A stretch of DNA of 64,000 nt from assembly GCA_964510025.1 (NCBI GenBank), contig CAZDZV010000004.1, positions 611 to 64,610 of the forward strand, in the 5' to 3' direction. The notes under the pieces were generated by a model, which made no database searches, was not told the DNA's origin, and saw only the letters and a program-made list of their open reading frames with translations. Source of the DNA: an uncultured Methanosarcinales archaeon (GTDB taxonomy: Archaea; Nanobdellota; Nanobdellia; Woesearchaeales; DATDXC01). Position numbers and translations under genes: made by a program. Of the stretch, positions 1 to 64,000 are shown piece by piece. How positions within the stretch are numbered: the first letter of the stretch is position 1; each line of letters opens with the position of its first letter.

Positions 1-1199
1 TGGAAAAATACTCCATGAGGCAGGAATATAAGAGAGGTGCATTTAAGAGATACATAAAGGAGATCATCAGCAATAAGGATTTTATCGTCAAGATCCAGAA
101 CAAGTTCCGCAAGGAACCTTTGGAGCAATGGTTTCCATGGAAGCCTATATGCGATAACTGCGGCAAGATAGCGACCACCAAAGTCATAGATATTGTGGAT
201 GACAAGGTGATGTATAAGTGCGAGGATTACAGTTTTGAGTCCACTACAGCCAAGGGCTGCGGCCATCAGGGCCTGAACGACCCTACGAAAGGCAACGGCA
301 AGCTCCTCTGGAAAAGCGAATGGGCCATGGGATGGGCGCACTGGAAGGTTGTTGCAGAAGGAGCTGGAAAGGAGTACCAGGTGCCTGGCTCCGCCTTCTG
401 GATAAACGCAGAGATATCAGAAAGGATCCTGGATTTCCCTGCCCCTGAGCCTGTCTTCTATGAGCACATAATGATCGACAACAAGAAGATGTCGGCATCT
501 CTGGGCAATGTGGTCTATCCCAGGGACTGGCTTGAGGTTGCCTCTCCTGAGCTGCTCCGTTTTTTCTATAACAAGAGGCTCATGAAGACAAGAAGCTTTT
601 CCTGGGCTGATCTGCCCAAATTATACGATGACCTGGACCATCACGCTCGTGTATACCATAAGAAAGAGAAGGTTGAGAATGAGAAAGAGCTTAAGCATAT
701 GCAGCGCCTTTATGAGATATCTGTGCCAGGGAAGGATAAGCCGCTGGACATGGCATATTCCCATGCCGCGATAGTCGCGCAGGTGTTTGAGGACCAGGAA
801 GACATGATCAGGAGCCTCAGGATGACAGGCCACTATAAAAGAGGCCAGCATGCAGCAATACTCGACAGGATCGGAAAAGCGAAGCTATGGGTCATGAAAT
901 ATGCGCCCGAGTCTGAAAGGTTCCAGATACAGCAAGATATCCCTGCAGGGCTGGAGCTCTCATCAGAACAGAAAAAAGCGCTGCACGATACAGCTGATAT
1001 CCTCAGGAAAAAAGAGTGGAACCAGGAGGAACTTTTCAACATGTTTTATGAGATAATAAAGAGCAACGATCTCAGTCCTGCTGAGTTTTTCAAGGCTGGC
1101 TATAATGTACTTCTGAACAAGGACAGGGGCCCGAAGCTGGCCCCTTTTATCCTTACATTGGGTAAGGAAAAGGTGATCCAGCTGTTTGAGAGGGTCTAA
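1..1199 (+). CDS. lysK: Class I lysyl-tRNA synthetase, C-terminal ~395 aa (5' end lies upstream of window)
   Basis: Frame is open back to nt 1. KMSKS-type motif appears as 'KMSASLGN'. Cys cluster 'CDNCGK...KCEDY...GCGHQG' is typical of the class I LysRS zinc insertion. Stop at 1197-1199. Confidence 0.7.
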   Translation, partial: EKYSMRQEYKRGAFKRYIKEIISNKDFIVKIQNKFRKEPLEQWFPWKPICDNCGKIATTKVIDIVDDKVMYKCEDYSFESTTAKGCGHQGLNDPTKGNGKLLWKSEWAMGWAHWKVVAEGAGKEYQVPGSAFWINAEISERILDFPAPEPVFYEHIMIDNKKMSASLGNVVYPRDWLEVASPELLRFFYNKRLMKTRSFSWADLPKLYDDLDHHARVYHKKEKVENEKELKHMQRLYEISVPGKDKPLDMAYSHAAIVAQVFEDQEDMIRSLRMTGHYKRGQHAAILDRIGKAKLWVMKYAPESERFQIQQDIPAGLELSSEQKKALHDTADILRKKEWNQEELFNMFYEIIKSNDLSPAEFFKAGYNVLLNKDRGPKLAPFILTLGKEKVIQLFERV

Positions 1200-1235
1200 T
1201 AAAAATAATCACCAATCGGTAGTTAAAAATAGAAA

Positions 1236-1244
1236 AATTTATAA
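1236..1244 (+). promoter_or_regulatory. TATA-like box 'tttataaag' about 18-25 nt upstream of the ATG at 1262, suggesting a leaderless transcript
   Basis: AT-rich 8-mer at archaeal promoter spacing. No SD-like sequence lies between it and the ATG. Confidence 0.2.
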
Positions 1245-1261
1245 AGATACCCGGGCTCCAG

Positions 1262-1789
1262 ATGAGCATGGATGACCTTCCGGATCTTGCAAGAGTGCCG
1301 TTGCTTCTGATAAGCTGCGGCACTCCAGGTGATATGGAGATAGTGCCTGTCCGGGAGGTTAGTTTCTGGTATCTTGGTCTGGATGACTGGGTGGATGTAA
1401 ACCTTCCTCAAGCCACATATATAGCAGAGCTTGTCGAGCGCAATAAGAGATTCGGCCTTCATTACGTAAGCAAGGATATGCAGGCAGATGCTGCATACTG
1501 TCATCTGAATTCAGGTACGCAAACAGACAAATCAAGGCTGACTGGCCTGTTGGTGCAGATGTCTGATTTAGAGATACCGTTGATTCAGGCTGCACCCTAC
1601 AGTGTTGAATGTGCTGTACAGGAGGCTTTTTCTTTTGGAGGCGGCTTGTTTGCGAGGGCTGGTGTAATGCGGGAACATATGAGGCAGGCGCCGGAACATC
1701 TGCTGTATACAGATGGCATCAACTGGTATGATGGATTCCCTGGCCCTATCCTGTCGCTGGCTGATGCCAGGTTCAAACCTGCAAAGTGA
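1262..1789 (+). CDS. Hypothetical protein (175 aa), no recognisable motifs
   Basis: Longest ORF in the lysK-lysC gap, same strand as its neighbours, with the TATA-like element upstream. Competing minus-strand ORFs are shorter. Confidence 0.35.
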   Translation: MSMDDLPDLARVPLLLISCGTPGDMEIVPVREVSFWYLGLDDWVDVNLPQATYIAELVERNKRFGLHYVSKDMQADAAYCHLNSGTQTDKSRLTGLLVQMSDLEIPLIQAAPYSVECAVQEAFSFGGGLFARAGVMREHMRQAPEHLLYTDGINWYDGFPGPILSLADARFKPAK

Positions 1790-1856
1790 TGTTACTATCT
1801 AAACAAAATGTTTTTAAATAGCTCTGATTCTAGCTTCTGAAAGCAGGTGAAAATCT

Positions 1857-3173
1857 ATGATTGTGATGAAGTTTGGCGGAAGCTCTGTTAAGAATGCAGA
1901 AAGGATAGCAAATGTTGCAAATATCATAAGATCCAGGCTGAAAGAGAAGCCCATAGTGGTTGTCTCTGCTCTGGGCGGCATAACTGATATGCTTATTGAT
2001 AGCGCAAACAAGGCCTTTCAGGGAAGGGATATCTCTGAAGACCTGGTAGGCATAGAAGAAAGGCATCATTCCACCTTAGGTGAGCTTAAGCTGGACACAA
2101 AGCTCGTTGACGCTGAACTTGAGGAGTTTCGTTCCTTGGCAAACAGGATCAAGGCTGTGAAGGAAGTGACCCTGGAGACCATGGACCACATCCAGAGCTT
2201 TGGGGAGAGGATGTCTGCAAAGATGGTGGCTGCCTATCTCAACAGCATAGGTGTTGTGGCAGAAGCCCATAATGCCTACGAGGTTGGCCTGATATCGAAC
2301 GATGAGCACGGCAATGCTGAGCCCCTTGGGGAGACAGAAGCAGAGCTAAGGAAGCATCTTATAGACAAAAGGTCAGTTCCTGTGATTACAGGATTCATAG
2401 CTAAAAACAAGGCTGGCAAGATCACAACCCTCGGAAGAGGCGGCTCTGACTATACAGCTGCTATAATAGGCGCAGCTTTAGGTGTCAGGGAGATTCAGAT
2501 ATGGACCGACGTAAACGGTGTGATGACGACCGATCCGAGGATAATCAAGAAGGCAAAGACAATACCTGAGATCAGCTTTGATGAGGCTTCTGAACTGGCC
2601 TTCTTTGGAGCAAAGGTCCTCCATCCAAAGACCATAATACCTGCCATGGAGAAAGACATACCTGTAAGGGTGTTGAACACCTACGAGCCGGATAACAAGG
2701 GCACAGTGATCCTTAGCAGGATCAAGGGCAAGAAGCAGGATGTAAAGGCCATCGCCTGCAAGAAAGACAATGTTTTGATGAATGTTGAATCATTGAGGAT
2801 GCTTAACGCCCACGGGTTTCTTGAAAAGCTGTTTTCGGTTTTTGCCAAGTATGGAAAAAGCGTAGATATGCTTGCCACTTCAGAGGTTTCAGTGTCTCTT
2901 ACCTTGGATGATGACAGTAACATCGACAAGATAGAGGAGGAATTGAGCAGGATAGCCAGCATCACTACCAAGAAGGGCAAGGCGATAGTGTGCGTTGTTG
3001 GTGGCGGCATGCATAATTCCAGGGGGATCATAGGGAGCATCTTTTCAGCCCTGAAGGATGTCCGCATCGAGATGGTGTCAGCAGGTGCATCTGAGATAAA
3101 CATAAGCTTCCTGGTCAGCAACGAGGATGCTGATAAGGCCGTAAAGGCCCTGCATAAGAAATATTTCGAATGA
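1857..3173 (+). CDS. lysC: Aspartate kinase
   Basis: N-terminus 'MKFGGSSV' matches the aspartokinase 'KFGG[ST]SV' signature. Length is 438 aa with C-terminal ACT-like repeats. SD 'aggtga' lies 7 nt upstream. Confidence 0.9.
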   Translation: MIVMKFGGSSVKNAERIANVANIIRSRLKEKPIVVVSALGGITDMLIDSANKAFQGRDISEDLVGIEERHHSTLGELKLDTKLVDAELEEFRSLANRIKAVKEVTLETMDHIQSFGERMSAKMVAAYLNSIGVVAEAHNAYEVGLISNDEHGNAEPLGETEAELRKHLIDKRSVPVITGFIAKNKAGKITTLGRGGSDYTAAIIGAALGVREIQIWTDVNGVMTTDPRIIKKAKTIPEISFDEASELAFFGAKVLHPKTIIPAMEKDIPVRVLNTYEPDNKGTVILSRIKGKKQDVKAIACKKDNVLMNVESLRMLNAHGFLEKLFSVFAKYGKSVDMLATSEVSVSLTLDDDSNIDKIEEELSRIASITTKKGKAIVCVVGGGMHNSRGIIGSIFSALKDVRIEMVSAGASEINISFLVSNEDADKAVKALHKKYFE

Positions 3174-3382
3174 AATTTGACAAGGAAAAGAGGCTTTTTC
3201 GCAGAAAGATCCTGTTTCTGCTTGTTATCTTGCTAAACGAGGCGATGATATGGTTTCTGGGAGACGAATATTTTCTCGGCACAAGTATAGCACGAATCGG
3301 CAGCTTCATCAGGATATTGCTGGCCATATTGCTCCTGATATCTGTCGGCCTCTATATAAAGGAGAAGATTATCGTTTCCTGA
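3170..3382 (+). CDS. Small membrane protein (70 aa, two predicted TM helices)
   Basis: Its ATG overlaps the lysC stop (ATGA). Two hydrophobic stretches 'ILFLLVILL' and 'ILLAILLLISVGL'. Confidence 0.3.
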   Translation: MKFDKEKRLFRRKILFLLVILLNEAMIWFLGDEYFLGTSIARIGSFIRILLAILLLISVGLYIKEKIIVS

Positions 3383-4802
3383 GGCTGTAGAAGACTCCGA
3401 TATTAGGGATCCTGTTCTTTGATCTTGCATTGTTGAAGTACTGTATGGCCTTCATCTTGAGGAAAGACATCATGAACTTGTATCTCGTCCCCAGGCTTAG
3501 GTAATGCGTGAACATGTAAGGGTATACTGTCTTGTTCTCATCAAGATACCTGTAGTATGCATAATCATGCCTTGTGCCCTTGGCTGTCCTTGCTATGGGC
3601 ATCACGCCGCAAAGGTAGAAATTGTTCTTTTCAAGCACCCTGCTTATGGCAGGCGCCTCTTTTCTCGAAAGGTCGACGAAATAGGCTCCCTTGCCCTGCT
3701 TTTTGATCATGCCGATCTCTTCCTGGACCTCCTTGAGCCTGTTCAGGTCTATCTTTCTGTATGCATCGTTTCTTATGATGACTATGCGCCTCCTGCACCT
3801 AAGGAAAATATATAGTATCCTTATGAACCAATAGTCTTCCCTGTTCACAAAGACTATATCTGCAGAATTCTCTATCTCCTTCTTGAAGTCCCTTACCAGA
3901 AACATAAAATTGTCATAGTCGCAGTTACCGAACCCCGGCTCACAGTAGCCGTAGTAATCCTCCATGCCCCCGATCTCGATAGCGCACGGCACACAGCCCC
4001 TTTTCTCTGTAATGTATATTGTTATCGGATGGAACGTAGTCACAAGATTCAGCGAATAATCGATACTATGTGTCCTTCCGTAGCTTGCAAGCCAGCTGTC
4101 AGCCATGCACGACATATTTTCAGCTATGCCGTAGCCCCTGTAGCCTGGATCCACGATCAACCCGGCAAATTCACAGATGTTAATCCATTCATATTCAAGC
4201 TCAAGATGCTTTGCGAATGCAAAGCCGATAACCTTGCCTTTATGGATCGCCAATACAGAGCCAAGCAGGTTGTGCATTATCTCGTCCCTGAGATGCTCCT
4301 TATCAGCATATGGTGATCTTGCATACGCCTTCTTCTTCAGCGCTGTTTTTGACAGCGCAGGGATATCATATCTTTTCTGGAAAAGCTCATGTATCTGCTC
4401 AAATATGCTGTCCTGGGTCAGGATATGGTTGCTGTCTGCAAGCTTGTATTCTATCATATATTCGTCCAGTATATGCGTGAGGTGGCATATCTCTTTTGTC
4501 AGCTTGTGCACAAAGTAGAATATCTTTGAATACCACACCTTCTTTGCTGCCCCATGCCTCAGGAAGCCGAAGAAGGAATATACCCTAAGCTTCCTGATTT
4601 CTGCTGCAAAATGGGTTTTTTGGAGCCTCTTCAGTATCTCATGAAACTCCTTGCATTGCAGCAGGCTGTCGATCCGATGATTGATGAAAGGGATCTCGGT
4701 GATATCCTTGTCATATGCAAAGAAGGCCAGCTTGACCAGGAATCTTTCGCTAAGCTCCATATCCTCAAAAGCCCTTATGAATCTCTCCATTCTAACGTAC
4801 AC
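3369..4802 (-). CDS. GNAT-fold acyltransferase-like protein (477 aa)
   Basis: 'GYRGYGIAENM' resembles GNAT motif A (R/Q-x-x-G-x-G/A). Immediately downstream of accC on the same strand. Start may be the Met at 4790 (MERF...). Confidence 0.45.
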   Translation of the reverse strand: MYVRMERFIRAFEDMELSERFLVKLAFFAYDKDITEIPFINHRIDSLLQCKEFHEILKRLQKTHFAAEIRKLRVYSFFGFLRHGAAKKVWYSKIFYFVHKLTKEICHLTHILDEYMIEYKLADSNHILTQDSIFEQIHELFQKRYDIPALSKTALKKKAYARSPYADKEHLRDEIMHNLLGSVLAIHKGKVIGFAFAKHLELEYEWINICEFAGLIVDPGYRGYGIAENMSCMADSWLASYGRTHSIDYSLNLVTTFHPITIYITEKRGCVPCAIEIGGMEDYYGYCEPGFGNCDYDNFMFLVRDFKKEIENSADIVFVNREDYWFIRILYIFLRCRRRIVIIRNDAYRKIDLNRLKEVQEEIGMIKKQGKGAYFVDLSRKEAPAISRVLEKNNFYLCGVMPIARTAKGTRHDYAYYRYLDENKTVYPYMFTHYLSLGTRYKFMMSFLKMKAIQYFNNARSKNRIPNIGVFYSLRKR

Positions 4803-6270
4803 CTGTCATCGTTACCCATTTGGGAACATCTTCTTCTTTGGCCACATCTATGTTCTCTGCAAAAAACACAGCAGCGAGCGCATAATCCCTCAACAGGCTC
4901 CTGTCATCTGTATCGCTCAGCAGGTCGATTATCCCTTTCTGCAAAAAATGCGTCGATATGGCATTGTTCCTGTAAGCCTCATCCTTCATTATCAGCTTGA
5001 AGAGCGGGATCGTCGTATCAACCCCGCTAATCTCAAATGAATCAAGGAATATCTGCATCCTCTTGATCGCTTCCTGCCTGTCCTGCCCCCATGAGATAAG
5101 CTTGGCAAGGAGGCTGTCATAAAAAGGCGTGACAATCGTGCCCTGCTTTACGCCTGTGTCCAGCCTGACATCTTTTCCCACCGGGGGCTGGTAGACAACT
5201 ATCCTGCCCTCAGATGGTATGAAGTTCCTTGCAGGAGACTCTGCACAGATCCTGCATTCTATGGCATGCCCCCTATGATTAATATCGCCCTGATTGTAGC
5301 TTAATTTCCCTGTTGCCGCCACTTTTATCTGCTCCTTGACAATGTCTATTCCGGTGATAAGCTCTGTGATGCCGTGCTCTACCTGTATCCTGGTGTTCAT
5401 CTCTATAAAATGGAATTTCTTTGCTGAATCCATCACAAACTCAACAGTACCTGCCCCCAGATACCCTATCGATTCTGCAAGCCTGACTGCATAGCTGCAT
5501 ACCTTCTCCCTTTCTGCATCCTCTAATATTGAGCACGGCGCTTCCTCGATCAGCTTCTGGTATTTCCTCTGGATGCTGCATTCCCTCTCATAAAAGTGTA
5601 TCACGTTTCCCTTGCCGTCGCCCATGACCTGCACCTCTATATGCCTGGGATTCTCCATATATTTTTCTATAAATACCTTGTCGCTGGAAAAGCTTTCCAT
5701 TGACTCCTTTTTTGCCTTCTCAAGGCAGTCGCTGAACTCATCCCTGTTCCTGACTATCCTCATGCCCTTGCCGCCACCGCCTGCACTGGCCTTTATCAGC
5801 ACAGGAAACCCGATCCGCTCAGCTACCTCAATCGCCTCTTCCACCTTGTGGATGTCATGCTCGGTCCCAGGAACAACCGGGATCCCTGCTTTCCTGGCCA
5901 TCTTTTTGGCCTCCAGTTTCAGACCTGTCTTTTCCAGATTTTCAGGGGTGGCCCCTATGAAACAGATATTGTTAGATCTGCACATCCTTGAGAAATCCGG
6001 ATTCTGGCTGAGGAAGCCGTAGCCTGGATGTATGGCATCTGCCTTAGCCTTCCTGGCTGCATTGATGATCTTTTCCATGTTCAGGTAGCTTTGGCTTGAT
6101 TCAGCTGCGCCAAGCAGCACTGCTTCATCTGCCTGCTCCTTGTGGATAGAATGCATATCTGCATCCGAATATACAGCTACAGTAGGGATGTCCAGCTCCT
6201 TGCATGCCCTGATTACCCTAACAGCTATCTCGCCCCTGTTTGCTACTAATATCTTCTTAAAAAGCCTCAT
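4792..6270 (-). CDS. accC: Biotin carboxylase subunit of acyl-CoA carboxylase
   Basis: 'MRLFKKILVANRGEIAVRVIRA' N-terminus and 'KASAGGGGKGMRIV' ATP-grasp glycine loop. The ATG at 6270 overlaps the accB stop (ATGA). The ORF-track start at 6342 is probably too far upstream. Confidence 0.9.
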   Translation of the reverse strand: MRLFKKILVANRGEIAVRVIRACKELDIPTVAVYSDADMHSIHKEQADEAVLLGAAESSQSYLNMEKIINAARKAKADAIHPGYGFLSQNPDFSRMCRSNNICFIGATPENLEKTGLKLEAKKMARKAGIPVVPGTEHDIHKVEEAIEVAERIGFPVLIKASAGGGGKGMRIVRNRDEFSDCLEKAKKESMESFSSDKVFIEKYMENPRHIEVQVMGDGKGNVIHFYERECSIQRKYQKLIEEAPCSILEDAEREKVCSYAVRLAESIGYLGAGTVEFVMDSAKKFHFIEMNTRIQVEHGITELITGIDIVKEQIKVAATGKLSYNQGDINHRGHAIECRICAESPARNFIPSEGRIVVYQPPVGKDVRLDTGVKQGTIVTPFYDSLLAKLISWGQDRQEAIKRMQIFLDSFEISGVDTTIPLFKLIMKDEAYRNNAISTHFLQKGIIDLLSDTDDRSLLRDYALAAVFFAENIDVAKEEDVPKWVTMTGVR

Positions 6271-6767
6271 TCCAGTTCCACCAGCATATCCCCTTCCTGC
6301 ACCATATCTTTCTCTTTTACATGAACTTTCCTTATCCTGCATTTCTTCTTGGCCATGATGTCATTTTCTATCTTCATGGACATCAGGGAGAGTATCTTGC
6401 TCCCCTCTTCCACCTGCTGGCTCTCGCGGACATATACCTTGGATATTACCCCCGGCATTGGCGCCAGGATCCTGTCTTCAGCAAAGTCATCCCTGGATGA
6501 TTGGACTGCCTCTTCTGCGATTTCCTCAAATGCTGCATCCATGATAAGGCCATCGATAAGAAGCCTGTAGTCATCCTTCTCCTTGCGGATCAAAGAGATC
6601 TCAGATAGCCTGTGGCTTTCATCCACCAGAAGATAGTTGGCATCCTTCTTTTCAGGCACCACCCTAAACCTGTCTCTACCTATCGTGACCTTGTATATGC
6701 CATCCAAGCCACGTATTACAGACACCCTCTTTTTTTTGTCATTCAGCCTGACATTTAGTAAGCTCAT
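6267..6767 (-). CDS. accB: Biotin carboxyl carrier protein (biotinyl domain)
   Basis: 166 aa with a C-terminal biotinyl-domain-like '...SMKIEN...' (Met-Lys) followed by a hydrophobic core. Lies between the pccB and accC homologues with overlapping stops and starts. Confidence 0.75.
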   Translation of the reverse strand: MSLLNVRLNDKKKRVSVIRGLDGIYKVTIGRDRFRVVPEKKDANYLLVDESHRLSEISLIRKEKDDYRLLIDGLIMDAAFEEIAEEAVQSSRDDFAEDRILAPMPGVISKVYVRESQQVEEGSKILSLMSMKIENDIMAKKKCRIRKVHVKEKDMVQEGDMLVELE

Positions 6768-8284
6768 GTTGGAAAGGTAGTATGCTTCTTGGGATTAACC
6801 ACAGATCTCTTGTTTATCAGCGCGTCAAGCACCCCTATCAACGTATCTCTTGCCTTGTCTGGATGGACTATCATGTCCACCGAGCCTTTGCTTGCAGCTA
6901 GATACGGATTAAGATACTCATATTTGTAGTAATGGATCTTGTCATCCAGCGCCTTGTTGGAGCCTGCCTTGTTCCTGAACAGTATCTCGACAGCTTCCTC
7001 AGCCCCCATTACAGCTATCTTAGCGGTTGGCAGCGCCATGACCGCGTCAAACCCGATGTTTCTGGAGCCTAGAGCGATGTAGGCCCCTCCGAAAGCTTTT
7101 CTCAGTATGACAGCTATCTTCGGCACTGTTGCCTTGGATAGCGAATGAAGGATCTCAGACCCTTCCCTGATTATGCCGCCGTGCTCCTGCTCAAGCCCGG
7201 GCATATAGCCCGGCACATCGACCAGGGATATTACAGGAATGTTAAATGCGTCACAGAAATTCACAGCCCCTGCTATCTTCTGCGATGACTTTATGTCCAG
7301 ACAGCCCGCTTTCACCAGAGGCTGGTTCGATATTATCCCCACGCTTCTGCCGTCAAGCCTGGCGAACCCTACTACTGCATTCTTTGCGAAATTCTCGTGC
7401 ACCTCAAGAAAGCTTCCTGAGTCTACCAGGTCATTTATTACGCTATGGATGTCGTAAGCTTTTCCCTCATCTTCAGGAATGATATTTGAGAGCTTTGACC
7501 TTTGCATCGTAGAAATCTTTTTCCGTGGAGGATACTCTGTGTAGTTGGACGGGATATAGGAAAAGAGCCTTCTCAGGAGCATGATGCTTTCCCTTTCGCT
7601 CTTTGAGACAAAGTGCGCAATTCCTGATGTGCTGCTATGCACCTTGGCAGAACCAAGATCCTCTATTGACACCTCTTCCCCGATGACCTTCTTTATCACC
7701 TTTGGGCCTGTTATGAACATCTTGCTCAGCCCATCCACCATGAAGATAAAGTCAGTAAGCGCAGGTGAATATGCTGCTCCTCCTGCGCAAGGCCCGAGAA
7801 TCAGTGAAAACTGGGGCACGATCCCTGAAGCCTCTACGTTCAGGGAGAAGATCTTCGCATACTGGTCTAATGAGGATATGCCTTCCTCGATCCTTGCTCC
7901 TCCTGAATCAAGCATCGCTATTATAGGGCATCCAGTGTCGATCGCTGTCCTCATGAGCCTGGCTATCTGCCTTCCGTGCATCTCCCCCAGGGTGCCCCCA
8001 TGGGAACCGAAGTCCTGCGCAAAAACAAATACCCGTCTCTTGTCTATGGTTCCGTATCCGGTGACAACCCCGTCTGATAGCAGGTTTCTTTTGCCCATGC
8101 CGAATTCCCTGCAGTTATGCTGCAGGAACAGGCCTGTCTGTATGAAGCTGCCCTTGTCCAGGAGAAGATCTATCCTTTCCCATGCAGCAAGCTTGCCCTT
8201 GTCATGCTGCTTTTTCTCTGACTCCTTTCTTGTCTGTTCTGCCTCTTTTAGTTTCCTGTTGAATTCTGACAGTGGCTTGGCCAT
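6764..8284 (-). CDS. pccB: Acyl-CoA carboxylase carboxyltransferase subunit (propionyl-CoA carboxylase beta-like)
   Basis: 506 aa, with the two-domain carboxyltransferase length and 'GGAYIA'/'GGAAYS'-type glycine segments. Gene order pccB-accB-accC matches archaeal three-subunit carboxylases. Confidence 0.85.
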   Translation of the reverse strand: MAKPLSEFNRKLKEAEQTRKESEKKQHDKGKLAAWERIDLLLDKGSFIQTGLFLQHNCREFGMGKRNLLSDGVVTGYGTIDKRRVFVFAQDFGSHGGTLGEMHGRQIARLMRTAIDTGCPIIAMLDSGGARIEEGISSLDQYAKIFSLNVEASGIVPQFSLILGPCAGGAAYSPALTDFIFMVDGLSKMFITGPKVIKKVIGEEVSIEDLGSAKVHSSTSGIAHFVSKSERESIMLLRRLFSYIPSNYTEYPPRKKISTMQRSKLSNIIPEDEGKAYDIHSVINDLVDSGSFLEVHENFAKNAVVGFARLDGRSVGIISNQPLVKAGCLDIKSSQKIAGAVNFCDAFNIPVISLVDVPGYMPGLEQEHGGIIREGSEILHSLSKATVPKIAVILRKAFGGAYIALGSRNIGFDAVMALPTAKIAVMGAEEAVEILFRNKAGSNKALDDKIHYYKYEYLNPYLAASKGSVDMIVHPDKARDTLIGVLDALINKRSVVNPKKHTTFPT

Positions 8285-8302
8285 GATCTCACCTTTGGAT
8301 TT

Positions 8303-9184
8303 TTAGTTTATAAAGCTTTCCCTGCTGTTGTATATCTCCATTATCTTGTCATAATAAAGCCTTTTCTTGTCATCGCCTAGCTGCATGTAGGCGCTGAATA
8401 GCTGCTTATAGGTTGCCCTGAATTCATAAGCATCATGTATCGTGCTGATGTGTGCCAGCAGCTCCTTGATCATCTTCTCCCTGTCAGACAGCATGGCGTA
8501 TCTTTTGCTGTTGAAGACCTCTTCGCCGACTATCCTGCCGTCTTTCAGTGTGATCGCCCTGTCCACGAATTTTCTGTCATCTGGATCATGGGTGACCATC
8601 ACGATTGTTTTTTTAAGGTTGGTGTTTACATATCTGAGGTACTGCAGCAGCTCCTCTGAATTCTTAGAATCCAGGTTGGCAGTAGGCTCATCTGAAAAGA
8701 GTATCTCTGGATCATTGATAAGCGCCCTTGCAACCGACACCCTTTGTTTCTGGCCGCCTGAGAGCTCATGGGGCTTATGGGCAAGCCTGTCTTCCATGCC
8801 TAATATCTTCATCAGCTTTCCGGCCTGCTCTGTCGCATGCCCTGTATCGATACCAGCTGCGATGGCAGGAAGGTATATGTTTTCCAGCACGTTCAGCTCA
8901 GGGAACAGTATATGCTCCTGAAATATGAATCCGAACTTATTGAGCCTGAAATCGTTCTTCAGCTCTTCATTCAGGTCCAGCAGGTTTTCGCCTTCATAGA
9001 TGATCTTTCCTGAGTCCGGGCTGTCTATGAGCCCGATCTGGTTCAGCAGCGTTGATTTCCCAGAGCCTGACTTGCCCATGATTGCAAGAAACTCGCCCGG
9101 ATGTATCTCAAGATTGATGTCGCTTAGGGCATGGATAGGCACCTTTCCTACCATATATATCTTATTAAGCCCCTGGATGATCAT
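8303..9184 (-). CDS. ABC transporter ATP-binding protein (MacB/LolD-like) with ~60 aa C-terminal extension
   Basis: Walker A 'GKSGSGKST', signature 'LSGGQKQRVSVARAL', Walker B 'ILFSDEPT'. Confidence 0.85.
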   Translation of the reverse strand: MIIQGLNKIYMVGKVPIHALSDINLEIHPGEFLAIMGKSGSGKSTLLNQIGLIDSPDSGKIIYEGENLLDLNEELKNDFRLNKFGFIFQEHILFPELNVLENIYLPAIAAGIDTGHATEQAGKLMKILGMEDRLAHKPHELSGGQKQRVSVARALINDPEILFSDEPTANLDSKNSEELLQYLRYVNTNLKKTIVMVTHDPDDRKFVDRAITLKDGRIVGEEVFNSKRYAMLSDREKMIKELLAHISTIHDAYEFRATYKQLFSAYMQLGDDKKRLYYDKIMEIYNSRESFIN

Positions 9185-10389
9185 GCCTGTTCACCCCACA
9201 GCAAGGCTATTGTCTTCTGGTCAAGCATCCGCCTGACAGGTATGATGCCAGCCAGTATAGCAACTAAGATAAAACCCACAGCTGGCACGATCACGAACTG
9301 CCATTTTATTATAGGCACTATCATCCCTATCGGAAAAGGTATGGGGTTATTGGTGAAATATGGTATTACAAAAGCGTACATGCATAATGTGCTTATCAGG
9401 ATGCCGCAAATGCAGAAAAATAACGACTGCATGGTGTAGGACAAGACCACAGCATCCTTGCTGACACCTATGGCTTTCATCAGGCCGATATGCTTCTTCT
9501 TCTGTATAAGGTTAAGGTAAAGCACTATCACGATGGAAAAAGCTGCTACGAAAAGGCTGATCGTGCCCAGCACAAGCTCTATTATGGCAAAGCTGTCAGA
9601 GAGGTTTTCTGAAAGCCCCCGCCTCTCCCACCAGAAATATATCTTATCTGTGCCCGCGATGTTGAAGATATCCCTCTTTATCCTGAGCATATCCTGGTGC
9701 TTGGAAGTCTTTACAACCACAGCTGATGCCTGGTCCTGAAACCCTAGCAGCTCTTCGATCTCTTCTTCCCTGAAAAATATTTCAAGGTCGATATCATATA
9801 TGTTTGCGTCCAATACGCCCTTTATCTCATATTCCTTCTCTGCACTGCCAAAATTAATTATGATCTTGTCCCCCAGATCTGCCTTCAGCGAGTATTCCTC
9901 AAGATAGGACCCGTATTTGCCCGAAACATCCTTGCCTATCAGCACCTCATCCCTGTCCATCTTCTCTAGGAACTCGCCGGCTACCAGTGTCTGCCTGAGA
10001 TCTATCCCGGCTGCCGCATCTTCGTCGCTTATCGTCCTTGTGTCAAAGAACCTTGTCCTGTTCTCCAGTGTCGCAAATGCAGGGATGTGGTAGAAAGAGC
10101 TTACCCCGCTAACGCCCTTTATGCTTAGAATCTTTTTTTTCAGCTGTTCCACATCATCTATGAATTTGCCTTCCTCATCAGACTCGAGCTTTATATCTGA
10201 GGTCAGGAAATCCCTGATGTTCCTGTCCAGCCTCTCATTTACCCCCTCAAAAAATGACATGATAAACACGATATTGGCAAAAGCAGCAGATATTATGAGG
10301 ATGATCAGGATGAGCGTAGCTTTTTTTGACTTTGCTATGAACTTCCATGACAGGAAAAGAGCAAGCTTCAGCTCATTAGCTTTCATCAA
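9181..10389 (-). CDS. ABC transporter permease, FtsX/MacB-type with large extracytoplasmic domain
   Basis: N-terminal TM, then a ~230 aa loop, then three C-terminal TM helices. 4-nt overlap with the ATPase gene. Confidence 0.75.
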   Translation of the reverse strand: MMKANELKLALFLSWKFIAKSKKATLILIILIISAAFANIVFIMSFFEGVNERLDRNIRDFLTSDIKLESDEEGKFIDDVEQLKKKILSIKGVSGVSSFYHIPAFATLENRTRFFDTRTISDEDAAAGIDLRQTLVAGEFLEKMDRDEVLIGKDVSGKYGSYLEEYSLKADLGDKIIINFGSAEKEYEIKGVLDANIYDIDLEIFFREEEIEELLGFQDQASAVVVKTSKHQDMLRIKRDIFNIAGTDKIYFWWERRGLSENLSDSFAIIELVLGTISLFVAAFSIVIVLYLNLIQKKKHIGLMKAIGVSKDAVVLSYTMQSLFFCICGILISTLCMYAFVIPYFTNNPIPFPIGMIVPIIKWQFVIVPAVGFILVAILAGIIPVRRMLDQKTIALLWGEQA

Positions 10390-11519
10390 TACCCCTTTTT
10401 TCTAACCAAATATGCTCCGATAGCTATACCTGCTACAGCCAGAACGATCCAGAACAAAACCAGGGCAAGCTTGAATCCTGACCTGACATTCACGCTAAGC
10501 TCGTCTCTTAGCGTATGCGAGCCTCCGTCATCCTTGTATGATATTGCTACCTCAACATTCTTATCGCCGAACCCTCTTGGTATGAAAGTGAAGGCTATCT
10601 GCTCATCCTCTTCGCTCTTGATATTTCCAAGATATGCCTTCTGCTCCTCGCCGTCAACTGAAAAGACCACCTCTGTATTCTTTGCATCTCCTTTCCCGTT
10701 GTTCTCTACAACAAGGTATGCCAGCGCCTCCATGCCGCTCCGCAGAATAGCAGGCTCAAATTTCAGCTTCTGCACTCCTAGCTCAGCTATATTCATGATC
10801 TCTATGCCTATGTTCTGCGTTTCTGTATAGCTGTTCAGAAGGTTGTCCTCATACTCGATCTGCAGCGGGATAAAGTAAGAATCAGGCGTTATGGTCTCTG
10901 ACACGTAGAACTCAAGATCCACAGACCTTTCCTGATTGACATCGATCTCATCTATCAGGATCGTGTTGCTTCCCGCCAGCACAAAATTATCCGTGGTAGA
11001 GGTTATCCTTATGTTATTGGCGGTTCCTGTCCCTATATTCTTGAACTTCAGCTTTGCCACGAATCCCTCCTTCGGAGCTATGCTGCTTGCATCAGACTCA
11101 TAGAAGAAGATGATGTCCGGCTTGCCTGTTATCTTGATATTTGCAGTCTTCTTTATCGAAAGCTGGTCGGCAGCGGTTATCTGGAAGACTACAGGATAGT
11201 TGCCTGATACTGCGGTGCTGCTTGCCCTGAAATAGAAGGTTACCTGCTTTGAGCACCCGATGCAGATCGATTTCTCGATATCGGTCGTATCCTTTGTCTT
11301 CAGCACAATCGGCCCTTCCACCCTGGGTGTAACTTCCACGTCGCTGATGGACTTATCACCGTTATTCTGAAGCTGAAGGGTCACTGTAAAGTCATTGCCT
11401 GGCTCCACAACATTCGGGTCGATATCCTCAACTATGACATTCAGGTTCAGTGTGCCCACATCAGCAGAAACGATACAAGAGGCTATAAGGACAAATACCA
11501 ATATTCTGCAATTTATCAT
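10386..11519 (-). CDS. Secreted beta-sandwich-repeat (CARDB/DUF11-like) surface protein with C-terminal TM anchor
   Basis: Signal peptide 'MINCRILVFVLIASCIVSA' (start chosen at 11519; the ORF-track start at 11579 would overlap the upstream gene). Repeated ~100 aa Thr/Val/Asn-rich modules. C-terminal 'LVLFWIVLAVAGIAIGAYLVRKK'. 4-nt overlap with the permease gene. Confidence 0.5.
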   Translation of the reverse strand: MINCRILVFVLIASCIVSADVGTLNLNVIVEDIDPNVVEPGNDFTVTLQLQNNGDKSISDVEVTPRVEGPIVLKTKDTTDIEKSICIGCSKQVTFYFRASSTAVSGNYPVVFQITAADQLSIKKTANIKITGKPDIIFFYESDASSIAPKEGFVAKLKFKNIGTGTANNIRITSTTDNFVLAGSNTILIDEIDVNQERSVDLEFYVSETITPDSYFIPLQIEYEDNLLNSYTETQNIGIEIMNIAELGVQKLKFEPAILRSGMEALAYLVVENNGKGDAKNTEVVFSVDGEEQKAYLGNIKSEEDEQIAFTFIPRGFGDKNVEVAISYKDDGGSHTLRDELSVNVRSGFKLALVLFWIVLAVAGIAIGAYLVRKKGY

Positions 11520-11553
11520 CAGTTCACCTCTTTTTAGACAAAAATGGAGATTA

Positions 11554-12723
11554 TTATTTATTAATGTTTCTATATGCATAGAATTTTTTTTCTTTCCTGG
11601 CCATATCTCTCAGCAGCCTGCAGCATTCAAACCTGCTGCCGTATTTCCTTTCCAACGCACCTAGACGCATGACTATCTGGCCCAAGCCTGTCCTGTCCGC
11701 AAATCTCATAGGCCCCATCGTAGCTGGAGAAAATCCCATCCCGAAAACCATGGCTATGTCAAGCATCTGAGCATCATCTATGATGCCTTCTTCTATGCAT
11801 CTTGCTGACTCGTTTACTATGGTGAGGATCATCCTTTCCAGATAGTCTCCCCCTTTCCTTCTTTTTATCAGCCTGTACACTGCCTTATTCTCCCTTCCTT
11901 GAATGAAAAAACTTATATTCCCTTGTGCCATCTTTTTTAGCAGCTTTACATTCTTAAATCTGGGCATGCGCGACAAGTTTTCTGCAACATCAGCGCAAAG
12001 CCTGCTGCCTAATAGGTCCATCATCTGAAAAGGCCCGGCCAGCATGCCAAACCTCTTCATCATCATATCTGCCTTCTCTATGCCTAGGCCGTCCTGCAGG
12101 CATCTCAAAGCCTCACTAAGATAGAATGCGTTTATCCTGCTGATAAGGAAGCCAGGCCCATCATTTACCCTTATGGGCATCTTTCCAAGCTTGTGGAGAA
12201 GATGCATCATAGCCTTTGTGGTTTTTTCGCCTGTTTTTTTGCCTGCCACAACCTCAACAATAGGCCTGCTGTCTGCCGGATAGAAAAAATGCAGACCTAA
12301 AAAATTGCTTGGGTAGCGGTATGAGCCAGCCAGCGCAGCGACAGGGATAGAGCTGGTATTTGATGCTGCTATAGCCCTGCCTTCTATCTTCCTGAAGACG
12401 CTTTTCTTTATCCTTATATTCTCAGGTACAGCCTCTATGACCAGGTCGCAATCGTCCATATCATAGCTTTCTGTGACCTCAACGTATTTTTTGACTTCAG
12501 CATGAGATTTCTTTCTGGAATTGCCATAGGCAGCCCCTTTTTCCAACAGCCTGTTTATCGTAGCTTCTGTCTTGCGTCTTACCTTGAGCTTGACAGGGAT
12601 TTTCTTAAGGGCAAAAAACCTGGCTATGCTGCTGCCCATGAGCCCTGAACCTATCACGCATACCTTGCTTATCCTGTCATCAACAACCTCAGGCTTGATA
12701 TACCGTTTTCTTAGAAGCATCAT
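11554..12723 (-). CDS. 3-hydroxyacyl-CoA dehydrogenase
   Basis: Rossmann 'VCVIGSGLMGSSIA' plus a C-terminal 3HCDH-like domain. Start set at the Met-Met at 12723, 23 nt after the upstream stop. The ORF-track start at 12855 would overlap the upstream gene. Confidence 0.8.
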   Translation of the reverse strand: MMLLRKRYIKPEVVDDRISKVCVIGSGLMGSSIARFFALKKIPVKLKVRRKTEATINRLLEKGAAYGNSRKKSHAEVKKYVEVTESYDMDDCDLVIEAVPENIRIKKSVFRKIEGRAIAASNTSSIPVAALAGSYRYPSNFLGLHFFYPADSRPIVEVVAGKKTGEKTTKAMMHLLHKLGKMPIRVNDGPGFLISRINAFYLSEALRCLQDGLGIEKADMMMKRFGMLAGPFQMMDLLGSRLCADVAENLSRMPRFKNVKLLKKMAQGNISFFIQGRENKAVYRLIKRRKGGDYLERMILTIVNESARCIEEGIIDDAQMLDIAMVFGMGFSPATMGPMRFADRTGLGQIVMRLGALERKYGSRFECCRLLRDMARKEKKFYAYRNINK

Positions 12724-12745
12724 GCTGATGTATCTGACCAGGACA

Positions 12746-14074
12746 TTATTTGAGAATATGCTGGAATTTCCTTTCATAATCCACACCTGTATTGTAAGGA
12801 AAATCATGATAAAGGTAGACTTCTGCCTTAAGCTTTCTCTGGATGGCCTTTTCAATCTTCCTAAGGATTGTTTTTTTCTTCCCCTTTTTCAGCTGAAATT
12901 TCACCTTTTTGCCTTGAATGACAAAATTGCCTGTTATGGCTTCAGCTACCTCATGGTCCCTGTATATGGCTTGCTTGATGTCATTTGCAGAAATCCTGGC
13001 GCTGGTGGATTCACTCCTTCTGTTGCCTACAGCTACGAAAGGAAGCTTGAATTCAGGCATCAGCTCATGGTAGCCATGCCTTTGCAGCAGCTCCTTCATC
13101 CTTTCATTTGTGATTATCATCCCGCAATCGTGCGAATTATATCTGATCAGCGGTATCTTGGATGAGCCCAGTATAGTAAAAACAAGCTCTGAATCCATGT
13201 TGTTTTCAGGCAGTGACTCCAGGAATATGCGGCTGGGGAGATAGTTGAAGATAAATGGCGCTGCATCTACCTGGCCAAACAGCGCATTTCTAAGCTTTTT
13301 GTCTTTTTGCGCAGCTTTCCTTATCCTTATGCACTCTGCTGTCTCCTGAAAAAGGCTAAGCCCTAATTCTGATATGCCGAATGTGGCAAAATGCTTGTTT
13401 TCCCCGACGATAGAAGCTATATATTCCCTGAAGCTCTCAGAGAACCACTCTCCCCCTATGATGAAAAAGACATTCAGCGATTTCCAGTCAAGGCCCGCAT
13501 CCTTTCCATCCTCTACTATCTTCTTCAGATAGTTAGGATCTCCCACAAGGATTATTTGCTCAAAGTCATCCTTTATCTGCCTGATCAGAGCGATGACACT
13601 GTCGCTCCTTACACTTGTGTCTGTGCTTGGAAGTTCTGTATCGACCCTTACCCCCATGGGGTTGAAGTTGATAAGGTAGGTGCTGCGCCTGGATATCTCG
13701 AAATACATCTCAAGAAAGAGGTCAAGGGTCTTTTTTGTCATCTCCATCTCCCTTTCATCAACTGCTGCGTAGGAAAATTTTCCAGAATGGCCGCTGCTCA
13801 GCAGTATGGACCTTAGGCCGTCAAAACCTTTGACGCATAATTCCTTCAGCTTATATTTTGTGAACAGCTTATCCTTGTCCACTATGGGCACTTTCTGCTG
13901 AAAATCGGCCATGCTGCTGGCATCTATCCCATTGTAGATCTCATTGTAGGCTGCTGTTCCCTTCTTTGCCCTCTTGAATGCCCTGATGGCTTTCTTTTCG
14001 CTGCCTGAGCAGGGTGCCTGGCAGATAGACCTTCTGAAGGCATGTGCTTTCCTCGCTAATATATGCCGGTTCAT
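12746..14074 (-). CDS. Adenylate-forming enzyme, phenylacetate-CoA ligase/F390-synthetase-like
   Basis: 'LLSSGHSGKFSYA' resembles the PaaK 'SSGTTGKP' motif. About 440 aa, matching that family's length. Confidence 0.5.
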   Translation of the reverse strand: MNRHILARKAHAFRRSICQAPCSGSEKKAIRAFKRAKKGTAAYNEIYNGIDASSMADFQQKVPIVDKDKLFTKYKLKELCVKGFDGLRSILLSSGHSGKFSYAAVDEREMEMTKKTLDLFLEMYFEISRRSTYLINFNPMGVRVDTELPSTDTSVRSDSVIALIRQIKDDFEQIILVGDPNYLKKIVEDGKDAGLDWKSLNVFFIIGGEWFSESFREYIASIVGENKHFATFGISELGLSLFQETAECIRIRKAAQKDKKLRNALFGQVDAAPFIFNYLPSRIFLESLPENNMDSELVFTILGSSKIPLIRYNSHDCGMIITNERMKELLQRHGYHELMPEFKLPFVAVGNRRSESTSARISANDIKQAIYRDHEVAEAITGNFVIQGKKVKFQLKKGKKKTILRKIEKAIQRKLKAEVYLYHDFPYNTGVDYERKFQHILK

Positions 14075-14898
14075 TCTATCATCCTGTTGAAATTCTCCGC
14101 AAATATCTTCTCTTTTATCCTTCCTGGTATCCTTAGCTTTTTTATCGCCCTCACAAATTCCTTCATGCTGTGAAGCCTGCTTCCAAAAGGCGTGGGATAG
14201 TCTGTACCGAATATTATCTTGTCTTCCCCTATCCTCTGGATAAGGTCCATTGTAAGGATCTTAGCAATCTCATACGGGTAGGCAGCGGTGTCTATATATA
14301 CATTAGGATGCTTCTCCACCACCATAAAAGCCTCATTGTGCCATAGTGTGCCAAGGTGGGTAAGCATTATCTTGAGTTCCGGAAACCGGTTCGCCACCTC
14401 GTCAATGAGGATAGGGTTTGCCTGGTCAAGCTTCACCATGTCTGCAAAAGGCGTGGATCCTATATGGAATACCGCAGGGATCCCAAGCTTTGATATCTTT
14501 TCGTACACAGGAAAAACCCTCTTATCATTGGGATAGAAGTTCTGCAGAGGCGGGTGGAATTTGCAGCCCTTCATACCATATCTTTTAACTGCCTTTTCCA
14601 GCTCTGCATCAGCATCCTCTTTCAGAGGGTTCACAGATGCAAAGCCTATCAGGATATCAGAGTCTGCCAGAGAGGCTACATACTCGTTCGATGCAGTCAC
14701 GAGCGGAGCATCCACTGCATAAAGCACACATTTGGTTATGCCTGCTTCGTGCATCTGCCTGAATAGCATCTCCTTCTCCAGGTAAGGCATGACCTTGTCA
14801 TAGTCCTTATATACAGGATTTGAACCAAGCGTATCCTTTACCTTGCCTGACAGTGCCTTCTTTTCTATCATATGAACATGCGCATTGATTATTTCCAT
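14071..14898 (-). CDS. Metal-dependent amidohydrolase (amidohydrolase-2/TIM-barrel)
   Basis: N-terminal 'INAHVHM' HxH metal-binding motif with later His/Asp ligands. ATGA overlap with the downstream ligase gene. Confidence 0.6.
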   Translation of the reverse strand: MEIINAHVHMIEKKALSGKVKDTLGSNPVYKDYDKVMPYLEKEMLFRQMHEAGITKCVLYAVDAPLVTASNEYVASLADSDILIGFASVNPLKEDADAELEKAVKRYGMKGCKFHPPLQNFYPNDKRVFPVYEKISKLGIPAVFHIGSTPFADMVKLDQANPILIDEVANRFPELKIMLTHLGTLWHNEAFMVVEKHPNVYIDTAAYPYEIAKILTMDLIQRIGEDKIIFGTDYPTPFGSRLHSMKEFVRAIKKLRIPGRIKEKIFAENFNRMIE

Positions 14899-15686
14899 CT
14901 TAGCACCTTGTCCCAGAACGGGTCAAAAAGAGTGTATTGCGGAGCGTAGGATATCCTCCCCATCTTCAGGATTATCTTGACTATCTCCAGGCTCATCATC
15001 ACAGACGTAAGCCAGACCAGGGGCGCAAAGGCCCTGCCATGCTCTTTTCCCTGCACTATCTTATTGACTATGCCTTTTTCATAGTATTTTTCAGCGCCAT
15101 GTATCTTTGTAAGGCCTTTCAGTACAGAAAGGGATTCTTTTTCCAGAGCGCCATCAAGGCTCCTGCCTTTTGTAGGCAGCTTATATACATCCTCAAGGCT
15201 TGGTGTTTTTTTTGTGTAGACCCTGATGTTGCCGTACGGTATCGCCCATCCCTCCACCAAAGGGACGTTCAGCTTCCTGGCTGCCCTCGAAAGCAGGATG
15301 CATTCCCTGAGCCCGTCAAGCGCCAACGCTGCTGCATCGCATCCTTTCACAATCTTCTCTGCCTCGGTATGGTCTGAAAATTTTTCTATCCTTATCTCAG
15401 GATTGATGTCCTTCAGGAACCTTTCAGCCACATCCATTTTTGGCTTTCCCAGGGTTGAGGCAAAAGCGAATATTTGCCTGTTCCTGTTGGACGAATCGAA
15501 AACATCCCTATCCAGTATCTTTAGATGGCCTACACCAGCTCTCGCAAGCAGCTCTGCAACACAGCCCCCCAGCCCCCCCAGCCCAAAAACACCGACACAA
15601 GACTTTCTCAGCTTTTCCTGCTGCCTCTTTGTGAGCATCCCTACAGTTCTCTGTACAAGCTCATGATAGTTCTTGGACCAGTGCAA
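14889..15686 (-). CDS. ThiF/MoeB/HesA-family E1-like adenylyltransferase
   Basis: 'LRKSCVGVFGLGGLGGCVAELLARAGVGHLKILDRDVFDSSNRNRQ' is the canonical ThiF/MoeB nucleotide-binding segment. TTG start lies 2 nt after the M42 stop. Confidence 0.8.
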   Translation of the reverse strand: MHWSKNYHELVQRTVGMLTKRQQEKLRKSCVGVFGLGGLGGCVAELLARAGVGHLKILDRDVFDSSNRNRQIFAFASTLGKPKMDVAERFLKDINPEIRIEKFSDHTEAEKIVKGCDAAALALDGLRECILLSRAARKLNVPLVEGWAIPYGNIRVYTKKTPSLEDVYKLPTKGRSLDGALEKESLSVLKGLTKIHGAEKYYEKGIVNKIVQGKEHGRAFAPLVWLTSVMMSLEIVKIILKMGRISYAPQYTLFDPFWDKVLRWK

Positions 15687-15687
15687 T

Positions 15688-16692
15688 TTATCTCCTCAAA
15701 AGGCTGTAGAGCAGCTTGTAGGTGCTGCTGATGTCATCAAGGCTTGCAATAGTGAACGTCGTATGGACGTTCCTTACCGGGACGCAGACAACTGTGCATG
15801 GGATGCCCTCCTTGGATACCTCGATATTTGTGGCATCGGTAGTTCCCTTGTCATTTATCTCAAGCTGATACTTAATCCTGTTTTTCTTGGCTATGAGCTT
15901 CAGGTTGCTGTTTATCTTGCTGTCTGAGATCATATTTGTGTCCTCCACTGTGATGGCAGGCCCGTTCCCAAGGCAGATGTTTGCATCCTCCTGGCTGTCG
16001 TCAGCATCTGTCACGTCTACTGCGATGGCATAGTCAGGATCCAGCTTATAGGCATATGTAGAACCTCCGCTGAGACCTATCTCTTCCTGTATCGAAAAAA
16101 CATAGTATATCTCATGGGGGGACTTCTTCAGGCTTTTCGCCAGCTTCAGGAGCATGGCGCATCCTATCCTGTTGTCCAGCGCCTTAGAGCATACCTTGTT
16201 TCCCATCAGCATCGGTTGGGTCCTAAAGAAGATGTTTGAGCCGACCTCTACGCCTAAGCCAGTAAGCTCTTTCTTTGTCCGGCCTGTGTCAAGAACAATA
16301 TCCGAAAGCTTGAGGTTTTCCTCCAGCGGATCCCCCCTGGATATGTTCCTTGTCGTCAGGACGCCGTTTATCTCGCCTCTGCCTGCTCTGACAGATACTT
16401 TCTCGCCGATGAAAAGGTTGAAGTCCGCGGCGCCTACCGGCTCGACCCCGATAAATCCGTCGTGATGTATATTTTTCACAAGAAATCCTATCTCATCCAT
16501 ATGCGCAGCCAATAGCACCTTTTTTTTCCTGCCCTTGTGCACCGCAATAAGGTTTCCGAGCTTGTCGATCCGTATCTCATCAACATATGGTTTTATCTTC
16601 TTCCTGATGAAGTCCCTGACAGCTGTCTCAAATCCAGAAAGCCCATTCAATGATAATAGCTTTAGCAATAGAAACCTGTCCTCTTTTTTCAT
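15688..16692 (-). CDS. M42 family peptidase (FrvX/glutamyl aminopeptidase-like)
   Basis: 334 aa. N-terminal 'LSLNGLSGFE...AVHKGRKKKVLLAAHMDEIGF' is typical of the M42 family. Confidence 0.75.
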   Translation of the reverse strand: MKKEDRFLLLKLLSLNGLSGFETAVRDFIRKKIKPYVDEIRIDKLGNLIAVHKGRKKKVLLAAHMDEIGFLVKNIHHDGFIGVEPVGAADFNLFIGEKVSVRAGRGEINGVLTTRNISRGDPLEENLKLSDIVLDTGRTKKELTGLGVEVGSNIFFRTQPMLMGNKVCSKALDNRIGCAMLLKLAKSLKKSPHEIYYVFSIQEEIGLSGGSTYAYKLDPDYAIAVDVTDADDSQEDANICLGNGPAITVEDTNMISDSKINSNLKLIAKKNRIKYQLEINDKGTTDATNIEVSKEGIPCTVVCVPVRNVHTTFTIASLDDISSTYKLLYSLLRR

Positions 16693-16725
16693 CTGTCCAC
16701 CTAAATTAAAAAAATTAAAAAAAAA

Positions 16726-16875
16726 TTATCTTCTTGTTCTTCTCCTAGCAGTCCTTCTGGCTGTTGTTCTTCTTCCTGTGGTCCTTCTGGCTGTTGTTCG
16801 TCTCGCTGTCCTTTTTGCAGTTCTTCTTCCTGTCCTTCTTGTTGTCCTTTTTGCAGTTCTTCTTCTTGCTACCAT
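16726..16875 (-). CDS. Small (49 aa) extremely Arg/Thr-rich repetitive peptide
   Basis: Translation derived by hand: MVARRRTAKRTTRRTGRRTAKRTARRTTARRTTGRRTTARRTARRRTRR. Strong SD 'AAAGGAGGT' lies 6 nt upstream, T-tracts follow the stop, and a TATA-like 'atttatatac' sits ~55 nt upstream. Too short for the ORF track. Confidence 0.3.
   Translation of the reverse strand: MVARRRTAKRTTRRTGRRTAKRTARRTTARRTTGRRTTARRTARRRTRR
16741..16871. repeat. Imperfect tandem direct repeats (~30 nt x2, ~36 nt x2) inside the small Arg-rich ORF
   Basis: 'tccttctggctgttgttc..' occurs twice and 'tcctttttgcagttcttcttc..' occurs twice in direct succession. Confidence 0.6.
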
Positions 16876-16947
16876 TTTTTACCTCCTTTTTGTCTGGACT
16901 CGCCAAACATATAATTCCTCTCTAGAATTATGTATATAAATATCTTT

Positions 16948-18192
16948 CTATTTTATGTCTTCTATCCTTATCACAACTGTCTTTTCTTTTACAAAATCCT
17001 GCCTGTTTATTTCCTTCACAGCTTTTATCATGTTTTCTTCCATCGCATCATGGGTAGTCATGATCAGCGGAACTATCTTCTTGTTCGCCTCTTTCTGCTG
17101 CACCCCGGCGATGCTTATGTCGTTGTCTCCCAGTATCTTGGATATTTTTGCGAGCACGCCCGGCCTGTCTACTACCTGCGCCCGAAGGTAATACCTTGAG
17201 ATTATTTTTTTAATGTCCTTTGTCCTTGCATGGCGAAAACTATGATCCATCCTCTTGCCTTTTGCTATGTCTATTATGTCGCCGACAACTACGGTGGCTG
17301 TAGGCAGCTGCCCTGCGCCTTTTCCGTACAGCATGGTCTTGCCTGTGTTCTCCCCTATCACATAGACAGCATTAAGCTCATTTTTTACTGTAGCCAGCTC
17401 ATGGTCTGCAGGGATCATGGTGGGATGTACCCTTAGCTCTATCTCCTTGTTGATATTTTTTGCGATCGCCAGCAGCTTTATTGTGTAGTTAAGCTCTCTT
17501 GCATAGCTTAGGTCGTTCTTGCTGATCTTTGTTATGCCCCAGCTTAGTATGTCATCCTCAAGCCTGGCATCAAATGCCAGGGAAGACAGTATCACCAGCT
17601 TCTGTGCTGCATCCTTCCCCTCTACATCAAAGCTCGGGTCAGCTTCTGCGAATCCAAGCTTCTGCGCCTTCTTGAGCGCCTCCTCATAGGGCATGCCTTC
17701 CTCCATCTTGGTGAGTATATAGTTTGTAGTCCCGTTCAATATGCCGTATATCTCCCTTATGTTGTCTGAAAGATAGCTTTCTGTGATTGTCTTGACTATA
17801 GGTATGCAGCCGCCGACAGCTGCCTCAAACCCAAGCCCTGCCCTGTTTTTCCTTGCTGCCTCAAAAATCTCGTTGCCATACTTGGCAATGACTGCCTTGT
17901 TTGCCGTAACAACATGCTTTTTTTTCTTAAGCGCCTTCATGATGATGTCCTTTGCCGGATTGTAGCCGCCGATCAGCTCAACAACGATGTCTATAGAATC
18001 ATCATCTAATATCTCATTATAATCTTTGCAGACCTCCTTGATGCCCAGCTTTCTTGCTGCTGCCTCATCAAGGTCGCATACCTTAAGATTTATATCTAGC
18101 CCGGCTCTCTTCTTGGTCAGGCCTGACCTCACTATCTTGACAACACCGGCTCCTATCGTGCCTATGCCTATTAGACCCACATTAACCTGCAT
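16948..18192 (-). CDS. hom: Homoserine dehydrogenase with C-terminal ACT domain
   Basis: 'NVGLIGIGTIGAGVVKIV' NAD-binding N-terminus, a catalytic-domain-length middle, and a C-terminal ACT-like 'YYLRAQVVDRPGVLAKISKILG'. Confidence 0.9.
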   Translation of the reverse strand: MQVNVGLIGIGTIGAGVVKIVRSGLTKKRAGLDINLKVCDLDEAAARKLGIKEVCKDYNEILDDDSIDIVVELIGGYNPAKDIIMKALKKKKHVVTANKAVIAKYGNEIFEAARKNRAGLGFEAAVGGCIPIVKTITESYLSDNIREIYGILNGTTNYILTKMEEGMPYEEALKKAQKLGFAEADPSFDVEGKDAAQKLVILSSLAFDARLEDDILSWGITKISKNDLSYARELNYTIKLLAIAKNINKEIELRVHPTMIPADHELATVKNELNAVYVIGENTGKTMLYGKGAGQLPTATVVVGDIIDIAKGKRMDHSFRHARTKDIKKIISRYYLRAQVVDRPGVLAKISKILGDNDISIAGVQQKEANKKIVPLIMTTHDAMEENMIKAVKEINRQDFVKEKTVVIRIEDIK

Positions 18193-18236
18193 TTTCTCTG
18201 ATTATTCAACTTTTCTTTATAAATATTTTTATAGAA

Positions 18237-18908
18237 TCAGCTGAAATACCCGCATGTGACATTGACATAGTACGGATTCCTGGCAACATGGTCTATGATC
18301 TGAGTTGCCTCTCTTACGGTCTTCGTCACGCCAGCCCATACATCTCCAAAATGATCATGATGCCTGGCTTTCGGCGCCCTGAACGGAAACTCACCATCGA
18401 TGAAGCCGCCTGCCATTCTGTTGTAGGCCTCCCTTAGTCTTCCATTTTGCCTGAGATAACCGGCAACAGGGTTTTCCATAAGCCATCTTTTCAGTCTGCT
18501 CCTGTGAACCCTGAATCCTGAAAGCATTGCATTGCTTTCCATGACAGTTCCCTCAATACAGTAAGGTGCTACTGTTTCTGTGTCAGTGCCTATATAGACA
18601 AACAGTCTTTCTGTTGCGCGCCGCAGTCCTGTCTCGCCTACATCCATACTATCAGGCATATAGGGAGTCGACACCAGGATACTATTCCATCTTTCATATT
18701 CATGGAATGCCTGTGTAAAGCTTCCTGCACTTGCAACTGCAATCCGATGCTCCTCCAGCTGGCCGTCTGTTTGCAGGACATTGAAAGAAAGCGTCAGTTC
18801 AAGGTCATCATCAGGGCTAATCATATTATACAATTGCCTTACGACATCGTCTCTGGATGCTCCTGTAACCTTCACCCTCCGGATCTCTTCTGTGATAGAC
18901 ATGTGCAT
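18237..18908 (-). CDS. Hypothetical protein (223 aa)
   Basis: Single long ORF with coding-like composition and no recognisable motifs. Transcribed divergently from the sugar cluster. Confidence 0.4.
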   Translation of the reverse strand: MHMSITEEIRRVKVTGASRDDVVRQLYNMISPDDDLELTLSFNVLQTDGQLEEHRIAVASAGSFTQAFHEYERWNSILVSTPYMPDSMDVGETGLRRATERLFVYIGTDTETVAPYCIEGTVMESNAMLSGFRVHRSRLKRWLMENPVAGYLRQNGRLREAYNRMAGGFIDGEFPFRAPKARHHDHFGDVWAGVTKTVREATQIIDHVARNPYYVNVTCGYFS

Positions 18909-19133
18909 AGGAATCTCACCCTATTTATAAAAATTGCCGTGCGGGTGATGCAGTTTTTCACCACCATTTTGGGACGGATTTCTCGACGCAAATTTCAAAA
19001 AATTTATAAATCAGTGAAAAATTGAACCGTATAATATACGATTTACGGCGATCGAGACGCTACCAAAAACTGATTCCGCAGCGAGAATTTCTTTCTTAGA
19101 TGATTTTATTGAATATAGACGGAGGGATATAAG

Positions 19134-20444
19134 ATGAGACAAGCAGTGCAGTATGCAAAGTTTAGCAACTATGGTTTGAGCCAGCCAGATAGAAGTGTAA
19201 TGGGTACACATGGACAGTTAGTAGCTGGCACAGCTTTTGCTGATATAAGGGCGCAAGCCTTGCGTTTTTCACCCGATGAGAGGGTGGAAATGCTGAACAG
19301 GCCTTACGATCCAAAGATTTCAGCAGGCCTTTGGTTCTGGTTTGGCCAGCCATCCAGATTCCATGGGAACTACAAGCATTTTCAGGATCCTGAAAAAATG
19401 GACTGGCTTGCCCAAAGGGTCGTGGAGATGTCCAAATATGGGCTTAAGGCAGTTGAAGCCCATGAGCCTTGGGAGATAAATCCTGGCAATCTAGATTGGT
19501 ACAAAAGAATAAGAGAAGAAGCTGGAGTTGTCGTATCAGTTATTGCCGGTATAGGCGGAGATTTCAGGGCGACAGATGCAAGGCACGGCACCACATCAAG
19601 CCCTATTGGAGAGGTAAGGGATAAATATGCAACCCATACTGTAGATCAGCTGGAACTGGTGAAAAGGCTCTCTGAAGAACAGGGTCACCCTATCGTTGCA
19701 GTTTGTTGGCCGGGGATTGATGGATATACATACCCGATAGGAACTGATTTTTTTGATATGTGGGACAGGTTTGAAGCTGCTTTGGCAGAGGCAATGGACC
19801 GTGTTCCAGGTGTTCGTGTGGCTATTGAACCCAAGCCATATGAGCCAGCTATGAACAACATATGGAGGCACACTCCTAATGGGATGATCATGGCAAGGAA
19901 TGTGGAAGCCAGGCTAAGGGATCCAGTCAATATCGAATTACTGGCGCAGGGCCACGCATTGGTGGGATTAAATCCAGAGATAGGTCACGTGAAGATGGGA
20001 ATGGAAGATGTGCCATATGCATATGCCTCTGTGCTTCGGGACGGCAGGTTAGCACACACGCATATCAACGCGCAGCCAGCTGCTAATTTTGACCAGGACC
20101 TTAATGCTGGCGTTACCGGCTGGGAAGACATCGTCGGCCTTTTATATGTGGCCAGGATGTACGGATACAATGGATTCTTTGGCATCGACATAAATCCAGA
20201 GAAGCAGCCGGTTGAAGCCGCTATCGCGCATAACATCAACGCAATAGTGCATGCAAACGAAATAGTGAGCAACATGGACCATGGAAGAGTTCTTCAGTCA
20301 TACCATCGGCCCGATCAGTTCCAGGGATCGATTGAAGATGCTGTCCTAAGGGCAAGAGCTCGGGGTATGGACCCAGCAAAGCTAATACCTCAGGAAGTTG
20401 TACAGGAACTAGAGCAAAGACAAGTGCCTTGGGCTAAAGAATAA
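19134..20444 (+). CDS. Sugar isomerase of the xylose-isomerase-like TIM-barrel family (xylose/L-rhamnose isomerase-like)
   Basis: 'VRVAIEPKPYEP' matches the xylose-isomerase-family 'IEPKPxEP' motif. 436 aa. SD 'ggaggga' upstream. Confidence 0.6.
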   Translation: MRQAVQYAKFSNYGLSQPDRSVMGTHGQLVAGTAFADIRAQALRFSPDERVEMLNRPYDPKISAGLWFWFGQPSRFHGNYKHFQDPEKMDWLAQRVVEMSKYGLKAVEAHEPWEINPGNLDWYKRIREEAGVVVSVIAGIGGDFRATDARHGTTSSPIGEVRDKYATHTVDQLELVKRLSEEQGHPIVAVCWPGIDGYTYPIGTDFFDMWDRFEAALAEAMDRVPGVRVAIEPKPYEPAMNNIWRHTPNGMIMARNVEARLRDPVNIELLAQGHALVGLNPEIGHVKMGMEDVPYAYASVLRDGRLAHTHINAQPAANFDQDLNAGVTGWEDIVGLLYVARMYGYNGFFGIDINPEKQPVEAAIAHNINAIVHANEIVSNMDHGRVLQSYHRPDQFQGSIEDAVLRARARGMDPAKLIPQEVVQELEQRQVPWAKE

Positions 20445-20460
20445 TTTTTTTCCTTTTTTT
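20443..20460 (+). terminator. T-rich tract after the isomerase gene
   Basis: 'tttttttcctttttttac' immediately after the stop, consistent with an archaeal oligo-T terminator. Confidence 0.2.
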
Positions 20461-20488
20461 ACAAAAGAGGTAACCTAGGGGTGAGAAT

Positions 20489-21550
20489 ATGGTAGTGATA
20501 GCAGAAGAATATGATTGGAAGAGTTTTGCACGACAGGATACTGTCCGGACTTTCCGCTTGGCCAACCAGAGACAGGGGGGCATATCTGTATTCCTGACGA
20601 ATTTTGGGCCAACTGTCGTCAGGATCCTTGGTGTTGATGATAAGGGGCAACTGGAAGACCTCCTTCTGGGATACAGCACAGTTGAGGGATATCAGGAAGA
20701 CAGCTCCTACCAGGGAAGAATTGCTGTGGGCAGGGTAGCCAACAGGATTGGCAATGCAGCTTACAATGATCCCCACTCTCGAGAAAGAGTGAGGTTGCCG
20801 GCTAACGACGGGCCGCATACGCTCCATGGCGGTCCGAAGGGATGGAGCAGCCAGACATGGGATGTGGACAGCTATGCCCAGGGAAGCACCTCTGCAGCCA
20901 TAAGGTTCTCTTATCATTGCAACCATATGGAAGACGGATTTCCAGGAGATGTCGTAGCCTGGGTGACGGTGGAACTGACAAAGGATAATGAGCTTAGGTT
21001 CAGCTACATCCTGAACAATGAACAGGATCCATTCTGCCCGACGCCTGTCAATCTCACATTCCATGGCTATTTCAACCTTAACGGAGGCAATACAACTATA
21101 CATAATCATTTTCTCAGGACCAATGCTGACAGGGTGCTTCCGGTGCAAGACCTGATCCCCACCGGTGCGATCGCAGCTGTCGGTCCGATAGAGTACGGAA
21201 GATATGATTTCAGGGATGGCAGGGAGATAGGCGATGAAAAATGGTTTAAAGGACAAGGCTATGACAACTGCCTTGTGTTCCCTGATGGAGAACAGGGCAA
21301 AGCAGAGCTGTGGTCTCCATCAACAGGAAGAAGAGTAACAATGACGACAGACCAGCCGGCTGTTCAGCTTTATACAGGGTTTTTTCTGGAAGCTCCTTTC
21401 AGGCAGTTCCAGGGTGTCTGCCTTGAGCCGCAGCAGCTTGTTGATGCTGTAAACCATCCAGAATGGTGGGACCGGTTTGGAAATCCGTTTGTTGAGCCAG
21501 GAGCAGTATACAGTCACACCACAACCTATAAGTTTGAAGTCAAGAAATAG
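20489..21550 (+). CDS. galM: Aldose 1-epimerase (galactose mutarotase)
   Basis: 'VANRIGNAAY...PHTLHGGPKGWSSQTWDV' resembles the mutarotase NR/HGG motifs. 353 aa. Confidence 0.8.
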   Translation: MVVIAEEYDWKSFARQDTVRTFRLANQRQGGISVFLTNFGPTVVRILGVDDKGQLEDLLLGYSTVEGYQEDSSYQGRIAVGRVANRIGNAAYNDPHSRERVRLPANDGPHTLHGGPKGWSSQTWDVDSYAQGSTSAAIRFSYHCNHMEDGFPGDVVAWVTVELTKDNELRFSYILNNEQDPFCPTPVNLTFHGYFNLNGGNTTIHNHFLRTNADRVLPVQDLIPTGAIAAVGPIEYGRYDFRDGREIGDEKWFKGQGYDNCLVFPDGEQGKAELWSPSTGRRVTMTTDQPAVQLYTGFFLEAPFRQFQGVCLEPQQLVDAVNHPEWWDRFGNPFVEPGAVYSHTTTYKFEVKK

Positions 21551-21557
21551 ATGTAAT

Positions 21558-22721
21558 ATGAACACAGGAGATATTGCTCGACTATTAACTGAAGGAGAGG
21601 ATCTTTTTAGGAGACGCAAGCATCCTGTACAGCTTAGACCACCCAAAAGAGGACCGCATATCATAATAAGCCCTGAGCTGTCAGCCAAGGTCATGGCCAT
21701 GTCTCCTGCAGAGGAATCAGAGAGTCCTTTTTTCGTTAGCCCCGATGCGATCAGGAAGCCGGATCTGGCAAGGCCATATCATCCTGAAGGAGGCCACAGG
21801 TGGTGGCCGCTTCCAGAAGGCCAGAAAGGCTGGTCACTATACTTTCCACAGGGCACAACCGATTTTACCATGGAAAACTGGAGAGTCCCCCACAGCTTTG
21901 ATAAGGCAGCATTTCAGATTACAGAACAAGACATTGGTAGCGCAAAGCTTAGGGCTTTTATCAGTATGATTAACTCGATGGGAACCAATTTTGATACTAT
22001 AGTCGACCTGGATTACAGGATGCTCGCCTGTCCTGATGGTTGTGCTACATCCGCCATGCTTGCTGAAGATGTTAAGCATGTAGGCTACTCCCAAAAAATA
22101 AAATTCACCAATGATGGAAGACAACCCTGGAATTCAGAATATGGGATGATCGCCCCTTGGAGCATGGCCATGCTGCGTTCTGGCGAGCAAGCATGGATAG
22201 TCATGCCTACCCGGCGTGGAAGAGGTGATGAGATTGTGGATTATGGTATGGGCACTTCTGGAAATGGGGAAGTTCCGTCCTCCAGGTTTTTACTAAGGGA
22301 CGATTATGCGCTTATGAAAGCTGACGGAAGATACAGGGGAAAGAAAGGCCTTAGGCCGCATATATCAACTGGCTCTATTGCTGCAATTGATCTGGAAAGA
22401 GGCTGGCTTACAGTGATGCATGTTCCTGTAAGCAGGGCCGGAAGGTATCTGGACAATAGATGGGAGCCTGAAACCCGCTACCAGGGAACAGCCATAGACT
22501 GCTACAATGACAGTGGAGACATCGCAGCCGGAGGAAAGGAAAGCATGTTTGAGATCGAGGGGGTATGCCCTGTAAGGACTATCTCCCCCGGAAATAGCTT
22601 GTCCTTTACAGTCAAGCTTCATCATTTTCAGCTTACAGATGCAAGCAATATTGGGGTTTTGTACGAGGTCCTTAGGAATCTTGCAGGCGTCAACCTAAAC
22701 AGGGAACAATACAGGGCATAG
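21558..22721 (+). CDS. Hypothetical protein (387 aa) within sugar cluster
   Basis: Start set at the ATG right after the galM stop; the longer ORF-track start overlaps galM. No motif recognised. Confidence 0.45.
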   Translation: MNTGDIARLLTEGEDLFRRRKHPVQLRPPKRGPHIIISPELSAKVMAMSPAEESESPFFVSPDAIRKPDLARPYHPEGGHRWWPLPEGQKGWSLYFPQGTTDFTMENWRVPHSFDKAAFQITEQDIGSAKLRAFISMINSMGTNFDTIVDLDYRMLACPDGCATSAMLAEDVKHVGYSQKIKFTNDGRQPWNSEYGMIAPWSMAMLRSGEQAWIVMPTRRGRGDEIVDYGMGTSGNGEVPSSRFLLRDDYALMKADGRYRGKKGLRPHISTGSIAAIDLERGWLTVMHVPVSRAGRYLDNRWEPETRYQGTAIDCYNDSGDIAAGGKESMFEIEGVCPVRTISPGNSLSFTVKLHHFQLTDASNIGVLYEVLRNLAGVNLNREQYRA

Positions 22722-22722
22722 A

Positions 22723-23823
22723 ATGAAAAGAGCACCAGGAAGGATAGAGTTCATAGGGAACCATACTGACTACAATGGTGGCTGGGTGATAGCTGCAGCC
22801 ATAGACGCATACATCACAGCAAAAGCAGCGGCAAGAGATGATAACAGGATCTCCCTTGCCTCCAGGGCTCTGGATTCAGTGGTAGAGGTGCCGTCAGATA
22901 TCCTTGATGCAGCGCCAAAAGATATCCAGGCGAGGCTGGATGGGGATCTGAGATGGACCCGCTACCCCATCGGTGTTGCCTATTTTATGAGGCAGGCAGG
23001 AGCAGATATCCGTGGATTTGACATCGTCTTTGACAATACCCTGCCCCCCAATTCAGGCCTTTCGTCCTCAGCAGCGCTGGAGGTCTCAACATTGATGGAG
23101 CTGAAAACACTGTTTCCTTTTGACATGACACTGGAGCAGGCGGCGTTGCTCTGCCAAAGGGCAGAAAACGACATAGCTGACGTCCCCTGCGGCAACATGG
23201 ACCAGTTCGCCAGCCTTAATGGCGGATTGACCTATCTCGACTGCAGAACATTGGCCTATGAATCACTCCAGCTTCCGTCTGAATGGATGCTTGCCGTGCT
23301 GAACACAGGAGTCATGCACAACAACGAGGCCAAGGAAGGCTATCCTGCCAGAAGAAAGGAATGCTTCGAAGCTGCAGCCGCGCTTGGAGCAAAAGCCCTG
23401 AGAGATGCTGATATGGGATTGCTGGCATTTCATAAGGAGGATATGGGTGAGGCTAATTACAGGAGGGCCCGTCATGTGATCGGTGAGAACAGCCGGGTGC
23501 ATGAGGCAAGAGCAGTGCTCAGGTGGCATGGTCCCCTGGAAGAAAGATACAGAAGGCTTTATCATCTTATGAGGGCCTCTCATGAAAGCTCAAGGGATGA
23601 TTTCCAGAACAGCTGTAGAGAACTGGATGTCATGGCAGACATATGCTGGAGCAGAGGATTGGCAGCCAGGTTGTCTGGTGGGGGGTTTGGAGGGGCAGTT
23701 GCAGTAGTGCTGCCTGCTGCAAGGCAGCAGGAACTGTCAAGGATAGTCAAGGACTTCAATGCAGCTACAGGGGGCAATGCAACATCAGCAGTCTACAGGG
23801 TAGCGCAGGGAGCGTACAGGTGA
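22723..23823 (+). CDS. galK: Galactokinase-family GHMP sugar kinase
   Basis: 'GRIEFIGNHTDYNGG' matches the galactokinase signature (GR-x-N-LIGEH-x-DY). 'PPNSGLSSSAALEVS' matches the GHMP ATP motif. Confidence 0.85.
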   Translation: MKRAPGRIEFIGNHTDYNGGWVIAAAIDAYITAKAAARDDNRISLASRALDSVVEVPSDILDAAPKDIQARLDGDLRWTRYPIGVAYFMRQAGADIRGFDIVFDNTLPPNSGLSSSAALEVSTLMELKTLFPFDMTLEQAALLCQRAENDIADVPCGNMDQFASLNGGLTYLDCRTLAYESLQLPSEWMLAVLNTGVMHNNEAKEGYPARRKECFEAAAALGAKALRDADMGLLAFHKEDMGEANYRRARHVIGENSRVHEARAVLRWHGPLEERYRRLYHLMRASHESSRDDFQNSCRELDVMADICWSRGLAARLSGGGFGGAVAVVLPAARQQELSRIVKDFNAATGGNATSAVYRVAQGAYR

Positions 23824-23827
23824 TAAT

Positions 23828-25324
23828 ATGGTAGCAAATATACTGGCGATCGATCCAGGAGCGACGAATACAAAAGGCGTACTAAGGCGATACTCAAGAA
23901 CAGGAGATATAAGGCCGGATGTCGTCAGTAGCTATTCAGCTCCTTCAGCAACGGCCATCCAGGATGGCATTAGATGCGAAACAGCACCAGAAGCTATGTT
24001 TAAGATCCTAGCCGAGCTGCCTGAAAAAGAGAGGCAGAGGCTGAGGGCTATTGTCATCGCATCTCATGGAGCTACAGAAATCCCGATAGACAATTCAGGA
24101 AATCCTGTCTTTGGAGTTGTCTCGTATGATAATGGATGCTTCGATGAACATCAAGGAGAATTTTTTCAACGTTTCGGCAGCCCGGAAGACCAATACCTTA
24201 TGACCGGCACAGCCAGCTTCCCGAAAGGGATCAATGCTGCCCAGCAGTTGTATTTCTGGGAAAAGGAAAGGCGCGCATGGTTCGAGACAGCCGCGCATCT
24301 GCTCCCATTATCATCATACATGGCTTTCCTCCTGACAGGGAACAGGTTTACCTCTCATACGCATACACGGAACCATGCTTATCTTGAGAATACAGATGGT
24401 AGCTGGAGCAGGCCTGTGGTTGCTATGGGCTGGCAGAGGCTCTTCCCTGGGTTCAGAAGGTCCTTTGAGCCATATGGCACAGTAAGCAGGGCGGTTGCTG
24501 CTGGCTATCAGCTGCCTGCAGATTGCATGGTGGTGGCTGCCGGCCATGACACTTCTGTTGCGTCCCTCCTTGCCCCCAACTATATCAACACAGGCACATG
24601 GATATGCAACACCTGCGTCGGAGCTGACCGTGAGCTGACAGCTGAGATGGCAGGAATTGGCCTGGTGGTCAATGCAGACGTATACGACAAAAACCTTATG
24701 ACAATCATGGCAAGGCTTGGCCAGACAAGGGACGCTTACAGGGCAATGTACGGCAACAACCTTCCGGAGGATATTGCCTTCAAGGGGCTTAATTTCCTTG
24801 AGCCTGAGATAGTCCCGCTGGCTTTTATGGAGGGTGTAGGGGTATATCCTTCTTTGCCAGCTGCTGAGATACCCCTCTCCTTGAGGGGCAGCGGTGAAAA
24901 GCTGATCCACTCGCTATCGTTCTCTATCGCGATCGCAGAGGCTCTTTCGTCCATTATGACAAGCGACCCTGATGTGCCTTTAGGCAAAACACTAGGCGAC
25001 CTTTTGACAGAAGGCTACAGCGCCAAAGATGTTGTTATCGGAGGAAACTTTGTGAGGGATCTTGATGATGGAAGGATGGGAACATTTACAGAATTTTTCA
25101 GGAGGCTATACCCTGGAAAAGTCGAAAGATTCACCTTTGCTGAGCCTACAAGCTTTGCAGCCCACATATGTGCAGTGGCTGCTCTTGAAGGTACAACACC
25201 AGCAGAGTTGTCTGGGCGCATTGTAGCTCCGACAGAAGACATAAGCTATGGTAATCATGATATAGACCTAGCCCAAAGGGTAAGGGCTTGGGAAGCAGAC
25301 CTGGAAGATGTTGTGGAGGGATAA
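23828..25324 (+). CDS. FGGY-family carbohydrate kinase (rhamnulokinase/fuculokinase-like)
   Basis: 'ILAIDPGATNTKG' N-terminus and 'VVAAGHDTSVASLLA' like the RhaB 'GSHDTASAV' motif. 498 aa. Confidence 0.7.
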   Translation: MVANILAIDPGATNTKGVLRRYSRTGDIRPDVVSSYSAPSATAIQDGIRCETAPEAMFKILAELPEKERQRLRAIVIASHGATEIPIDNSGNPVFGVVSYDNGCFDEHQGEFFQRFGSPEDQYLMTGTASFPKGINAAQQLYFWEKERRAWFETAAHLLPLSSYMAFLLTGNRFTSHTHTRNHAYLENTDGSWSRPVVAMGWQRLFPGFRRSFEPYGTVSRAVAAGYQLPADCMVVAAGHDTSVASLLAPNYINTGTWICNTCVGADRELTAEMAGIGLVVNADVYDKNLMTIMARLGQTRDAYRAMYGNNLPEDIAFKGLNFLEPEIVPLAFMEGVGVYPSLPAAEIPLSLRGSGEKLIHSLSFSIAIAEALSSIMTSDPDVPLGKTLGDLLTEGYSAKDVVIGGNFVRDLDDGRMGTFTEFFRRLYPGKVERFTFAEPTSFAAHICAVAALEGTTPAELSGRIVAPTEDISYGNHDIDLAQRVRAWEADLEDVVEG

Positions 25325-25326
25325 GA

Positions 25327-25743
25327 ATGCCAGGATTGGTTGATATGCATCCAAAGGTTGGGATAAGGCCTACTATCGACGGCAGGCTAAGGGATGAGGT
25401 TTCTGTGAAAGAAACAGAAGCATGGGCTCAGGCAGCAGCCGAGTTCATTAGACAAAATGTGACATATACTGATGGCGAGCCAGTGGGGGTTTTGGTATCA
25501 CATGTAATAGGCAATGCAGAAGAAGCTGCAAGAGCAGCCAGCCATTTCAGCAGGAATGATGTGGGTGTGGAGATAACAGCGACCGACAAATGGTGCTATG
25601 GTACTGAAACGGTCAGTATGGATCCAGTTACGCAGAAAGCGCTGCTCCCGAAAAACGGCACAGAAAGACCAGGAAGGAGCAGACTACCGCGCCTGCAGCA
25701 CACTGGGGCCGTTGTACAGGCCCATCCAGCATTAAGATGGTAG
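25327..25743 (+). CDS. L-fucose isomerase N-terminal-domain-like ORF (139 aa), possibly a truncated gene remnant
   Basis: 'VGIRPTIDGR', 'VGVEITATDKWCYGTETVSMDP' and 'KNGTERPG' match remembered N-terminal FucI motifs ('IGIRPVIDGR', 'CWCYGSETIDMDP', 'FNGTERPG'). The ORF ends ~450 aa short of a full-length FucI. Confidence 0.45.
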   Translation: MPGLVDMHPKVGIRPTIDGRLRDEVSVKETEAWAQAAAEFIRQNVTYTDGEPVGVLVSHVIGNAEEAARAASHFSRNDVGVEITATDKWCYGTETVSMDPVTQKALLPKNGTERPGRSRLPRLQHTGAVVQAHPALRW

Positions 25744-27137
25744 CAATAAAAAAAATAGCAAGTTCACTGCGCAAAGAGCCCGGAGCTATGGGCTTTGCTG
25801 GAGGCAGTATGTCAGGATTTTGGCAGTCTGCTGTGGCGATACAGACAACAGGCGGATACATAGGGGCATCCTATGGCACCCAAAACCCGCTCTGGTGCTC
25901 CAAACAGCTGTATGGTGCGCTGCAGGGACAGCATGGTCCGGTAAAAGGCGAAAGGCTTGCAAACGAGCTCATGTATGCCCTCACAAAAGAGGTGCTGACC
26001 GCTCTTGCTGAGCAAGATATCTCAGCGCCAGAGGAAGCCATGCTTAGGGCTATTTCAGACCCTGCTATAGCCGATACGGTAAGGGCGTTTTACAGAAAGA
26101 ACGGCCTTCAGGGAGAGCTGCCCTTCACATATATTCTGAATGCTGCGGTAGCGCCTGACCTTGCTGTGTGGATGGCAACTTCTCAGGCAAGAGGCATAGA
26201 CAATTTTAATGACCTTACAGGACATAGGCTGTCGCACAGGGCCGAAAGGGTGGCTGTAATACCTCTTGTCTCATACGGCATACGTGAAGCCCAGATAGAA
26301 GATCTGATTGACCAGGGTTACAGGATATTCAAGACAAAGATGGGCGCCTATGATGATAGATATGAAAAAGGTTCAGTTGAGGATTTCATGAACATGATGA
26401 AAGTTGACAGAGAGAAGCTGCAGCTTGTGTCCAGGCTGACAGAATCCCTTGAGACCGACCTCACAGAAGATGGCCGGGTGCCGCTGTACCTTGACTTCAA
26501 CGGCCGGATCCCCAGCGACGATAGAGGGGTCAATCTCCTGCAAGCCTATATGGAGGTTGCGGCAAGCGTAAATGCCCTTGACAGGATAATAGTGGTCGAG
26601 GAGCCTTTTGAGGATATGAAATCAATGGGCAGCCAGTTTGATGTATTCAGGGATTTCATGGACAGATATGGTGTTACTATAGTAGCAGATGAATGCGCGC
26701 ATTCAGCTGAAGATGTGAGGGAACTGCTGGCTTTAGGGTGCAGGGGCTTTGCGCTTAAGCCAGCTGCAAAGACGCTGACTGAAACACTGAGGATGATAGA
26801 TATCATAACCGGGCACAACGACGCCAACCCAGATGACAACGCCTATTGCTTCTGCGCAGACCTCACAGTTGTCCCATCACTGGTGGAATGGAACCTGCAT
26901 GTCCAGGCAAGGCTTCCGCCATGGCCAGGGCTTGCTGAAGGGGTTAGGATGCTTGAATCAAACTGGATGCAGCACTATCTCTACAGAAATAGGTTGCCTG
27001 AAAGGTATCCCGCATCAGAAGTTGCATCCCCTGAAGGAGGTGTTTTCCTGCCGACAGCTGAGTGGTTCAGGACAGGGGGCAGGATCTTTCATCCTGGCGG
27101 ACAAATGCTGGAAAAAATTATGGCCACCTTACACTAA
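25737..27137 (+). CDS. Enolase-superfamily (MR-subgroup-like) putative sugar-acid dehydratase
   Basis: KxK 'FKTKMG', 'YLDFNGR' (DxN), 'IIVVEEPFE', 'TIVADECAHS' and 'FALKPAAKTLTETLRMIDI' occur in the order typical of MR/MLE barrels. The true start may be a later Met (around 25788 or 25809). Confidence 0.45.
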   Translation: MVAIKKIASSLRKEPGAMGFAGGSMSGFWQSAVAIQTTGGYIGASYGTQNPLWCSKQLYGALQGQHGPVKGERLANELMYALTKEVLTALAEQDISAPEEAMLRAISDPAIADTVRAFYRKNGLQGELPFTYILNAAVAPDLAVWMATSQARGIDNFNDLTGHRLSHRAERVAVIPLVSYGIREAQIEDLIDQGYRIFKTKMGAYDDRYEKGSVEDFMNMMKVDREKLQLVSRLTESLETDLTEDGRVPLYLDFNGRIPSDDRGVNLLQAYMEVAASVNALDRIIVVEEPFEDMKSMGSQFDVFRDFMDRYGVTIVADECAHSAEDVRELLALGCRGFALKPAAKTLTETLRMIDIITGHNDANPDDNAYCFCADLTVVPSLVEWNLHVQARLPPWPGLAEGVRMLESNWMQHYLYRNRLPERYPASEVASPEGGVFLPTAEWFRTGGRIFHPGGQMLEKIMATLH

Positions 27138-27139
27138 AA

Positions 27140-28284
27140 TGCAGAAGTATAACCTATTCACACCGACCAGCCATGTTGCAGTTACAGCTGAGGCAGGCAT
27201 GCTTACTGCCAGGTTTGGCGATATCGAGCCTTTTGCTGTCGCCCCGTGGGTTGGGGAAGAACTTCCGGATTCACTGCCACCTTTGATAAGGTATCTCAGA
27301 GGGGACTTTGATACGATATGCGGTGCTGGGCCAGAAGAAGGCTACATGCCGCATGGAGAGCCTGCCAATGGCACCTGGCGGCTGATTACCCGGAAAACCG
27401 CAGGCAATGTTGCATTCATGCATCTCCACATGCACACCACAAAACCCGAAGGTGCTGTTACGAAGACTGTTGTCTTGGCAGATGAGCCTGTTGTCTACAC
27501 ACAGACAAGATATGTGATGGATGCCCGGATACCATATGGCCACCATGCCATAGTCCGCATTCCAGAAGGCCATTCTGCAGCAGATGTTTCTACATCAGAT
27601 TTTGTCTTTGGCATGACCTATCCTGAAAGGTTCGATGGCGATGGCGGCACTCCCAGACTGGCAGTCGGCCAGGAGGTGATGTTAGCTGGGCAGACAATAG
27701 AGCTGCCTTTGTCAGATGGAGCCTATGTGCCCGTAGATCAATATTATCACCGGAAAGGGCATGATGACCTGTTTATGCTAAGCCATGACCCGAACGCAGA
27801 TTTCGCATGGACTGCTATGACAAACCGTAAAGAAGGCTATGTCTTCTTCACGCTTAAGGATCCAGGGACCCTGGCATCCACGCTTTTCTGGCTTTCCCAT
27901 TACGGTAGAAACCAGTCTCCATGGGGGGTTGACGGCCAACCAAGGCACGGATTTGTTATGGGGATAGAGGATGTTACAGCCTTCTTCTGCATGGGTGTCG
28001 AAGCCTCGCTAGGAAGAAATCCAAGGCATAGGCGATTATATGAAAGGCTGCAGGAGTTAGGGGTGAAAACCTCTGCAGCATTCTCAGCATCTGTGCCAAG
28101 GCCGATAAATTACATAATGGGTGCTGTTCCGGTAGCTGATGGGTTCACGGGGGTTAAGGCTATCACAGCAGATGGAGCGTCCATCACAATCATAGACAAG
28201 GGGGATACAGAACCAACAAGGGTTCCTGTATGCACCTCATGGCTTAAAGACGGAAATCTGGATGATATAATCGGAGGTAATTAA
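27140..28284 (+). CDS. Hypothetical protein (381 aa) within sugar cluster
   Basis: Start at the first ATG after the upstream stop; the ORF-track N-terminus overlaps the preceding gene. No motif recognised. Confidence 0.45.
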
Positions 28285-28285
28285 G

Positions 28286-29866
28286 ATGAGAGATGATATT
28301 GCATTGGGGGGAGATTTTAGTTCTACTGGTGTCACTGTCAGGGCTGTGAATATGGGGACTATGGAGATTCTTGACCGTCATCAGATAGCTGTGGATGAGA
28401 TTGCAGAAAGGATGGGTTACCGAACCCATGAAGGCATGCTGGTCGGGCCAGGAGGAGAATACACTCTGCCTGGCGAGGTGGTTGTGGAGGGTATTGAGAC
28501 TGCTATGGATATGGCTGCGCAACAAAGCAGTTTCCGGCCTGATGATGTTGTTGCGATGTCATGGTCGTTCCAGGGGCATCATACTGATTGGTGGACAAGG
28601 GCAGCTATGGATATTCTCGCAGACCCTGATCCGGATGTGCGCTTGGCAGAGCAGCTGAAAGGAAAATTTAGCTGTGATGGCCCTACATGGAAAGACGCTT
28701 CAACAGCTGCGGAGACAAGGCAGCTAAATGAGGCCATGGCAGCTCATGGCAGGCCGGTGATTGTTATGGCTGAAAGGTTCCCTGGCCCGCAGATATTCAA
28801 AAGAGCAGGCACCCCTGCATACGAAGACGCTGCGATGATAACATGCGGCAATGCAACTGCATCATATGTCATAACAGGCATCCCGTCCTTCTCTGGTCCA
28901 GGAGACGCTGCTGCATCCGGCTTCGTAAATCTTGAGACACTTGCCCTGGACCCAGAATCCATGAGTTTGATCGCTGCAGACCTGCATACCAAGATCAGGC
29001 AGGTCACTCATTCAGGATCGGAGATAGGTAAAGCATCCCCGTATTTCCAGAGCAAGGGCTTCACAAACCTGAGGTTATATGTAGGTGACCAGGACAATAT
29101 AAAGTCAGGAGCATATCTCTTGTTTGGGCCTGATGTGATACAGATCAGCCTTGGAACATCATATACTATTTCAATCGTCTCAGAAAGATATCTGCCTGGG
29201 TTTGAAGGCAATTTCGCAAGCAATGATGCTGAATTTCCCTATTTGTTGCTGCTCTGCAAGAGGATGGGATCAGACAGCATCTCAGAGGTCTTAGCCATGC
29301 ATCATTACAGAAAAACAGATTTTGACCGTGTAAGCAGGTCGCTGAGGGCAACTCATGTCGGCAATGACGGAAGGATGGCTTTGCCTTGGTTCCAGCCAGA
29401 AATCATTCCATATGCCCCTCATGCACCAGGTATGATACGCGAGGGCTACTCAAGGCCAAGCTTCCGCCATGACATACGGGCAGTGATAGAGGGCAATTCT
29501 GCATCTATGCGTCTTGCCACTGAGCGCTACCTAACTCAGGTAGAAAGCATGCACGCTTTATCATTTGCAGGAGGAGCTGCTCAGAACCCGGACATAACAC
29601 AGATATGGATCAATATGTTCGGGCTGCCGGGGTATTTCATGGAGCATGTTGAGGATGCTGCAGCGATAGGGGCTGCATTGACAGCTATGGCTGACCATCA
29701 GAACAATCATGGACAGCAGACTACACTATCATCTGTTGTGCAGAGATTCCTATCGGTAAATAAGCCCAGGGTGGTGCACCCAGATATGGATGCTGCTGGG
29801 ATCTACATAAAAGAATATCTACCAATGTTTGAACGATTTGAAGGAATGCATGCGCAGGGGAGATAA
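28286..29866 (+). CDS. FGGY-family carbohydrate kinase (xylulokinase-like)
   Basis: 'VIQISLGTSYTI' resembles the FGGY N-domain signature. 'FAGGAAQNPDITQIWINMFGLP' resembles the C-domain signature. Confidence 0.7.
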   Translation: MRDDIALGGDFSSTGVTVRAVNMGTMEILDRHQIAVDEIAERMGYRTHEGMLVGPGGEYTLPGEVVVEGIETAMDMAAQQSSFRPDDVVAMSWSFQGHHTDWWTRAAMDILADPDPDVRLAEQLKGKFSCDGPTWKDASTAAETRQLNEAMAAHGRPVIVMAERFPGPQIFKRAGTPAYEDAAMITCGNATASYVITGIPSFSGPGDAAASGFVNLETLALDPESMSLIAADLHTKIRQVTHSGSEIGKASPYFQSKGFTNLRLYVGDQDNIKSGAYLLFGPDVIQISLGTSYTISIVSERYLPGFEGNFASNDAEFPYLLLLCKRMGSDSISEVLAMHHYRKTDFDRVSRSLRATHVGNDGRMALPWFQPEIIPYAPHAPGMIREGYSRPSFRHDIRAVIEGNSASMRLATERYLTQVESMHALSFAGGAAQNPDITQIWINMFGLPGYFMEHVEDAAAIGAALTAMADHQNNHGQQTTLSSVVQRFLSVNKPRVVHPDMDAAGIYIKEYLPMFERFEGMHAQGR

Positions 29867-29869
29867 AAA

Positions 29870-30928
29870 ATGGTGAACGTTCTAGCAGAGCCGGAAGTTA
29901 TAATAGCTGGATTTGGAGATGAATATTCTTATTTTGCAGAAGAGCATCTGGCGTTTCTTGGAGAGAGGAGCATCCCGATCTCCCTGAGATTTGTCAGCTT
30001 TGATGATGATGCCAGGCTCGGATGCCTTGATGGGCTTACCAGAGAGGAGTTCAGCAGACGCACAGCTGCGTTGAAAGAAGCAGGGAAGATCAAGCATGTG
30101 ACCCAACTGACAGCTGATGAGCTTGATAGATATAAAGACATGATGCACCAGCATGGCGTGGGCGTGTGGGATATAGGCTCTGCAGTGGGCAAGCAGTATC
30201 TGGGCGATCCAGCTCATGCAGAGGAATATCAGCGCCAGCAGGAAAATACGATAAGGGTTGCCCATTTCTTTGGGACACCCAGGGTCAGGATGTTTAATTT
30301 CTATCCCGGAAGAAAAGGAGACCTTGCCCGGCCAGGAACCCCACAACGCCAAGAGTATGCACAGATGGCCTTAGGATATATCCAGGACCTGGCTGACCTA
30401 ATGAGAAGGGAAGCCTTGGCCGGCTTTTTAGAGGTCGAGACTGAGCTTCTTGGGCATGACGGGGCTTCCCTGATGGACTTCTGGAAAAAGGTAGGCAGAG
30501 ATAATATCTTTCTTTATTTCGACGGAGCCAACATGGTGAGACAGGATGAGCAAAGGCAGGGATTGTCTTTGCAGACCTACAATGACATGGTTCCTGGCCT
30601 TGGCGGGCTGCATATAAAAGATGCTGTCTACAGCAGACTGGAGCCTGGGCAGTCAAGAGAAGAAGCACCATGGCCTCATGTGCCGGTCGGGCAGGGCGAT
30701 GCTGATTACGAGCTTGTGCTTCAGGATTTCAGGGAGAGGATCCATTCAGTACGGTCCAGGTTGGAACATGCGCGATTGCCCGGGTATGTGGGTGTGGTTC
30801 TTGAGCCGCATCTGAAAGCCCCTGGCCAGTTCGGAGGATTTACTGGTTCATTATACCAGAAAGCCGTAGATGCGCTGGTTGAGCAGTTGGGGATAGCGCA
30901 TATTGGGCATCAGGATCTAGCAAGGTGA
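29870..30928 (+). CDS. Sugar-phosphate isomerase/epimerase (xylose-isomerase-like TIM barrel, AP-endonuclease-2 family)
   Basis: Length and scattered E/D/H metal-ligand pattern ('FLEVETELLGHDG') resemble that family. Weak call. Confidence 0.4.
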   Translation: MVNVLAEPEVIIAGFGDEYSYFAEEHLAFLGERSIPISLRFVSFDDDARLGCLDGLTREEFSRRTAALKEAGKIKHVTQLTADELDRYKDMMHQHGVGVWDIGSAVGKQYLGDPAHAEEYQRQQENTIRVAHFFGTPRVRMFNFYPGRKGDLARPGTPQRQEYAQMALGYIQDLADLMRREALAGFLEVETELLGHDGASLMDFWKKVGRDNIFLYFDGANMVRQDEQRQGLSLQTYNDMVPGLGGLHIKDAVYSRLEPGQSREEAPWPHVPVGQGDADYELVLQDFRERIHSVRSRLEHARLPGYVGVVLEPHLKAPGQFGGFTGSLYQKAVDALVEQLGIAHIGHQDLAR

Positions 30929-30932
30929 CTAT

Positions 30933-32174
30933 ATGGTTCTGAATGTAGCTTTAGCAGGTGTTAAGCCGTGTGGCGTGTCAGCTGCTCATATGGACGCGAT
31001 CGCCAGCCTGCAGGCTGAAGGCCTGGTAGAGCTGGTTGCGCTGGCAGAGATGAATCTCAGCAACCTCCATCCAGAAAGATGGAAAGGCCCGGCAAGGGCG
31101 CTGCTTGAGGGTGATGCTCGGCTGTATGATGACTTCAGCAATATGATGCAGCATGAGCGTGTAGATGCTGTCACAATAGCAACACCCCACCATCTCCATG
31201 TGCCTATGGCTGCTGAAGCTCTTGAAAATGGGTCCCATGTTTTTCTGGAAAAGCCGCCTGCACTGACCATGGGCAGCGGAAGAGAGCTTTTGTCTTCAGG
31301 CAAGACAGTAGGAGTCAACTATATGTATGCTGCTGCTGAATCTGCGCTAGAGCTTGCAGCAAGGATAGCTGACCTTGGAGAGCTTACCCATATCGTAGGC
31401 ATCGGCAAGTGGATGAGATGGAAAGAGTACTTTTCTAGAGCATCCTGGGCTGGCAAAGCATTTGTTGATGATGTTCCTGTACTGGACGGCTGCCTATTCA
31501 ACCAGTTTGGCCATCTGCTCAACCAGATCCTCATGTTTTCCGGTGCATCGCCTCAGGCTGTAAGAGCCGAGCTGTACAGGGGGCACACCTCGACAGAGAT
31601 GGAAGACACAGCCTGCTTAAGCATAAGGACAGATGGGCCTGAACTTCTGTTATACTGCACTGTCTGCCATACACAGGAGGAGCCGTATGAGGTCTATATT
31701 TACGGCTCAAAAGCTAGCGCTCACTGGACTCCTGGCAGATATGAGATCAGAGACTTAGAGGGCCGGACAATAGAAAAAAAGACATTCAAAGAGACATGGG
31801 CCTCTCTTATCCAGAGGAACTACAGGGACTTCATAGCGGCAGTGCAGGAGCAACGAGAGCCGATTGTAGCTTTAGAAAGAGGATTGCTGCCGACCCTCAT
31901 AGTAAACGCAGCCTATGTTTCTGCAGGCTATAGCATAAGGCAGGTGCCTGAGCACGCCATGGTTGAGCCCTACCAGGCAGAAAAACCAGGCACTACAGCC
32001 GGCATCCAGACAGACAAGGTTACAGTTGTCCCTATCCGCGCAGTTGGCCAGCTGATAGATGATGCATCCAAGATGCGTAGGATGTTCAGCGAGATGTCTG
32101 GCTTATCATGGGGAAGGCAAACAGGATATGTATCAATATCTGGTCTTGAATTTGATCCAGGGAGGTTAAGATGA
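30933..32174 (+). CDS. Gfo/Idh/MocA-family NAD(P)-dependent oxidoreductase
   Basis: 'VDAVTIATPHHLHVPMAAEALENGSHVFLEKP' is the classic Gfo/Idh/MocA 'ATP-x-x-H...EKP' segment. Confidence 0.75.
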   Translation: MVLNVALAGVKPCGVSAAHMDAIASLQAEGLVELVALAEMNLSNLHPERWKGPARALLEGDARLYDDFSNMMQHERVDAVTIATPHHLHVPMAAEALENGSHVFLEKPPALTMGSGRELLSSGKTVGVNYMYAAAESALELAARIADLGELTHIVGIGKWMRWKEYFSRASWAGKAFVDDVPVLDGCLFNQFGHLLNQILMFSGASPQAVRAELYRGHTSTEMEDTACLSIRTDGPELLLYCTVCHTQEEPYEVYIYGSKASAHWTPGRYEIRDLEGRTIEKKTFKETWASLIQRNYRDFIAAVQEQREPIVALERGLLPTLIVNAAYVSAGYSIRQVPEHAMVEPYQAEKPGTTAGIQTDKVTVVPIRAVGQLIDDASKMRRMFSEMSGLSWGRQTGYVSISGLEFDPGRLR

Positions 32175-33439
32175 CGATAGATGTCACAGTAGGCGGGCTT
32201 GCATGCTTAGATGTTGTGCCAGACATATCCCGAAGCAGGCAGGTAGTAGAACAGATATTTGGCATTGATGCCTCAAACGTGAAGCCTGGGCAGCTATATT
32301 TCCTTGATAAGCCCATACCTGCTGAGAAAGCAACCCTTTTCTGGGCACTTGTAGGGGACGCAGTAGTAAATGCAGGCGGCATTGTCTCTAACACAGGCGG
32401 CTCTTTGCACAGGCTGGGTTTTGATACCAGACTGATGACAAGGTTAGGGATGGATACAATCGGTGAAAGGATAGCTGATATCTATACGCAAGCTGGCTAT
32501 TCTGCTCAGTTTAGCAGAGAAGGCTCGACATCCTTCACTGTAGTTGCAAATCTGCCTGCTGGAAGATCATTCTTCCATTTTCCCCTGAGGCAATGGGGCT
32601 ATGACGATATTGACTTCGATGTTGTCGGAAACTCCAAGTTTTTTTTGGCTGGCTACCCCAACCTTATACAAAGCCTTTGGCAGGGTAATGGAGAAGGGCT
32701 GGGTAGAATATTAACAGAGGCTAAAAAAAGGGGGGCAACCACCATGGTTGACTTCTCCAACATAGACCCGTCCAAGCCGCCCAGCCAGGGTGATTGGGCA
32801 TCTATCCTGAGGAACTACACAATGGATATCTTTTTTCCAAGCGCAGAAGAAGGCATGTACATGCTGATGCCTGATAGGTACAGGCAGGTATGCGGCCAAA
32901 GGGACAGCTATAACAGCACCAGGCCGGAAGATGAGCATAAGTCCTTTGACAGCTTTGTCACATACGACGATGTCGATGAGCTCACAGGAATCCTTATCAG
33001 GCAGTATGGTGTATCCATAGCAGGCGTTAAGATAGGTGAAAAGGGATTCTACCTTAAGACAAGAAAGCAGCCTGTTGTACATGACCAGCTCGGCAGGGGA
33101 TTAGAAGGGTTTAGAGAATATGGAAGGGAATATTATTTTCCAGCTTTCCAGCCGAGGCAGATAATGGGCACAACAGGGGCAGGAGATGCACTTATTGCGG
33201 GTTTTCTTGGCGGGATGAGCAGCCGCTATGAGCTGGAAGAAGCTGGCTTGTGCGCAGTCATGGTTGCAGCAGAATGCCTTGAAGCAGCTGATTCCACGAG
33301 CAGCATCAGGAGATGGGTAGCTACCCAGGACAGGATAGTGCATACAGGTCCGCTAGCTGCCCTTGATCTGCCCGGTTCTTTTTCAGCCAAGAAGATCAAC
33401 AACAAGGGCTATCACGCATATCATAAAGATGTACGATAA
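32171..33439 (+). CDS. PfkB/ribokinase-family carbohydrate kinase
   Basis: C-terminal 'GTTGAGDALIAGFLGG' is the PfkB 'DTxGAGD' signature. ATGA overlap with the upstream gene. Confidence 0.8.
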   Translation: MTIDVTVGGLACLDVVPDISRSRQVVEQIFGIDASNVKPGQLYFLDKPIPAEKATLFWALVGDAVVNAGGIVSNTGGSLHRLGFDTRLMTRLGMDTIGERIADIYTQAGYSAQFSREGSTSFTVVANLPAGRSFFHFPLRQWGYDDIDFDVVGNSKFFLAGYPNLIQSLWQGNGEGLGRILTEAKKRGATTMVDFSNIDPSKPPSQGDWASILRNYTMDIFFPSAEEGMYMLMPDRYRQVCGQRDSYNSTRPEDEHKSFDSFVTYDDVDELTGILIRQYGVSIAGVKIGEKGFYLKTRKQPVVHDQLGRGLEGFREYGREYYFPAFQPRQIMGTTGAGDALIAGFLGGMSSRYELEEAGLCAVMVAAECLEAADSTSSIRRWVATQDRIVHTGPLAALDLPGSFSAKKINNKGYHAYHKDVR

Positions 33440-34643
33440 TTTCCAGACAGCAATTGCAGCAGCTGCATATATTACCTCTAGGATTGCTTCATCTTCTCCG
33501 GTCGCATTGCAAGACAAGAGGACATTAACGATTGGCTCTAAGAGGATATATCTCCCTGAGCTTGACGGCGCTTCAAGGCATGTCGTCGATGTAGAGGATA
33601 TAGTCCTGAGAGTAACTAGTAACCACACTTTCGAGGTTGATGATTACCGAGATGATTACAGGCCAGCTGAGAAGGTAAGAAGGGCTCTTGCAAGGACCGG
33701 CTTCACTCCCCGATCAAGATTCAGCCGACGTCATGCGAGGAATCTTGAGAGATATGGCTATCTTTTTGACGAGCAAAGGTGGCACCGCCATCTTGAGCAT
33801 ATAGTAGAGCATAATCCTGAAGCAGAGCCTCTTGCCAAAGCTGCCCATGGCTATGATATCACAATGGTAAGCCAGGCATATATTGATATGCTTATCATAA
33901 GGGAGGGCTTCCTGCCCAAGCTGGGAAGGGCTGCGCTGGTTGCGGGCGCCGGAGCAGCTGCAGGAGCCGGTCTGGCAGCATTGCACCATATAAGCCCGGC
34001 AGTGCAACAGCTATGGGAGCATTATGTGGATCTGCTCCATTTCAGCGAATTTAGCTCGTATTGGGCAAATATGGGCGTAAGAGCAGCAGCCAACACCGCA
34101 ACTGTGCTTGCTTCATTCCTTTTGGGAGATATTTGCGCGCAGTATATAGAGGGCAGAGGCTTTGACAGCAGACGCTTCGCAAATACAGCAAGGACAACAA
34201 ACAAATATGGGATTGAATTTACAGCTGTCTATGAGCTTCTTAACATGATGCCAAAAGCCTTGCTAGGCAGCGAAGCCCTTGGCTCTCTTGCAAAGGCAGT
34301 AGTTGATGTTGTCGGCTACGGGTGCAGCATCGTCCATCCAAGGCATGTCTATCTTATGTCTCAGGAAAAGCCGGATTGGTTGTGGGGGCATTTCAGGTAT
34401 GTCCGCTCCATACAAGCTGCGCTTAAGGACAGGAAGCTCAGGAAAAGATGGTGGATGATGAACAAGGGAGCGATGTTCTGGATCCCTTTCCAGACCTGGA
34501 ACAGGGTTGCTAATGCGCCTGAGGAGGCTGTATTCTATGTTTCATTGGCAATGCCTGTCTGGACCGTATTCATGTCTTTGGTGTCCAACCAGAAAAGGGA
34601 TCTGCTCGAGCTTGAGCAGGCGATGGCTCTGTTAGATAGGTAA
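33429..34643 (+). CDS. Hypothetical protein (~405 aa), Ala/Gly-rich hydrophobic segments
   Basis: Long ORF overlapping the pfkB end by 11 nt. No recognised motif. Confidence 0.4.
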   Translation: MYDNFQTAIAAAAYITSRIASSSPVALQDKRTLTIGSKRIYLPELDGASRHVVDVEDIVLRVTSNHTFEVDDYRDDYRPAEKVRRALARTGFTPRSRFSRRHARNLERYGYLFDEQRWHRHLEHIVEHNPEAEPLAKAAHGYDITMVSQAYIDMLIIREGFLPKLGRAALVAGAGAAAGAGLAALHHISPAVQQLWEHYVDLLHFSEFSSYWANMGVRAAANTATVLASFLLGDICAQYIEGRGFDSRRFANTARTTNKYGIEFTAVYELLNMMPKALLGSEALGSLAKAVVDVVGYGCSIVHPRHVYLMSQEKPDWLWGHFRYVRSIQAALKDRKLRKRWWMMNKGAMFWIPFQTWNRVANAPEEAVFYVSLAMPVWTVFMSLVSNQKRDLLELEQAMALLDR

Positions 34644-34689
34644 CAAAATCTTTATAAATGAACATTCTGTTCCAGAATATCGTGATACA

Positions 34690-35703
34690 ATGAAGAAACT
34701 AAAAGTAGGCATATTCGGGGCAACAGGCATGGTAGGCCAAGAGCTCCTGAAGGTTCTTTTCGGCAGAAATTTTCCAATCGAGAAGCTCAGATTGTATGCT
34801 TCCTCACGCTCTGAGGGAAAGCATCTTGAGACACCCATGGGGACCATCACAGTGGAGAATGCAGACAAGGCAGATTTTTCAGAGCTTGACATGGCTTTCT
34901 TCGCTATCGGCAAGGGCTGGCCAAAGGAAAACGCCCCGAAGGCAGTTGAAGCAGGCTGCATTGTGATTGATAATTCATCTACTTTCAGGTATGATGACGA
35001 TGTTCCGTTGATCATCCCTGAGATAAATCCTGATGCTCTAGCTGATTCAAAGCTGATAGCGAACCCCAACTGCACAACAGCCATAGCTGCTATCCCGCTA
35101 TGGGTTATCTACAGGAACTTTGGGTTGAAGAAGGTCATCATATCCACATATCAGGCAGCAAGCGGAGCCGGGAACGGCGGCATGGAGGAGCTTGAGGCAG
35201 AGACCAAAAAAGCGCTGGATGGCGAAAAGCCAGGCAGCATGATATTTGCATATCCTCTTCCCTTTAATGTCATTCCGCATATAGACAGCTTTCAGGACAA
35301 CCAGTACACAAGGGAGGAGATGAAGGTGGTCTGGGAGACGCATAAGATATTTGGAGACAGCAATATACCCATCTCATGCACCTGTGTGAGGATCCCCACG
35401 ATGAGGACGCATTCTGAATCTATCGTGGTTGAGACTGAGAAGCCTGTGGACCCGGATAAGCTGAGGCAGCTGCTGAAGAAAACACCTGGCGTCAAGGTCA
35501 AGGATGATCCGGCAAACAACATCTACCCTATGCCTATGAATGCAACAGAGCAGTATGATGTAGAGGTGGGAAGGATAAGGCAGAACCTGATATTCAAGGA
35601 CCATGGCATAGAGTTCTTCGTTGCAGGCGACCAGATCCTGAAAGGCGCTGCCCTGAATGCAGTGCAGATAGGGGAGCTTATTGTGAAGCAGCGCTTCGGG
35701 TAG
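34690..35703 (+). CDS. asd: Aspartate-semialdehyde dehydrogenase
   Basis: 'KVGIFGATGMVGQELL' NAD-binding N-terminus and active-site 'IANPNCTTAIAA'. Confidence 0.9.
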   Translation: MKKLKVGIFGATGMVGQELLKVLFGRNFPIEKLRLYASSRSEGKHLETPMGTITVENADKADFSELDMAFFAIGKGWPKENAPKAVEAGCIVIDNSSTFRYDDDVPLIIPEINPDALADSKLIANPNCTTAIAAIPLWVIYRNFGLKKVIISTYQAASGAGNGGMEELEAETKKALDGEKPGSMIFAYPLPFNVIPHIDSFQDNQYTREEMKVVWETHKIFGDSNIPISCTCVRIPTMRTHSESIVVETEKPVDPDKLRQLLKKTPGVKVKDDPANNIYPMPMNATEQYDVEVGRIRQNLIFKDHGIEFFVAGDQILKGAALNAVQIGELIVKQRFG

Positions 35704-36694
35704 GGTAAGCTATACTGTGCACTGCAGCCACAATCCTTGCTTCCGCCCAAAAATATTTTCTTTCCAGCCAGTTCATCTTGGCTCTGCTTATGCCCCAGAC
35801 AGTGAAAAAACCCTCTGAATCTCTTGTCAGTGCAGTGTCATAGCCGCTGTCATCCAGCCTCAGCGCCAGATCCAGGCTTACACCATAGCTGTAGGCATCC
35901 ATGAGCAGCAGGTTGGCTTTTTCTGCTCCATGATGCACCTGCCTGTAAGCCCTTTTCCAGGCTGCAGCCACCTTGTGTGTCAGTGGCAGCTTAAGGTATT
36001 TGAATTCCTTTTCTGAGAGCCTGTCGTAGCAGCATCTCTTCAGGTATACAAAATCAGCATTTTGCCTGGCTGCAAATGCAGCTGCATTGTCAGTGGCATC
36101 GCCGCAGGCCCGCAGCGCCACTACCAGCATCGGGCCAGCCATAGACAGAATATCCTCATAGGGCACAGACTCTGTGCCTCTTCCATAGGCAGCTGTTGCA
36201 GCTCCGCTGGTTGCAGCTATCTGGCCCCTGGTGTCTATTGTGCCGTTTAAGAAAAAGGCGTTTTGTATACCGAGCTTTAATGCTCTTCTTATAGCTGGTC
36301 CGTTCTGGTCGATGCCCAAAAAGTGGCTATAGGCCAATACATCCCTGAAGCCCTCCTGTACCATCTGCATGACATCTCCTTCTCCGCAGCATAGCTCAAC
36401 TATAACAGAAGGCCTGTGCTCATCCAGCAAAAGAACTTCCAATACGCTTGAGTAGCTGTGCTGGTGGGGTATCCATATTTTCCTGTAATCTCTGAGCAGC
36501 TCATTTGTGGCTGCAGGTGCTTTTAAGCCGCTTACCATATCTGCAATCAGACTGCCCACTGACAGCTCTTCAGCGATATCATGTCTGACATATAGGTGTT
36601 TTCTGGCTTGCTCTCTGTCAAACAATCCTACGCTGTGTTTCAGCAAGAACTCTTCTGTATGCTTTAGCCTTCGCTCCAGCCTAGCCCTTTTCAT
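35678..36694 (-). CDS. Putative class I SAM-dependent methyltransferase-like protein
   Basis: 'SVIVELCCGEGDVM' resembles methyltransferase motif I (hh-D/E-hGCGxG). 338 aa. Weak call. Confidence 0.35.
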   Translation of the reverse strand: MKRARLERRLKHTEEFLLKHSVGLFDREQARKHLYVRHDIAEELSVGSLIADMVSGLKAPAATNELLRDYRKIWIPHQHSYSSVLEVLLLDEHRPSVIVELCCGEGDVMQMVQEGFRDVLAYSHFLGIDQNGPAIRRALKLGIQNAFFLNGTIDTRGQIAATSGAATAAYGRGTESVPYEDILSMAGPMLVVALRACGDATDNAAAFAARQNADFVYLKRCCYDRLSEKEFKYLKLPLTHKVAAAWKRAYRQVHHGAEKANLLLMDAYSYGVSLDLALRLDDSGYDTALTRDSEGFFTVWGISRAKMNWLERKYFWAEARIVAAVHSIAYPTRSAASQ

Positions 36695-36746
36695 GATTTT
36701 AGGATATTAGGCTCATTTAAAAAATTAACTATTAAGAAATAGTAAA

Positions 36747-36965
36747 CTATTTTTTCTTCTTTTTCCTTGTTTTGCGCTTCTTGGCTGGCCTGACGCTTCT
36801 GAGCACTTTCTTTGCATTTGCTCCGATGATGGCTATTCCCAGGCCGATCAGCAGAAATGCCCACCAATACTCCTTGTTGAATCCAAGATACACAACAGCC
36901 AGGAAGATAAATATCAGGGAAGCAGAAAGATACAAATCTCCTATTACTGTTTTTCTTAGTTTCAT
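36747..36965 (-). CDS. Small membrane protein with poly-Lys tail (72 aa)
   Basis: Two hydrophobic helices then 'RPAKKRKTRKKKKK'. Could be an artefact of an A-rich spacer. Confidence 0.25.
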   Translation of the reverse strand: MKLRKTVIGDLYLSASLIFIFLAVVYLGFNKEYWWAFLLIGLGIAIIGANAKKVLRSVRPAKKRKTRKKKKK

Positions 36966-36997
36966 CCTAAACCTCAGAATAAAAGAAAAAAAAGGTT

Positions 36998-37489
36998 TTA
37001 TGGAACCTTTACGATCAATTCTCCAGCTGTAGACTTGTCAAAATCCTTTCCACCTGGGTCAATCGTATACTTCAAAGAGATTGTTGCTTGTACTTTTTCA
37101 TCATCGTCAGCTAGATCATCGCATGTTCCAATTGAACCATCACGATCGAAAACCACAGTGCCAACATCATTTGTTCCACCTGTTTTATCAAGTGACACCG
37201 CTCCCGCCTGTGCCAAGCAACTATTAGTGTCGTCTTTTATCTCTGAAGTATCCAAAATATCCACATCATCATTCAGGGTGTTCTTAATCTTCAAGCTAAG
37301 TGTACCTGTAGTAGCGCTCCATTTGTCACAAAACAATCCGCTCCCGGTTGGCAGCGTACATTTCTCAGGCAGCATCTCTGTCGGCTTGATGAAATACATC
37401 AATGCGCCTATGGCAATAAGCACAACTAAAATAGCCCAGCCATAGGTCATCAAGAATTCCATAGCAGCTTGTCCTTTTTTTATCATCAT
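36998..37489 (-). CDS. Archaeal type IV pilin-like protein with class III signal peptide
   Basis: 'MMIKKGQAAMEFLMTYGWAILVVLIAIGALMYF': basic leader, Q at +1, E at +5 (QAAMEF). Same 5' context 'aagaggtgaaaaaATG' as the upstream paralogue. The ORF track extends the N-terminus by 10 aa. Confidence 0.75.
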   Translation of the reverse strand: MMIKKGQAAMEFLMTYGWAILVVLIAIGALMYFIKPTEMLPEKCTLPTGSGLFCDKWSATTGTLSLKIKNTLNDDVDILDTSEIKDDTNSCLAQAGAVSLDKTGGTNDVGTVVFDRDGSIGTCDDLADDDEKVQATISLKYTIDPGGKDFDKSTAGELIVKVP

Positions 37490-37502
37490 TTTTTCACCTC
37501 TT

Positions 37503-38099
37503 TTATGGTATCTTAACAATCAGTTGACCTGCTGTGACCTTAGCGAACCCAACAAGTGAATCTGCATCTGCGCCTGCGCCACCGGGTGCGCTATCAGCCC
37601 CAAGAGAAATTTCATCTGTAAAATTCAAACTCACTTGCCCTTGTAATTTTTCGCCAGCAACTATAAGATCGGTAGCAGCACCATAGCAGGTGTCAGCTGC
37701 ATCTTCATCAGCAAGTCCATCCCTACCAAAAACAACTGTCGCTGTACCTTCTTTAGGCAATTGAACAGATACATCTGATGGGTTAGTATATCCCACTAGA
37801 TCTGAATCGACATTTGCATAGCACCTGTCCCCATCATCGTTTTCAATAAAAGACGTGGTTGATACATACAAAGGCTCAGTCATTGAGTTCTTAATCAATA
37901 AAGTAATCTCTGATCCAACTGAATCAGCGCCCCACTGTTCGCAAAATATTCCGCTTCCAGTTGGCAGCGTACATTTCTCTGGTATCATCTCAGTCGGCTT
38001 GATGAAATACATCAATGCGCCGATTGCAATTAAAACAACCAAGATTGCCCAGCCATAAGTCATCAAGAATTCCATAGCAGCTTGAGCTTTTCTTCTCAT
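37503..38099 (-). CDS. Archaeal type IV pilin-like protein with class III signal peptide (paralogue)
   Basis: 'MRRKAQAAMEFLMTYGWAILVVLIAIGALMYFIKPTEMIPEKCTLPTGSG'. The first ~45 aa are nearly identical to the neighbouring gene. C-terminal '...GQLIVKIP'. Confidence 0.8.
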   Translation of the reverse strand: MRRKAQAAMEFLMTYGWAILVVLIAIGALMYFIKPTEMIPEKCTLPTGSGIFCEQWGADSVGSEITLLIKNSMTEPLYVSTTSFIENDDGDRCYANVDSDLVGYTNPSDVSVQLPKEGTATVVFGRDGLADEDAADTCYGAATDLIVAGEKLQGQVSLNFTDEISLGADSAPGGAGADADSLVGFAKVTAGQLIVKIP

Positions 38100-38160
38100 T
38101 TTTTCACCTCTTTTGTTGACATTTGTAGGAACATAACCTACTTACCTTATCTTTGGCACA

Positions 38161-38180
38161 ACTTATATATAAACTTTTTG
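38161..38180 (-). promoter_or_regulatory. TATA-like element upstream of the tandem pilin genes
   Basis: The minus strand reads 'tttatatataagt', ~65-75 nt upstream of the ATG at 38099, with SD 'gaggtg'. Confidence 0.25.
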
Positions 38181-38204
38181 TTTTTGAATATACTAGTATA
38201 GGGA

Positions 38205-41200
38205 TTATGTACCCCACCTCCAGACTCTCGCCTCGACAATAGTAGGCCCCCACATGAAAGGTATCCTGCCTATGCTTACTGTCTCGACATCCAGATCATT
38301 GGCTCCGAACTTCACAAACAGCAGTCCATCATCATCAAAATCAAGCTGGTCAAAAAGCCTGCATATGGCATTGTTTATGGCATCCTGATCATAGTCTGTA
38401 TCGCAGGAAGTGAAAGCGTTGAATGTGCAGTTTGCAGAGCTGTTATAGCTGTTAGGTATAGGCACATCAGCATATGTCCCATCCTCAAATCCAAGCGTCC
38501 AGATGCAGCCCTCTGCCTTTGCAAAGACGCCAGTGTAGTTCATGTCCATCCTTATCCCTATAGTATATATAGCCATGTCATCTGCAGAGCCGATTGATAC
38601 GTTATGGCTGCCCTGTGCTGTTGATATCCTGACAGTATTGTTCCCTGGTCCGAGCAGACCCACAGGGATATTAACTATATATGGGTCTCCCAGATAAGAG
38701 TACTCAACCCCGTAATCAGATATGTTATAGAATGTGTCCCATGCAGAGCCGTTCCACACAGATGCCCTGTCCGTCCATCTTTCTCCTGAATAGGATGTCA
38801 GCTTGGCATCATACAGCAGGACCTGGGGGGGCACTGTAAACGATCCCTGGGTTATATTGTTGCTGAACCTCGGGCTTTCGACGATCACAGGTATCCTTGC
38901 GTATTCAGTCTGGTTCAGCTCAAGGCTGTAGTTGAACTCGATGTATGAATCAGGATATAGCTCATTGCTCACGTTGCCTGTCACATTTGCTGTCTGGGCT
39001 GCAAACTGCAGCTCGATCATGTCGCTGGCTATCTGCCTGTAGATGTCCATCAGCTGCGCAGCATCATTGGCATCATAGGCATGGCTGCAGTCATCGCAGC
39101 ATGCTATATCGTCCATCAGGCCTGTATCTGCTCCAGAGCCGAAAGCCACCGAATATATCCTTATGCCGAACCTGTCAAAAGCATCGCATGCCTTCTGCAC
39201 AGCCTCGTCCTCTGCTCCGCTTAGGTCGTAGTTGCTCCTGGTGCCGATCCTTGTGTTGGCCTCTCCGTCGCTCATCACAAGCATGGACATGAACCTGTCA
39301 TAAGACAGCTCATCGTCGCTCCACTTCAGCGTAAGGTTGAGGTTCCTGAACCTCCAAAGGTCATTGTCGTCATCTGTGTGCAGGCAGCCTGTTGTTGTGC
39401 CGGAAAACAGCCTTATCTCAACATCTGAGCTGTTCAGCACCATCACCGGAACATCTAGCAGAACCTCCTGCCACTCATTGTCTCCTGACCATCTTTGGTA
39501 GTCGATCCTTCCTATATACTGTCCGTTTACGTAAACGCAATCATAAGAATCAGGATTGACATCCAGCGCCTCAAATCTCAGCAGTCCTGCCCTTATCTGG
39601 TCTGTGCCTATGCCTGTATTAAAGACCACGCTGGACGACTCTGCCCCGTCATCCAGCACGACAAGGCTTGGATCAGAAAAGCTTGAATCATGAATCTCCG
39701 AGCTATGCTCCCAGGCTATCAGCTCAACATGCTTCAGGTCCCAGTCATCCTGTTCCCCTGCTGTGTCAAAGCACCCGTTTACATTTGCTCCTGTGACAGT
39801 TATATTATTGGTGCCTGTGTTGGCAACGCTGTAATTTATCTTTACGCTTTCCAGCACCGGCGTCCTTGAGGTGTTTGCAGTTGAGAGGTTTGCCCTCCAC
39901 TGTATATATCTGGAATCTGCCTGGGCTATTGGCCCCGCATCATCATAGGCAGCGCTGCTCCATGCGAAATTATCCCACGAACCATCTGGAACAGCAACGT
40001 CTCCTGTCCTGATCTCAAGGTATATGCTTGTACCGGCTGGCAGCTCATTTTCCCAGCTTATGCTGCCCCAGTCAGCATCGCCCCCTGCATAGTATACCGG
40101 GCTCATTATCCAGCCGTCAGCTGAATATTCTGACGTGAGGTCCCCTTCCTCCATCTCTGGCCCAAAGCTGAGAAAGCTGTCATTCATCGAGAGGTATTGC
40201 GCAGCTATCCAGTCATCAGACCTCGCAGCGTTGGAAAGCCTGAGCTCATCTATCATTCCGTCAAGCTCCTCTTCCCCGCCTGTTCCGTCATGCATCCTGG
40301 TGTTCCCATAGCCTGCCCTGATGTCCCCTGAATGGGCATAGAGCCTCCTGCCTTCCCCAGCGCCAAATTCAGTTCCATCCAGGTATCCTTCAAAGCAGTC
40401 GCCGCAAAAATTATCAGTTCCGTCCCTGAGCCTCAGGGCCACATAATGCCATTCTCCTGTACCGATGCCTGTGCTGAGCCATGTGCCGTCCCAGTCGCTC
40501 TGCCCTGAATCCCTGTTCCATCCTCCAACATATGCATTTCCCGAGCTTAGGTATATATTCAGTCCTCTTGTGCCGCCTCCCTGCTCATATATGATATTCT
40601 TTGCACCTCCATCGATGGTGTCTGCCCTGAACAGCACCTCTATGGTCTTGTCATCCCATGGACCGCCATCGTTTATCTCATCGCTGTTGGCTATTGTGCT
40701 GTAGTCGTTGTTGCCATCATAATCGTAGGCTCCATCCACGATGCCTGAGCTAGAGCCCGGGCAGTTGCCGCATCCAAGATCATTGTTGAAGGAGCTGGAA
40801 TCCTGGTCATCATCCATATGGTACACCCCGATGAAATCATCATCCCATACAGCTGCAGCATCCTGGTCATCTGGTGCGCCGTTGTTGCCGTAGTATACCC
40901 ATATATAACCTGTATCAGAATAGCCGTCTATAGATGCCCTGACCCATACATATGAGCTCCCGCCTTCATCCCATTCCTCTATCTCATGGGCCAGCTGCGC
41001 TCCCTCGTCATCCACAAACCTTATGTCCTGTCCCATGTCCTGGGTTTCGCTGTAGTCTATCCTGGTGCTGTCCAGCCTCACAAGCACTGGAAAATCAGGC
41101 AACTCCCCTTGTCCTGAATTATCAAACGCTATCTTCCTCCTTTTCAGCCAGGCGCTGTCCCACCATGCGTCAGCCTGCTTCAGCACTGCGTCTCCGGGAG

Positions 41201-43082
41201 ATGCCATGACATCCACAAGGCTCTCTGAGCATGCCTGGAAATCTGCCTGGGAGCTTGTGCTCCATTCCCCATATGCAATCCCTGAACTTGGCAGCCACTC
41301 CTCTTTTATTGGATATGAGCATGTATGCCAGCCTGTGCTGTCGTCGTCGTTTGACTCGCACATGCGTCCGAGATAGTGGCCGTTAAGGAACACGCAGTCC
41401 CTGTAGCCATCCTCAACGTCAACGCCTCTGCCGAACAAGGTGAGCCGTGATTTGACAAAAGCGCTCTTGTTGACATCCAGGTTGAAGCTGATCTCTGCAG
41501 ACACAGGCCCTGTGTCCCCGAGATGCCTTGCTGTGCTGTCTGATTGCACCTTCATCTCGCTGCCATACAGCGCTCTTTTCTCAGTCAGCAGCTCTGCAGC
41601 TGTATTTATTCCGCACGATATGCATGTCCACCCGCACCATTCGTCGTAATAGTCATCGATCCTGGACTGCAATGAAGCGTTGTCCCCGGAAAAGGGATGG
41701 AAGGAGCAGACAGGACTGGTCCTTTTTCCGTAGCCTACCAGGCTCACCTCGTTGCCCGGGACGCTTAGCATCTCCTCCACGAATGTCTTGTCTGAACCCT
41801 GGGCAACCCTGTCTCTTCTCTCATGGCAGGGAGAAGATCCGTCGCATATTCCAGGCTCGCTGCAGTCTATATCAACATCGCATCCCCTCATAGAGCCGGT
41901 CCTGTCTGTTATCAGGACAGCATCTGATTTGCCGCCGTAAAAGAAAGTTATGTTCTCTATGCCCAGCCTTATGGGCACTGTTGCCTTGCTTATGGTGTTA
42001 TAGTCCAGCGCCGCTGAGAACACCGAATCGTTGACAAATACGCTTTGCGGCACTGTTGACGTGCTTGTCTCGAACACAGTAACATTGCCCACTGTGAAAT
42101 ACACAGGAGTATTGGACATGAAGTGAAGGAACATGTTGATATTGTTGACCATGCCAGGTATGTAGAAGGAATCATAGATGTTTATGATGCCGTCGATGCC
42201 CGGAAAGAAATATCGTTTCCTGGTTATGTTGTTATAGGCGCCGAGCTCTGATGTCTGGAACTTCAGCTTGAAATATCCTCCTCCGATATATGCATCCTTT
42301 GTAGAGTTGAACGAAAAGAGCATGATGTTGTCTCCCGCGTCAAAATTCGATAGGTAGCTCTCGTTGATCACCCATTTGTCAGCTGTTAGGTTGTGGGGAG
42401 CTGGGCTGGGAGAGACAGCGTAGCTGCCTGAGAAGTTGCCGTTCACATACAGCTCAAAGCTCGAGCCTGCATCCAGCTCCATATACCCATAGTCGATAGA
42501 TGTCAGGGATATAGGGAGCGACAGTATGCCTGTAATGTTCCCCTCTCCGATATATCCTCCGAAATACAGGTAAGCTGCAGAGGTCCGCTCATTTATTTCA
42601 GAAAGGAACACCCTGGATGTCAGGCCTTCCACAGCCCTGTCTTTCTCCATGCCGGTGACCATCTGCTTGGAGGAAATAAGCTGCGTGACAGGCCTGTCTG
42701 TCGATGTGAAGATCGGGTCATCATACCCTTCCACCCAGATGCCGATGCTGTAATCATTGGGTATCAGGGAGCCGATCGTAAGGTTTAAGAGCTGCCTTGC
42801 CTTCTGCTCGCTTCCCTCTATCTGGAACCTCAGGATCTGCTCGACCACTGTCCTGTTGAAATCTGTTACGTTCGTGTTGTTCAGGAAAGCTGCAATATCT
42901 GCATCATCAAACTCGCGCAGCTCCATATCAGAAAGCAGCTGTATCATGTCAGAGGAATAATATACCGCAGAGGTGGTGTCCTGCGCCCTGAGATAGAACA
43001 TGGGCATGAGGATTATCACCACTATTATGAGCATGACTGCGATAAGTGCATCTAGACTAAATAGTATCCCGTTTCTGCCCAT
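38205..43082 (-). CDS. Giant surface adhesin-like protein (1625 aa): pilin-like N-terminal anchor, VWA MIDAS site, LamG-like domain
   Basis: N-terminus 'MGRNGILFSLDALIAVMLIIVVII' (G-1, hydrophobic helix, D+6). MIDAS-like 'VLITDRTGSM'. Laminin_G_3-like 'WHYVALRL...EGYLDG...DELRLSNAARSDDWIAAQY'. Later VWA-like 'LVMSDGEAN...IRIYSVAFGSGADTGL'. Asp-rich stretches and many N-x-S/T sequons. N- and C-terminal ~150 aa are homologous to the second giant gene. Confidence 0.75.
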   Translation of the reverse strand: MGRNGILFSLDALIAVMLIIVVIILMPMFYLRAQDTTSAVYYSSDMIQLLSDMELREFDDADIAAFLNNTNVTDFNRTVVEQILRFQIEGSEQKARQLLNLTIGSLIPNDYSIGIWVEGYDDPIFTSTDRPVTQLISSKQMVTGMEKDRAVEGLTSRVFLSEINERTSAAYLYFGGYIGEGNITGILSLPISLTSIDYGYMELDAGSSFELYVNGNFSGSYAVSPSPAPHNLTADKWVINESYLSNFDAGDNIMLFSFNSTKDAYIGGGYFKLKFQTSELGAYNNITRKRYFFPGIDGIINIYDSFYIPGMVNNINMFLHFMSNTPVYFTVGNVTVFETSTSTVPQSVFVNDSVFSAALDYNTISKATVPIRLGIENITFFYGGKSDAVLITDRTGSMRGCDVDIDCSEPGICDGSSPCHERRDRVAQGSDKTFVEEMLSVPGNEVSLVGYGKRTSPVCSFHPFSGDNASLQSRIDDYYDEWCGWTCISCGINTAAELLTEKRALYGSEMKVQSDSTARHLGDTGPVSAEISFNLDVNKSAFVKSRLTLFGRGVDVEDGYRDCVFLNGHYLGRMCESNDDDSTGWHTCSYPIKEEWLPSSGIAYGEWSTSSQADFQACSESLVDVMASPGDAVLKQADAWWDSAWLKRRKIAFDNSGQGELPDFPVLVRLDSTRIDYSETQDMGQDIRFVDDEGAQLAHEIEEWDEGGSSYVWVRASIDGYSDTGYIWVYYGNNGAPDDQDAAAVWDDDFIGVYHMDDDQDSSSFNNDLGCGNCPGSSSGIVDGAYDYDGNNDYSTIANSDEINDGGPWDDKTIEVLFRADTIDGGAKNIIYEQGGGTRGLNIYLSSGNAYVGGWNRDSGQSDWDGTWLSTGIGTGEWHYVALRLRDGTDNFCGDCFEGYLDGTEFGAGEGRRLYAHSGDIRAGYGNTRMHDGTGGEEELDGMIDELRLSNAARSDDWIAAQYLSMNDSFLSFGPEMEEGDLTSEYSADGWIMSPVYYAGGDADWGSISWENELPAGTSIYLEIRTGDVAVPDGSWDNFAWSSAAYDDAGPIAQADSRYIQWRANLSTANTSRTPVLESVKINYSVANTGTNNITVTGANVNGCFDTAGEQDDWDLKHVELIAWEHSSEIHDSSFSDPSLVVLDDGAESSSVVFNTGIGTDQIRAGLLRFEALDVNPDSYDCVYVNGQYIGRIDYQRWSGDNEWQEVLLDVPVMVLNSSDVEIRLFSGTTTGCLHTDDDNDLWRFRNLNLTLKWSDDELSYDRFMSMLVMSDGEANTRIGTRSNYDLSGAEDEAVQKACDAFDRFGIRIYSVAFGSGADTGLMDDIACCDDCSHAYDANDAAQLMDIYRQIASDMIELQFAAQTANVTGNVSNELYPDSYIEFNYSLELNQTEYARIPVIVESPRFSNNITQGSFTVPPQVLLYDAKLTSYSGERWTDRASVWNGSAWDTFYNISDYGVEYSYLGDPYIVNIPVGLLGPGNNTVRISTAQGSHNVSIGSADDMAIYTIGIRMDMNYTGVFAKAEGCIWTLGFEDGTYADVPIPNSYNSSANCTFNAFTSCDTDYDQDAINNAICRLFDQLDFDDDGLLFVKFGANDLDVETVSIGRIPFMWGPTIVEARVWRWGT

Positions 43083-43092
43083 CTAGCACCTC

Positions 43093-44043
43093 TCATATCT
43101 CCCAGTTCAGTAAGGTCAGGTTATACCTTTCAAGATGGCCTGAATCCAGCTTTACCCAGTCAGGCGTGAAGTTGATCCTGTAGTCTCCGTCTCCAGAATC
43201 TGTCCAGTAATGATAGTCTATTATGCTGCTGTCCCCATGGACGCTGAGCCCCTGTTCGCTTACTTTTATCAGGTTGACCATGCTCTCTATGCCGCAGCAG
43301 CCTGAGCTTGTCAGGTTGTTCTCGAATCTCATCAGGAAGCTCGGTGCATCCCCGCTGTCCACATAATATGAGTTCTCGATGTGCTCCATCAGGTTGCTGA
43401 CGTTCCATTTAACCTTCTTGAAGGTATAGTTGCCTTGATAGGGTGTTGCATTTATGACATTGGTTATCCTGCCAAGGCTGTAGACGATATACAGGGGATC
43501 CTCAAAGCTGTTGATCTTTATCTGGGACTCTATCTGCTGCTCCCTTCTCCAGGATGCGATGCCTGCCGTGTCATCTATGTAAAAAGAGATATTTGTCCAT
43601 ACGACCACATGCCACGGGTCTGTCTGGAAGATATCTGTTTCATGAAGCACCATGCTGACATTTATCTTCAGCTTGTTGGATTCCAGCCTAATATTCTCGA
43701 GCCATTGGGGCAGAGTAGAGCCTATCATCAGGGTGGAATTGGTGCTGTTCACTGTCCCGTACAGCAGGGCTTCCATGAACATCTCCTCAGTATTGTTCAG
43801 GAACTTCCCTTCCCTTATGATATACTCCTCCAGGGCCATCAGCGCCCTGTATGAGCTGATATATATTCCTCTCTCGACGTCCCTCTCAAGGTCCTTGACA
43901 AAATCATTCATCGAGTCTACTCTCATCTCTATCACAGACATCCTCTCGTTTATCCTTTTGTAGCTCGGCATCATGAACACAAAAAGGAAAACAAAAAGGA
44001 AAGCTATCGTCATCAAAGTGAAATACATGCCTTTTTTTTTCAT
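43093..44043 (-). CDS. Membrane-anchored pilin-like/secreted protein (316 aa)
   Basis: N-terminus 'MKKKGMYFTLMTIAFLFVFLFVF' (basic leader + G + hydrophobic helix) with an N-x-S/T-rich ectodomain. Start set at the Met overlapping the upstream stop. Confidence 0.5.
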   Translation of the reverse strand: MKKKGMYFTLMTIAFLFVFLFVFMMPSYKRINERMSVIEMRVDSMNDFVKDLERDVERGIYISSYRALMALEEYIIREGKFLNNTEEMFMEALLYGTVNSTNSTLMIGSTLPQWLENIRLESNKLKINVSMVLHETDIFQTDPWHVVVWTNISFYIDDTAGIASWRREQQIESQIKINSFEDPLYIVYSLGRITNVINATPYQGNYTFKKVKWNVSNLMEHIENSYYVDSGDAPSFLMRFENNLTSSGCCGIESMVNLIKVSEQGLSVHGDSSIIDYHYWTDSGDGDYRINFTPDWVKLDSGHLERYNLTLLNWEI

Positions 44044-47000
44044 CTCCACACCCTCGCCTCCACAACTGTGGGCCCCCACATGAAAGGTATCTTGCCTATG
44101 CTTACTGTCTCGACATCCAGGTCTGAGGGCCCGAATTTTGCAAACAATCTGCCGTCATCGTCAAAGTCAAGCTGCTGGAAGAGCCTGCACATAGCGTCAT
44201 TGACAGCGTCATCCTTGAATTCTGCGCCGCAGTCAGTGCTATCTGTAAAATTGCAGTCCTTTGTGCCGTTGTAGCTAGCTGGTATCATCATGCTTATGTT
44301 TTGGCCGTCCTCGAACATAAGGCTCCAGTTGCATCCCTCTGCCTTGGAAAACACCCCTGAATAGCTCAGGTTTATCTTTATGCCGAGCGTATAGATGGCC
44401 CTGTCAGCAGGGCTTCCGCCAACCCATTCCACTGCGCCTGAGCCGGTCTGTATCCATACTTGATTTTCTCCCTCATGGGTATAGCTCACAGGGATGCTTA
44501 TTATGAATGGGTCGCCTAGAGCATGGTAGTCATAGGACATCTCAGAAAGGTTGAATATATCTATGTAGCCTGTATCCAGCAGCCCCAGATAGCTTGCCCA
44601 CCTGTCGTCTGAATATGATGTTACTTTTGCCTCGAGCAGCTTTGATTCAGATGGTACAAAGAAGCTTCCCTTTGTCTGGTTATTGTTGAATCTCGGAGTC
44701 TCCAGAGTCAAAGGTATCACTGAATAGTCCAGTGATTCATCTATATCCTGATAGACAAACTCTATATAGGATCCCCTTCTTATGACAGAGCTAACGTTGG
44801 ATGAAAGGCTCAGGTTTATCACCTGGGATTCATAGGCAATCTCATAGGCTATAGTGCTGTATATCAGGGCAAGGTCCTCAGCGTTTGAGCCCTTGTAGAA
44901 CTTGCCGTTCGAGACGTTCGCTATCTTCGCTAAAGTGGACGAGCCTGCGTCGCTGCCGAAGCCTTTCGTATATATTGTTATATCGTATTCCTTGGAGATG
45001 TTCTCCGAGAGGTTGATCGCCTCCTCGATGGCCGCTTCTCCGCATTCAGAGCCGTCCAGGCACACATTGGCCTCCCCATCAGTCATCAGCACGATGTATC
45101 TTTTCTCGGCAGTTCCGTTGTTGATGAGTATAGAAGCGCTTCTTTCTATAGCGCACGATAGGCATGTAAGCCCGCTATCTGCATGATATCCCTCGATCTC
45201 CTCATAAAGCATGGTGCGGTTAAGGCTGAGATTGGTGGCGCTGGTGACGCCTGTGCCGTACCTTACAAGCCCAAGCTGGACCTTGTCGCCCAGGATTATC
45301 TCGTCGACGAATTCCCGGTCAAGCTTCTTTGCCAGCCTGATCCTGACAGAATCGCAGATATAGCAGCTCCCGTTTTCAGCTATGCACATCTCGCCCGAGC
45401 ATCCATATCTCTCGCCTATAGGCTCAGACAGGCCGGGGATGCATTGCTCTGTGTTTTCCGTAGCACCCTTGCAGTGGTCTTCTGTGTCACAGCAGGCATT
45501 GCTTGTATCTGTAGAGCAAAGGATCGCCCCGCAGCAATAGTCCATATATGTATAGCATCTTGTCTCAGTGCAGCATCTGACCTCTTCCTGCTCGCATTCA
45601 TATTCAAGCGTTGTCTCATCGCAGCAGCACAGTCCGGAGCACAGGCTGCATTCGCTGCAGCTGACATAGCCCGGATCGCATGAGGCTTCCTCTGTGCAGT
45701 AGAAGGCTCCGTATCTTGTCTGGCCAGTATAGCATTCTGATGCAAGGCATGTGGGATTGAGGGGGTCTCCTGGATCATATGGCCTCCAGCTGATATCATT
45801 GAATATTGGATAGTATATTTCCTCTCCAGGCAGGCATTCATCTGGCGCGCCGCAAAATGGCTTATCCCTGTATACGCAGTTGCAGTAGTAGGCATTCCAG
45901 TCTTTTTCAGACGCGTTGCAGCTGCCTATGCCCGGCCTGCATAGACTGAACGATGTGACGCTATTGCCGTTCTCATCATATCCATAGATCAGCCCAAGAT
46001 TATCGCATATCCTGTCCCCGTAGCTGTCCCTCTGGTACCAGGCACAGTCCTTATACTCATGGAAGCACTGTCCGTCCGGGCAAAACCCAGCAGGGCATGC
46101 TGCTGCACCGCATTCAACAAGCGTGTCATAGCTGAGGCTTCCGTTGGAATAAGGATGAGATGGCGGACAGTCTGTGCTGCAGTTGTCCATCCATAGGCAC
46201 TCTCTGTCGCTGTATACTATTTTTTCAAAATCAGGTGCATCAAAAAAAGCCTCAGGCGCATAAGCCTCGTCTGCCACAGGCCTCTCTGGTGGGCAGTGCG
46301 ATGTCTCGTACCTGCACCAGTCAGGCATATCACCTATGCCGTCATCAGGGCAGCTTGACTGGTTAAGGGCCATAGCATGAGACATTATCTCTCTGTCTGT
46401 CAGTATCCTTTTGTGTATAGCCAGCTCATCCATGCTTGCCCTAAGCTGGCAGCAGCTCTCACTGTACCTGTATCCGATATAGAGCATCTTCCCTATCTGG
46501 ATGGTTCTTCCTCCCCCTGTACCGACCATATGGCCGTCTACATATATCTGGGATTCTGTCTTATTTACAGTAACGGCAATATGCTGCCATTTATCATTTT
46601 TCAGATAAGCTGACGGTGATTGCACCCGAGCATACCAGCAGATGTTTCCTTGTTCAGGGCAGTTGCTGGAAACATAATCCTGCAGGTACCACCAGTTGCC
46701 GTCAGCTCTGGCGTCGAGCAGGTATTGGGATCCCTGGTTCCAGTCTGCTTTTCTCATCCAGAACTCTATTGTCATCGCTTCTGGATCGCCCAGGTCATCC
46801 TCTATCCTTATGAATTGTGAGCCTGTGAATTCTGCAGAGCTGCCGATGACGCCCGTGTCAAGGCCCAGGGCCCCTGAGACATTGACAGTTCTGTTCCATC
46901 CTGATGAGTCCTGCAGCGGCATGCTGTCGAAATGCAGCAACAGCAATGTGTCCTGGTCCGGCCTGATCTCCCTTGAATCCATGCACTCCCTCATGCTGTT

Positions 47001-48227
47001 CGAGGTGTCTGTCACCAGAACAACATCAGATGTCGAGATATTTTTTTCAGCAAGCCCGAACCTGAATGGTATGGTCTTCTTTGACATTTCTGTGTAGTTA
47101 AGCAGATTGGACAGGGTATAGTTGGATATTGTTCTCTGGATAGTGCCGACTCCGGTGTGCTGGTAGACAGTGGTATTGCCTATATTAAAGAAAGTTGACA
47201 CGCTGGCAGCCGGGTTTACTGCATAATCCAGGTAGACCTTCATGGATTTCAGCAGCCCCTGGACAAAAAAGGAAGAATAAAGGTTTATAACCCCGTCTAT
47301 CTCTGGCAGCCAAAAGGTCTCAGTTATGATGTTCCCCCCCTCATATCCGCCGTAGCTGATGCAGCTGCCGTAGCCCCCGCAAATTATCTCATACTTGTCA
47401 TAGAGGTTGGAGGTTGTGTATCCTACCCTTATGAATCCTCCCCCTATGTAAGCATCCTGGATATCATGGAAAGCTACTGTTACATAGTTATCTCCTGCAT
47501 GGAAAAAGCTTGTGTTGGCCTCGATGATGGTTGGTATGGCCTCGGCAGTCTGATTTGTGGCATTAAACCTTCCCACAAATGCGTTGTTCACGAAAAGGTC
47601 AAAATCCTGGACCACCCTCATCTCTATATAGAACGAGTTCACGCTGCTTATCTCCCACGGCAGCACGATCTTTTTGGTGATATTGCCGTTGCCCACGTAT
47701 CCGCCGAAGTACGAATAGACTGCAGATATCTTCTCATCCAGCTCAGACAGGAATACCCTTGAGGTGAATCCCTCGATAGCCTTTTCCCTTTCTATGCCTG
47801 ACACCAGGGCCTTGGCTGAGATGAGCTGCCTCACCCTGCCCAGGGTGTTGTTGAAAACAGGATCATCATATCCCTCTACCCAGAAGCCGAAGTTGACCCG
47901 GCCAGGTATAACATCCCTGGTCGTCAGGTTCATCAGCTTTTCAGCTCTTTCATGATCTCCAGCTACCTTGAATCTCAGCACCTGCTCCATGATCGTCCTG
48001 TTGTAGTCAGTGACATTGCTGTTGTTAAGAAGCTCCCTGACAGCAGCATCATCTATCTCGCCTACCTTTATCTTTGACAGGGACTGCACGATATCGCTTG
48101 AAAAATACATTATCTGGGGATCCTCTTCCTGCTTCACATAAAACATCGGTATTATCACCAGTACAGATATTATGAGCACTGTGGCGATCGTTGCATCAAT
48201 GCTGAAAAAAACACCTCTCTTCACCAT
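44040..48227 (-). CDS. Giant surface adhesin-like protein (1395 aa), paralogue with extreme Cys-rich insert
   Basis: 'MVKRGVFFSIDATIATVLIISVLVII' N-terminus. MIDAS-like 'VVLVTDTSNSM'. LamG-like 'WQHIAVTV...IYVDGHMVG...MDELAIHKRILTDREI'. ~330 aa segment with more than 60 Cys. VWA-like 'IVLMTDGEAN...ITIYTKGFGSDAGSS'. C-terminus '...DFDDDGRLFAKFGPSDLDVETVSIGKIPFMWGPTVVEARVWR' matches the first giant. Confidence 0.75.
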   Translation of the reverse strand: MVKRGVFFSIDATIATVLIISVLVIIPMFYVKQEEDPQIMYFSSDIVQSLSKIKVGEIDDAAVRELLNNSNVTDYNRTIMEQVLRFKVAGDHERAEKLMNLTTRDVIPGRVNFGFWVEGYDDPVFNNTLGRVRQLISAKALVSGIEREKAIEGFTSRVFLSELDEKISAVYSYFGGYVGNGNITKKIVLPWEISSVNSFYIEMRVVQDFDLFVNNAFVGRFNATNQTAEAIPTIIEANTSFFHAGDNYVTVAFHDIQDAYIGGGFIRVGYTTSNLYDKYEIICGGYGSCISYGGYEGGNIITETFWLPEIDGVINLYSSFFVQGLLKSMKVYLDYAVNPAASVSTFFNIGNTTVYQHTGVGTIQRTISNYTLSNLLNYTEMSKKTIPFRFGLAEKNISTSDVVLVTDTSNSMRECMDSREIRPDQDTLLLLHFDSMPLQDSSGWNRTVNVSGALGLDTGVIGSSAEFTGSQFIRIEDDLGDPEAMTIEFWMRKADWNQGSQYLLDARADGNWWYLQDYVSSNCPEQGNICWYARVQSPSAYLKNDKWQHIAVTVNKTESQIYVDGHMVGTGGGRTIQIGKMLYIGYRYSESCCQLRASMDELAIHKRILTDREIMSHAMALNQSSCPDDGIGDMPDWCRYETSHCPPERPVADEAYAPEAFFDAPDFEKIVYSDRECLWMDNCSTDCPPSHPYSNGSLSYDTLVECGAAACPAGFCPDGQCFHEYKDCAWYQRDSYGDRICDNLGLIYGYDENGNSVTSFSLCRPGIGSCNASEKDWNAYYCNCVYRDKPFCGAPDECLPGEEIYYPIFNDISWRPYDPGDPLNPTCLASECYTGQTRYGAFYCTEEASCDPGYVSCSECSLCSGLCCCDETTLEYECEQEEVRCCTETRCYTYMDYCCGAILCSTDTSNACCDTEDHCKGATENTEQCIPGLSEPIGERYGCSGEMCIAENGSCYICDSVRIRLAKKLDREFVDEIILGDKVQLGLVRYGTGVTSATNLSLNRTMLYEEIEGYHADSGLTCLSCAIERSASILINNGTAEKRYIVLMTDGEANVCLDGSECGEAAIEEAINLSENISKEYDITIYTKGFGSDAGSSTLAKIANVSNGKFYKGSNAEDLALIYSTIAYEIAYESQVINLSLSSNVSSVIRRGSYIEFVYQDIDESLDYSVIPLTLETPRFNNNQTKGSFFVPSESKLLEAKVTSYSDDRWASYLGLLDTGYIDIFNLSEMSYDYHALGDPFIISIPVSYTHEGENQVWIQTGSGAVEWVGGSPADRAIYTLGIKINLSYSGVFSKAEGCNWSLMFEDGQNISMMIPASYNGTKDCNFTDSTDCGAEFKDDAVNDAMCRLFQQLDFDDDGRLFAKFGPSDLDVETVSIGKIPFMWGPTVVEARVWR

Positions 48228-48724
48228 ACATACAGCACCAGTCTTATTATCTGTGAGTCGTAGTTGACAAACCTCAGGATCTTGATGAGCTGCTCGGGAT
48301 CTGAATCCTTGTAGTTAGCGCCGATCTCATCCACTCCATCTATGTTCACTGTATTATTGTCCTTATCTTCAAATGTGACGTAGTAGTTCCTGTCTGTCGA
48401 AAGGAGCAGCCTCGACCTGTCATAATCAGCCAGTGCGATATTGTTGAAGTTGCCCACCTTGTTGGCATCCAGGTCCATGCTTCCGTTTGTAAGCCCGATT
48501 ATCACCGCATTTCCTGGTTCCCAGTCTGCGGGATAGCCGCTTGAAACGAGATAGTTTGATACAAGCTTTGCATCGATCAGCAGGTTATCCATGCCCTGTT
48601 CCTTTACATCAAGTGCAGAGGTGCTGTACTGATAGAAGATATAGATGCCTACAGAGAATATCAGCAGCGCTATAGCGATGTCAGCTCCCCACATCTGCGC
48701 TTTAGTTGATGTATATCGTTCCAT
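48221..48724 (-). CDS. Pilin-like protein (167 aa) with N-terminal hydrophobic helix
   Basis: 'MERYTSTKAQMWGADIAIALLIFSVGIYIF' has class-III-like A-1/Q+1 with D at +6. Overlaps both neighbouring genes. Confidence 0.5.
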   Translation of the reverse strand: MERYTSTKAQMWGADIAIALLIFSVGIYIFYQYSTSALDVKEQGMDNLLIDAKLVSNYLVSSGYPADWEPGNAVIIGLTNGSMDLDANKVGNFNNIALADYDRSRLLLSTDRNYYVTFEDKDNNTVNIDGVDEIGANYKDSDPEQLIKILRFVNYDSQIIRLVLYVW

Positions 48725-49079
48725 TTGTCTTGTTTATTATGTTTATGCCCTTGGTGATGGTCCCGGTGACATTAGGTATCTCTTTCCAGAAATCCTGGTT
48801 GTCGGCATGGATGATCACATATTTTCCTTCTATGGATATTGAATAGTTCTTGGTAAGCAGCTTCTCAGGCAGAGTGAATTCCCTGACATAGCCGTCTACG
48901 ACCCTTGCGGCCAGATTTACCTCTTTCTGTATCTTGCTTACCACAGAATCCGCAACCAACAGGAACTTGTTCCTGTTCACTACAGTTGTGTTGTATGCCA
49001 CTGCTCCCATCACAATGGCAAATATGAATAGCATGCCTCCCACAAGAAGCATGAATTCCGTTGATGCCTGCGACTTCAT
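48702..49079 (-). CDS. Archaeal type IV pilin-like protein, class III signal peptide
   Basis: 'MKSQASTEFMLLVGGMLFIFAIVMGAVA': Q+1, E+5, then a hydrophobic helix. Confidence 0.7.
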   Translation of the reverse strand: MKSQASTEFMLLVGGMLFIFAIVMGAVAYNTTVVNRNKFLLVADSVVSKIQKEVNLAARVVDGYVREFTLPEKLLTKNYSISIEGKYVIIHADNQDFWKEIPNVTGTITKGINIINKTNGTIYIN

Positions 49080-49492
49080 GTTGAGTTTATGAATACATAT
49101 CCCTCGTTCGCTTCTACGCTTACATATTGGTATCCCTCTGATGTTTTTATGCTGCCCTTCAAAGGGATAGGAGACAAATAGAAGATATCAGATTCGCCCA
49201 TCCTTGTCTGTACCTTGAAGGATATCTCATAGGCGACATCAGTCGGATCTGCAGGATCAAGGCTATTGAGGTTCACTGAATTTACCCCGCCCGGCATGTA
49301 TATCTTGATGGTGGTTTTGGTCGGCGCGCCGTAGTAGTAGATGGATTCAGCAGTATCGACGATCTCCTTGGATATCTGGTCTATCTGGTTTGTATTTATC
49401 GTGCCTCTGACCTCAGACGAATAATGAGAGGATACAGCTATTATCGACAGAGCTATGAAAGTGGCCACTCCAACAACAAGCACGTATTCCAA
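49076..49492 (-). CDS. Pilin-like protein; annotated TTG start probably too short (upstream in-frame '...RLGQVGLEY' gives a class III signal)
   Basis: From the TTG: 'LEYVLVVGVATFIALSIIAVS'. The in-frame upstream codons read 'ISREIRLGQ|VGLEYVLVV' (Q+1/E+5) with no ATG or GTG. A possible ATT start lies 7 nt after SD 'AAGAGGTG' at ~49528. Confidence 0.55.
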   Translation of the reverse strand: MEYVLVVGVATFIALSIIAVSSHYSSEVRGTINTNQIDQISKEIVDTAESIYYYGAPTKTTIKIYMPGGVNSVNLNSLDPADPTDVAYEISFKVQTRMGESDIFYLSPIPLKGSIKTSEGYQYVSVEANEGYVFINST

Positions 49493-49690
49493 GCCTACCT
49501 GTCCCAGCCTTATTTCTCGAGAAATTCCTATACACCTCTTGGTGGAATATATAAATTACTACTATATAAATTTAATCATATTCTCTCATCCAGCATCCGG
49601 AATATAGTCACTATCTCAGAATTAATACATAGCTTTAAAAAACAAATAGGCAGATAGTATAATTGGGTAGTGGTCAATATAGAATTTAGA
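49493..49690. promoter_or_regulatory. Divergent promoter region between the pilin/adhesin operon (-) and the assembly-machinery operon (+)
   Basis: AT-rich. Duplicated 'atataaatt' boxes ('gaatatataaattactactatataaattt') and SD-like elements facing both ways. Confidence 0.3.
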
Positions 49691-50536
49691 ATGGATGAGA
49701 AAAATATATCCGAAACTGAAAAAGAGCTGATAGGATACATACAAAAGCTGCTTTCTGAAAACCATACTAAGGATGATATCAAAAAAGCATTGCTGGAAGT
49801 GGGATGGCCGGAAGACTATGTAGCATCTATCCTTGAAAACACCGAAAAGCCGCTGATGCAGCCTGCTGATTCTGCGCCAGCTGACCTAAAGACCTATGAG
49901 ACAGAATTTGATAAGATAGTGGATCTGGCAAAAGAAAAAGGGAGCATAAAGGTATCAGCTCTGGCAAAGCATCTGGGAGCAGACAAGAAAAATATCGAGG
50001 AGTGGGCCACTATCCTTGAAGAGCACAACCTTGTTAAGATATATTACCCGCTGATTGGCGAAGCAGAGGTAAGAAAGACAGACTATAAGCCGCCGAAAAA
50101 GCCGAAAAGGCAGCCAAAGAAGGATAAGCCAAAGAAGGATAAGCCAAAAAAGACAGCAAACAGGCCTCTTTGTGTCTCGATAATAGCTGTCCTGTTTTTC
50201 ATCTCAGGCGGCTTTAGCCTTATTTACAGCCTTTTCCTGATGATACAGGGCGGGATGGGAGCTGCTTCAGCAAGCGCAGTGCCTATCGGCGGCCCGATCA
50301 TAGCAGAGATGATTAAGGGATTCTACATCTTCATAGTATTTATCCAGGTATTGGTTGGCGCCTTTTCGATCCTCATAGGGTTGGGCTTATGGAACCTGAA
50401 GAACTGGGCAAGGATAACCGCTATAGTCCTTCACGCCATAGGTATGCTGACCATAATAATGATACCGATATCCATTCTGATCATATATCTTCTTTCGAAA
50501 AAAAGCACCAAGCAGGCATTCATGGAAGTGAGATAA
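49691..50536 (+). CDS. Membrane protein with cytoplasmic winged-helix-like N-domain, Lys/Pro repeat linker and 4 TM helices
   Basis: 'KGSIKVSALAKHLGADKKNIEEWATILEEHNLVKIYYPLIGEAEV' looks wHTH-like. Linker 'KPPKKPKRQPKKDKPKKDKPKK'. C-terminal half is hydrophobic. An alternative GTG start lies at 49670. Confidence 0.5.
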   Translation: MDEKNISETEKELIGYIQKLLSENHTKDDIKKALLEVGWPEDYVASILENTEKPLMQPADSAPADLKTYETEFDKIVDLAKEKGSIKVSALAKHLGADKKNIEEWATILEEHNLVKIYYPLIGEAEVRKTDYKPPKKPKRQPKKDKPKKDKPKKTANRPLCVSIIAVLFFISGGFSLIYSLFLMIQGGMGAASASAVPIGGPIIAEMIKGFYIFIVFIQVLVGAFSILIGLGLWNLKNWARITAIVLHAIGMLTIIMIPISILIIYLLSKKSTKQAFMEVR

Positions 50537-50537
50537 G

Positions 50538-52052
50538 GTGGAAGAGATAGACAGGTATGAGGTAACTGCCGATGAGATAAAGGCAGAAGTCCGCATACTT
50601 GGCGGAAAAGGCATCATGAACACATACAACCTCATAGTGCCAACTGTCAGCAAGCCCACGATGGCACTCATAGAAGAGCTGAAGCAGGAGCTTATCATGA
50701 ACGTGAAGGTCAGCGCTGCTGAGATCCTGGATCCGAAGATCATGAACAAGCTTAAGCAGAAGTTCAAGGAAGAGTCCCAGCAGATGCTTAAGAAAAAGGT
50801 GCCCACCTTGGATGAGGACGCAAGAAATTTCCTGGTTGGCATCCTTCTTCATGACATGCTTGGCTTCGGCAAGACAGAATTTCTCCTGAATGATGGCGAC
50901 CTGGAGGAGATCATCATCAATTCCGCAACAGAGCCCGTGAGGGTGTACCATAAGAAGTTCGGCTGGCTGGAGACCAACATAAGCATCGAATCCGAAGACA
51001 AGATACAGAACTTCAGCAACATGATCGCAAGAAGGGTAGGAAGGCAGATCAACACCCTTAATCCCCTGCTTGACGCCCATCTGATCACAGGAGACAGGGC
51101 CAATGCTGTCTTTTACCCTATAGCAAACAAAGGGAATACTATTACCATCAGAAAATTTGCCAGGGACCCCTGGACTGTAACTGACTTCATAACGAACAGG
51201 ACATCAAATGCAGATATCTTTGCGCTTATCTGGCTCGCCATGCAGTATGAGATGAACATAATAATCAGCGGAGGCACAGGCTCGGGAAAGACAAGCTTGC
51301 TGAACGTTTGCATGCCGTTTATCCCGCCAAACCAGAGGATCATAAGCATTGAGGATACAAGGGAGCTGCAGCTTCCTAAGTTCCTTTACTGGTGCCCTCT
51401 GACGACAAGGCAGCCTAATCCTGAGGGAAAAGGCGAGGTTACTATGCTTGATCTGCTCGTAAATTCGTTAAGGATGAGGCCAGACAGGATCATACTTGGA
51501 GAGATAAGGAGGAAGACAGAGGCCCAGGTCCTTTTCGAGGCAATGCACACCGGCCACAGCGTCTATGCCACCATACACGCGGATTCCACAAAAGAGACCA
51601 TACAGAGGCTTATAAATCCGCCTATCAGCGTTCCCAAGAATCTGCTCTCAGCCGTAAACCTGAACGTGGTCATGTTCAGGGAAAGGAGAAGGACATTGAG
51701 AAGGGTCTACCAGGTCGGCGAATTCGTTGTAGGCGAAGAGGCCCAGAACATATCGGTCAAGCAGAATGTGCTTTTCAGGTGGAAGCCTTCCAACGATAGC
51801 ATTGTCCAGCATTCGCCGTCGGTCAGGATCTACGAGGACCTGAGCAGGCACACCGGTCTCTCAGAATCAGAGATAAAGAAAGATCTGGAAGGAAAGAAGA
51901 AGGTGCTGAGCTACATGGTGAAAAATAAGATCCGAAGCCTGAATGAGGTGGGCAAGGTGATGAAGGATTTCTACCTGGACCCCAATGGAGTTGTTGATGC
52001 TGTGGAGAAGAATGTTCACCCTGAAAAGATATTAGGTAGTCACGATGTTTAA
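50538..52052 (+). CDS. Type II/IV secretion-family assembly ATPase (FlaI/PilB/GspE/VirB11-like)
   Basis: Walker A 'IIISGGTGSGKTSLLN', Asp box 'RPDRIILGEIRR', His box 'MHTGHSVYATIHAD'. GTG start. Confidence 0.85.
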   Translation: MEEIDRYEVTADEIKAEVRILGGKGIMNTYNLIVPTVSKPTMALIEELKQELIMNVKVSAAEILDPKIMNKLKQKFKEESQQMLKKKVPTLDEDARNFLVGILLHDMLGFGKTEFLLNDGDLEEIIINSATEPVRVYHKKFGWLETNISIESEDKIQNFSNMIARRVGRQINTLNPLLDAHLITGDRANAVFYPIANKGNTITIRKFARDPWTVTDFITNRTSNADIFALIWLAMQYEMNIIISGGTGSGKTSLLNVCMPFIPPNQRIISIEDTRELQLPKFLYWCPLTTRQPNPEGKGEVTMLDLLVNSLRMRPDRIILGEIRRKTEAQVLFEAMHTGHSVYATIHADSTKETIQRLINPPISVPKNLLSAVNLNVVMFRERRRTLRRVYQVGEFVVGEEAQNISVKQNVLFRWKPSNDSIVQHSPSVRIYEDLSRHTGLSESEIKKDLEGKKKVLSYMVKNKIRSLNEVGKVMKDFYLDPNGVVDAVEKNVHPEKILGSHDV

Positions 52053-52938
52053 GATTCCATATGCCCTGCTTCCCGAGCCTGCATTGCAGAAAAATTCATC
52101 TTTCTTCATCGGGCTTGGCGCTGCGCTCGAAAAGTCATTTCCATTCCTTAAGCTGGCCCTCAAGCAGGCTGAGACAGACTATTCGCCGAGGGAATACCTC
52201 AGCATGTGCCTTATGGCCAGCACCATCTTTTTCTTTTTTTTCCTTTCCTTCCTGACATTTGTCCTGCTGATACTGGACGTTGATAACTTTTTCCTCATGG
52301 CTCTGATGGCTGCCACTGCGATAACCATGTTCGCATTTTTCCAGCAGATAAGCTATCCTAAGATACATGCGAACAGGCGGCTGCGGGATATTGAGAGGAA
52401 CCTGCTCAGCGCCCTGCAGAACATCCTGATCCAGCTCAACTCTGGCGTGCCCTTGTTTGAGACAATGGTCAATGTCTCAAAAGAGGATTATGGTGAGATA
52501 TCCAAGGAGTTCTCCAAGGCTGTAAAGGCTATAAACGGAGGCAAAGACCAGATAGAGGCGCTGGAAGATATGGCTGCAATCAACCCGTCATTATTCTTCA
52601 GGAGAGCTATTTGGCAGCTAGTCAACGGCATGAAATCAGGTGCTAATATGACCACGGTCATACAGGAGATAATAGACCTCCTCGCAGAGGAGCAGATCCT
52701 GCAGATCCAAAGGTATGGTAGCCAGCTGAACCCCTTGGCCATGTTCTATATGCTGGTAGTGGTGATTGCTCCCTCGCTGGGCATGACATTCATGCTCGTC
52801 CTTTCATCATTTATCAGCCTTCCGGAGGTCATGACAAAGATGATGTTTTGGGGGGTATACGCGCTGGTTACTTTCTTCCAGATAATGTTCATGGGCATCA
52901 TTAAGTCAAAGAGGCCCAATTTGCTTCAGAGTGATTAG
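52045..52938 (+). CDS. T2SSF-domain membrane protein (FlaJ/TadB/TadC-like), first half
   Basis: Its ATG overlaps the ATPase stop. Single T2SSF-like repeat with flanking TM helices. Confidence 0.7.
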   Translation: MFKIPYALLPEPALQKNSSFFIGLGAALEKSFPFLKLALKQAETDYSPREYLSMCLMASTIFFFFFLSFLTFVLLILDVDNFFLMALMAATAITMFAFFQQISYPKIHANRRLRDIERNLLSALQNILIQLNSGVPLFETMVNVSKEDYGEISKEFSKAVKAINGGKDQIEALEDMAAINPSLFFRRAIWQLVNGMKSGANMTTVIQEIIDLLAEEQILQIQRYGSQLNPLAMFYMLVVVIAPSLGMTFMLVLSSFISLPEVMTKMMFWGVYALVTFFQIMFMGIIKSKRPNLLQSD

Positions 52939-52940
52939 AA

Positions 52941-53912
52941 ATGTATCAGTTTTTAGCCAATTTTTTTCCGAAAAAAGTACAGCAGGACTATGTTAACCTG
53001 TTGAGGTATTCAAACATCAAGATAAACCCTAGGCGGTTCATAGGCTTCGTTGGATTTTTCGGTTTTTTGCTGGCCCTTACTGTTGCGTTCTACGCATCAT
53101 GGTTTTTTGGGCTTTCCTTCTGGCTGTTTTTCTTTGGATTCTTTGTTCTTGCGCAGGTTACTGTATATTTCTACCTGGTGTTGAGGGCTGATTCAAAATC
53201 AAGATTTGTTGAAAGCATACTTCCTGACGTGCTGCAGCTTATGGCATCCAACCTCAGGGCTGGCCTGACCACTGACAAGGCGCTTTTGCTTTCCGCAAGG
53301 CCAGAGTTTGGATCGTTCAAGGATGAGATAAACCATGTCGGCAAGCAGATAGCAATGGGAAAAGAGATAGGCGCTGCCTTGGTGGATATGAGCAAGAAGA
53401 TCAAGTCTGAGAGGCTTGGCAAGACTGTTTCACTGGTAGTGTCCGGCCTTCAGGCAGGCGGCGAACTTGCTGCCCTCCTCGAGCAGACAGCGAAGAATCT
53501 CAGGCAGCAAAGCCTTGTGGACGACAGGATCAGGGCTAATGCTATGATGTATGTCATCTTCATATTCGTAGCCGTCTGTTTGGGAGCCCCTGGCCTTTTT
53601 GGGCTGAGCTCTTTCCTTGTGGAGGTCCTGCAGAGCGCGATAGGCACCCTTGACGTACCACAGAACATAGGGGCGTCGGTGCCGATCTCATTCTCTGAGA
53701 TCTCGATAGGCAATGATTTCATTATGATGTTCTCTGTAGTCTTTCTGATAACCTCCTCCATAATGGGTTCGCTGATCCTCGGCCTGATATCGAAGGGCAA
53801 GGAGAGGGATGGCATCAAATGGATACCCATACTGATAGCTGCAAGCCTCGCTGTCTTCTTTATCAGCCGGATAGTCGTCAAATCACTTGTCGGAGACCTA
53901 TTCCAATTTTAA
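52941..53912 (+). CDS. T2SSF-domain membrane protein (FlaJ/TadB/TadC-like), second half
   Basis: Starts 2 nt after the previous stop. Second T2SSF-like repeat ('LPDVLQLMASNLRAGLTTDKAL...') with TM helices. Confidence 0.7.
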   Translation: MYQFLANFFPKKVQQDYVNLLRYSNIKINPRRFIGFVGFFGFLLALTVAFYASWFFGLSFWLFFFGFFVLAQVTVYFYLVLRADSKSRFVESILPDVLQLMASNLRAGLTTDKALLLSARPEFGSFKDEINHVGKQIAMGKEIGAALVDMSKKIKSERLGKTVSLVVSGLQAGGELAALLEQTAKNLRQQSLVDDRIRANAMMYVIFIFVAVCLGAPGLFGLSSFLVEVLQSAIGTLDVPQNIGASVPISFSEISIGNDFIMMFSVVFLITSSIMGSLILGLISKGKERDGIKWIPILIAASLAVFFISRIVVKSLVGDLFQF

Positions 53913-53932
53913 ATTCGTAAACTTTATATATC

Positions 53933-54649
53933 ATGCACTATAGGTATTTTTTGATGGCTATAGAGAGGATAGCGACAGGCATAGCCGGGCTGGACGGCCT
54001 TGTGGGAGGCGGATTCAAGCGCAACACCATAAACCTTATAGCTGGAGCTCCTGGCACAGGAAAGACCATATTCGCTGTCCAGTTTATCATGGAGGGGATA
54101 AGGAAAGGGGAGCCCGGCGTCTACATAACTTTCGAGGAAAAGAAGAAAAATGTCTATGAAGACATGCTGGAATTTGGATGGGATCTTGAAAAAGCCGAGA
54201 AGGAGGGGAAATTTATCTTTATGGAATACACCCCTGAGCAGGTCAAGAACATCCTGACAGAAGGCGGAGGCATTGTTGAGTCAGTTATCGAGAAGACAAA
54301 AGCAAGAAGGATAGTCATTGACTCCATAACCTCATTCACCCTGCTCTATGGGGACGAGCTTACAAAAAAAGAGGCTGCACTTGCCTTATTTGAGCTGATC
54401 TCAAAGTGGAACTGCACCGGGCTTCTGACGTCCCAGGATATCTCCAAGGATGAACTTACGATATCAACTGCGCTGGAGTTTGAGGTTGACGGCATAATCC
54501 TTGTTTATCATGTCAGAAAAAAAGGCACAAGGATAAGGGCTATAGAGATACTTAAGATGAGGGGTACAAAGATACCTGAAAAGACATTCCAGCTTGAGAT
54601 AACAAATAAGGGTATCAAGATCAATACCCAGAAGATAGAGATGCTGTAA
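53933..54649 (+). CDS. KaiC/RecA-superfamily ATPase (FlaH-like)
   Basis: 'IATGIAGLDGLVGGGFKRNTINLIAGAPGTGKTIFAVQF' is the KaiC/RadA-like P-loop context. 238 aa, matching FlaH size. Confidence 0.7.
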   Translation: MHYRYFLMAIERIATGIAGLDGLVGGGFKRNTINLIAGAPGTGKTIFAVQFIMEGIRKGEPGVYITFEEKKKNVYEDMLEFGWDLEKAEKEGKFIFMEYTPEQVKNILTEGGGIVESVIEKTKARRIVIDSITSFTLLYGDELTKKEAALALFELISKWNCTGLLTSQDISKDELTISTALEFEVDGIILVYHVRKKGTRIRAIEILKMRGTKIPEKTFQLEITNKGIKINTQKIEML

Positions 54650-54663
54650 AAAAAGGTGATAGG

Positions 54664-55842
54664 ATGATAAAGGTTAAGGAACTGATGGTCAAGGATGTAA
54701 TAACGATAAATGCTGATGAGAGCGCCTATAGGGCAAGCGAGATCATGGCTGACAATTCTGTAAGCTGCCTTATAGTGATGGAAGACAGCAAGCCTATCGG
54801 CGTTTTAAGCGAGAGAAGCCTGGTGCATGACGTCCTTCTTAAGGAAAAAAATCCTAAAGACACCAGGGTTTCAGACATAATGAAAAAGATCAGCACCATG
54901 GGCCCTGATGAGCATTTCTTTTCCCTGGTTGAATACATGAGAAAGAACAACCTCAGGAGGGTTGTCATCGTAGATAAGGGCCAGCTGGCAGGCATCGTCA
55001 CAGAGACAGATGTCGTAAGGACATCCATAAGGCTCCAGAACTACCTGGAATCCAAGGCAATGGGAAAGGCAAAGAAAGGCGCTCTCATGAACAAGCTGGG
55101 CGACATACAGTTCGGCGTAAGAAAGATGAGCGCCGGATACAAGGACCTCAATGAGATCCTGCATGGAGGTTTTCCCTACAACAAGAGCATATTGCTGGTG
55201 GGCTCGCCTGGTTCAGGCAAGGGCCTGGTTGCTTTCACCTATATGAAGGAAGGGCTCATCTCGAAAAATAAGGTGGTTTATATCTGTATGAACGAGTTTC
55301 TCAAGGATATAGAGGGGCTCTTTGCATCTATTGGGGTGGATATAAACGATCATCTGAAGAAAGGCAATTTTGGCCTGATAAATATGTATAAGCAGATAAT
55401 CGATGACCCAAAAAGGATATTTAACGAGGAAGACCAGCTCCTGCTGAAGGAGTTTTCAGTCATCAAGGAGACGCTTCTTAACATAATCAAGGAATCAGAG
55501 GTCCCTATAAGGTGCGTTGTAAATGTCATTACCCAGTCATTGGTACTCCACAAGGAAGGAGTGGTCTATAAGTTCATATTGAGGCTGAATAATCTCCTAA
55601 AGGAGAACAACATTACTTCCCTCTTCTTTATCCACAGGGGGAAGAAAGATGACCAGTTTTCGGTCTCTATGGAGGAGATCATGGACGGGGTCCTGGATTT
55701 CAGCACAGAGAATGTGGGGCCACATGAGAAGAGGATTCTTACCCTGAAAAAGATGAAGCCTGAATTTGCCCATCTCCCGCTATACTACTACTACCAGTTT
55801 GACCGCACCAGGAACATGATGATAGACAGGATGAAGGATTAG
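54664..55842 (+). CDS. CBS-pair + KaiC-like ATPase-domain fusion protein with atypical Walker A (GSGKG)
   Basis: Two CBS-like repeats (aa 1-125; 'VKDVITI...', 'RRVVIVDKGQLAGIVTETDVV'). KaiC-like 'ILHGGFPYNKSILLVGSPGSGKGLVAFTY', with Gly replacing the Ser/Thr after the P-loop Lys. Confidence 0.65.
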   Translation: MIKVKELMVKDVITINADESAYRASEIMADNSVSCLIVMEDSKPIGVLSERSLVHDVLLKEKNPKDTRVSDIMKKISTMGPDEHFFSLVEYMRKNNLRRVVIVDKGQLAGIVTETDVVRTSIRLQNYLESKAMGKAKKGALMNKLGDIQFGVRKMSAGYKDLNEILHGGFPYNKSILLVGSPGSGKGLVAFTYMKEGLISKNKVVYICMNEFLKDIEGLFASIGVDINDHLKKGNFGLINMYKQIIDDPKRIFNEEDQLLLKEFSVIKETLLNIIKESEVPIRCVVNVITQSLVLHKEGVVYKFILRLNNLLKENNITSLFFIHRGKKDDQFSVSMEEIMDGVLDFSTENVGPHEKRILTLKKMKPEFAHLPLYYYYQFDRTRNMMIDRMKD

Positions 55843-55879
55843 AAAGCATTAAATAGGATTAGCTGATTTAGGGGGCAAA

Positions 55880-56227
55880 ATGAAAAAGACCATCATAGGA
55901 CTGACTGAGAAAGTGACGATAATAGGAAAGAAGAAGAGCCAGAAAAGGCTCATAGCTAAGGTGGATACAGGCGCCACAAAAAGCTCCATGGATTCCCGGC
56001 TTGCTGCCAGGATGCATCTTGGGCCGGTCATAAAGACAAAGCTTGTTAAGTCAGCTCACGGCAACAGGCTGAGGCCTGTGATAGAGGCCCATATAAAGAT
56101 TGCAGGCAAGAAGCTGAAAGCAGAATTCACCCTGGCAGACAGGATACACATGAAATATCACGTTCTCATAGGACAGAACATCCTTAAGCACGGATTTCTT
56201 ATCGATCCCTCTAAAAGAAGCAAATGA
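55880..56227 (+). CDS. Retropepsin-like aspartyl protease (RimK-associated)
   Basis: 'AKVDTGATKSSM' carries the D-T-G-A aspartic-protease active-site motif. 115 aa. 4-nt overlap with the following RimK-like gene. Confidence 0.55.
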   Translation: MKKTIIGLTEKVTIIGKKKSQKRLIAKVDTGATKSSMDSRLAARMHLGPVIKTKLVKSAHGNRLRPVIEAHIKIAGKKLKAEFTLADRIHMKYHVLIGQNILKHGFLIDPSKRSK

Positions 56228-57315
56228 AAGCAGGCTTAATATCATTGCAGAGCAAGAGTTCCCTTATGATAGTGGAGGCCCTCAAGAAGTATTTCACCAA
56301 TGTGGATAGCCTTGATATCAGGAAGATGGAAGCTAACCTTAGCGGAAGGGACCTGGAGATACTCTACGAGGGCAAAGCCTTCAAGGAATATGACATGATA
56401 TATGCGAGAGGGTCCTTTCGCTATACACCGTTGCTCAGGACGCTGACAAAGGCCAAAGAAGATTCTGCCTACATGCCTATACAGGCAGAGGCATATACAA
56501 TCGGCCATGACAAGCTGCTTACCCATCTTGTCCTCCAGCAGTATAAGATACCTATGCCAAGGACATACCTTACAAGCTCTGCCAAGGCAGCTAAAAAGAT
56601 CCTGAAAAAGATAAACTATCCTATCATCATGAAATTCCCTTCTGGCACAGGCGGCAAAGGCGTCATGTTTGCTGAGTCATTTGCTGCAGCTTCTTCCATG
56701 ATGGATGCGCTGGAGACTCTTCGTCAGCCATTCATACTTCAGGAATATATAGAGACAGGCGGCACAGACACAAGGGCGATTGTTGTCGGAAACAAGGTCA
56801 TAGCTGCCATGAGAAGAAAAGCGGTTGTGGGAGAAAAAAGGAGCAATATCCACGCAGGCGGCCTAGGAGAGCCCATACTGCTGGATGAGCATACCAGAAA
56901 GATCGCTTGCGACGTCTCTGCTGCCATCGCAGCCAAGATATGTGCAGTGGACATACTGGATTCACCCAAAGGCCCCCTGGTGATTGAGGTCAACCTAAGC
57001 CCCGGACTGCAGGGCATCACAAAGACCACAAAAGTAGATGTAGCTGATAAGACAGCAAAATATCTGTTTGAGGAGACCAAGAAGTTTAGGGATACAGGCA
57101 AAAAAGCAGACACAAAAAAGGTGATGAAAGAGCTAAATCTTGACTATAAAGAGGCAGAACAGAACATCCTGACTAACCTGGATTTTAGGGCTCAGCGTAT
57201 TCTTCTGCCAAAGATAGTCACCGAAATAACCGGATTCAATGATAAGCAGGAGCTGCTGATCAAGGCTAAGAAGGGCAATATTGAGATAAAAGAGTACAAT
57301 ATAAACGACAAGTAA
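56224..57315 (+). CDS. RimK-family ATP-grasp ligase (alpha-L-glutamate ligase-like)
   Basis: ATP-grasp features: 'PIIMKFPSGTGGKGVMF', 'ILQEYIETGGTDTRAIVVGNKV', 'IEVNLSPGLQGI'. Confidence 0.8.
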   Translation: MKAGLISLQSKSSLMIVEALKKYFTNVDSLDIRKMEANLSGRDLEILYEGKAFKEYDMIYARGSFRYTPLLRTLTKAKEDSAYMPIQAEAYTIGHDKLLTHLVLQQYKIPMPRTYLTSSAKAAKKILKKINYPIIMKFPSGTGGKGVMFAESFAAASSMMDALETLRQPFILQEYIETGGTDTRAIVVGNKVIAAMRRKAVVGEKRSNIHAGGLGEPILLDEHTRKIACDVSAAIAAKICAVDILDSPKGPLVIEVNLSPGLQGITKTTKVDVADKTAKYLFEETKKFRDTGKKADTKKVMKELNLDYKEAEQNILTNLDFRAQRILLPKIVTEITGFNDKQELLIKAKKGNIEIKEYNINDK

Positions 57316-57353
57316 TTTAAATGCAGCTGCATTCTAGGCCATTGGGGGTATAA

Positions 57354-60300
57354 TTGAGACAATATCTGCTAGCTTTCATGTTTTTGATGTGTCTCTGCAG
57401 CATAGCAGCAGCCCAGCACTGGATAACCGGCCAGGTTCTGGATGCAATGGATGGGACACTTGCTGATGGTAGGAAAGTCGCTCTCTTCTATCCGGGCTCC
57501 CCGGAAATAAACGCCACAGATGTTATCGGTGAACAGGGCATGAGCGGAACAGGCAGCTATTATATGATTGACATAGAGAGCATAGACGAGGATTGGCAGC
57601 CGGGCGAGATTGTGTCTGTGAAGGTTGTGGAGAATAATAGCGGATATGCCACCAGGACAATTGCAGTCAACCTTAGTTCTGACAGCTTTGATGTGGCTGA
57701 CATCATGACCCTGAAGAAACTGGGCGATGCCATAAGCTGGCTGTCGGCTATGCAGAAGGATGGGTTGGTCGATTCTTATGAAGGAGACGATGAAGATTAT
57801 GCATATACATACGATCAGGCCCTGGCGGTCATTGCGTTTACGCTGGCTGATGAGACAGATAAGGCAGCTGCGGTGCTGGACAAGATGCAGGAGCTTCAGC
57901 TTGCCAATGGTGCATGGTACCAGTGTTATGATGCTGTAACCTCATCCATAGGGCATGGCGGCTGTTATCTTTACCCGACCGGCGACATATCATGGATAGT
58001 TATGGCAGTCAATTTCTATGAGCATAAGACAGAAGATGCTGGCTATCGGGAGATGGCGCTGAGAGCCTTATCATGGCTTGACAGCGTGAGAAACACAGAT
58101 CCGTTGCAGGAAGACTACGGCTCATTAGATTTATGCAGGGGACCCGCATGCACCTACCCGGAAGCCATAAGTACAGAAAACAACTATGATGCTTATTCAG
58201 CCTACTATTACAGGGGGGTCCTGGATAGGAATGCATCCTTAATAGACAGGGCGCTTCTGATCAAGAAGTATCTTGTGGAAGAGATGTGGTCCAACTCATC
58301 TGCATCCAACGGCCCTTTTCATGACATAGGCGTCTTCTGGGTAGGATTTGACGATTTTGGGTTCTATACTGATCCGCAAAGCTGGGCAATACTGGCTCTG
58401 GGTTCAAAGGGGCCTGAAGGTGAAAATTTCACCCGGGCTCTGGAATGGCTCTACAGCTACGGGTATGGGTATGGCAGCACCCGCCACAACCAGACATATA
58501 ATCCTGAGATAGACGGCTTTGACTACTGGACAAAGCCATCCAAAGACTCCATCTGGGTGGAGGGCACAGAAGGTGTTGCTGCTGCCTATTATTCCATAGG
58601 CGACAACGTGAAAGGAGACTATTTGCACGGACAGGTGCTGCAGGATATCAACGGCGGCCTGATCTATTCATTCTCAGAGACCGATCCTGACAGCATAAGA
58701 TGGAATGAAAATTGGCGTCATAATTCAGTAGCCAGCACATCATGGTTCTATTTCAATGAGCAAAAGGCGAACCCATTTGTCCTGGATATCAGCTTGGATT
58801 CAGAGATCCCTCTCTCAAAAGGCTGGAACCTGTTTTCGCCACCTGGCGGACTGGATGCACAGGGCGTCAATCTTGAGGTTGAGGCTGGCTGGAATCTGCT
58901 GGGATATTCAGGTGAAGATGCATTTTACTGGCTTAATGCCTCTGTCTCCAACAGCTCAGAAACAAGGTCAGTTGCCGATGCCGATGAATGGCTCCAGCCG
59001 ACCGTATATTACTTTGACGTCAGCTATAGGTTTGTGCCAGGAAATGACGATTATCTGCGGCGAGGCAGAGGATACTGGCTGTACAGCACTGTCAACCTGA
59101 CTATAACATTTGACAGTCTGATGATATCCTCATTCAACTGGTCTAAGGTAAGAATAAGAAAAGGGGAAGTTGTCAAGACTTTGTCAGAAGCTCAATCATC
59201 AGGATGGCTTCAGTCTACAATATACTATTTCGACACAGCATCCCAGCAGTACCGGTTCATCCCCGATGACAGGGATATTATCGGTTCCTATGAGGGCTAC
59301 TGGCTGCTGGCTTTCCAGGACAATCTTTCGCTGATATTCGAATTTGACATATGCCAGCACCTTCAGAGCTGCTCATATTCTACATACCTTAGATGTAATC
59401 CTGCTGTAGAAGCTCTGACAACAGAGGCCTTTGATGAAGATACCCTAGAGCACTTCTGGAAGGATTTGGCAGCTCTTGAGGATAGCGGCAGTCTAGAATC
59501 TGTTGAGCCCCAGGATATTGATGATGAATATGTTTACCTCACAGAGGATGAGCAAAAGAGGATTGTCGCAGCTGACTCAGCCCATGCTGTCTGGGTTGAC
59601 AAGAATGGCCTTGTGCCGTGGAGATTAGCAGGCTATGACTACCAGGAGCTGTCTGGCTTGTTCAAGGGATTCTTCTCAGAATCAGGCTCAGGCTGTTATT
59701 TCCTGTCGTTGATAGACAGTAATCCGGCAGATGCATATCATTATATCACACAGAATGGGCTGCTGGAGGACAATAAGATAGGCACATTCTATGCGGTCTT
59801 GGAGGACATAAGGTCTGATTTCAGGCACGGCATATCCTCAAGGGACCCTACACATGAGCCTTATACTGTTGCAGAGGCTCTTACAGAATACGATGAATAT
59901 CAAACAAGGGTCAGCAGAAGAGGGTGCCACAGCATGACCAGGATACTGTTGGCCTTGATGAGGAGCATCAACATTCCTGGTGAAGAGACCCGATTAGGTG
60001 TGTGGTTTGACTTCGGCCATTCCTCTGCTGCCTGGCCGTCATTGTCCAAGGTTCTCCCGCATGGAGATAATATCTACAACGCCCTGGTCAAGGCCACTCC
60101 TTCGGATAGGCTATTGCCTGACTATTCCTATTATGGGGAAGATGTCCTATGCGGCACCGAAAGGCCGTGCATTTCCCACAGGCATACATCCTTGAATGCA
60201 GTGACATACCCGTCCGCCTACACCAAAAACCGGTGCTGCAATCCTGCACAATATGAGCACACAGACTGCCAAGAATACCTGCATTACGAGCATGATCCTT

Positions 60301-60434
60301 ACCTGACAGCTTATGAGATAGCTTCTGCAGCAGATGCGATATCAGCCCTGTGCCAGGGCCAAGCGATCCCACTAGCCTCTATCGAAGACCAGCCCATAGA
60401 ATGTCTTGACTACATACCCGGCTACATACCCTAG
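57354..60434 (+). CDS. Large secreted protein (1026 aa), alpha/alpha-toroid (terpenoid-cyclase/A2M-like) region suspected
   Basis: TTG start gives signal peptide 'MRQYLLAFMFLMCLCSIAAAQ'. Repeated aromatic motifs spaced ~45-60 aa apart ('DQALAVIAF', 'NGAWYQ', 'WIVMAVNFY', 'WAILALG') suggest helical-hairpin repeats. Cys/Tyr-rich C-terminal region. Confidence 0.55.
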   Translation: MRQYLLAFMFLMCLCSIAAAQHWITGQVLDAMDGTLADGRKVALFYPGSPEINATDVIGEQGMSGTGSYYMIDIESIDEDWQPGEIVSVKVVENNSGYATRTIAVNLSSDSFDVADIMTLKKLGDAISWLSAMQKDGLVDSYEGDDEDYAYTYDQALAVIAFTLADETDKAAAVLDKMQELQLANGAWYQCYDAVTSSIGHGGCYLYPTGDISWIVMAVNFYEHKTEDAGYREMALRALSWLDSVRNTDPLQEDYGSLDLCRGPACTYPEAISTENNYDAYSAYYYRGVLDRNASLIDRALLIKKYLVEEMWSNSSASNGPFHDIGVFWVGFDDFGFYTDPQSWAILALGSKGPEGENFTRALEWLYSYGYGYGSTRHNQTYNPEIDGFDYWTKPSKDSIWVEGTEGVAAAYYSIGDNVKGDYLHGQVLQDINGGLIYSFSETDPDSIRWNENWRHNSVASTSWFYFNEQKANPFVLDISLDSEIPLSKGWNLFSPPGGLDAQGVNLEVEAGWNLLGYSGEDAFYWLNASVSNSSETRSVADADEWLQPTVYYFDVSYRFVPGNDDYLRRGRGYWLYSTVNLTITFDSLMISSFNWSKVRIRKGEVVKTLSEAQSSGWLQSTIYYFDTASQQYRFIPDDRDIIGSYEGYWLLAFQDNLSLIFEFDICQHLQSCSYSTYLRCNPAVEALTTEAFDEDTLEHFWKDLAALEDSGSLESVEPQDIDDEYVYLTEDEQKRIVAADSAHAVWVDKNGLVPWRLAGYDYQELSGLFKGFFSESGSGCYFLSLIDSNPADAYHYITQNGLLEDNKIGTFYAVLEDIRSDFRHGISSRDPTHEPYTVAEALTEYDEYQTRVSRRGCHSMTRILLALMRSINIPGEETRLGVWFDFGHSSAAWPSLSKVLPHGDNIYNALVKATPSDRLLPDYSYYGEDVLCGTERPCISHRHTSLNAVTYPSAYTKNRCCNPAQYEHTDCQEYLHYEHDPYLTAYEIASAADAISALCQGQAIPLASIEDQPIECLDYIPGYIP

Positions 60435-61372
60435 ATCCAGTTCTTTTTCTTGAAATAAGCGAGCATAGATACGCCCACAACAATCATCACGCCCCACACC
60501 ACAAAGTATCCTGCCCTCCATTCCAGCTCCGGCATATACCTGAAGTTCATTCCATACACCCCTGCTATGAATGTAAGTGGGATAAAGATTGAAGCAAATA
60601 CTGTCAACACCTTCATTACCTCGTTCATGTTGTTGGAAACAGATGACATGTACACGTCAAAGGTGTTGGAAATCGCCTCCCTCTGGTTGTCCAGAAGGTC
60701 ATAGACCCTTATAGAATGGTCGTAGACATCCCTGAAGTAAGGGATTGACTTGTCAGATATGAACCTGTATCCTTTTCTCGCCAGAAATGACAGCTTCTCC
60801 CTTTGAGGGAGGATTGTCTTCTTGATCGATATTATCTGCCGCTTCAGATCAAGTATCTTTGACATGTGTCCAGGGGATGCTTTCTTGGTAACTGCCTCTT
60901 CAAGATCCTCTATCTCGTCATCGATCTCTTCCAGCACCGGAAAGAAATTGTCTATCTCGATGTCGATAAGCTGGTGCAGTATGAAATCCGTGCCGTTCTT
61001 CAGGAGCCTGCCCAGCTTCTTCTTGTTTTTCTTCAGCTTTTCGAAGCTCTCCAGCTCAGCTTTGTGGTTGGTTATGATGTAGTTCCTGCCAAGGATAAAG
61101 TCAAGCTCCACCAGTTCTATCCCCTTTTTCTTCTGGCAGCCGTAGAAGATGCAGAACAGATAGTCCACGAAATCCTCCACCTTGATCCTAGTATTCGGAT
61201 TTTCTATGTCCTCAACAGTGACAGGATGCAGCTTGAAAGCCTTTTGCAGAATCTGAGATTCCTTGGCTGTAATGTCATACACGTCGATCCATAGCCTTTT
61301 GTTCTTGATCCTGCCTAGCTCTCCAATCTCCGCTTTCCGTAGTTTCCTGTCAAAATAAAATATCTCTATCAT
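60431..61372 (-). CDS. corA: CorA-family magnesium transporter
   Basis: C-terminal two TM helices with 'AGVYGMNF' (GMN motif). 313 aa. Confidence 0.85.
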   Translation of the reverse strand: MIEIFYFDRKLRKAEIGELGRIKNKRLWIDVYDITAKESQILQKAFKLHPVTVEDIENPNTRIKVEDFVDYLFCIFYGCQKKKGIELVELDFILGRNYIITNHKAELESFEKLKKNKKKLGRLLKNGTDFILHQLIDIEIDNFFPVLEEIDDEIEDLEEAVTKKASPGHMSKILDLKRQIISIKKTILPQREKLSFLARKGYRFISDKSIPYFRDVYDHSIRVYDLLDNQREAISNTFDVYMSSVSNNMNEVMKVLTVFASIFIPLTFIAGVYGMNFRYMPELEWRAGYFVVWGVMIVVGVSMLAYFKKKNWI

Positions 61373-62625
61373 TTAAACAGCAGGTCCTTTCTCAATATGA
61401 TCGTCTGGCTTCTTTTTGGGCCGACCGACAGTATGGATATTGGAACACCTGTAAGTTCCTCGATTTTCTTGACATATCTGAATGCTGCTTCAGGCAGCCC
61501 ATCCAGGCTTCTTATGTCAGATATGTCAGAGTTCCAGCCTTCTGTCTCTTCATATACAGGCTCAGCTTTCTCGATGTCTGCTGTTGGGTAATCCTTTACT
61601 GTTCTGCCCCCTATCCTGTAGCCTGTGCAGTATCTTATCTTCTTGAAATCAGAAAAGCAGTCCAGCTTTGTGACTGCTATGGATGTCAGGCCGTTTATTT
61701 TTGCTGCATATCTGGTGATCACAGAATCAAACCAGCCTGTCCTTCTCGCCCTGCCTGTTGTGGTCCCGTACTCAGCTCCCCTTTTCCTGAGTACCTTGCC
61801 TAGGTAGTATTCCTCTCCCTGGTTGGCTTTTTTTATATCATCTTCTGACAGCTCGTCATCCTTGTTTTCATTGACCGTCTGCTCATCTGTTCCCAGCTCT
61901 GTCGGGAACGGCCCTCTGCCCACCCTTGTCGTATAGGCCTTTACAATCGCTATCACTTCATTGATCTTTGTGGGGCCGATGCCCAGCCCGGTGCAGGCCC
62001 CTCCTGCAGTAGGATTGGATGATGTGACAAAAGGATATGTGCCGTGGTCTATGTCAAGCATGGTTCCCTGCGCACCTTCCACAAGGATGCTCTTTCCGGA
62101 CCTCAGGGCCTCATCCAGAACCGCATATGTATCCTTAACAAGGGGGCTCAGCTTTTTCGCTTCTGCAGTGTCTTTCTTCACAAAATCAGACATCCTCATC
62201 CCCGTCCGCTCTATCTTGGCCATGTAACAGGGGCCGATGCCTCTCCCTGTGGTTCCTACCTTCTTTCCTGTCTTCTTATCTTGCGATACCTGTTCCTCTG
62301 TGATGACATGCGCAGAACCGCTTATCAGTAGGTTAGTCTCAGAAATCTTGAATCCTTTTTCTTCCAGGTCTGTTATCTCCTTTATTATCTGTTTTGGATA
62401 GATCACCATCCCGTTGCCGCAGATGCTGAGCTTCCCGTTATGGATGATGCCTGAAGGGAGTAGATGGAACTTATATTTCTTATCATGGACAACCACTGTA
62501 TGCCCGGCATTATTTCCGCCTGTTGCCCTGGCTATAACATCAGCCCTTTCAGCAAGAAAATCCACTATCTTGCCTTTGCCTTCATCACCCCATTGGGCCC
62601 CTACCACAGCTATTGTCTTGCCCAT
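61369..62625 (-). CDS. purA: Adenylosuccinate synthetase
   Basis: 'VVGAQWGDEGKGKIVD' P-loop and 'GGNNAGHTV'. Confidence 0.9.
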   Translation of the reverse strand: MGKTIAVVGAQWGDEGKGKIVDFLAERADVIARATGGNNAGHTVVVHDKKYKFHLLPSGIIHNGKLSICGNGMVIYPKQIIKEITDLEEKGFKISETNLLISGSAHVITEEQVSQDKKTGKKVGTTGRGIGPCYMAKIERTGMRMSDFVKKDTAEAKKLSPLVKDTYAVLDEALRSGKSILVEGAQGTMLDIDHGTYPFVTSSNPTAGGACTGLGIGPTKINEVIAIVKAYTTRVGRGPFPTELGTDEQTVNENKDDELSEDDIKKANQGEEYYLGKVLRKRGAEYGTTTGRARRTGWFDSVITRYAAKINGLTSIAVTKLDCFSDFKKIRYCTGYRIGGRTVKDYPTADIEKAEPVYEETEGWNSDISDIRSLDGLPEAAFRYVKKIEELTGVPISILSVGPKRSQTIILRKDLLFK

Positions 62626-62790
62626 AGAAAAACTTAAGATATCATACTATATAAAGTTTTCTAACACTGGACAGCGCTTATTTTGCCGAATCAGGTTGTT
62701 ACAGACACTGAAAAAGCAAAATTCACTGGCCACTGGCCACATGACATGTATGCGTCAGCTATTTAAACTAAAAATGCCAATAAATCCTAT

Positions 62791-63549
62791 GTGATAGCCA
62801 ATAGTTTTATCTTCCTGGACAAGATAGGCGAGAAGCTCGAGAAAAGCATCTGGCAGCAGGGTATCCTAAGCTGGGATCAGTTTCTGGCGGCAAAATCAGT
62901 CAAAGGCATATCAAGGAAAAGAAAGATGTACTACGACAGGATTGTTTTGCAGGCTCGCTCTGCATTGTATAGCCAATGCTCAGGATACTTCATAGGCAGG
63001 CTTCCGCAATGCGAAAACTGGAGGCTATATGATAACTTCAAAGATCAGGCTGTTTTCCTGGATATCGAGACATCCGGCATGAGCAGGTATGATGACATCA
63101 CAGTGTTCGGCATATTTGACGGAATAAACACAAAAACAATGATCCGCGGGATAAACATGGACTACAAAGAGCTTAAGAAGGAGCTCGATAGGTATAAGCT
63201 TATAGTAACCTACAATGGCTCTACCTTTGACATACCTTTCATCAGGAAAAGATACCCAAGGCTCCTGCCGCAGGTTCCCAATTTTGATCTCAGGGTAGCT
63301 TGCCAGCGCGTCAACCTCACTGGCGGCCTCAAGGAGATAGAGAAGAAGTTCGGCATAGAGAGGAGCAAGATAGTAGAGGATATGTATGGGGGAGATGCAC
63401 TAAGGCTATGGAAGATGTACAGGGTGACAGGCGACTCATACTATCTCAAGCTTCTTGTTGAATACAATGAAGAGGATGTCTACAATCTCAAGAAGATAGC
63501 AGACACTGTGACAGCGAGGCTCAAGCATGAATGTCTTGCAGAAGGTTAG
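62791..63549 (+). CDS. RNase-H-like 3'-5' exonuclease-domain protein (DnaQ/YprB-like)
   Basis: 'AVFLDIETSGMS' (Exo I D-x-E) and 'YNGSTFDIPFI' (Exo II-like). GTG start. Confidence 0.5.
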   Translation: MIANSFIFLDKIGEKLEKSIWQQGILSWDQFLAAKSVKGISRKRKMYYDRIVLQARSALYSQCSGYFIGRLPQCENWRLYDNFKDQAVFLDIETSGMSRYDDITVFGIFDGINTKTMIRGINMDYKELKKELDRYKLIVTYNGSTFDIPFIRKRYPRLLPQVPNFDLRVACQRVNLTGGLKEIEKKFGIERSKIVEDMYGGDALRLWKMYRVTGDSYYLKLLVEYNEEDVYNLKKIADTVTARLKHECLAEG

Positions 63550-64000
63550 GATACTTGGAGATGCTGGAAAATGGGATAGTTGCGCCAGCTCAAGCTCCGG
63601 AAGAAAGGTGCAGACAGATGACAGGATAGGCAATGCATCCAGCTGCGGGATCTGCCATTCTTTCACTGAAAACGGAAGATGCATCTCATTGTTCAAGACA
63701 CTGATGACAAACAGCTGCAGCTTTGACTGCCGATACTGCCAGAATTCTTCGCATTGTGACAGGAAAGCAACAGCATATCAGCCTGAAGAGCTGGCAAGGG
63801 TCTTCATGCACCTGTATGTCCGGAATTTTGTCGAAGGACTGTTCCTCTCATCCGGGATTGCAGGGGATCCTGACAGGACAATTGAATTAGGAAATACAGG
63901 TTATTCAGATAGATTAAGAAAAGAGGCTCTTAAGTTGTTCAGAAAATATTATCATCCCCTTTTGATGCAGTTAATGAAACGGTCAGATTTCCTGGTGGTG
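63527..64000 (+). CDS. Radical-SAM-like protein, 5' part (continues past window end)
   Basis: Translated by hand in frame 2: '...NSCSFDCRYCQNSSH' gives a CxxxCxxC cluster. Open to the window end. The ATG at 63527 overlaps the upstream gene by 23 nt. Confidence 0.35.
   Translation, partial: MNVLQKVRILGDAGKWDSCASSSSGRKVQTDDRIGNASSCGICHSFTENGRCISLFKTLMTNSCSFDCRYCQNSSHCDRKATAYQPEELARVFMHLYVRNFVEGLFLSSGIAGDPDRTIELGNTGYSDRLRKEALKLFRKYYHPLLMQLMKRSDFLVV

Follow-up and report, generated by a model that had tools for sequence, protein, structure and literature searches.

What does a compact block of sugar-related genes do between two aspartate-pathway genes of an archaeon, and how did it come to be there? 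In the stretch of 64,000 nucleotides analysed here (the window), the left and right backbone genes are hom, encoding a homoserine dehydrogenase with an ACT domain (16948-18192, minus strand; Pfam Homoserine_dh 3.7e-60, NCBIfam PRK06349 486 bits), and asd, encoding an aspartate-semialdehyde dehydrogenase (34690-35703, plus strand; NCBIfam asd_B 387 bits, exceeding the cutoff). The two are transcribed divergently. Between them lie 13 tightly packed plus-strand ORFs, g1 to g13, spanning 19134-34643; their positions agree with the 13 co-directional genes reported in a first-pass annotation, which read them as a horizontally acquired sugar-utilisation island of bacterial flavour. On balance, we rather favour an accessory operon that is restricted to its lineage, would process sugars in the cytoplasm (12 intact genes and one dead gene) and occupies a variable hom-asd slot of a DPANN archaeon; it would be bacterial-looking but long resident, sister lineages having lost or reduced it.

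The best homologues of hom (58-73% identical) are named Nanoarchaeota or Ca. Woesearchaeota archaeon, and identity to hom of Woesearchaeota/Nanoarchaeota MAGs is 66-72%. The window also encodes a class-I LysRS, FlaI-like, T2SSF and KaiC genes and giant surface proteins, and the contig of a relative that shares this backbone encodes Ribosomal_S8e and LSM. Judging from these homologues and this gene content, the host is a small-genome, Woesearchaeota-like DPANN archaeon.

Organization and composition of the hom-asd interval

The variable region (18193-34689) comprises 14 genes, i.e. the 12 intact operon genes, the dead g6 and u223, an orphan ORF of 223 aa in the hom-operon interval (18237-18908, minus strand). 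The composition of u223 is cluster-like (Lys 1.8%, GC3 0.47); it gave no Pfam or NCBIfam match and had no counterpart in the related loci examined. The most likely true starts of g3, g6, g8 and g13 are 21558, 25327, 27139 and 33429, respectively. With these revised starts, neighbouring genes are -11 to +44 bp apart, and most genes of the cluster are preceded by SD-like GGAGG/GGTGA motifs; both features fit an operon structure. The TATA-like motif TTTATAAAT occurs six times in the window, versus 0.62 expected, and five of these six matches border the island at four sites, one of them palindromic. The palindrome, ATTTATAAAT (19002-19011, plus strand), lies about 120 nt upstream of g1 and is a candidate archaeal TATA-like promoter element of the operon. 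Further copies were found 15-23 nt upstream of the u223 start (18923-18931) and 31-39 nt upstream of asd (34651-34659, plus strand).

The main compositional contrast resides in the proteins and not in GC. Cluster proteins contain 3.1% Lys versus 7.6% in the other window proteins, and their G+A+R+P+W share reaches 32.5% versus 23.2% elsewhere in the window; GC1 (0.573 versus 0.496) and GC2 (0.440 versus 0.353) exceed those of the other window genes, and GC3 differs in the opposite direction (0.490 versus 0.556; Mann-Whitney p < 1e-3 in all cases). The differing protein composition suspected beforehand was thus strong and significant. The cluster is also higher in GC, as had been claimed, yet the values are 0.501 versus 0.468 for the remaining window genes instead of the proposed ~54% versus ~47%, and a GC of 0.52 is also reached at 39-42 kb and 45-47 kb of the window. 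Neither mobility genes (integrase included) nor tRNAs or flanking direct repeats were found at the island. Contigs assembled independently in Logan (runs SRR7048224 and SRR7048225) cover hom-u223-g1-g2 and g13-asd with 0 mismatches, and such contigs are 100% identical across 17255-20810, 25632-30703 and 34152-35703. Since independent assemblies reproduce both junctions, the gene arrangement is real.

Predicted enzymes of the cluster

Most of the initial family calls were upheld by Pfam and NCBIfam, the exceptions being a supposed FucI fragment and a supposed enolase-superfamily dehydratase (see below). All kinases and isomerases of the cluster nevertheless score far under NCBIfam equivalog cutoffs. 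The 436-aa product of g1 (19134-20444) is a xylose-isomerase-like, metal-dependent TIM-barrel isomerase of XylA/RhaI-like type (xylA_Arthro 1.2e-14, 54 bits for a cutoff of 447; RhaI 2.8e-6) that matches xylose isomerases of the PDB at about 1e-9. Aligned to 1BXB, it keeps the EPKP, NPE.GH and FDQD motifs, and one Asp position of xylose isomerases is occupied by His. Gene g2 (20489-21550) encodes an aldose 1-epimerase of GalM-type (Pfam Aldose_epim 6.9e-59) whose galM_Leloir score, 213 bits, stays under the equivalog cutoff of 398 bits. The GHMP anomeric sugar kinase encoded by g4 (22723-23823) is of GalK-type (GalKase_gal_bdg 3.6e-13, GHMP_kinases_N 2e-17) but falls under every galactokinase equivalog cutoff (at best 247 of 499 bits). 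It carries GRIEFIGNHTDYNGG and PPNSGLSSSAA; its signature reads GNHTDY, whereas canonical galactokinases read GEHTDY. Its nearest relative is 48% identical and its best named match, from Chloroflexi, 41%. Two divergent FGGY carbohydrate kinases are encoded by g5 (23828-25324; FGGY_N 3.2e-11) and g9 (28286-29866; FGGY_C 3.6e-12, XylB 6.3e-17, 61 bits for a cutoff of 380), the former with weak best matches to fuculokinase, xylulokinase and rhamnulokinase (28-39 bits versus cutoffs >380).

Three genes had been left as unknowns. Of these, g3 (21558-22721) belongs to DUF6786 (Pfam 2.7e-57); a profile search of the PDB gave no match, and its single-sequence AF2 model reached a pLDDT of only 32. Genes g8 and g13 indeed lack any Pfam or NCBIfam family match. 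Yet the AF2 model of g8 (27139-28284; pLDDT 87.6, pTM 0.90) retrieved mutarotase-like proteins from the PDB with Foldseek (E 5.6e-9, probability 1.0), which predicts a galactose-mutarotase-like fold. Its family is very rare, with just 14 homologues among 5.8e9 proteins, and residues H72, H136, D210 and E277 are invariant; a relative lies in a Gram-negative context. The orphan g13 (33429-34643) combines a soluble N-terminal half with four hydrophobic segments in its C-terminal half (Kyte-Doolittle peaks at residues 168-186, 219-237, 284-302 and 367-385) and is possibly a membrane protein; the family search yielded nothing significant (Mpv17_PMP22 at E 0.06 only).

Gene g6 (25327-25743; Pfam Fucose_iso_N1 7.4e-30) is a fucI pseudogene. 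Its phmmer alignment with 3A9R (595 aa) covers residues 7-123 and 575-595, so that the loss of some 450 internal codons (about 1.35 kb) has fused the N-terminal codons, in the wrong frame, to the final ~21 codons. The C-terminal piece is read in the +1 frame, and the original stop codon TAA (25733-25735) lies 1 nt before the g7 ATG. The alternative of a functional gene fragment was rejected. An independent contig (L002) matches the deletion junction identically. The remnant is closest to 3A9R, deposited as a D-arabinose isomerase, and to L-fucose isomerases.

The product of g7 (25737-27137; MR_MLE_C 7.1e-7) is a divergent enolase-superfamily enzyme of MLE-subgroup type. A single-sequence search against solved structures gave no match, but the family profile retrieved MLE, dipeptide epimerase and OSBS/NSAR structures (down to 3.9e-7); the acid-sugar dehydratase assumed earlier found no support. 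This family, 53 members among 5.8e9 proteins, shares with the MLE subgroup the KxK motif, the Asp/Glu/Asp metal ligands and the second Lys (invariant K199, K201, D253, E288, D318 and K341), and differs in its size (about 430-466 aa) and long N-terminal region. Relatives outside the lineage, 29-35% identical, occur in Bacteroidota, PVC bacteria and Clostridia. Downstream are g10 (29870-30928), an AP_endonuc_2 (xylose-isomerase-like) TIM barrel (Pfam 2.1e-15) and candidate sugar isomerase, epimerase, dehydratase or lyase; g11 (30933-32174), a Gfo/Idh/MocA NAD(P)-dependent sugar oxidoreductase (GFO_IDH_MocA 9.5e-15) with weak matches, all far under cutoff, to IolG, levoglucosan dehydrogenase and glycoside 3-dehydrogenase; and g12 (32171-33439), an unusually long PfkB-family sugar kinase of 422 aa (PfkB 1.6e-13, C-terminal part only) that matches sugar kinases of the PDB at 4e-9 and contains the TTGAGDA motif.

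A functional link between g7, g10 and g11 is suggested because their families neighbour one another in bacterial loci: among 80 loci with g7 relatives, 49 have an adjoining Gfo/Idh/MocA gene and 21 an AP_endonuc_2 gene, inside polysaccharide-utilisation loci. Oxidoreductive sugar modules built from Gfo/Idh/MocA and an AP_endonuc_2 TIM barrel, with or without a PfkB kinase, are known from myo-inositol genes (IolG/IolE(I)/IolC) and, in gut Bacteroides, from the 3-keto-glycoside pathway (bioRxiv 10.1101/2024.03.25.586180; PMC8121099). The adjacency of g10, g11 and g12 recalls both, at the family level only. IolG, IolC and glycoside-3-dehydrogenase models, however, reach just 26-49 bits where the cutoffs are 300-750, and IolB/D/J/A and DUF1080 are absent from the cluster. 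Moreover, identity between g11 and three bacterial neighbours of g7 relatives is just 21-24%, and g11 lacks the TAT signal (Pfam) found on a representative one.

The cluster resembles the bacterial L-fucose (fucPIKUA), L-rhamnose (rhaBADM/RhaI type) and xylose (xylAB) operons in its enzyme logic: all closely link an FGGY ketose kinase to a mutarotase-type protein and to a metal-dependent isomerase for aldose-ketose conversion, either FucI or a TIM barrel of xylose-isomerase-like type. It differs from them by its archaeal host, components far under equivalog thresholds, the dead FucI and the lack of a class II aldolase and a permease; DUF6786, the MLE-type enzyme, GFO and PfkB have no counterpart there. 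With the Leloir gal operon (GalM-GalK-GalT-GalE) it shares the GalM-type epimerase g2 and the GHMP kinase g4 with its galactose-binding signature, yet GalT and GalE are missing. As noticed at first pass, neither a transporter nor an aldolase is recognisable among the island genes, and the same holds for a regulator.

A variable slot and the age of its content

The comparison of hom-asd synteny in related genomes, suggested earlier, revealed that placement of the cluster is not conserved in all relatives. In L086/L087, asd and hom (81.5% and 72% identical to those of the window) are divergent neighbours, and the ~205 bp that separate them hold no gene. In L088, whose asd is 77% identical, a lone DUF6786 gene (23% identity with g3) separates them. 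L005 carries a colinear series of nine or more cluster genes beside hom, the contig ending within the cluster. The site is thus genuinely variable, since relatives hold none, one or at least nine of these genes. The L005 hom is closer to those of cluster-less relatives (76-79%) than to that of the window (71%), and the single-gene hom tree is star-like, which suits loss and repeated gain alike. Identities between the window and L005 reach 45% for g3, 47% for g7 and 51% for g9 (versus FGGY527), and these orthologues are intact in L005 despite their divergence. They drop to 27-31% for g1, g5 (27% versus FGGY519) and g10 (28% versus the truncated last L005 gene), which could reflect gene replacement. 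Genes g2 and g4 are absent from L005, and a DUF4432 protein occupies the g8 position.

Bacterial-type metabolic genes, a small archaeal genome and patchy occurrence among close relatives recall a general phenomenon described for DPANN archaea, in which genes received from bacteria are later lost differentially; here, it would concern a whole 13-gene operon at one particular point of the backbone, where related genomes show a gradation of 0, 1, at least 9 and 14 genes. Some cluster families are extremely rare. The proposed bacterial flavour was borne out for the genes examined in this respect, about four of 13 (g7, g8, FucI and GalK), whose outside relatives are bacterial, and the cluster proteins ultimately look bacterial; no close donor, however, was found among 5.8 billion proteins. 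Outside the lineage, identity peaks at 35% for g7 and at 48% for GalK. No other cluster gene lies nearby in any of >575 bacterial genomes with a g7 relative, and no bacterial operon examined matches the cluster as a whole. GC3 follows the host (~0.22 in L005, 0.49 in the window). The cluster would be old because its silent sites match each host, no close bacterial donor exists in this collection and integrase, tRNA and flanking repeats are lacking; the colinear L005 cluster, beside a hom nearer to cluster-less relatives, likewise argues against a recent insertion. An ancient gain with later differential loss is the better fit.

Competing readings and proposed role

Of the original horizontal-acquisition reading, the archaeal host, the empty site in a relative and the distinct amino-acid and GC1/GC2 composition stand, and the bacterial relatives of four genes speak for it too. 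A recent gain of a ready-made fucose/rhamnose/galactose utilisation island is nonetheless unlikely in view of L005, host-like GC3 in both genomes, the solitary g7 relatives of bacteria, the low outside identities, and borders that carry archaeal TATA-like motifs instead of mobility traces. Compositional contrast and a metagenome-derived contig with proteins that are all singletons might also suggest a bacterial fragment mis-joined during assembly or binning, an option that is largely refuted and very improbable given the Logan contigs and the recurrence of the hom-cluster junction in L005.

Other readings concern function. Sugars might be salvaged and activated instead of catabolised, with phosphorylation notably at C1 (GalK-type) feeding nucleotide-sugar synthesis for surface glycans of a host-dependent archaeon. 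The g2/g4 mutarotase/anomeric kinase pair, the nearby genes for giant surface proteins, the limited carbohydrate catabolism of Woesearchaeota (PMC8421398) and an island devoid of aldolase, GalT or energy-yielding step point that way. We consider it doubtful: the pair is not core, being absent from L005, the island has neither nucleotidyltransferase nor glycosyltransferase, and FGGY/PfkB kinases with aldose-ketose isomerases typify catabolic entry. There is still less to suggest a largely non-functional remnant nearing loss in a reductively evolving genome; the fucI deletion, the empty or one-gene sites of relatives and the far divergence from characterised families are compatible with it, but 12 uninterrupted full-length ORFs (352-526 aa) keep operon-like spacing, L005 orthologues are intact, and catalytic motifs persist in g1 (EPKP/NPE.GH/FDQD), g7 (KxK, D, E, D, K), g4 and g12 (signatures).

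For the long-resident accessory operon, families and motifs suggest the following scheme. Mutarotase-type g2 and g8 would anomerise scavenged aldoses, which GalK-type g4 would phosphorylate at C1 in one branch. In one or two others, g1 (formerly also FucI) would turn aldose into ketose, to be phosphorylated by g5 and g9, while an oxidoreductive branch (g11, g10, g7 and g12) would act on a further sugar or sugar derivative. A deoxyhexose or hexose is a plausible substrate, although the sole unambiguous fucose gene is the pseudogene g6, whose deletion of about 1.35 kb has presumably abolished the fucose/arabinose isomerase step. Long residence would have let the cluster acquire host silent-site composition and archaeal-style promoter elements, and sister lineages would have lost it or whittled it down. 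In Woesearchaeota, carbohydrate metabolism is limited and the non-oxidative pentose-phosphate pathway commonly complete (PMC8421398); the sugar phosphates would feed this pathway and lower glycolytic reactions, both encoded elsewhere, through an accessory route that may itself be eroding, with one gene already dead.

Layout and composition of the gene cluster

The cluster consisted of thirteen plus-strand ORFs (g1 to g13, 19134-34643) flanked by hom (16948-18192, minus strand) and asd (34690-35703, plus strand), with a minus-strand orphan ORF (u223, 18237-18908) between hom and g1. Once four starts were corrected (g3 to 21558, g6 to 25327, g8 to 27139 and g13 to 33429), gaps from g1 to g13 ranged from -11 to +44 bp, which is operon-like spacing, and a GGAGG/GGTGA-type motif was present 5' of most genes. 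Pfam and NCBIfam recognized an aldose 1-epimerase (g2, 6.9e-59), a DUF6786 protein (g3), a GalK-type GHMP kinase (g4), a FucI N-terminal domain (g6), an enolase C-terminal-like protein (g7, 7e-7), an AP_endonuc_2 TIM barrel (g10) and a Gfo/Idh/MocA protein (g11). The XylA/RhaI-like g1 was seen by NCBIfam only (xylA_Arthro, 54 bits vs a cutoff of 447), the FGGY kinases g5 and g9 each by a single domain, and the PfkB match of g12 was limited to the C-terminal motif, where GAGD was present. Neither database assigned a family to g8 or g13, the latter displaying four hydrophobic segments within its C-terminal half, and no island enzyme reached an NCBIfam equivalog cutoff. As the first-pass annotation had noted, the cluster comes without transporter or aldolase: Pfam and NCBIfam found neither of these families, nor a regulator, among the thirteen ORFs.

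The island arrangement is not an assembly artefact. Three stretches of the window were reproduced without any difference in independent Logan contigs: 17255-20810 (hom-u223-g1-g2), 25632-30703 (with the fucI junction) and 34152-35703 (g13-asd). The tested window proteins were singletons at 90% identity, represented by one 157.6-kb NCBI contig and Logan runs SRR7048224 and SRR7048225.

Island and remaining window genes differed in every composition measure (Mann-Whitney p < 1e-3). Lysine accounted for 3.1% of island residues vs 7.6% elsewhere and G+A+R+P+W for 32.5% vs 23.2%, while GC1, GC2 and GC3 were 0.573 vs 0.496, 0.440 vs 0.353 and 0.490 vs 0.556, respectively. The higher GC announced by the first-pass annotation was observed, but with a smaller gap than estimated (0.501 vs 0.468), and two further window stretches outside the island attained 0.52.

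A TATA-like motif, TTTATAAAT, occurred six times in the window vs 0.62 expected (1237, 18216, 18923, 19002/19003 and 34651), always in intergenic DNA and 15-120 nt upstream of gene starts. Of these matches, five, which make up four sites including a palindromic one, were located at island borders, where they preceded hom or u223, u223, g1 and asd. This motif probably represents the organism's TATA box consensus. A CT-rich 36-nt repeat unit was found in eight copies (16726-16893) in the gap that separates hom from the M42 peptidase gene. The copies overlap, mostly spaced 12 nt from start to start; on the minus strand they correspond to a 53-aa Lys-rich ORF (16745-16906, KKDNKKDRKKNCKKD...).

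Properties of individual proteins

Gene g6 is a pseudogene made of two fucI pieces joined out of frame. Its frame-0 product corresponded to residues 7-123 of the 595-aa 3A9R chain and the following +1 frame to residues 575-595; NCBIfam fucI scores were 95-104 bits vs cutoffs of 775-850. The native TAA (25733-25735) was still found 1 nt ahead of the g7 ATG, as at other operon junctions. These remnants and the native stop indicate that a full-length fucI formerly stood in the operon and that some 450 codons were lost. In g1, the xylose-isomerase motifs EPKP, NPE.GH and FDQD were kept, with one Asp position replaced by His in an alignment with 1BXB that left the C-terminal ligand region unaligned.

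Six residues of g7 (K199, K201, D253, E288, D318 and K341) were invariant across 26 family members and aligned with the KiKiG, lDgN, lfEqP, aaDEs and niKlm stretches of chain 3U9I. The g7 protein accordingly carries the signature of the MLE subgroup of the enolase superfamily, in which KxK belongs to strand 2, the Asp/Glu/Asp metal ligands to strands 3-5 and a Lys to strand 6. An enolase-superfamily dehydratase had been proposed at first pass; membership of an acid-sugar dehydratase subgroup (MR, mannonate or glucarate type) was not borne out by the profile searches. Significant matches were to enzymes of the MLE subgroup (MLE, dipeptide epimerase and OSBS/NSAR) or to chains whose deposited name is just the generic "mandelate racemase/muconate lactonizing enzyme family", and no significant match was named sugar-acid dehydratase.

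For g8, the AF2 model (pLDDT 87.6, pTM 0.90) displayed a predicted galactose-mutarotase-like beta-sandwich fold, with Foldseek matches at probability 1.00 and E from 5.6e-9 to 1e-5 (LSEI_2598, YeaD, Slr1438, GalM and 3TY1). A catalytic role of its invariant H72, H136, D210 and E277 may be envisaged. No link was detected by hhalign between the g8 and DUF6786 families, and the single-sequence AF2 model of g3 reached a pLDDT of 32. The literature held nothing useful on DUF6786 or DUF4432.

Galactokinases carry the signature GEHTDY, whose Glu contacts galactose. In g4, which has the GHMP motif and whose start lies some 20 residues behind that of the profile (22723-22790), this signature reads GNHTDY, a substitution that hints at an altered sugar specificity.

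The hom-asd site in relatives and the origin of the cluster

The closest homologues of hom (58-73% identity) belonged to genomes named "Nanoarchaeota archaeon" or "Candidatus Woesearchaeota archaeon". Other products of the window were a class-I LysRS and a FlaI-like ATPase accompanied by two T2SSF proteins and KaiC-like ATPases. Ribosomal_S8e and LSM genes were present on the contig of a relative that shares this backbone. The backbone genes LysRS, AK, hom, asd, RimK and PurA occurred within about 15-17 kb in relatives (loci L086-L088) and across 63 kb in the window (15-3173, 16948-18192, 34690-35703, 56224-57315 and 61369-62625), where they were spread by the sugar island and two further blocks. 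Block 3369-16692 comprised 12 minus-strand genes (GNAT, biotin carboxylase/BCCP/carboxyltransferase, ABC/FtsX, CARDB, 3-hydroxyacyl-CoA dehydrogenase, amidohydrolase, ThiF and M42 peptidase), and block 35704-56223 a methyltransferase, giant surface proteins and a pilus/archaellum-like locus; odd composition was confined to the sugar island among the three.

Some single genes of the window deserve mention. A flavin-reductase-like gene (1262-1789) was located between LysRS and AK, which adjoin in 4/4 relatives, and a Methyltransf_32 gene (35678-36694) just beyond asd. Like the sugar island, both were Lys-poor (2.9% and 4.7%, respectively) and low in GC3, which suggests putative further foreign single-gene insertions. 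The class-I LysRS (15-1199, clipped by the window start) shared 34-35% identity with the LysRS that holds this position in relatives, vs 57-81% for AK, hom and asd; the gene may have been replaced, or it may be evolving unusually fast. Both hom (NCBIfam PRK06349, with an ACT domain) and asd (asd_B 387 bits vs 144 bits for archaeal asd_EA) were bacterial-type, and nevertheless conserved across this archaeal clade. The aspartate-pathway genes may represent an older bacterial import. The two giant minus-strand proteins at 38205-48227 (1625 and 1395 aa; GC 0.50-0.51, Lys 1.8-3.3%) displayed Laminin_G_3, DUF2341 and VWA domains and are likely surface or adhesion proteins of a kind common in DPANN archaea.

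Comparison of the hom-asd synteny, as advocated at first pass, revealed that placement was not uniform. In GCA_004196315.1 (L086/L087; asd 81.5% and hom 72% identical to the window), asd and hom were divergent and adjoining, about 205 bp apart. A lone DUF6786 gene (23% identity to g3) separated them in GCA_004196275.1 (L088/L089), and other genes were found upstream of hom in two further loci (L091 and L092). In Logan assembly ERR10503186 (L005, hom 71% identical), a colinear cluster began 285 bp from hom. It encoded a 417-aa TIM barrel (about 30% identity to g1 over 129 residues), a DUF6786 protein (45%), an FGGY kinase (27%), a 611-aa orphan (8115-9950) holding the slot of the dead fucI, a g7 homologue (47%), a DUF4432 protein at the position of g8, a second FGGY kinase (51%) and a g10-like gene interrupted by the contig end. 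The 611-aa protein was rejected as a FucI, having no Pfam match and spurious PDB matches only, and neither GalM, GalK nor FucI was found in the L005 cluster. Since hhalign revealed no link between the g8 family and the DUF4432 protein, their correspondence rests on position and fold class. These differing contents show that the hom-asd slot is genuinely variable, and the window is its largest known filling.

Outside the lineage, sequence relatives of g7, g8, fucI and GalK were bacterial. More than 575 genomes, from Bacteroidota, PVC bacteria, Clostridia and other groups, carried relatives of g7 (29-35% identity), and every relative in a GTDB genome scan was at or below 35%. The g8 family counted 14 members among 5.8 billion proteins, the sole relative with context having TonB-receptor, RND and TetR genes as neighbours. 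The fucI remnant best matched 3A9R, a solved chain deposited as D-arabinose isomerase. For GalK, the best named match was 41% (Chloroflexi) and the nearest relative 48% (L090, with unrelated surrounding genes), while an exact-protein look-up gave no match. Scans with g7-subfamily and g9 alignments found no relatives in metagenome contigs.

By its atypical composition, its patchy distribution with an empty site and these bacterial relatives of four genes, the island qualifies as a horizontally acquired gene block, as proposed at first pass. When all cluster proteins were searched by tblastn in 80 bacterial loci carrying g7 relatives, only three weak Gfo matches were found near them; the operon was thus not imported whole from any sampled bacterium, and a transplanted bacterial operon was dropped. 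An integrative genomic island was likewise rejected: no tRNA/tmRNA or Rfam feature was detected in the 64-kb window, no integrase or transposase family among the ORFs, and no flanking direct repeats beyond chance.

With respect to age, hom of L005 was closer to that of the cluster-less L086 (79%) and L088 (76%) than to that of the window (71%). The two cluster-bearing genomes thus bracket cluster-less ones, which favours an old cluster and later loss; the single-gene NJ tree of hom was star-like and did not separate gain from loss. Proteins of the L005 cluster were Lys-poor relative to L005 hom, with a host-like GC3 (about 0.22), and GC3 of the window island was also close to host values. Such a pattern is expected from long residence. 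The island noted at first pass is real, and its reading as an insertion between hom and asd is right as far as gene order goes. The best explanation is that one Woesearchaeal clade acquired bacterial-type genes long ago, which are by now domesticated and in part decaying. A recent bacterial island would share the bacterial relatives but is improbable beside this residence pattern. That the cluster is an eroding remnant, to which the broken fucI would belong, seems less likely again, with twelve other ORFs in operon-like spacing. The odd composition could also betray a chimera, which is very hard to sustain given independent Logan contigs identical across hom-u223-g1-g2 and g13-asd.

Proposed working and significance of the operon

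The island did not belong to any of four known systems with which it was compared. L-fucose operons have an intact FucI of about 590 aa, a fuculokinase, an aldolase and a fucose permease; the island keeps only the equivalents of residues 7-123 and 575-595, out of frame, its g5 scored 39 bits against fuculo_kin_coli (cutoff 471), and the last two are lacking among the 13 ORFs. From the Leloir pathway, GalM- and GalK-type proteins were present, both under equivalog cutoffs, whereas GalT and GalE were absent. The iol cluster has IolG, IolE and IolC at equivalog level as well as IolB, IolD, IolJ and IolA; in the island IolG scored 49 bits of 355 and IolC 26 of 300, and IolB, IolD, IolJ and IolA were absent. 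The 3-keto-glycoside cluster comprises two GFO oxidoreductases, a TIM-barrel lyase, DUF1080 and periplasmic targeting (10.1101/2024.03.25.586180); in contrast, the island has one GFO and one AP_endonuc_2 protein without DUF1080, BT_2158_fam scored 37 bits of 750, and Pfam gave g11 no TAT signal.

The g7 family (about 430 aa), widespread in Bacteroidota, PVC bacteria and Clostridia, forms with Gfo/Idh/MocA (usually) and AP_endonuc_2 (often) a conserved three-gene module of bacterial polysaccharide-utilisation loci. Gfo/Idh/MocA genes neighboured g7 relatives in 49/80 bacterial loci (the representative having a TAT signal) and AP_endonuc_2 genes in 21/80; SusC/D, sulfatase and fucosidase genes were also found nearby. 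The first two neighbours tie g7 functionally to g10 and g11, and at the family level this context resembles oxidoreductive modules of the 3-keto-glycoside/inositol type.

Judging from families and motifs, on which all proposed steps are based, the operon most likely serves to turn scavenged sugars into sugar phosphates within the cytoplasm. Anomerisation would be performed by the mutarotases g2 and g8, and g4 would act as C1 kinase. Isomerase and ketose kinase would pair as g1 with g5 and formerly as FucI, perhaps with g9, while g11, g10, g7 and g12 would constitute an oxidoreductive branch. The sugar phosphates would enter pentose-phosphate and glycolytic reactions whose genes lie elsewhere; the non-oxidative pentose-phosphate pathway is common in Woesearchaeota (PMC8421398). 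Sugar salvage for glycans is an unlikely alternative.

The island's gene combination has no match elsewhere, and among its families several are very rare and uncharacterised. Tentatively, the core common to the window and L005 (xylose-isomerase-like isomerase, DUF6786, two divergent FGGY kinases, MLE-type enolase-superfamily enzyme, novel mutarotase-fold protein and TIM barrel) might represent a catabolic pathway, not described so far, that acts on some rare or modified sugar, is limited to a Woesearchaeal clade and is built of bacterial parts. If so, new catalytic functions would fall to the DUF6786, g7 and g8 families; having no assigned function, all three are reasonable targets for enzymology.

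The usual picture of Woesearchaeota and other DPANN archaea is one of poor metabolism and dependence on partners (PMC8421398). The island, best explained as an accessory sugar-utilisation operon gained by inter-domain transfer, counts four sugar kinases, two or three isomerase-type TIM barrels and two mutarotase-type proteins among its 13 genes, and shows that some DPANN lineages keep or build substantial sugar-processing capacity out of bacterial parts. With 0, 1, at least 9 and 14 genes at one backbone site, the hom-asd slot offers a clean natural series in which to follow how reduced archaeal genomes gain, ameliorate and lose genes.

Follow-up and report, generated by a model that had tools for sequence, protein, structure and literature searches.

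The region from 36.7 to 55.8 kb of the window, by which we mean the whole 64-kb stretch of DNA analysed here, probably encodes a type IV pilus that serves adhesion and not motility in a Woesearchaeota-like DPANN archaeon, and that belongs to the Epd-like or 'System 1' class with two platform genes. We take the Epd pilus of Methanococcus maripaludis to be the same as archaeal type IV pilus clade 1 of Makarova 2016 and as 'System 1' of Sivabalasarma and Albers 2026. The region is made of two divergent operons (Table 1). The plus strand encodes, in this order, a wHTH membrane protein, a T2SSE ATPase, two single-T2SSF proteins, a KaiC and a CBS–KaiC protein, and the minus strand carries eight consecutive genes with class-III-like N-termini, including two giants and two pilin paralogues. 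The divergent intergenic region presumably holds promoters for both operons. Every part that an initial annotation had listed was found again, at the position it had given. The adhesion or host-attachment role proposed there is still the best reading, and we infer it from the vWA and lectin-like modules of the giants. Because the kit recurs across DPANN and fits known pilus classes, the locus is a host-attachment candidate and no new machine type. The filament had also been suggested to be uncharacterised; its exact composition has indeed never been studied experimentally, but its features fit published archaeal pilus classes.

Table 1 Features of the pilus locus in window coordinates; a slash marks the putative cleavage site
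Feature	Coordinates	Strand	Description
Small membrane protein, 72 aa, last gene of pilin operon	36747..36965	-	2 predicted TM helices, Lys-rich C-terminal tail
PilA2, 163 aa from ATG 37489	36998..37489	-	Signal MMIKKG/QAAMEFLMTYGWAIL, Gln +1, Glu +5
PilA1, 198 aa	37503..38099	-	Signal MRRKA/QAAMEF; tandem paralogue of PilA2
pilA1 upstream intergenic region	38100..38204	-	TATA-like tttatatata at ~38163-38172; Shine-Dalgarno-like aaagaggtg before pilA1 ATG
Giant 2, 1625 aa	38205..43082	-	Class-III-like signal RNG/ILFSLD; vWA scaffold; DUF2341 + Laminin_G_3 (Pfam)
p328, class-III-like, 316 aa from ATG	43093..44043	-	Signal KKG/MYFTLM
Giant 1, 1395 aa	44040..48227	-	Class-III-like signal KRG/VFFSID; vWA scaffold; Laminin_G_3 (Pfam)
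p167, minor-pilin candidate	48221..48724	-	Signal TKA/QMWGAD, Gln +1, Asp +6
p125, minor-pilin candidate	48702..49079	-	Signal MKS/QASTEF
p138, minor-pilin candidate	49076..49525	-	Signal (M)SREIRLG/QVGLEY
Divergent intergenic region, 144 bp	49526..49669		Several TTTATATA-like boxes read in sequence
wHTH membrane protein	49670..50536	+	MarR-type wHTH E=7e-4 (under Pfam cut-off), K/P-rich linker, ~3-4 predicted C-terminal TM helices
Assembly ATPase, PilB/EpdL/FlaI superfamily, 504 aa	50538..52052	+	T2SSE E=1e-36; Walker A GGTGSGKT at residue 245
Platform half 1, 297 aa, one T2SSF domain	52045..52938	+	Pfam 5e-16; present in 71/83 loci
Platform half 2, 323 aa, one T2SSF domain	52941..53912	+	Pfam 3e-15; present in 69/83 loci
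Single-domain KaiC-family ATPase	53933..54649	+	KaiC E=4e-59; motifs GAPGTGKT, IVIDS, FEE intact
CBS-pair + KaiC-like fusion	54664..55842	+	Two CBS domains 3e-20; KaiC 2e-27

We retrieved 83 DPANN loci for comparison. About 70 of them share the core module, and 19 have a five-gene minor-pilin and adhesin cassette (p138, p125, p167, p328 and the vWA protein). Synteny is shared on contigs of Woese-, Pace-, Alti-, Aenigm-, Iain- and Micrarchaeota, so the part list, first described as unusual, is typical of the lineage. The giants and the many minor pilins are no novelty either, as five or more minor pilins and a pair of large DUF2341 proteins already figure in the published clade-1 model (Makarova 2016, PMC4858521). 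Like these, KaiC ATPases and a platform split over two genes have been described for archaeal pili other than the archaellum (Makarova 2016; Sivabalasarma & Albers 2026); more original are the vWA scaffold with its MIDAS, the nested lectin-like inserts, the scaffold duplication and the degenerate CBS–KaiC protein. The assembly ATPase is 60–75% identical to Woesearchaeota and Nanoarchaeota MAG proteins, which backs the DPANN origin that had been suggested.

The domain scans covered the locus genes and other non-overlapping ORFs of at least 150 aa in the 64 kb. Among these ORFs no archaellin, FlaF/FlaG or Peptidase_A24 match was found, and a scan of the window for the GxGD multi-TM motif of prepilin peptidases was empty, in agreement with the absences first reported. 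A motif scan of the 83 related loci found no prepilin peptidase. The missing peptidase had been counted among the departures from canonical loci, but an unlinked prepilin peptidase is the archaeal norm.

The ATPase had been described as FlaI/GspE-type, and its T2SSE match bears this out. Against solved structures it is closest to Archaeoglobus fulgidus GspE (2OAP; 247 bits over the full length), with FlaI at 194 bits and CpaF at 178 bits, and on these and the Epd-type scores it lies nearer to ATPases from outside the archaellum. The FlaI model is still its best NCBIfam match, at 297 bits against a cut-off of 550, and many of its orthologues are labelled 'FlaI' by JGI. Of 58 orthologues, 39 carry a PilB3_C domain. 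Against Methanocaldococcus Epd-type ATPases the protein scores 258–268 bits (36% identity), and the assignment to System 1 is made on gene content, not phylogeny, because the clade scores are near-equal (clade 1, 268 bits; clade 2, 247–257; thaumarchaeal, 264). The two platform halves are paralogous (22% identity, E = 6e-10). The platform is split as initially noted, but this is not unusual, since the Methanococcus Epd pilus requires EpdL together with two PilC paralogues, EpdJ and EpdK (PMC4371748), and 'System 1', whose platform is likewise encoded by two genes, has been reported in methanogens and DPANN (Sivabalasarma & Albers 2026, bioRxiv 10.64898/2026.04.22.720090).

The single-domain KaiC protein had been called FlaH-like. 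This identity was rejected, as KaiC_arch_3 scores 141 bits and ArlH 43 (ArlH cut-off 215), and the PDB relatives are KaiC, PH0284 and PH0186, not FlaH. Nor does a KaiC ATPase mark archaella alone, because KaiC-family ATPases also lie in or beside the pilus operons of clade 2, subclade 4B and Methanomicrobia (Makarova 2016, PMC4858521). An orthologue (~200–375 bits) is linked to the core module in 38 of the 83 loci, and the protein likely regulates the pilus motor. The CBS–KaiC fusion noted at first proved correct, with both CBS domains and the KaiC domain recognised; we did not find the fusion in the other 83 loci. Its motifs are degenerate (Walker A GSPGSGKG; Walker B VVNV, with Asp changed to Asn; NE in place of EE), and it is probably a nucleotide-sensing pseudo-ATPase partner. 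The wHTH/KP-repeat membrane protein was also correctly recognised, its likelier start being ATG 49691. It had no PDB relative in our search. An orthologue lies immediately 5' of the ATPase gene in 71 of the 83 loci, so that the ATPase operon opens with a conserved gene for the wHTH part; the wHTH domain is predicted to be cytoplasmic, and some Aenigm- and Micrarchaeota loci encode it as a fusion with CBS domains. The regulatory roles that we give to these three proteins are purely inferential.

By pattern scan and reading, eight successive minus-strand genes begin with a charged residue, then G, A or S, and then a hydrophobic helix. Class-III signals had been counted as at least five; the signals are there, but the count was too low. 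Elsewhere in the window the pattern gave about four weak matches in 301 ORFs, none pilin-like; one of them is an FtsX-type permease. The class-III-like N-termini are kept in orthologues. None of the small proteins of the locus reached the threshold of a pilin family in Pfam or NCBIfam. Orthologues of p138 occur in 35 of the 83 loci and match Class_IIIsignal PF04021 (E = 4e-3 to 4e-4). The listed p138 ORF starts at TTG 49492, downstream of the cleavage site and inside the mature part, and since all orthologues begin M..[KR]GQ[IV]S[IL]EY, the start must lie upstream of this codon. It is most likely the non-canonical ATT at 49525, which lies 7 nt past a Shine-Dalgarno-like aagaggtg. Orthologues of p125 are found in 19 loci and of p167 in 27; p125 matches DUF7266 weakly (E = 4e-3; L001 orthologue, E = 3e-5), and for p167 the L001 orthologue aligns from end to end with DUF7287 (E = 2e-4, under the cut-off). 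Both are presumably haloarchaeal families. In p328 and every p328 orthologue the acidic residue at +5/+6 is absent, and no Pfam family was found for the protein. It is present in 19 loci, mostly adjoining the vWA scaffold gene, and is a candidate tip-most minor pilin. Both giants and p328 lack the Q+1 of the consensus, and their N-termini could instead anchor them in the membrane without being cleaved.

The tandem duplicate reported earlier is the PilA1/PilA2 pair, 48% identical overall (E = 4e-51), and the DNA repeat D2 is 83% identical. Their first 58 residues are near-identical (KKG/QAAMEF around the PilA2 cleavage site) and the globular parts have diverged. Both are predicted with high confidence to form an N-terminal helix followed by a beta-sandwich of ~110–150 aa, and the family has ~3970 homologues. 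We propose that PilA1 and PilA2 make the shaft. The region upstream of pilA1 is probably a separate promoter for the major pilins. For the small membrane protein at the operon end, orthologues of 70–73 aa beside pilA genes are found only in loci L001–L003.

The two giant proteins, already noticed initially, account for the greater part of the coding sequence in the pilin operon and consist of a vWA scaffold with lectin-like modules. Paralogy and orthology comparison shows that they share a conserved scaffold of ~900 aa. In giant 1 an insert of ~520–550 aa follows immediately past MIDAS loop 1 and contains Laminin_G_3 (residues 468–614); in giant 2 an insert of ~750 aa within the vWA domain holds DUF2341 (residues 684–762) and Laminin_G_3 (789–960). 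In giant 1 the MIDAS is intact (D407/S409/S411/T1021/D1050); giant 2 retains it (D393/T395/S397/T486/D1272) apart from a single Ser-to-Thr substitution. Insert-free homologues of 850–940 aa are annotated 'VWA domain-containing protein', long ones carry other modules (MAM, PF06439, LamG), and the insertion sites of the nested modules recur. As read from the sequence, the scaffold is duplicated in the present genome and the copies have been given different inserts. The AF2 model of a 901-aa homologue (P0243; pLDDT 82.8) has as its best PDB match in Foldseek the vWA modular pilin PilB of Streptococcus sanguinis (E = 6e-12), and further matches are the pilus tip adhesins PitA, Mfa5, SpaC, RrgA and GBS104. 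The giants may be pilin-anchored tip adhesins that bind proteins or glycans of a host cell or other surface.

We envisage that a prepilin peptidase encoded elsewhere would cut the eight pre-proteins after G, A or S. Gln +1 and Glu +5 would point to an EppA-like specificity, since published EppA substrates have Gln +1, Glu +5 and KGQx cleavage sites (PMC4371748). From what is known of the families, a hexameric PilB/EpdL-type ATPase would dock on a heterodimer of the half-size T2SSF proteins and power assembly. p138, p125, p167 and p328 may prime assembly and occupy the tip, with p328, lacking the +5/+6 acidic residue, as a possible cap by analogy with GspK. At the tip, the LamG or DUF2341+LamG modules nested in the vWA domains of the giants would bind protein or glycan ligands, and PilA1 and PilA2, expressed from their own TATA-like promoter, would polymerise as the shaft. 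The active KaiC and the degenerate CBS–KaiC could tune the motor to the adenine-nucleotide or energy state, and the wHTH membrane protein might tether or regulate the ATPase operon.

A divergent archaellum with rotary motility, in which KaiC would be FlaH/ArlH, is extremely unlikely. FlaI is the best NCBIfam match of the ATPase, many of its orthologues bear that name at JGI, and a KaiC-fold ATPase gene lies downstream, as in fla operons; yet the FlaI and ArlH scores both fall short of their cut-offs, KaiC_arch_3 is the better KaiC model, A. fulgidus GspE outscores FlaI among the solved structures, two genes encode the platform where archaella have FlaJ, and the scanned ORFs include no archaellin (PF01917), FlaF/FlaG or FlaC/D/E/X. 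Tip adhesins of 1400–1600 aa are, to our knowledge, a feature of no propeller. Every archaellum marker tested contradicts the archaellum reading, and the initial conclusion that the locus is neither a canonical archaellum nor an Aap/Ups pilus stands.

Two other roles concern the filament itself. We think it unlikely that it serves mainly DNA uptake (natural transformation), as the Epd type IV-like pilus does in Methanococcus maripaludis. The two platform genes and the Q+1/E+5 pilins are Epd-like, such a role is compatible with adhesion, and a genome-reduced DPANN cell could in this way scavenge DNA or nucleotides. However, neither in the window nor in the 83 loci does the module have a linked gene for DNA binding, a nuclease or a transporter, and the greatest elaboration and variability are seen in its vWA/lectin modules, which are typical of protein or glycan adhesion. 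It is also improbable that the giants are displayed or anchored by a mere short pseudopilus, of the kind built by a T2SS or by the bindosome of Sulfolobus. Class-III signals on large non-pilin-like proteins are the hallmark of bindosome-type display, functionalised TFF machineries are emphasised in the 2026 preprint, and the giants dominate the pilin operon; but two widespread helix-plus-beta-sandwich pilins of ~150–200 aa with their own TATA-like promoter fit a true shaft subunit, the locus has no substrate-binding proteins, and the match to the BasE model, at 140 bits, is far from its cut-off of 1000.

The adhesive pilus that we favour has partial counterparts in several known systems. With the archaellum (ArlB, ArlF/G, ArlH, ArlI, ArlJ) it shares the ATPase/platform superfamily, class-III-signal subunits and a RecA/KaiC-fold accessory ATPase, whereas the archaellum-specific markers tested all failed in the locus. 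Bacterial Tad/Flp systems also have two platform paralogues, a CpaF-related ATPase (178 bits) and a large vWA pseudopilin, TadG, alongside small pseudopilins; unlike them, the locus lacks a short Flp-type pilin, secretin/RcpA and TadZ, scores 176 bits with TIGR03819 TadA (cut-off 373) and comes from an archaeal host. In S. sanguinis, modular vWA and lectin pilins mediate adhesion (PMC8179133). PilB (vWA) and PilC (ConA-like lectin) resemble the giants in having a class-III signal and N-terminal helix, followed by a vWA domain with MIDAS, in using lectin-type modules for adhesion and in their predicted tip location; the PilB vWA too has 'arms' flanking the MIDAS. The S. sanguinis machinery is a bacterial T4aP-like system, whereas here vWA and lectin are in one protein 2–4 times larger, with the lectin nested in the vWA fold, and the likeness is shown for the vWA fold. 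No canonical pilin globular module is evident after the helix in the model.

Among archaeal pili, clade 2 or System 2 (Haloferax PilB3–PilC3 with PilA; A. fulgidus GspE, PDB 2OAP) offers the best solved relative of the ATPase, the PilB3_C domain of 39 of its 58 orthologues, published ties to KaiC ATPases and large adhesin-like proteins, and the weak DUF7266/DUF7287 matches of p125 and p167. In contrast to the locus, its platform is a single fused gene (2026 preprint; 701 aa in a Salinibaculum example) and its ATPases have long N-terminal extensions (833 aa) and are 30% identical to ours; Pfam gave no pilin family, Pilin_N included, for PilA1/2. From the Epd pilus the locus differs in its major-pilin candidates, which, unlike Epd/Flp major pilins, have a globular domain, a beta-sandwich of ~110–150 aa, whereas EpdE (arCOG06620) reportedly has none at its C-terminus (bioRxiv 10.64898/2026.04.22.720090), in the vWA scaffold of its large proteins, in an ATPase about equally far from clade-2 ATPases, and in having KaiC/CBS–KaiC and the wHTH membrane protein instead of EppA, MinD/FleN and a transglutaminase gene. 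It nevertheless shares with Epd/System 1, which has been reported from DPANN, an ATPase at 36–39% identity followed by two half-size PilC/TadC paralogues, an order identical in Methanocaldococcus lauensis, as well as pilins whose K-G/A-Q cleavage sites go with Gln +1 and Glu +5, and two large proteins, one of them with DUF2341, besides five or more minor pilins.

The stretch from 36,747 to 55,842 holds two tightly packed gene sets that are transcribed divergently. The plus-strand set begins with a wHTH gene and continues through the assembly ATPase, two platform genes, a KaiC gene and a CBS–KaiC fusion, with intergenic spacing of −8 to +21 nt that is consistent with a single operon. The minus-strand set comprises nine genes, among them two tandem major-pilin candidates (PilA1 and PilA2), the minor-pilin candidates p138, p125, p167 and p328, and two giant vWA scaffold proteins. 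A 105-nt gap upstream of pilA1 contains a tttatatata box, which suggests that the shaft subunits have a strong promoter of their own. Directly past the CBS–KaiC gene, a gene for a retropepsin-like 'Zn_protease' (PF05618) overlaps one for a RimK-type ATP-grasp ligase. We considered this pair as operon members and left it out of the module, because it co-occurs with the module in 0 of the 83 DPANN loci surveyed below. A secreted protein with an N-terminal signal-like helix also adjoins the pilus locus; Pfam gives it no match at E ≤ 0.1, and it may be a further surface protein.

Features of the pilus locus and of its surroundings in the window
Feature	Position (strand)	Size	Content
Pilus locus	36,747–55,842		two divergent gene sets
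1625-aa giant	38,205–43,082 (−)	1625 aa	vWA scaffold protein
1395-aa giant	44,040–48,227 (−)	1395 aa	vWA scaffold protein
Spacer between operons	49,526–49,669	144 bp	A+T-rich; TTTATATA-like boxes
Plus-strand gene 1 (wHTH)	(+)	288 aa	weak MarR-type winged helix (E = 7e-4); Lys/Pro-rich linker; ~3–4 predicted C-terminal TM helices
Plus-strand gene 2 (ATPase)	(+)	504 aa	T2SSE (E = 1e-36)
Plus-strand genes 3 and 4 (platform)	(+)	297 and 323 aa	one T2SSF domain each
Plus-strand gene 5 (KaiC)	(+)	238 aa	KaiC-family ATPase (E = 4e-59)
Plus-strand gene 6 (CBS–KaiC)	(+)	392 aa	CBS–CBS–KaiC fusion
Retropepsin-like and RimK-type genes	55,880–57,315 (+)		overlapping genes
Secreted protein	57,354–60,434 (+)	1026 aa	N-terminal signal-like helix
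Biosynthesis genes	1857–3173; 16,948–18,192; 34,690–35,703; 4792–8284 (−); 11,554–12,855 (−)		amino-acid and acyl-CoA enzymes named in the text
ABC and surface-protein genes	8303–11,579 (−)		ABC ATPase; MacB/FtsX-type permease; CARDB/NEW3-domain surface protein
Sugar-catabolism cluster	19,134–34,643 (+)		G+C 0.49–0.52 vs ~0.46
L-fucose isomerase region	25,288–28,284 (+)	151 aa (first ORF)	first N-terminal domain only; then overlapping ORFs 25,737–27,137 and 26,833–28,284

A class-III-like N-terminus, consisting of a charged residue, then Gly, Ala or Ser, and a hydrophobic helix of ~20 residues, is encoded by eight of the nine minus-strand genes, exceeding the at least five such signals reported in the initial annotation. 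Outside the locus the pattern has only ~4 weak matches among the 301 ORFs of the window, one in an FtsX-type permease and the rest in short ORFs, none of them pilin-like. Gln occupies +1 in five of the eight proteins (PilA1, PilA2, p125, p138, and p167); all of these but p167, which has Asp at +6, carry Glu at +5. Asp at +6 is conserved in both giants, and p328 and all of its orthologues have no acidic residue at the +5/+6 position. The mechanically called ORF of p138 begins at TTG 49,492, within the mature helix. Because the reading frame continues upstream as ...REIRLG|QVGLEY and all p138 orthologues begin M..[KR]GQ[IV]S[IL]EY, the true start is most likely ATT 49,525, which is preceded by a Shine-Dalgarno-like aagaggtg. 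PilA1 (198 aa) and PilA2 (163 aa) both contain a confident β-sandwich domain. Pfam reported no pilin family for either PilA candidate, the PilA-type Pilin_N included, and in Pfam and NCBIfam no small protein matched archaellin (Arch_flagellin PF01917 / ArlB) at E ≤ 0.1. A literature search for DUF7266 and DUF7287 gave nothing.

The window ATPase has thousands of homologues, the best of which are 60–75% identical and come from Woesearchaeota and Nanoarchaeota MAGs. It scores 296.7 bits against the FlaI model NF058587 (cut-off 550) and 176 bits against the TadA model TIGR03819 (cut-off 373); among solved structures it matches A. fulgidus GspE best (247 bits over the full length), with FlaI (194) and CpaF (178) behind. 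We searched 1.8 billion representatives exhaustively; of the 20 looked up, one comes from a cultured organism, and this relative is the ATPase of Methanocaldococcus lauensis (268 bits, 36–39% identity), whose gene is followed by two T2SSF genes in the EpdL–EpdK–EpdJ arrangement. Nitrosopumilaceae (thaumarchaeal) and Methanomicrobium ATPases score 264 and 257 bits, values that express bit-score similarity rather than position in a tree. The scores are nearly equal across clade 1 (268) and clade 2 (247–257) relatives and by themselves do not assign the ATPase to one clade or the other. A tblastn search against plasmids returned bacterial CpaF and one distant haloarchaeal PilB with 30% identity, which served as our System 2 comparator. 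The PilB3_C domain is present in 39 of 58 ATPase orthologues.

Many DPANN orthologues of the ATPase (P0279, P0280, P0284, P0285, P0288, and others) are ~1000–1240 aa long and align in two pieces, with the break at residues ~250–275, at or just past Walker A. Such a break fits intein insertions in the pilus ATPase; the window copy has no such insertion. In M. lauensis, an intein-containing TFIIB gene lies directly upstream of the Epd-type ATPase (locus L085, 5679–7943), a position occupied in DPANN by the wHTH gene. A link between TFIIB and pili was noted by Makarova et al. 2016 (PMC4858521).

In the 238-aa KaiC protein the Walker A, Walker B, and catalytic Glu-Glu motifs are all intact. The protein had been described as FlaH-like, a label that its relatives do not bear out: it scores 43 bits against the ArlH model NF052589 (cut-off 215) vs 141 bits against KaiC_arch_3, and its PDB matches are KaiC, PH0284, and PH0186, with FlaH absent among those at E ≤ 1e-5. 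The CBS–KaiC protein has degenerate motifs (Walker A GSPGSGKG, Asp replaced by Asn in Walker B, and NE replacing EE), and the fusion was not found in other related loci among the 83. Since CBS–wHTH fusions occur upstream of the ATPase in some Aenigmarchaeota and Micrarchaeota loci, a CBS sensing input recurs in the system. In two comparator loci, L001 (13,387–14,418) and L002 (13,425–14,458), the platform and KaiC genes are separated by two others, one for a DUF7504 (degenerate KaiC-like) protein and one for a product of ~145 aa; the window lacks both, and CBS–KaiC comes after the conserved KaiC instead.

A scan with one genome per species yielded 80 loci with ATPases 48–74% identical, from Woese-, Pace-, Alti-, Aenigm-, Iain- and Micrarchaeota. 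We called ORFs in these and in three further contigs and searched the resulting 83 loci, many on truncated contigs, with the window proteins. The wHTH gene was found in 71 loci, the platform halves in 71 and 69, KaiC in 38, and PilA-like genes in 31. Among the minor pilins, p138-like genes were present in 35 loci and p167 in 27; p125, the vWA protein, and p328 were each present in 19, and the full p138–p125–p167–vWA–p328 cassette occurs in ~19. The Woesearchaeota MAG locus L001 matches the window gene for gene, save that a single 900-aa vWA protein replaces the two giants. Given this match and the recurrence across the 83 loci, the part list that the initial annotation called unusual is the norm of the lineage and not an oddity of the window. 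Other Woesearchaeota have a second architecture (L002/L003 5216–6763, and similarly L008, L011, L022, L024, L031, and L032), which lacks the vWA cassette and in which the p138-type pilin is a modular protein of ~515–640 aa with its gene oriented like that of the ATPase. The shared core may thus accept alternative tip modules.

The two giants are paralogues, with 40–44% identity across the first ~400 and last ~350 residues, and both are orthologous to a family of 850–940 aa annotated 'VWA domain-containing protein'. We mapped their extra sequence against P0243, a 901-aa member of this family. The 1395-aa giant carries ~520–550 additional residues (LamG) immediately after the DxSxS MIDAS loop, and the 1625-aa giant carries ~750 (DUF2341, E = 3.5e-13, plus LamG) further on in this vWA domain, between a helix and a strand. 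In other long homologues, inserts of 125–380 aa lie at the second site or at a third near residue 526, and further long members carry MAM, PF06439 or LamG domains, as judged from domain content rather than insert position. Both giants conserve the MIDAS residues D-x-S/T-x-S...T...D, the 1625-aa protein with a single Ser-to-Thr change. In the AF2 model of P0243 (pLDDT 82.8), a TM helix is followed by a small helical domain, β-sandwich domains, the vWA domain, and further β domains. In the PDB this model best matches PilB, a modular pilin of S. sanguinis (7ba2, 7b7p; E = 6e-12), followed by vWA tip adhesins of other pilus types. Like PilB-type modular pilins, members of the family thus appear, by sequence and model, to join a candidate class-III signal and its helix to a vWA module that has a complete MIDAS site.

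We found no description of this insertion pattern in the literature, in which the modular-pilin survey covered Bacteria only (PMC8179133). The adhesin genes, searched for template/variable repeats of the DGR type, showed only paralogue-level repeats, and the window has no reverse transcriptase. A tentative reading, which we hold to be rather unlikely, is that the conserved ~900-aa vWA protein of DPANN pilus loci is a programmable tip adhesin whose lineage-specific binding modules (LamG, DUF2341, and, in long homologues, MAM or PF06439) are swapped at two to three recurrent sites within the vWA fold near the MIDAS, where they could set host or ligand specificity. If so, the two paralogues with their different inserts would give this genome a dual target range, KaiC and the degenerate CBS–KaiC would couple pilus deployment to the energy state of the symbiont, and these proteins would be the first modular pilins described from archaea and would open a direct way into DPANN host recognition.

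The window has no tRNA or Rfam match. The sugar-catabolism cluster encodes an aldose 1-epimerase, DUF6786, galactokinase, two FGGY kinases, an enolase-like protein, a xylose-isomerase-like TIM barrel, a GFO/IDH/MocA oxidoreductase, and a PfkB kinase; metabolism this rich is unusual on a Woesearchaeota-type contig, and the cluster may be a horizontal acquisition. Its L-fucose isomerase region may reflect a frameshift, a fragmented gene or an error of assembly. Also encoded are aspartate kinase, homoserine dehydrogenase, aspartate-semialdehyde dehydrogenase, a biotin-dependent acyl-CoA carboxylase made up of three genes (biotin carboxylase, BCCP, and carboxyltransferase), and a 3-hydroxyacyl-CoA dehydrogenase. 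This biosynthetic capacity exceeds what DPANN are usually credited with. The ABC ATPase, permease and surface-protein genes are a probable export or surface module.

In the mechanism we propose, an Epd-like assembly core would drive the pilus and PilA would form its shaft. The conserved cassette would prime the filament or form its tip, with the two vWA–lectin proteins as tip adhesins, and the KaiC, CBS, and wHTH proteins would add a regulatory layer. To our knowledge, the means by which ultra-small DPANN find and hold their hosts are largely unknown, and Woesearchaeota are uncultivated. The DPANN lifestyle is episymbiotic. From this lifestyle, the adhesin modules, and the S. sanguinis precedent (PMC8179133), we infer a probable role in attachment. 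We thus retain, as a reading, the host-attachment half of the earlier proposal of an uncharacterised adhesion filament in a DPANN-like archaeon; the machinery itself is of a known kind. A real alternative is that the filament serves DNA uptake, a function shown for the Epd pilus and one compatible with attachment. Read as an attachment filament, the locus offers a concrete, widely conserved candidate apparatus for DPANN host attachment, composed of shaft, priming cassette, and vWA/lectin tip adhesin, and its variable inserts are natural candidates for host-range determinants.

Comparison with known systems sets the locus apart from three of them. The ArlF/ArlG, ArlC/D/E, and ArlX families are all absent from the 64 kb, and the platform, a single two-domain ArlJ in the archaellum, is split into two genes. 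The small proteins were checked as true archaellins with FlaF/FlaG nearby and neither was found; with FlaI and ArlH scores below their cut-offs, this agrees with the initial annotation that the locus is not a canonical archaellum. Unlike bacterial Tad systems, it has a TadA score below cut-off and no Flp pilin, secretin RcpA or TadZ family was found. It differs from System 2 in its split rather than fused platform, its minimal ATPase without extended termini, and the lack of Pilin_N in the PilA candidates; PilB3_C in the orthologues is the sole feature pointing to System 2.

The Epd pilus (System 1) is closer, with several differences. The major pilins here are globular, whereas the Epd major pilin EpdE (arCOG06620) is short and lacks a globular domain; KaiC, CBS–KaiC, and wHTH stand in place of MinD and EppA; and the vWA scaffold has nested inserts and is duplicated. 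Pfam found no EppA, the dedicated 9-TM peptidase that Epd-like loci often include, in the window, and a crude GxGD multi-TM motif scan for A24 peptidases was empty in the window and the 83 loci, in keeping with the prepilin peptidase reported missing from the window. As in System 1, the ATPase gene shares its probable operon with two PilC/TadC paralogues in a gene order shared with Methanocaldococcus, and four of the pilin candidates have the Gln +1 / Glu +5 pattern of EppA-type substrates (KGQ[IV]S[IL]EY in p138 orthologues). As in clade 1, there is a DUF2341 giant, and the two giants and two PilA genes are accompanied by four class-III proteins of small or medium size; in published clade 1 loci, an ATPase is combined with two TadC genes, a pair of large DUF2341 proteins, and five or more minor pilins (Makarova et al. 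2016, PMC4858521). The split platform had been taken as unusual, yet two tadC-like genes are found in many clade 2 loci, and KaiC ATPases are listed as pilus-associated regulators (Makarova et al. 2016, PMC4858521). System 1 with two platform genes is reported from methanogens and DPANN, as are subsystem 4A two-platform variants from DPANN (Sivabalasarma & Albers 2026, bioRxiv 10.64898/2026.04.22.720090). Given these precedents, we regard the locus as a known kind of pilus, in which the 'archaellum-like' KaiC and the 'unusual' split platform are ordinary traits of archaeal adhesive pili.

Follow-up and report, generated by a model that had tools for sequence, protein, structure and literature searches.

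Two giant genes in a 64,000-nt stretch of DNA (the window) from a tiny, symbiotic-type (DPANN) archaeon raise the question of what their products do at the cell surface and how they are built. The initial annotation described them as paralogous adhesins with a pilin-like N-terminus and a VWA module possibly split by a LamG-containing insert. Profile and locus comparisons identify the giants as divergent paralogs within a family of modular, pilin-like proteins that spans the DPANN archaea; their genes belong to the minor-pilin operon at a type IV pilus locus of Epd/Tad-like character. Our favored reading, held with moderate confidence, is that they are glycosylated pilus-tip adhesins with swappable lectin cassettes. 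The locus contains the following genes, with homolog counts referring to 80 related loci:

36998-37519, minus strand: p173, second candidate major pilin, KKGQ/AAMEFLMTYGWAILVV (N-terminus, homologs in related loci)
37503-38099, minus strand: p198, candidate major pilin, MRRKAQ/AAMEFLMTYGWAILVV (homologs in 38/80 loci)
38205-43082, minus strand: giant 1, 1625 aa, intact ORF, extra VWA modular pilin-like paralog (profile)
43093-44043, minus strand: p316, pilin-like, MKKKG/MYFTL, last module gene (74/80)
44040-48227, minus strand: giant 2, 1395 aa, intact ORF, VWA modular pilin-like protein (Pfam, profile)
48221-48724, minus strand: p167, minor-pilin-like, KAQ/MWGAD, Asp at +6, directly upstream of giant 2 (51/80)
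48702-49079, minus strand: p125, minor-pilin-like, MKSQ/ASTEF..., Glu at +5 (55/80)
49076-49492, minus strand: p138, minor-pilin-like, first module gene (54/80)
49670-50536, plus strand: p288, wHTH-like domain and C-terminal multi-TM region (weak MarR match, residues 83-122)
50538-52052, plus strand: type IV filament assembly ATPase (Pfam T2SSE 1e-36)
52045-52938 and 52941-53912, plus strand: two single-domain T2SSF platform genes, TadB/TadC-like (Pfam T2SSF 5e-16 and 3e-15)
53933-54649, plus strand: KaiC/FlaH-like ATPase (Pfam PF06745 4e-59)
54664-55842, plus strand: CBS-KaiC ATPase (Pfam PF06745 2e-27, CBS 3e-20)

Both giants begin with the prepilin-like segment first proposed for them, a class-III-signal-like N-terminus with a basic leader, Gly, about 26 hydrophobic residues and Asp at +6 (MGRNG/ILFSLDALIAVMLIIVVIILMPMFYL in giant 1, MVKRG/VFFSIDATIATVLIISVLVIIPMFYV in giant 2). 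The usual acidic residue in such N-termini is Glu at +5; the giants instead have Asp at +6 after Gly (Asp11), which is kept in 37 of 39 family members. The compact relative P0006, modeled with AF2 (mean pLDDT 85), has the equivalent helix at residues 3-31, and this 29-residue helix leads through a low-confidence break into a helical bundle, with no obvious canonical pilin α/β fold. None of the eight proteins matched the pilin or class-III-signal models of Pfam and NCBIfam, and no prepilin peptidase gene was found within the window.

The very high density of N-x-S/T sequons noted at the outset is confirmed by composition shuffles. Giant 1 has 34 sequons against 13.9 expected (z 5.9) and giant 2 has 36 against 10.4 (z 8.9); p316 has 11 (z = 5.1), and the cytoplasmic proteins of the window have at most one per 100 aa, with z about 0. 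This enrichment and a Cys-rich insert in giant 2 suggest an extracellular location for the giants, whose signal cleavage and N-glycosylation are predicted.

The VWA domain in the giants is split, not duplicated. Its parts, and the domains around them, are as follows:

48135-48227, minus strand: giant 2 residues 1-31, leader MVKRG and hydrophobic helix with Asp11 (translation, family conservation)
46968-47036, minus strand: giant 2 VWA piece 1, residues 398-420, β1 and MIDAS D407-x-S409-x-S411-M (AF2, family conservation)
45408-46967, minus strand: giant 2 nested insert, residues 421-940, Laminin_G_3 then Cys-rich region (profile break, Pfam)
44823-45407, minus strand: giant 2 VWA piece 2, residues 941-1135, α1 to α6, T1021, D1050 (Pfam VWA, AF2, Foldseek)
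44043-44822, minus strand: giant 2 β-rich C-terminal domain, residues 1136-1395 (44% identity to giant 1)
41574-41933, minus strand: giant 1 VWA piece 1, residues 384-503, β1, D393-x-T395-x-S397, α1 to α3, T486 (BLASTP, profile)
39312-41573, minus strand: giant 1 nested insert, residues 504-1257, frame around DUF2341 and Laminin_G_3 (Pfam, profile)
39003-39311, minus strand: giant 1 VWA piece 2, residues 1258 to ~1360, β4 with D1272, α4 to α6 (Pfam VWA, profile)
38208-39002, minus strand: giant 1 conserved β-rich C-terminal domain (BLASTP, profile)

Each giant aligns to the family profile in two colinear stretches that do not overlap. Profile positions 1-400 and 402-866 correspond to residues 1-420 and 941-1395 of giant 2, and positions 3-500 and 499-866 to residues 3-503 and 1258-1622 of giant 1. 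The VWA domain is therefore interrupted in both, at sites that differ (profile position 400/402 in giant 2, 499/500 in giant 1); compact relatives have a contiguous VWA. The suspected nesting of a LamG-containing insert thus holds, and neither two independent degenerate VWA domains nor an ordinary signal peptide was found. Pfam VWA itself reaches 24.5 bits in giant 1 (residues 1288-1349, profile positions 118-173) and 33.5 bits in giant 2 (residues 979-1121, profile positions 34-170), with a cut-off of 23.8 bits.

The MIDAS is present, as had been noted, and complete in both proteins (D393/T395/S397, T486 and D1272 in giant 1; D407/S409/S411, T1021 and D1050 in giant 2). All five positions are kept in 37-39 of 39 relatives, and the site would be expected to bind metal and ligand. 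In giant 2 the 520-aa insert directly follows DxSxSM and displaces all of the downstream VWA by 520 aa. In giant 1 a 754-aa insert separates helix α3 from strand β4; α1 to α3 and the MIDAS Thr follow on directly (residues 398-503) after a short Cys-containing loop between D393-x-T395-x-S397 and α1, and only β4 onwards (from 1258) is displaced. In a BLASTP alignment, residues 391-553 of giant 1 pair with residues 933-1089 of giant 2. The order of MIDAS, LamG and second VWA half originally assigned to both giants therefore describes giant 2 but not giant 1, whose Thr-bearing VWA part is undisplaced.

Structure prediction, which had been suggested as a check, agrees with one VWA around an insert. 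When residues 370-1140 of giant 2 are modeled with AF2, segment residues 31-38 (giant 2 residues 400-407) form a strand, the block of segment residues 31-40 (β1 and the MIDAS loop) has a mean pLDDT of 95, and the distal VWA part has a pLDDT of 83-98 although it lies 520 residues away from β1. The pLDDT values and the DSSP strand assignment suggest that β1 packs into the distal VWA half. Foldseek matches the giant 2 VWA to VWA structures including PilB (7b7p) and Mfa5 (6tnj), and the fold also matches the further pilus adhesins RrgA, SpaC, GBS104 and PitA.

The inserts differ in position and content. That of giant 2 sits in the loop joining β1 to α1, next to the metal site, and carries Laminin_G_3 (E 3e-18, residues 468-614, window 46386-46826); about 47 of the 58 Cys of giant 2 fall within residues 500-1000, and the AF2 pLDDT of the insert is below 50. 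The giant 1 insert interrupts the loop between α3 and β4, across the domain from the metal site on its opposite face, and therefore need not shape MIDAS specificity. It contains Laminin_G_3 (E 9e-11, residues 789-960, window 40203-40718) and DUF2341, found in giant 1 only of the two (residues 684-762, window 40797-41033). These sit in a conserved frame, the first 134 and last 274 aa of the insert, which is 41-44% identical to the frame of the insert in the relative P0004, where the center is a 3-keto-disaccharide-hydrolase/ConA-like domain, not DUF2341 and LamG. Of the domains proposed for Pfam searches, VWA and Laminin_G_3 were found in both giants and CARDB in neither. Across the family, break points concentrate around profile positions 400-415, 497-502 and 523, and relatives' inserts are other ConA-like folds (MAM, 3keto-disac_hyd, GH59_C lectin, LamG).

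The family is large and unnamed: it comprises no fewer than 931 clusters, and 377 of its loci were confirmed in the species-representative genomes of GTDB. In its basic form the protein has an uninterrupted VWA and a length of about 850-940 aa. A core of ~850 aa comprises the leader and helix, a helical/β-sandwich N-domain, one MIDAS-complete VWA and a β-rich C-domain; the N-domain and C-domain are strongly conserved. The C-terminal domain of giant 2 has no Pfam family and ends with an invariant WGP...RVW (W839/G840/P841/W849 in family numbering), and residues 601-850 of the P0006 model are β-rich.

Synteny clarifies how the two giants are related. The 80 related loci have the conserved order p138-p125-p167-VWA-p316 with a single VWA gene, two VWA copies within 10 kb occur in none of the 80, and in 74 of them, from at least seven DPANN lineages, p316 is the gene that immediately follows VWA. 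All module proteins have class-III-type N-termini, with family motifs [KR][GAS]/Q-x-S-x-EY in p138, K[SA]/Q-x-A-x-EF in p125 (which also has a weak DUF7266 match) and K[SA]/Q-x-W-x-x-D in p167; in p316 neither +5 nor +6 is acidic. Giant 2, which shares 100% identity with P0001 on a 157,603-bp NCBI contig, occupies the canonical module position. Overlaps join p138 to p125 (4 nt, p138 stop and p125 start), p125 to p167 (23 nt), p167 to giant 2 (7 nt, ATGGTGA, stop and start) and giant 2 to p316 (4 nt, ATGA, stop and start). A 10-nt spacer containing GAGGTG ahead of the giant 1 ATG follows p316.

The giants are paralogous, with 40% identity over residues 1-415 and 44% across the last ~360 aa (BLASTP). 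They could be imagined as copies of one layout (MIDAS half, LamG, second VWA half), each duplicated with its own coupled priming pilin, as the MIDAS does lie near residue 400 in both, and both have a LamG, a distal 'TDGEAN' element and a pilin-like gene ahead. This is highly improbable given that the splits fall at profile position 400 versus 499, that the inserts are non-homologous apart from weak LamG similarity (E = 0.04), and that p167 and p316 belong to distinct families, each with its own set place in a module that is single-copy. The stop-start overlap once assigned to both giants exists for the p167 gene; p316 overlaps giant 2 instead. Moreover, the giant 1 core is 53.8% identical to that of P0004, from another organism, and only 41.6% to that of giant 2. 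Giant 1 is by this comparison an extra VWA copy placed after p316, anciently diverged from giant 2, so the picture of a 'primer plus adhesin' pair occurring twice does not hold. The two preceding genes, p167 and p316, are unrelated and hold fixed positions in the five-gene module.

The neighboring machinery lends weight to the early comparison with pilus-tip adhesins: the minor-pilin operon accompanies an assembly ATPase, two T2SSF genes and KaiC-like ATPases. The divergently transcribed p288 heads the machinery operon and lies beside the ATPase in 41 of 80 loci. The best NCBIfam similarities of the ATPase are FlaI and TadA, both under cut-off, and KaiC-type ATPase genes are present in 21-23 of 80 loci. 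Two platform genes are a hallmark of Epd-like and Tad systems (PMC6668835).

This setting bears on whether the giants are instead cell-body adhesins outside any filament, with the class-III-type N-terminus serving export and envelope or membrane anchoring. The Sulfolobus bindosome, whose sugar-binding proteins have been suggested to use it in this way, offers a precedent for archaeal class III signal proteins without a known filament role (bioRxiv 10.64898/2026.04.22.720090), and this reading would suit the very large size of the giants and the absence of an evident pilin fold past the helix in the P0006 model. However, the bindosome itself needs a type IV-like assembly system, the family is strictly linked to the pilus ATPase, platform and four small pilin-like genes across DPANN lineages, and the N-terminal helix has a near-invariant acidic residue of the kind usual in subunits packed within a filament core. 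Cell-body display is thus distinctly unlikely.

The nearest known proteins are bacterial TadG/CpaL and Streptococcus sanguinis PilB/PilC, so the architecture is less novel than had been implied. The Caulobacter Tad-pilus protein CpaL, a TadG orthologue, shares the pilin-like, split-vWA layout of the giants, its fused vWA being split by a β-rich insert (PMC12607857). S. sanguinis has modular pilins that join a pilin to vWA, as in the adhesin PilB, or to a ConA-like lectin (PMC8179133), and for archaeal clade 1 loci large adhesins have been predicted to occupy the tip (PMC4858521).

CpaL also supports a different emphasis, in which the VWA protein, as TadG/CpaL or PilY1 may, mainly starts pilus assembly together with the minor pilins and then serves as a plug, an anchor or a tension sensor at the pilus base or tip, and ligand binding is secondary. 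CpaL affects piliation and surface sensing, not simply adhesion (PMC12607857), and a pilus anchor role for TadG has been proposed in work cited in PMC4858521. This fits the conserved module, in which the VWA gene is accompanied by four minor-pilin-like genes, and it fits an N- and C-domain conservation that far exceeds the needs of mere adhesin display. On the other hand, the exchange of variable lectin-like cassettes among relatives suggests selection on external ligand recognition, to which a second divergent paralog here likewise points. A primarily priming or anchoring role is unlikely; it is compatible with an adhesin role, and the two can coexist.

In the tip-adhesin reading, the giants are candidates for host or surface binding because they are pilin-like and carry a metal-dependent adhesion VWA with lectin-like domains spliced into it. 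Prepilin peptidase would cut each giant after Gly, and the N-terminal helix would let it join the small minor pilins p138, p125, p167 and p316 in a priming complex that ends at the tip of a p198/p173 filament. There the giant, heavily N-glycosylated, may bind a host-cell or surface ligand via a MIDAS-bound cation, with inserted lectin-like cassettes adding or tuning glycan or protein specificity. The family would diversify through cassette exchange at a few permissive loops, and two paralogs in one organism could widen the ligand range. If filament incorporation, tip position and host recognition are as proposed, the giants are a candidate means by which DPANN cells attach to hosts or surfaces.

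Several smaller observations concern the subunits themselves. A subunit of 1400-1600 aa may be hard to get through an S-layer. The p138 motif RLG/QVGLEY is encoded upstream of the listed TTG and no ATG, GTG or TTG precedes it; the true start probably lies upstream, at least to 49507. The start of p173 is probably the ATG near 37489, and the N-terminus of p198 is nearly invariant across DPANN loci.

Giant 1 and giant 2 are paralogous proteins that combine a pilin-like N-terminus with a split VWA domain, a feature that is real and well supported. Each is encoded by an intact open reading frame:

38205-43082, minus strand: giant 1, 1625 amino acids
44040-48227, minus strand: giant 2, 1395 amino acids

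The two share 40% identity over residues 1-415 and 44% across the final ~360 residues (BLASTP). The initial annotation described prepilin-like N-termini with Asp at +6, and these are present: giant 1 begins MGRNG/ILFSLDALIAVMLIIVVIILMPMFYL and giant 2 begins MVKRG/VFFSIDATIATVLIISVLVIIPMFYV (the slash separates positions -1 and +1), each with a basic leader, a Gly, and a long hydrophobic stretch. Both display the class-III-signal pattern of a short basic leader, Gly/Ala at -1, and a hydrophobic helix of ~20-30 residues. The AF2 model of P0006, a compact relative, has an N-terminal helix at residues 3-31. Most pilins carry Glu at +5 as the conserved early acidic residue. Gln at +1 and Glu at +5 are found in the minor-pilin-like proteins p138 and p125 and in the candidate major pilins p198 and p173, all encoded in the same operon and named by length in amino acids. 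Asp at +6 occurs in 37 of 39 members of the VWA family and is common to the family of p167, another minor-pilin-like protein. No curated pilin or class-III-signal profile matched any of the eight operon proteins (Pfam at E up to 0.1; NCBIfam at E up to 0.01), and NCBIfam assigned no family to any of them.

Pfam matches in the giants (residues)
Giant 1, 684-762: DUF2341
Giant 1, 789-960: Laminin_G_3
Giant 1, 1288-1349: VWA, C-terminal third only (24.5 bits against a cut-off of 23.8)
Giant 2, 468-614: Laminin_G_3
Giant 2, 979-1121: VWA, profile positions 34-170 (33.5 bits against a cut-off of 23.8)

A further Pfam match in giant 2 is VWA_2 (31.1 against a cut-off of 27). The Laminin_G_3 domains had been anticipated; CARDB, also proposed for the giants, has no Pfam match in them. 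The sole CARDB among the window open reading frames scanned is in an unrelated protein at 10386-11579. The region 8303-11579 (minus strand) encodes an ABC ATPase, a MacB/FtsX-type permease, and a 397-amino acid CARDB/NPCBM_assoc protein in an apparent operon.

The reported high density of N-x-S/T sequons is borne out by comparison with composition-preserving shuffles. Giant 1 has 34 against 13.9 expected (z 5.9) and giant 2 has 36 against 10.4 (z 8.9); for cytoplasmic proteins of the window, z is near 0. Nearly all giant 1 sequons are outside its VWA insert, and those of giant 2 are spread more evenly. Giant 2 also has 58 Cys residues, mostly within residues 500-1000. The export signal at the N-terminus, the excess of sequons, and the Cys-rich insert all speak against an ArnB-like intracellular regulatory vWA, a role discussed in PMC4858521, and this reading was rejected.

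The central proposal of the initial annotation, a MIDAS-bearing VWA interrupted by a LamG-containing insert behind a pilin-like N-terminus, holds up. In hmmsearch, the compact-family profile of 866 positions aligns to each giant in two colinear segments, without loss of profile positions:

Giant 1: profile 3-500 at residues 3-503 and profile 499-866 at residues 1258-1622; insert 504-1257, 754 amino acids
Giant 2: profile 1-400 at residues 1-420 and profile 402-866 at residues 941-1395; insert 421-940, 520 amino acids

A common split in both giants stands only in part, as each VWA is indeed split but the loops differ (profile 499/500 in giant 1 versus 400/402 in giant 2). A third BLASTP segment aligns giant 1 residues 391-553 with giant 2 residues 933-1089, so that the first VWA helices and strands directly follow the MIDAS motif in giant 1 but lie more than 500 residues downstream in giant 2. 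Similarly, the Pfam VWA match in giant 2 covers profile positions 34-170, placing all but β1 and the DxSxS loop in the distal part.

All five residues of the MIDAS, the metal-site motif of VWA domains, are present in both giants and are parted by the insert. Giant 1 has D393, T395, S397, and T486 on one side and D1272 on the other, versus D407, S409, and S411 followed by T1021 and D1050 in giant 2. The five positions are kept in 37-39 of 39 relatives, and binding of a divalent cation and ligand is predicted for this site. Invariant or near-invariant residues in the profile made from 18 compact members (P0006 numbering) are D387, S389, S391, M392, T470, D500, and G501, together with D11 and a C-terminal WGP...W motif. 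At the extreme C-terminus, the family has an invariant P-x-(L/M)-W-G-P-x3-E-x-R-V-W, located at ~1610-1622 in giant 1 (window 38217-38255) and ~1383-1395 in giant 2 (window 44043-44081). This motif might act as a contact strand for a partner protein, for example p316, another small minor-pilin-like protein.

Chain breaks in the family cluster at three places:

Site A: directly after DxSxSM; 30-130-amino acid Cys-rich loops in many members
Site B: profile positions 497-502; the commonest place for large inserts
Site C: directly after the TDG motif

Large inserts at site A are 520-910 amino acids long and occur in giant 2 and the relatives P0023 and P0025. Of the 39 family sequences compared, namely giant 1 and the 38 proteins retrieved, 12 have large inserts at site B, giant 1 included. 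The order of VWA elements around these sites was taken from the AF2 model of P0006 (mean pLDDT 85).

Order of VWA elements in the P0006 AF2 model (residues)
380-387: β1, then the MIDAS loop
395-408: small hairpin, site A
Following the hairpin: α1, β2, β3, α2, then T470
472-486: α3, then a loop, site B
492-499: β4, then D500, a loop (site C), α4, and the remainder

The doubly wound topology of the VWA fold puts loops after strands on the MIDAS face and loops after helices on the opposite face. From this topology, sites A and C would lie beside the metal site and site B on the far side.

Giant 2 residues 370-1140 were modeled with AF2 from a trimmed family alignment, which bears on whether both halves form one VWA. 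The pLDDT is 95 for β1 and the MIDAS loop, 83-98 for the distal residues 959-1135, and below 50 across the insert, where the alignment had no depth. Although isolated in the sequence, β1 is modeled with confidence and assigned as a strand by DSSP. The model is best explained by packing of β1 into the distal VWA half, giving one α/β Rossmann-like fold from separated pieces, as the initial annotation had envisaged.

The inserts themselves are of different kinds. Only a marginal LamG-LamG similarity (BLAST, E = 0.04) links the giant 1 insert to that of giant 2, and translocation of a common insert was rejected, the two being non-homologous beyond this match. BLAST self-comparison detected no internal repeats in either giant. 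The frame of the giant 1 insert (its first 134 and last 274 amino acids) is 41-44% identical to the insert of P0004, a family relative, but the centers differ: DUF2341 plus Laminin_G_3 in giant 1 versus a 3-keto-disaccharide-hydrolase/GH59-lectin-like domain in P0004. Other relatives have MAM, Laminin_G_3, or 3keto-disac_hyd domains at site A or B, all of them ConA-like β-sandwiches; the insert of the relative P0005 has a weak DUF4215 match only. The presence of differing ConA-like domains at the same sites suggests that the inserts are exchangeable lectin-like cassettes. DUF2341 is one optional cassette, absent from giant 2 and the compact members. The giants represent an extreme natural case of domain-in-domain insertion into alternative loops of one fold.

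The family is widespread. Giant 2 as query returned 38 proteins, assigned where labeled to the DPANN groups Woesearchaeota, Nanoarchaeota, and Aenigmatarchaeota. Most are 820-940 amino acids long with a contiguous VWA and have "VWA domain-containing protein" as their sole source name. A scan of genome contigs with giant 2 alone found no relatives; with the family alignment as query, 377 loci were confirmed among the GTDB species, each represented by one genome. Nearly all of the 80 loci retrieved come from DPANN metagenome-assembled genomes (Woese-, Pace-, Aenigmat-, Nano-, Parv-, Nanohal-, and Altiarchaeota), and some locus titles reading "uncultured Methanosarcinales" or "Methanobacteriota" are taken to be mislabels. 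An exhaustive profile search gave 931 cluster representatives at E <= 1e-30; 71 of the best 150 of these exceed 1000 amino acids. The family is present in hundreds of DPANN species and annotated by its VWA domain alone. Searches of the literature on DPANN together with vWA or von Willebrand domains yielded no description of the family, its gene module, or its insertion hot spots.

Both giants belong to a minus-strand operon, p138-p125-p167-giant 2-p316-giant 1-p198-p173, in which every protein has a class-III-type N-terminus.

Junctions in the minus-strand operon
p138/p125: 4-nt overlap
p125/p167: 23-nt overlap
p167/giant 2: 7-nt overlap
giant 2/p316: 4-nt overlap
p316/giant 1: 10-nt gap
giant 1/p198: 105-nt gap

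A divergent operon is headed by the gene for a wHTH-plus-TM protein, followed by genes for one T2SSE ATPase, two single-domain T2SSF platform proteins, and two further ATPases, one KaiC/FlaH-like and one CBS-KaiC; the T2SSE gene and both T2SSF genes are 1.4-5.7 kb away. Among NCBIfam families, a TadA family ranks second in similarity to the T2SSE ATPase, below its cut-off. Set beside this arrangement, a role for the VWA protein as a surface adhesin outside any filament is quite improbable.

The order p138-p125-p167-VWA-p316 recurs in related loci as a five-gene module. No second VWA-family gene lies within 10 kb in any of the 80 loci, and the two primer-adhesin pairs proposed at first are replaced by one conserved module plus an extra paralog.

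N-terminal motifs of the operon proteins and occurrence of the genes in related loci
p138: [KR]G/Q-x-S-x-EY; 54/80 loci
p125: K[SA]/Q-x-A-x-EF; 55/80 loci
p167: K[SA]/Q-x-W-x-x-D; 51/80 loci
VWA protein: KKG/xFFSxDA (family consensus)
p316: KKG/MYFT, without an acidic residue; 74/80 loci
p198 and p173: K[AG]/QAAMEFLMTYGWAILVV, almost invariant
ATPase: 52/80 loci, many loci being truncated by contig ends
Each platform gene: 48/80 loci

GspK-type tip pilins lack the conserved Glu, and by analogy it may be speculated that p316 is the outermost subunit. The mature N-terminus QAAMEFLMTYGWAILVV of the candidate major pilins (window 36998-38099, minus strand; loci L002-L076) is near-invariant across distant DPANN lineages, a conservation far above that usual for pilins. 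The conserved class-III motif of p138, RLG/QVGLEY, is encoded upstream of the first listed start (TTG, 49492; window 49490-49558, minus strand). Between the in-frame stop (49558-49556) and this motif there is no ATG, GTG, or TTG, only ATA (49531, 49513) and ATT (49525), so that either translation starts at a non-canonical codon or the sequence may contain an error. Cleavage of the giants' leaders by a prepilin peptidase is a step predicted from their sequences. No prepilin peptidase, including the EppA type (9-TM), was found among the window open reading frames scanned, and its gene may be elsewhere in the genome.

Giant 2 fills the VWA slot of the module, and giant 1 is the added copy. The core of giant 1 is closer to two site-B proteins from other organisms, P0004 (53.8% identity) and P0005 (48.9%), than to giant 2 (41.6%). 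At its own locus (L056), P0005 occupies the canonical VWA slot. These relationships indicate that giant 1 is anciently diverged or horizontally acquired, and a recent tandem duplication was rejected, given the identities of 41.6% to giant 2 versus 53.8% to P0004.

The pilus locus has two single-T2SSF genes, an ATPase, a KaiC/FlaH-like ATPase, and Gln +1 pilins, and matches the archaeal type IV filament systems of the Epd-like or 'system 1' class as delimited in PMC6668835, PMC4858521, and bioRxiv 10.64898/2026.04.22.720090. This class, with two platform genes and Gln +1 pilins, is found in methanogens and some DPANN (PMC4858521; bioRxiv 10.64898/2026.04.22.720090). Makarova et al. predicted that large DUF2341 proteins are tip adhesins of archaeal clade 1 loci with two TadC-like genes (PMC4858521). 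Giant 1 resembles these clade 1/'system 1' proteins in its size and DUF2341 domain. Neither PMC4858521 nor bioRxiv 10.64898/2026.04.22.720090 mentions a vWA-pilin family with nested inserts or the five-gene module, and a term search of the latter found zero occurrences of 'vWA' or 'Willebrand'.

The design is less novel than the initial annotation implied, the combination of a pilin with a split vWA having precedents in bacteria. CpaL, the Caulobacter TadG orthologue, is a predicted minor pilin whose vWA stretches, 148-203 and 384-626, are parted by a β-rich domain, and its predicted seat is the tip of the Tad pilus, alongside two minor pilins (PMC12607857). Like the giants, TadG/CpaL fuses a prepilin-like leader and hydrophobic helix to a full-MIDAS vWA into which another domain has been inserted, although the insertion positions differ (for CpaL, by the published description). 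Tad loci also share with this locus a TadA-like ATPase and two single-domain platform genes (TadB and TadC). Unlike TadG/CpaL, the giants have Asp at +6 as the acidic residue, and their family has extra conserved N- and C-domains (~350 and 260 amino acids) and far larger, lectin-like inserts in other loops (520-754 amino acids here, ~900 at most in relatives). Their locus is archaeal, lacks a secretin, and has a KaiC-like ATPase in place of TadZ; Tad_N and TadE (PF13400, PF07811) gave no Pfam match at E up to 0.1. Since an archaeal Epd-like origin has been inferred for Tad systems (PMC6668835), a shared origin of TadG/CpaL and the DPANN family is a plausible hypothesis, the likeness lying within the VWA domain and the layout.

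Streptococcus sanguinis PilB, among the best sequence and structure matches, is a pilin plus vWA of solved structure and an experimentally verified adhesin in which two 'arms' flank the MIDAS; its partner PilC joins a pilin to a ConA-like lectin (PMC8179133). The published survey of such modular pilins covers bacterial signatures only. As in the giants, a functional module is grafted onto a pilin-type N-terminus, and both vWA and ConA-like lectin domains are used. However, the giants nest the lectin-like domain in the VWA of one polypeptide rather than carrying it on a second pilin, lack the bacterial N-methylation motif, and are 3-4 times larger, and their family has no recognizable small pilin module after the N-terminal helix in the P0006 AF2 model. 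A vWA/MIDAS with arms is likewise present at the tip of sortase-assembled and type V pili, in RrgA, SpaC, GBS104, PitA, and Mfa5. These differ from the giants in their unrelated assembly, short arms rather than multi-domain cassettes, and lack of a pilin-like N-terminus. Domain-in-domain nesting is the rule in vWA tip adhesins and integrins (I-domains).

PilY1/PilC of type IVa pili is a large vWA protein encoded with about four minor pilins; it is thought to be a tip-seated assembly primer and has been implicated in adhesion and mechanosensing. PilY1 has a non-pilin, Sec-type N-terminus and a C-terminal β-propeller, whereas in the giants the vWA protein itself has a class-III-like N-terminus, and no PilY1/PilC domain was matched by Pfam. 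A TadG/CpaL/PilY1-like priming or mechanosensing role for the VWA protein is unlikely as an alternative, though such a role is compatible with adhesion.

The most economical reading is that the VWA protein is a modular minor pilin that primes and caps a filament and bears a MIDAS adhesion site, cassettes, and glycosylation. Together with the four small pilin-like proteins, it would prime assembly and cap a filament of p198/p173 into which it is predicted to be incorporated. It would there display the MIDAS-based site and the lectin-like cassettes, with predicted binding by both, and is predicted to be heavily N-glycosylated. If so, mutation of the MIDAS or insert should abolish binding but leave piliation intact, and insert type should track host or habitat.

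This locus offers a concrete, widely conserved candidate for the means by which DPANN archaea find and attach to hosts or surfaces. Microscopy by He et al., as cited in PMC9938205, places pili at cell-cell contacts between ultra-small prokaryotes and their hosts. It is conceivable, if somewhat doubtful, that the VWA pilin and its four-gene minor-pilin module are a general DPANN device for host or surface recognition whose specificity is reset by swapping lectin-like cassettes into a few permissive VWA loops, with two divergent paralogs serving two ligand classes and the family being the archaeal counterpart, possibly the ancestor, of TadG/CpaL. The family may in that case tie bacterial TadG/CpaL to an archaeal origin, a pilin-vWA tip protein having already existed in the Epd-like system that passed to Bacteria.

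Several other genes of the window deserve mention. A 288-amino acid protein heads the machinery operon (49670-50536, plus strand). It has a weak MarR-like wHTH at residues 83-122, a linker rich in Lys and Pro, and several TM segments towards its C-terminus; in 41 of the 80 related loci, a homolog adjoins the ATPase gene, and the protein could be a membrane-tethered regulator or assembly factor. Just downstream of the pilin genes, a 72-amino acid open reading frame (36747-36965, minus strand) has two predicted TM segments and a poly-Lys tail and recurs at the same position in only 3 of 80 loci (tblastn), including the two closest Woesearchaeota loci, L002 and L003. Another open reading frame (57354-60434, plus strand, TTG start) encodes 1026 amino acids with a moderate enrichment in sequons (12, z = 3.0), 18 Cys residues, and no Pfam or NCBIfam match, and is a candidate for a further surface protein close to the pilus genes. 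The gene content of window 1-35703 is unusually rich for a DPANN genome, with biotin carboxylase, BCCP, and carboxyltransferase as well as aspartate kinase, homoserine dehydrogenase, and aspartate-semialdehyde dehydrogenase. A long cluster at 19134-34643 (plus strand) encodes sugar kinases, an epimerase, GFO-type oxidoreductases, and several 420-480-amino acid open reading frames without a Pfam match. Directly 3' of two KaiC-like ATPase genes, at 55880-57315 (plus strand), the gene for a small retropepsin-like 'Zn_protease' (PF05618) overlaps that for a RimK-type ATP-grasp ligase, in what looks like a RimK/RimB-like peptide-modification pair.
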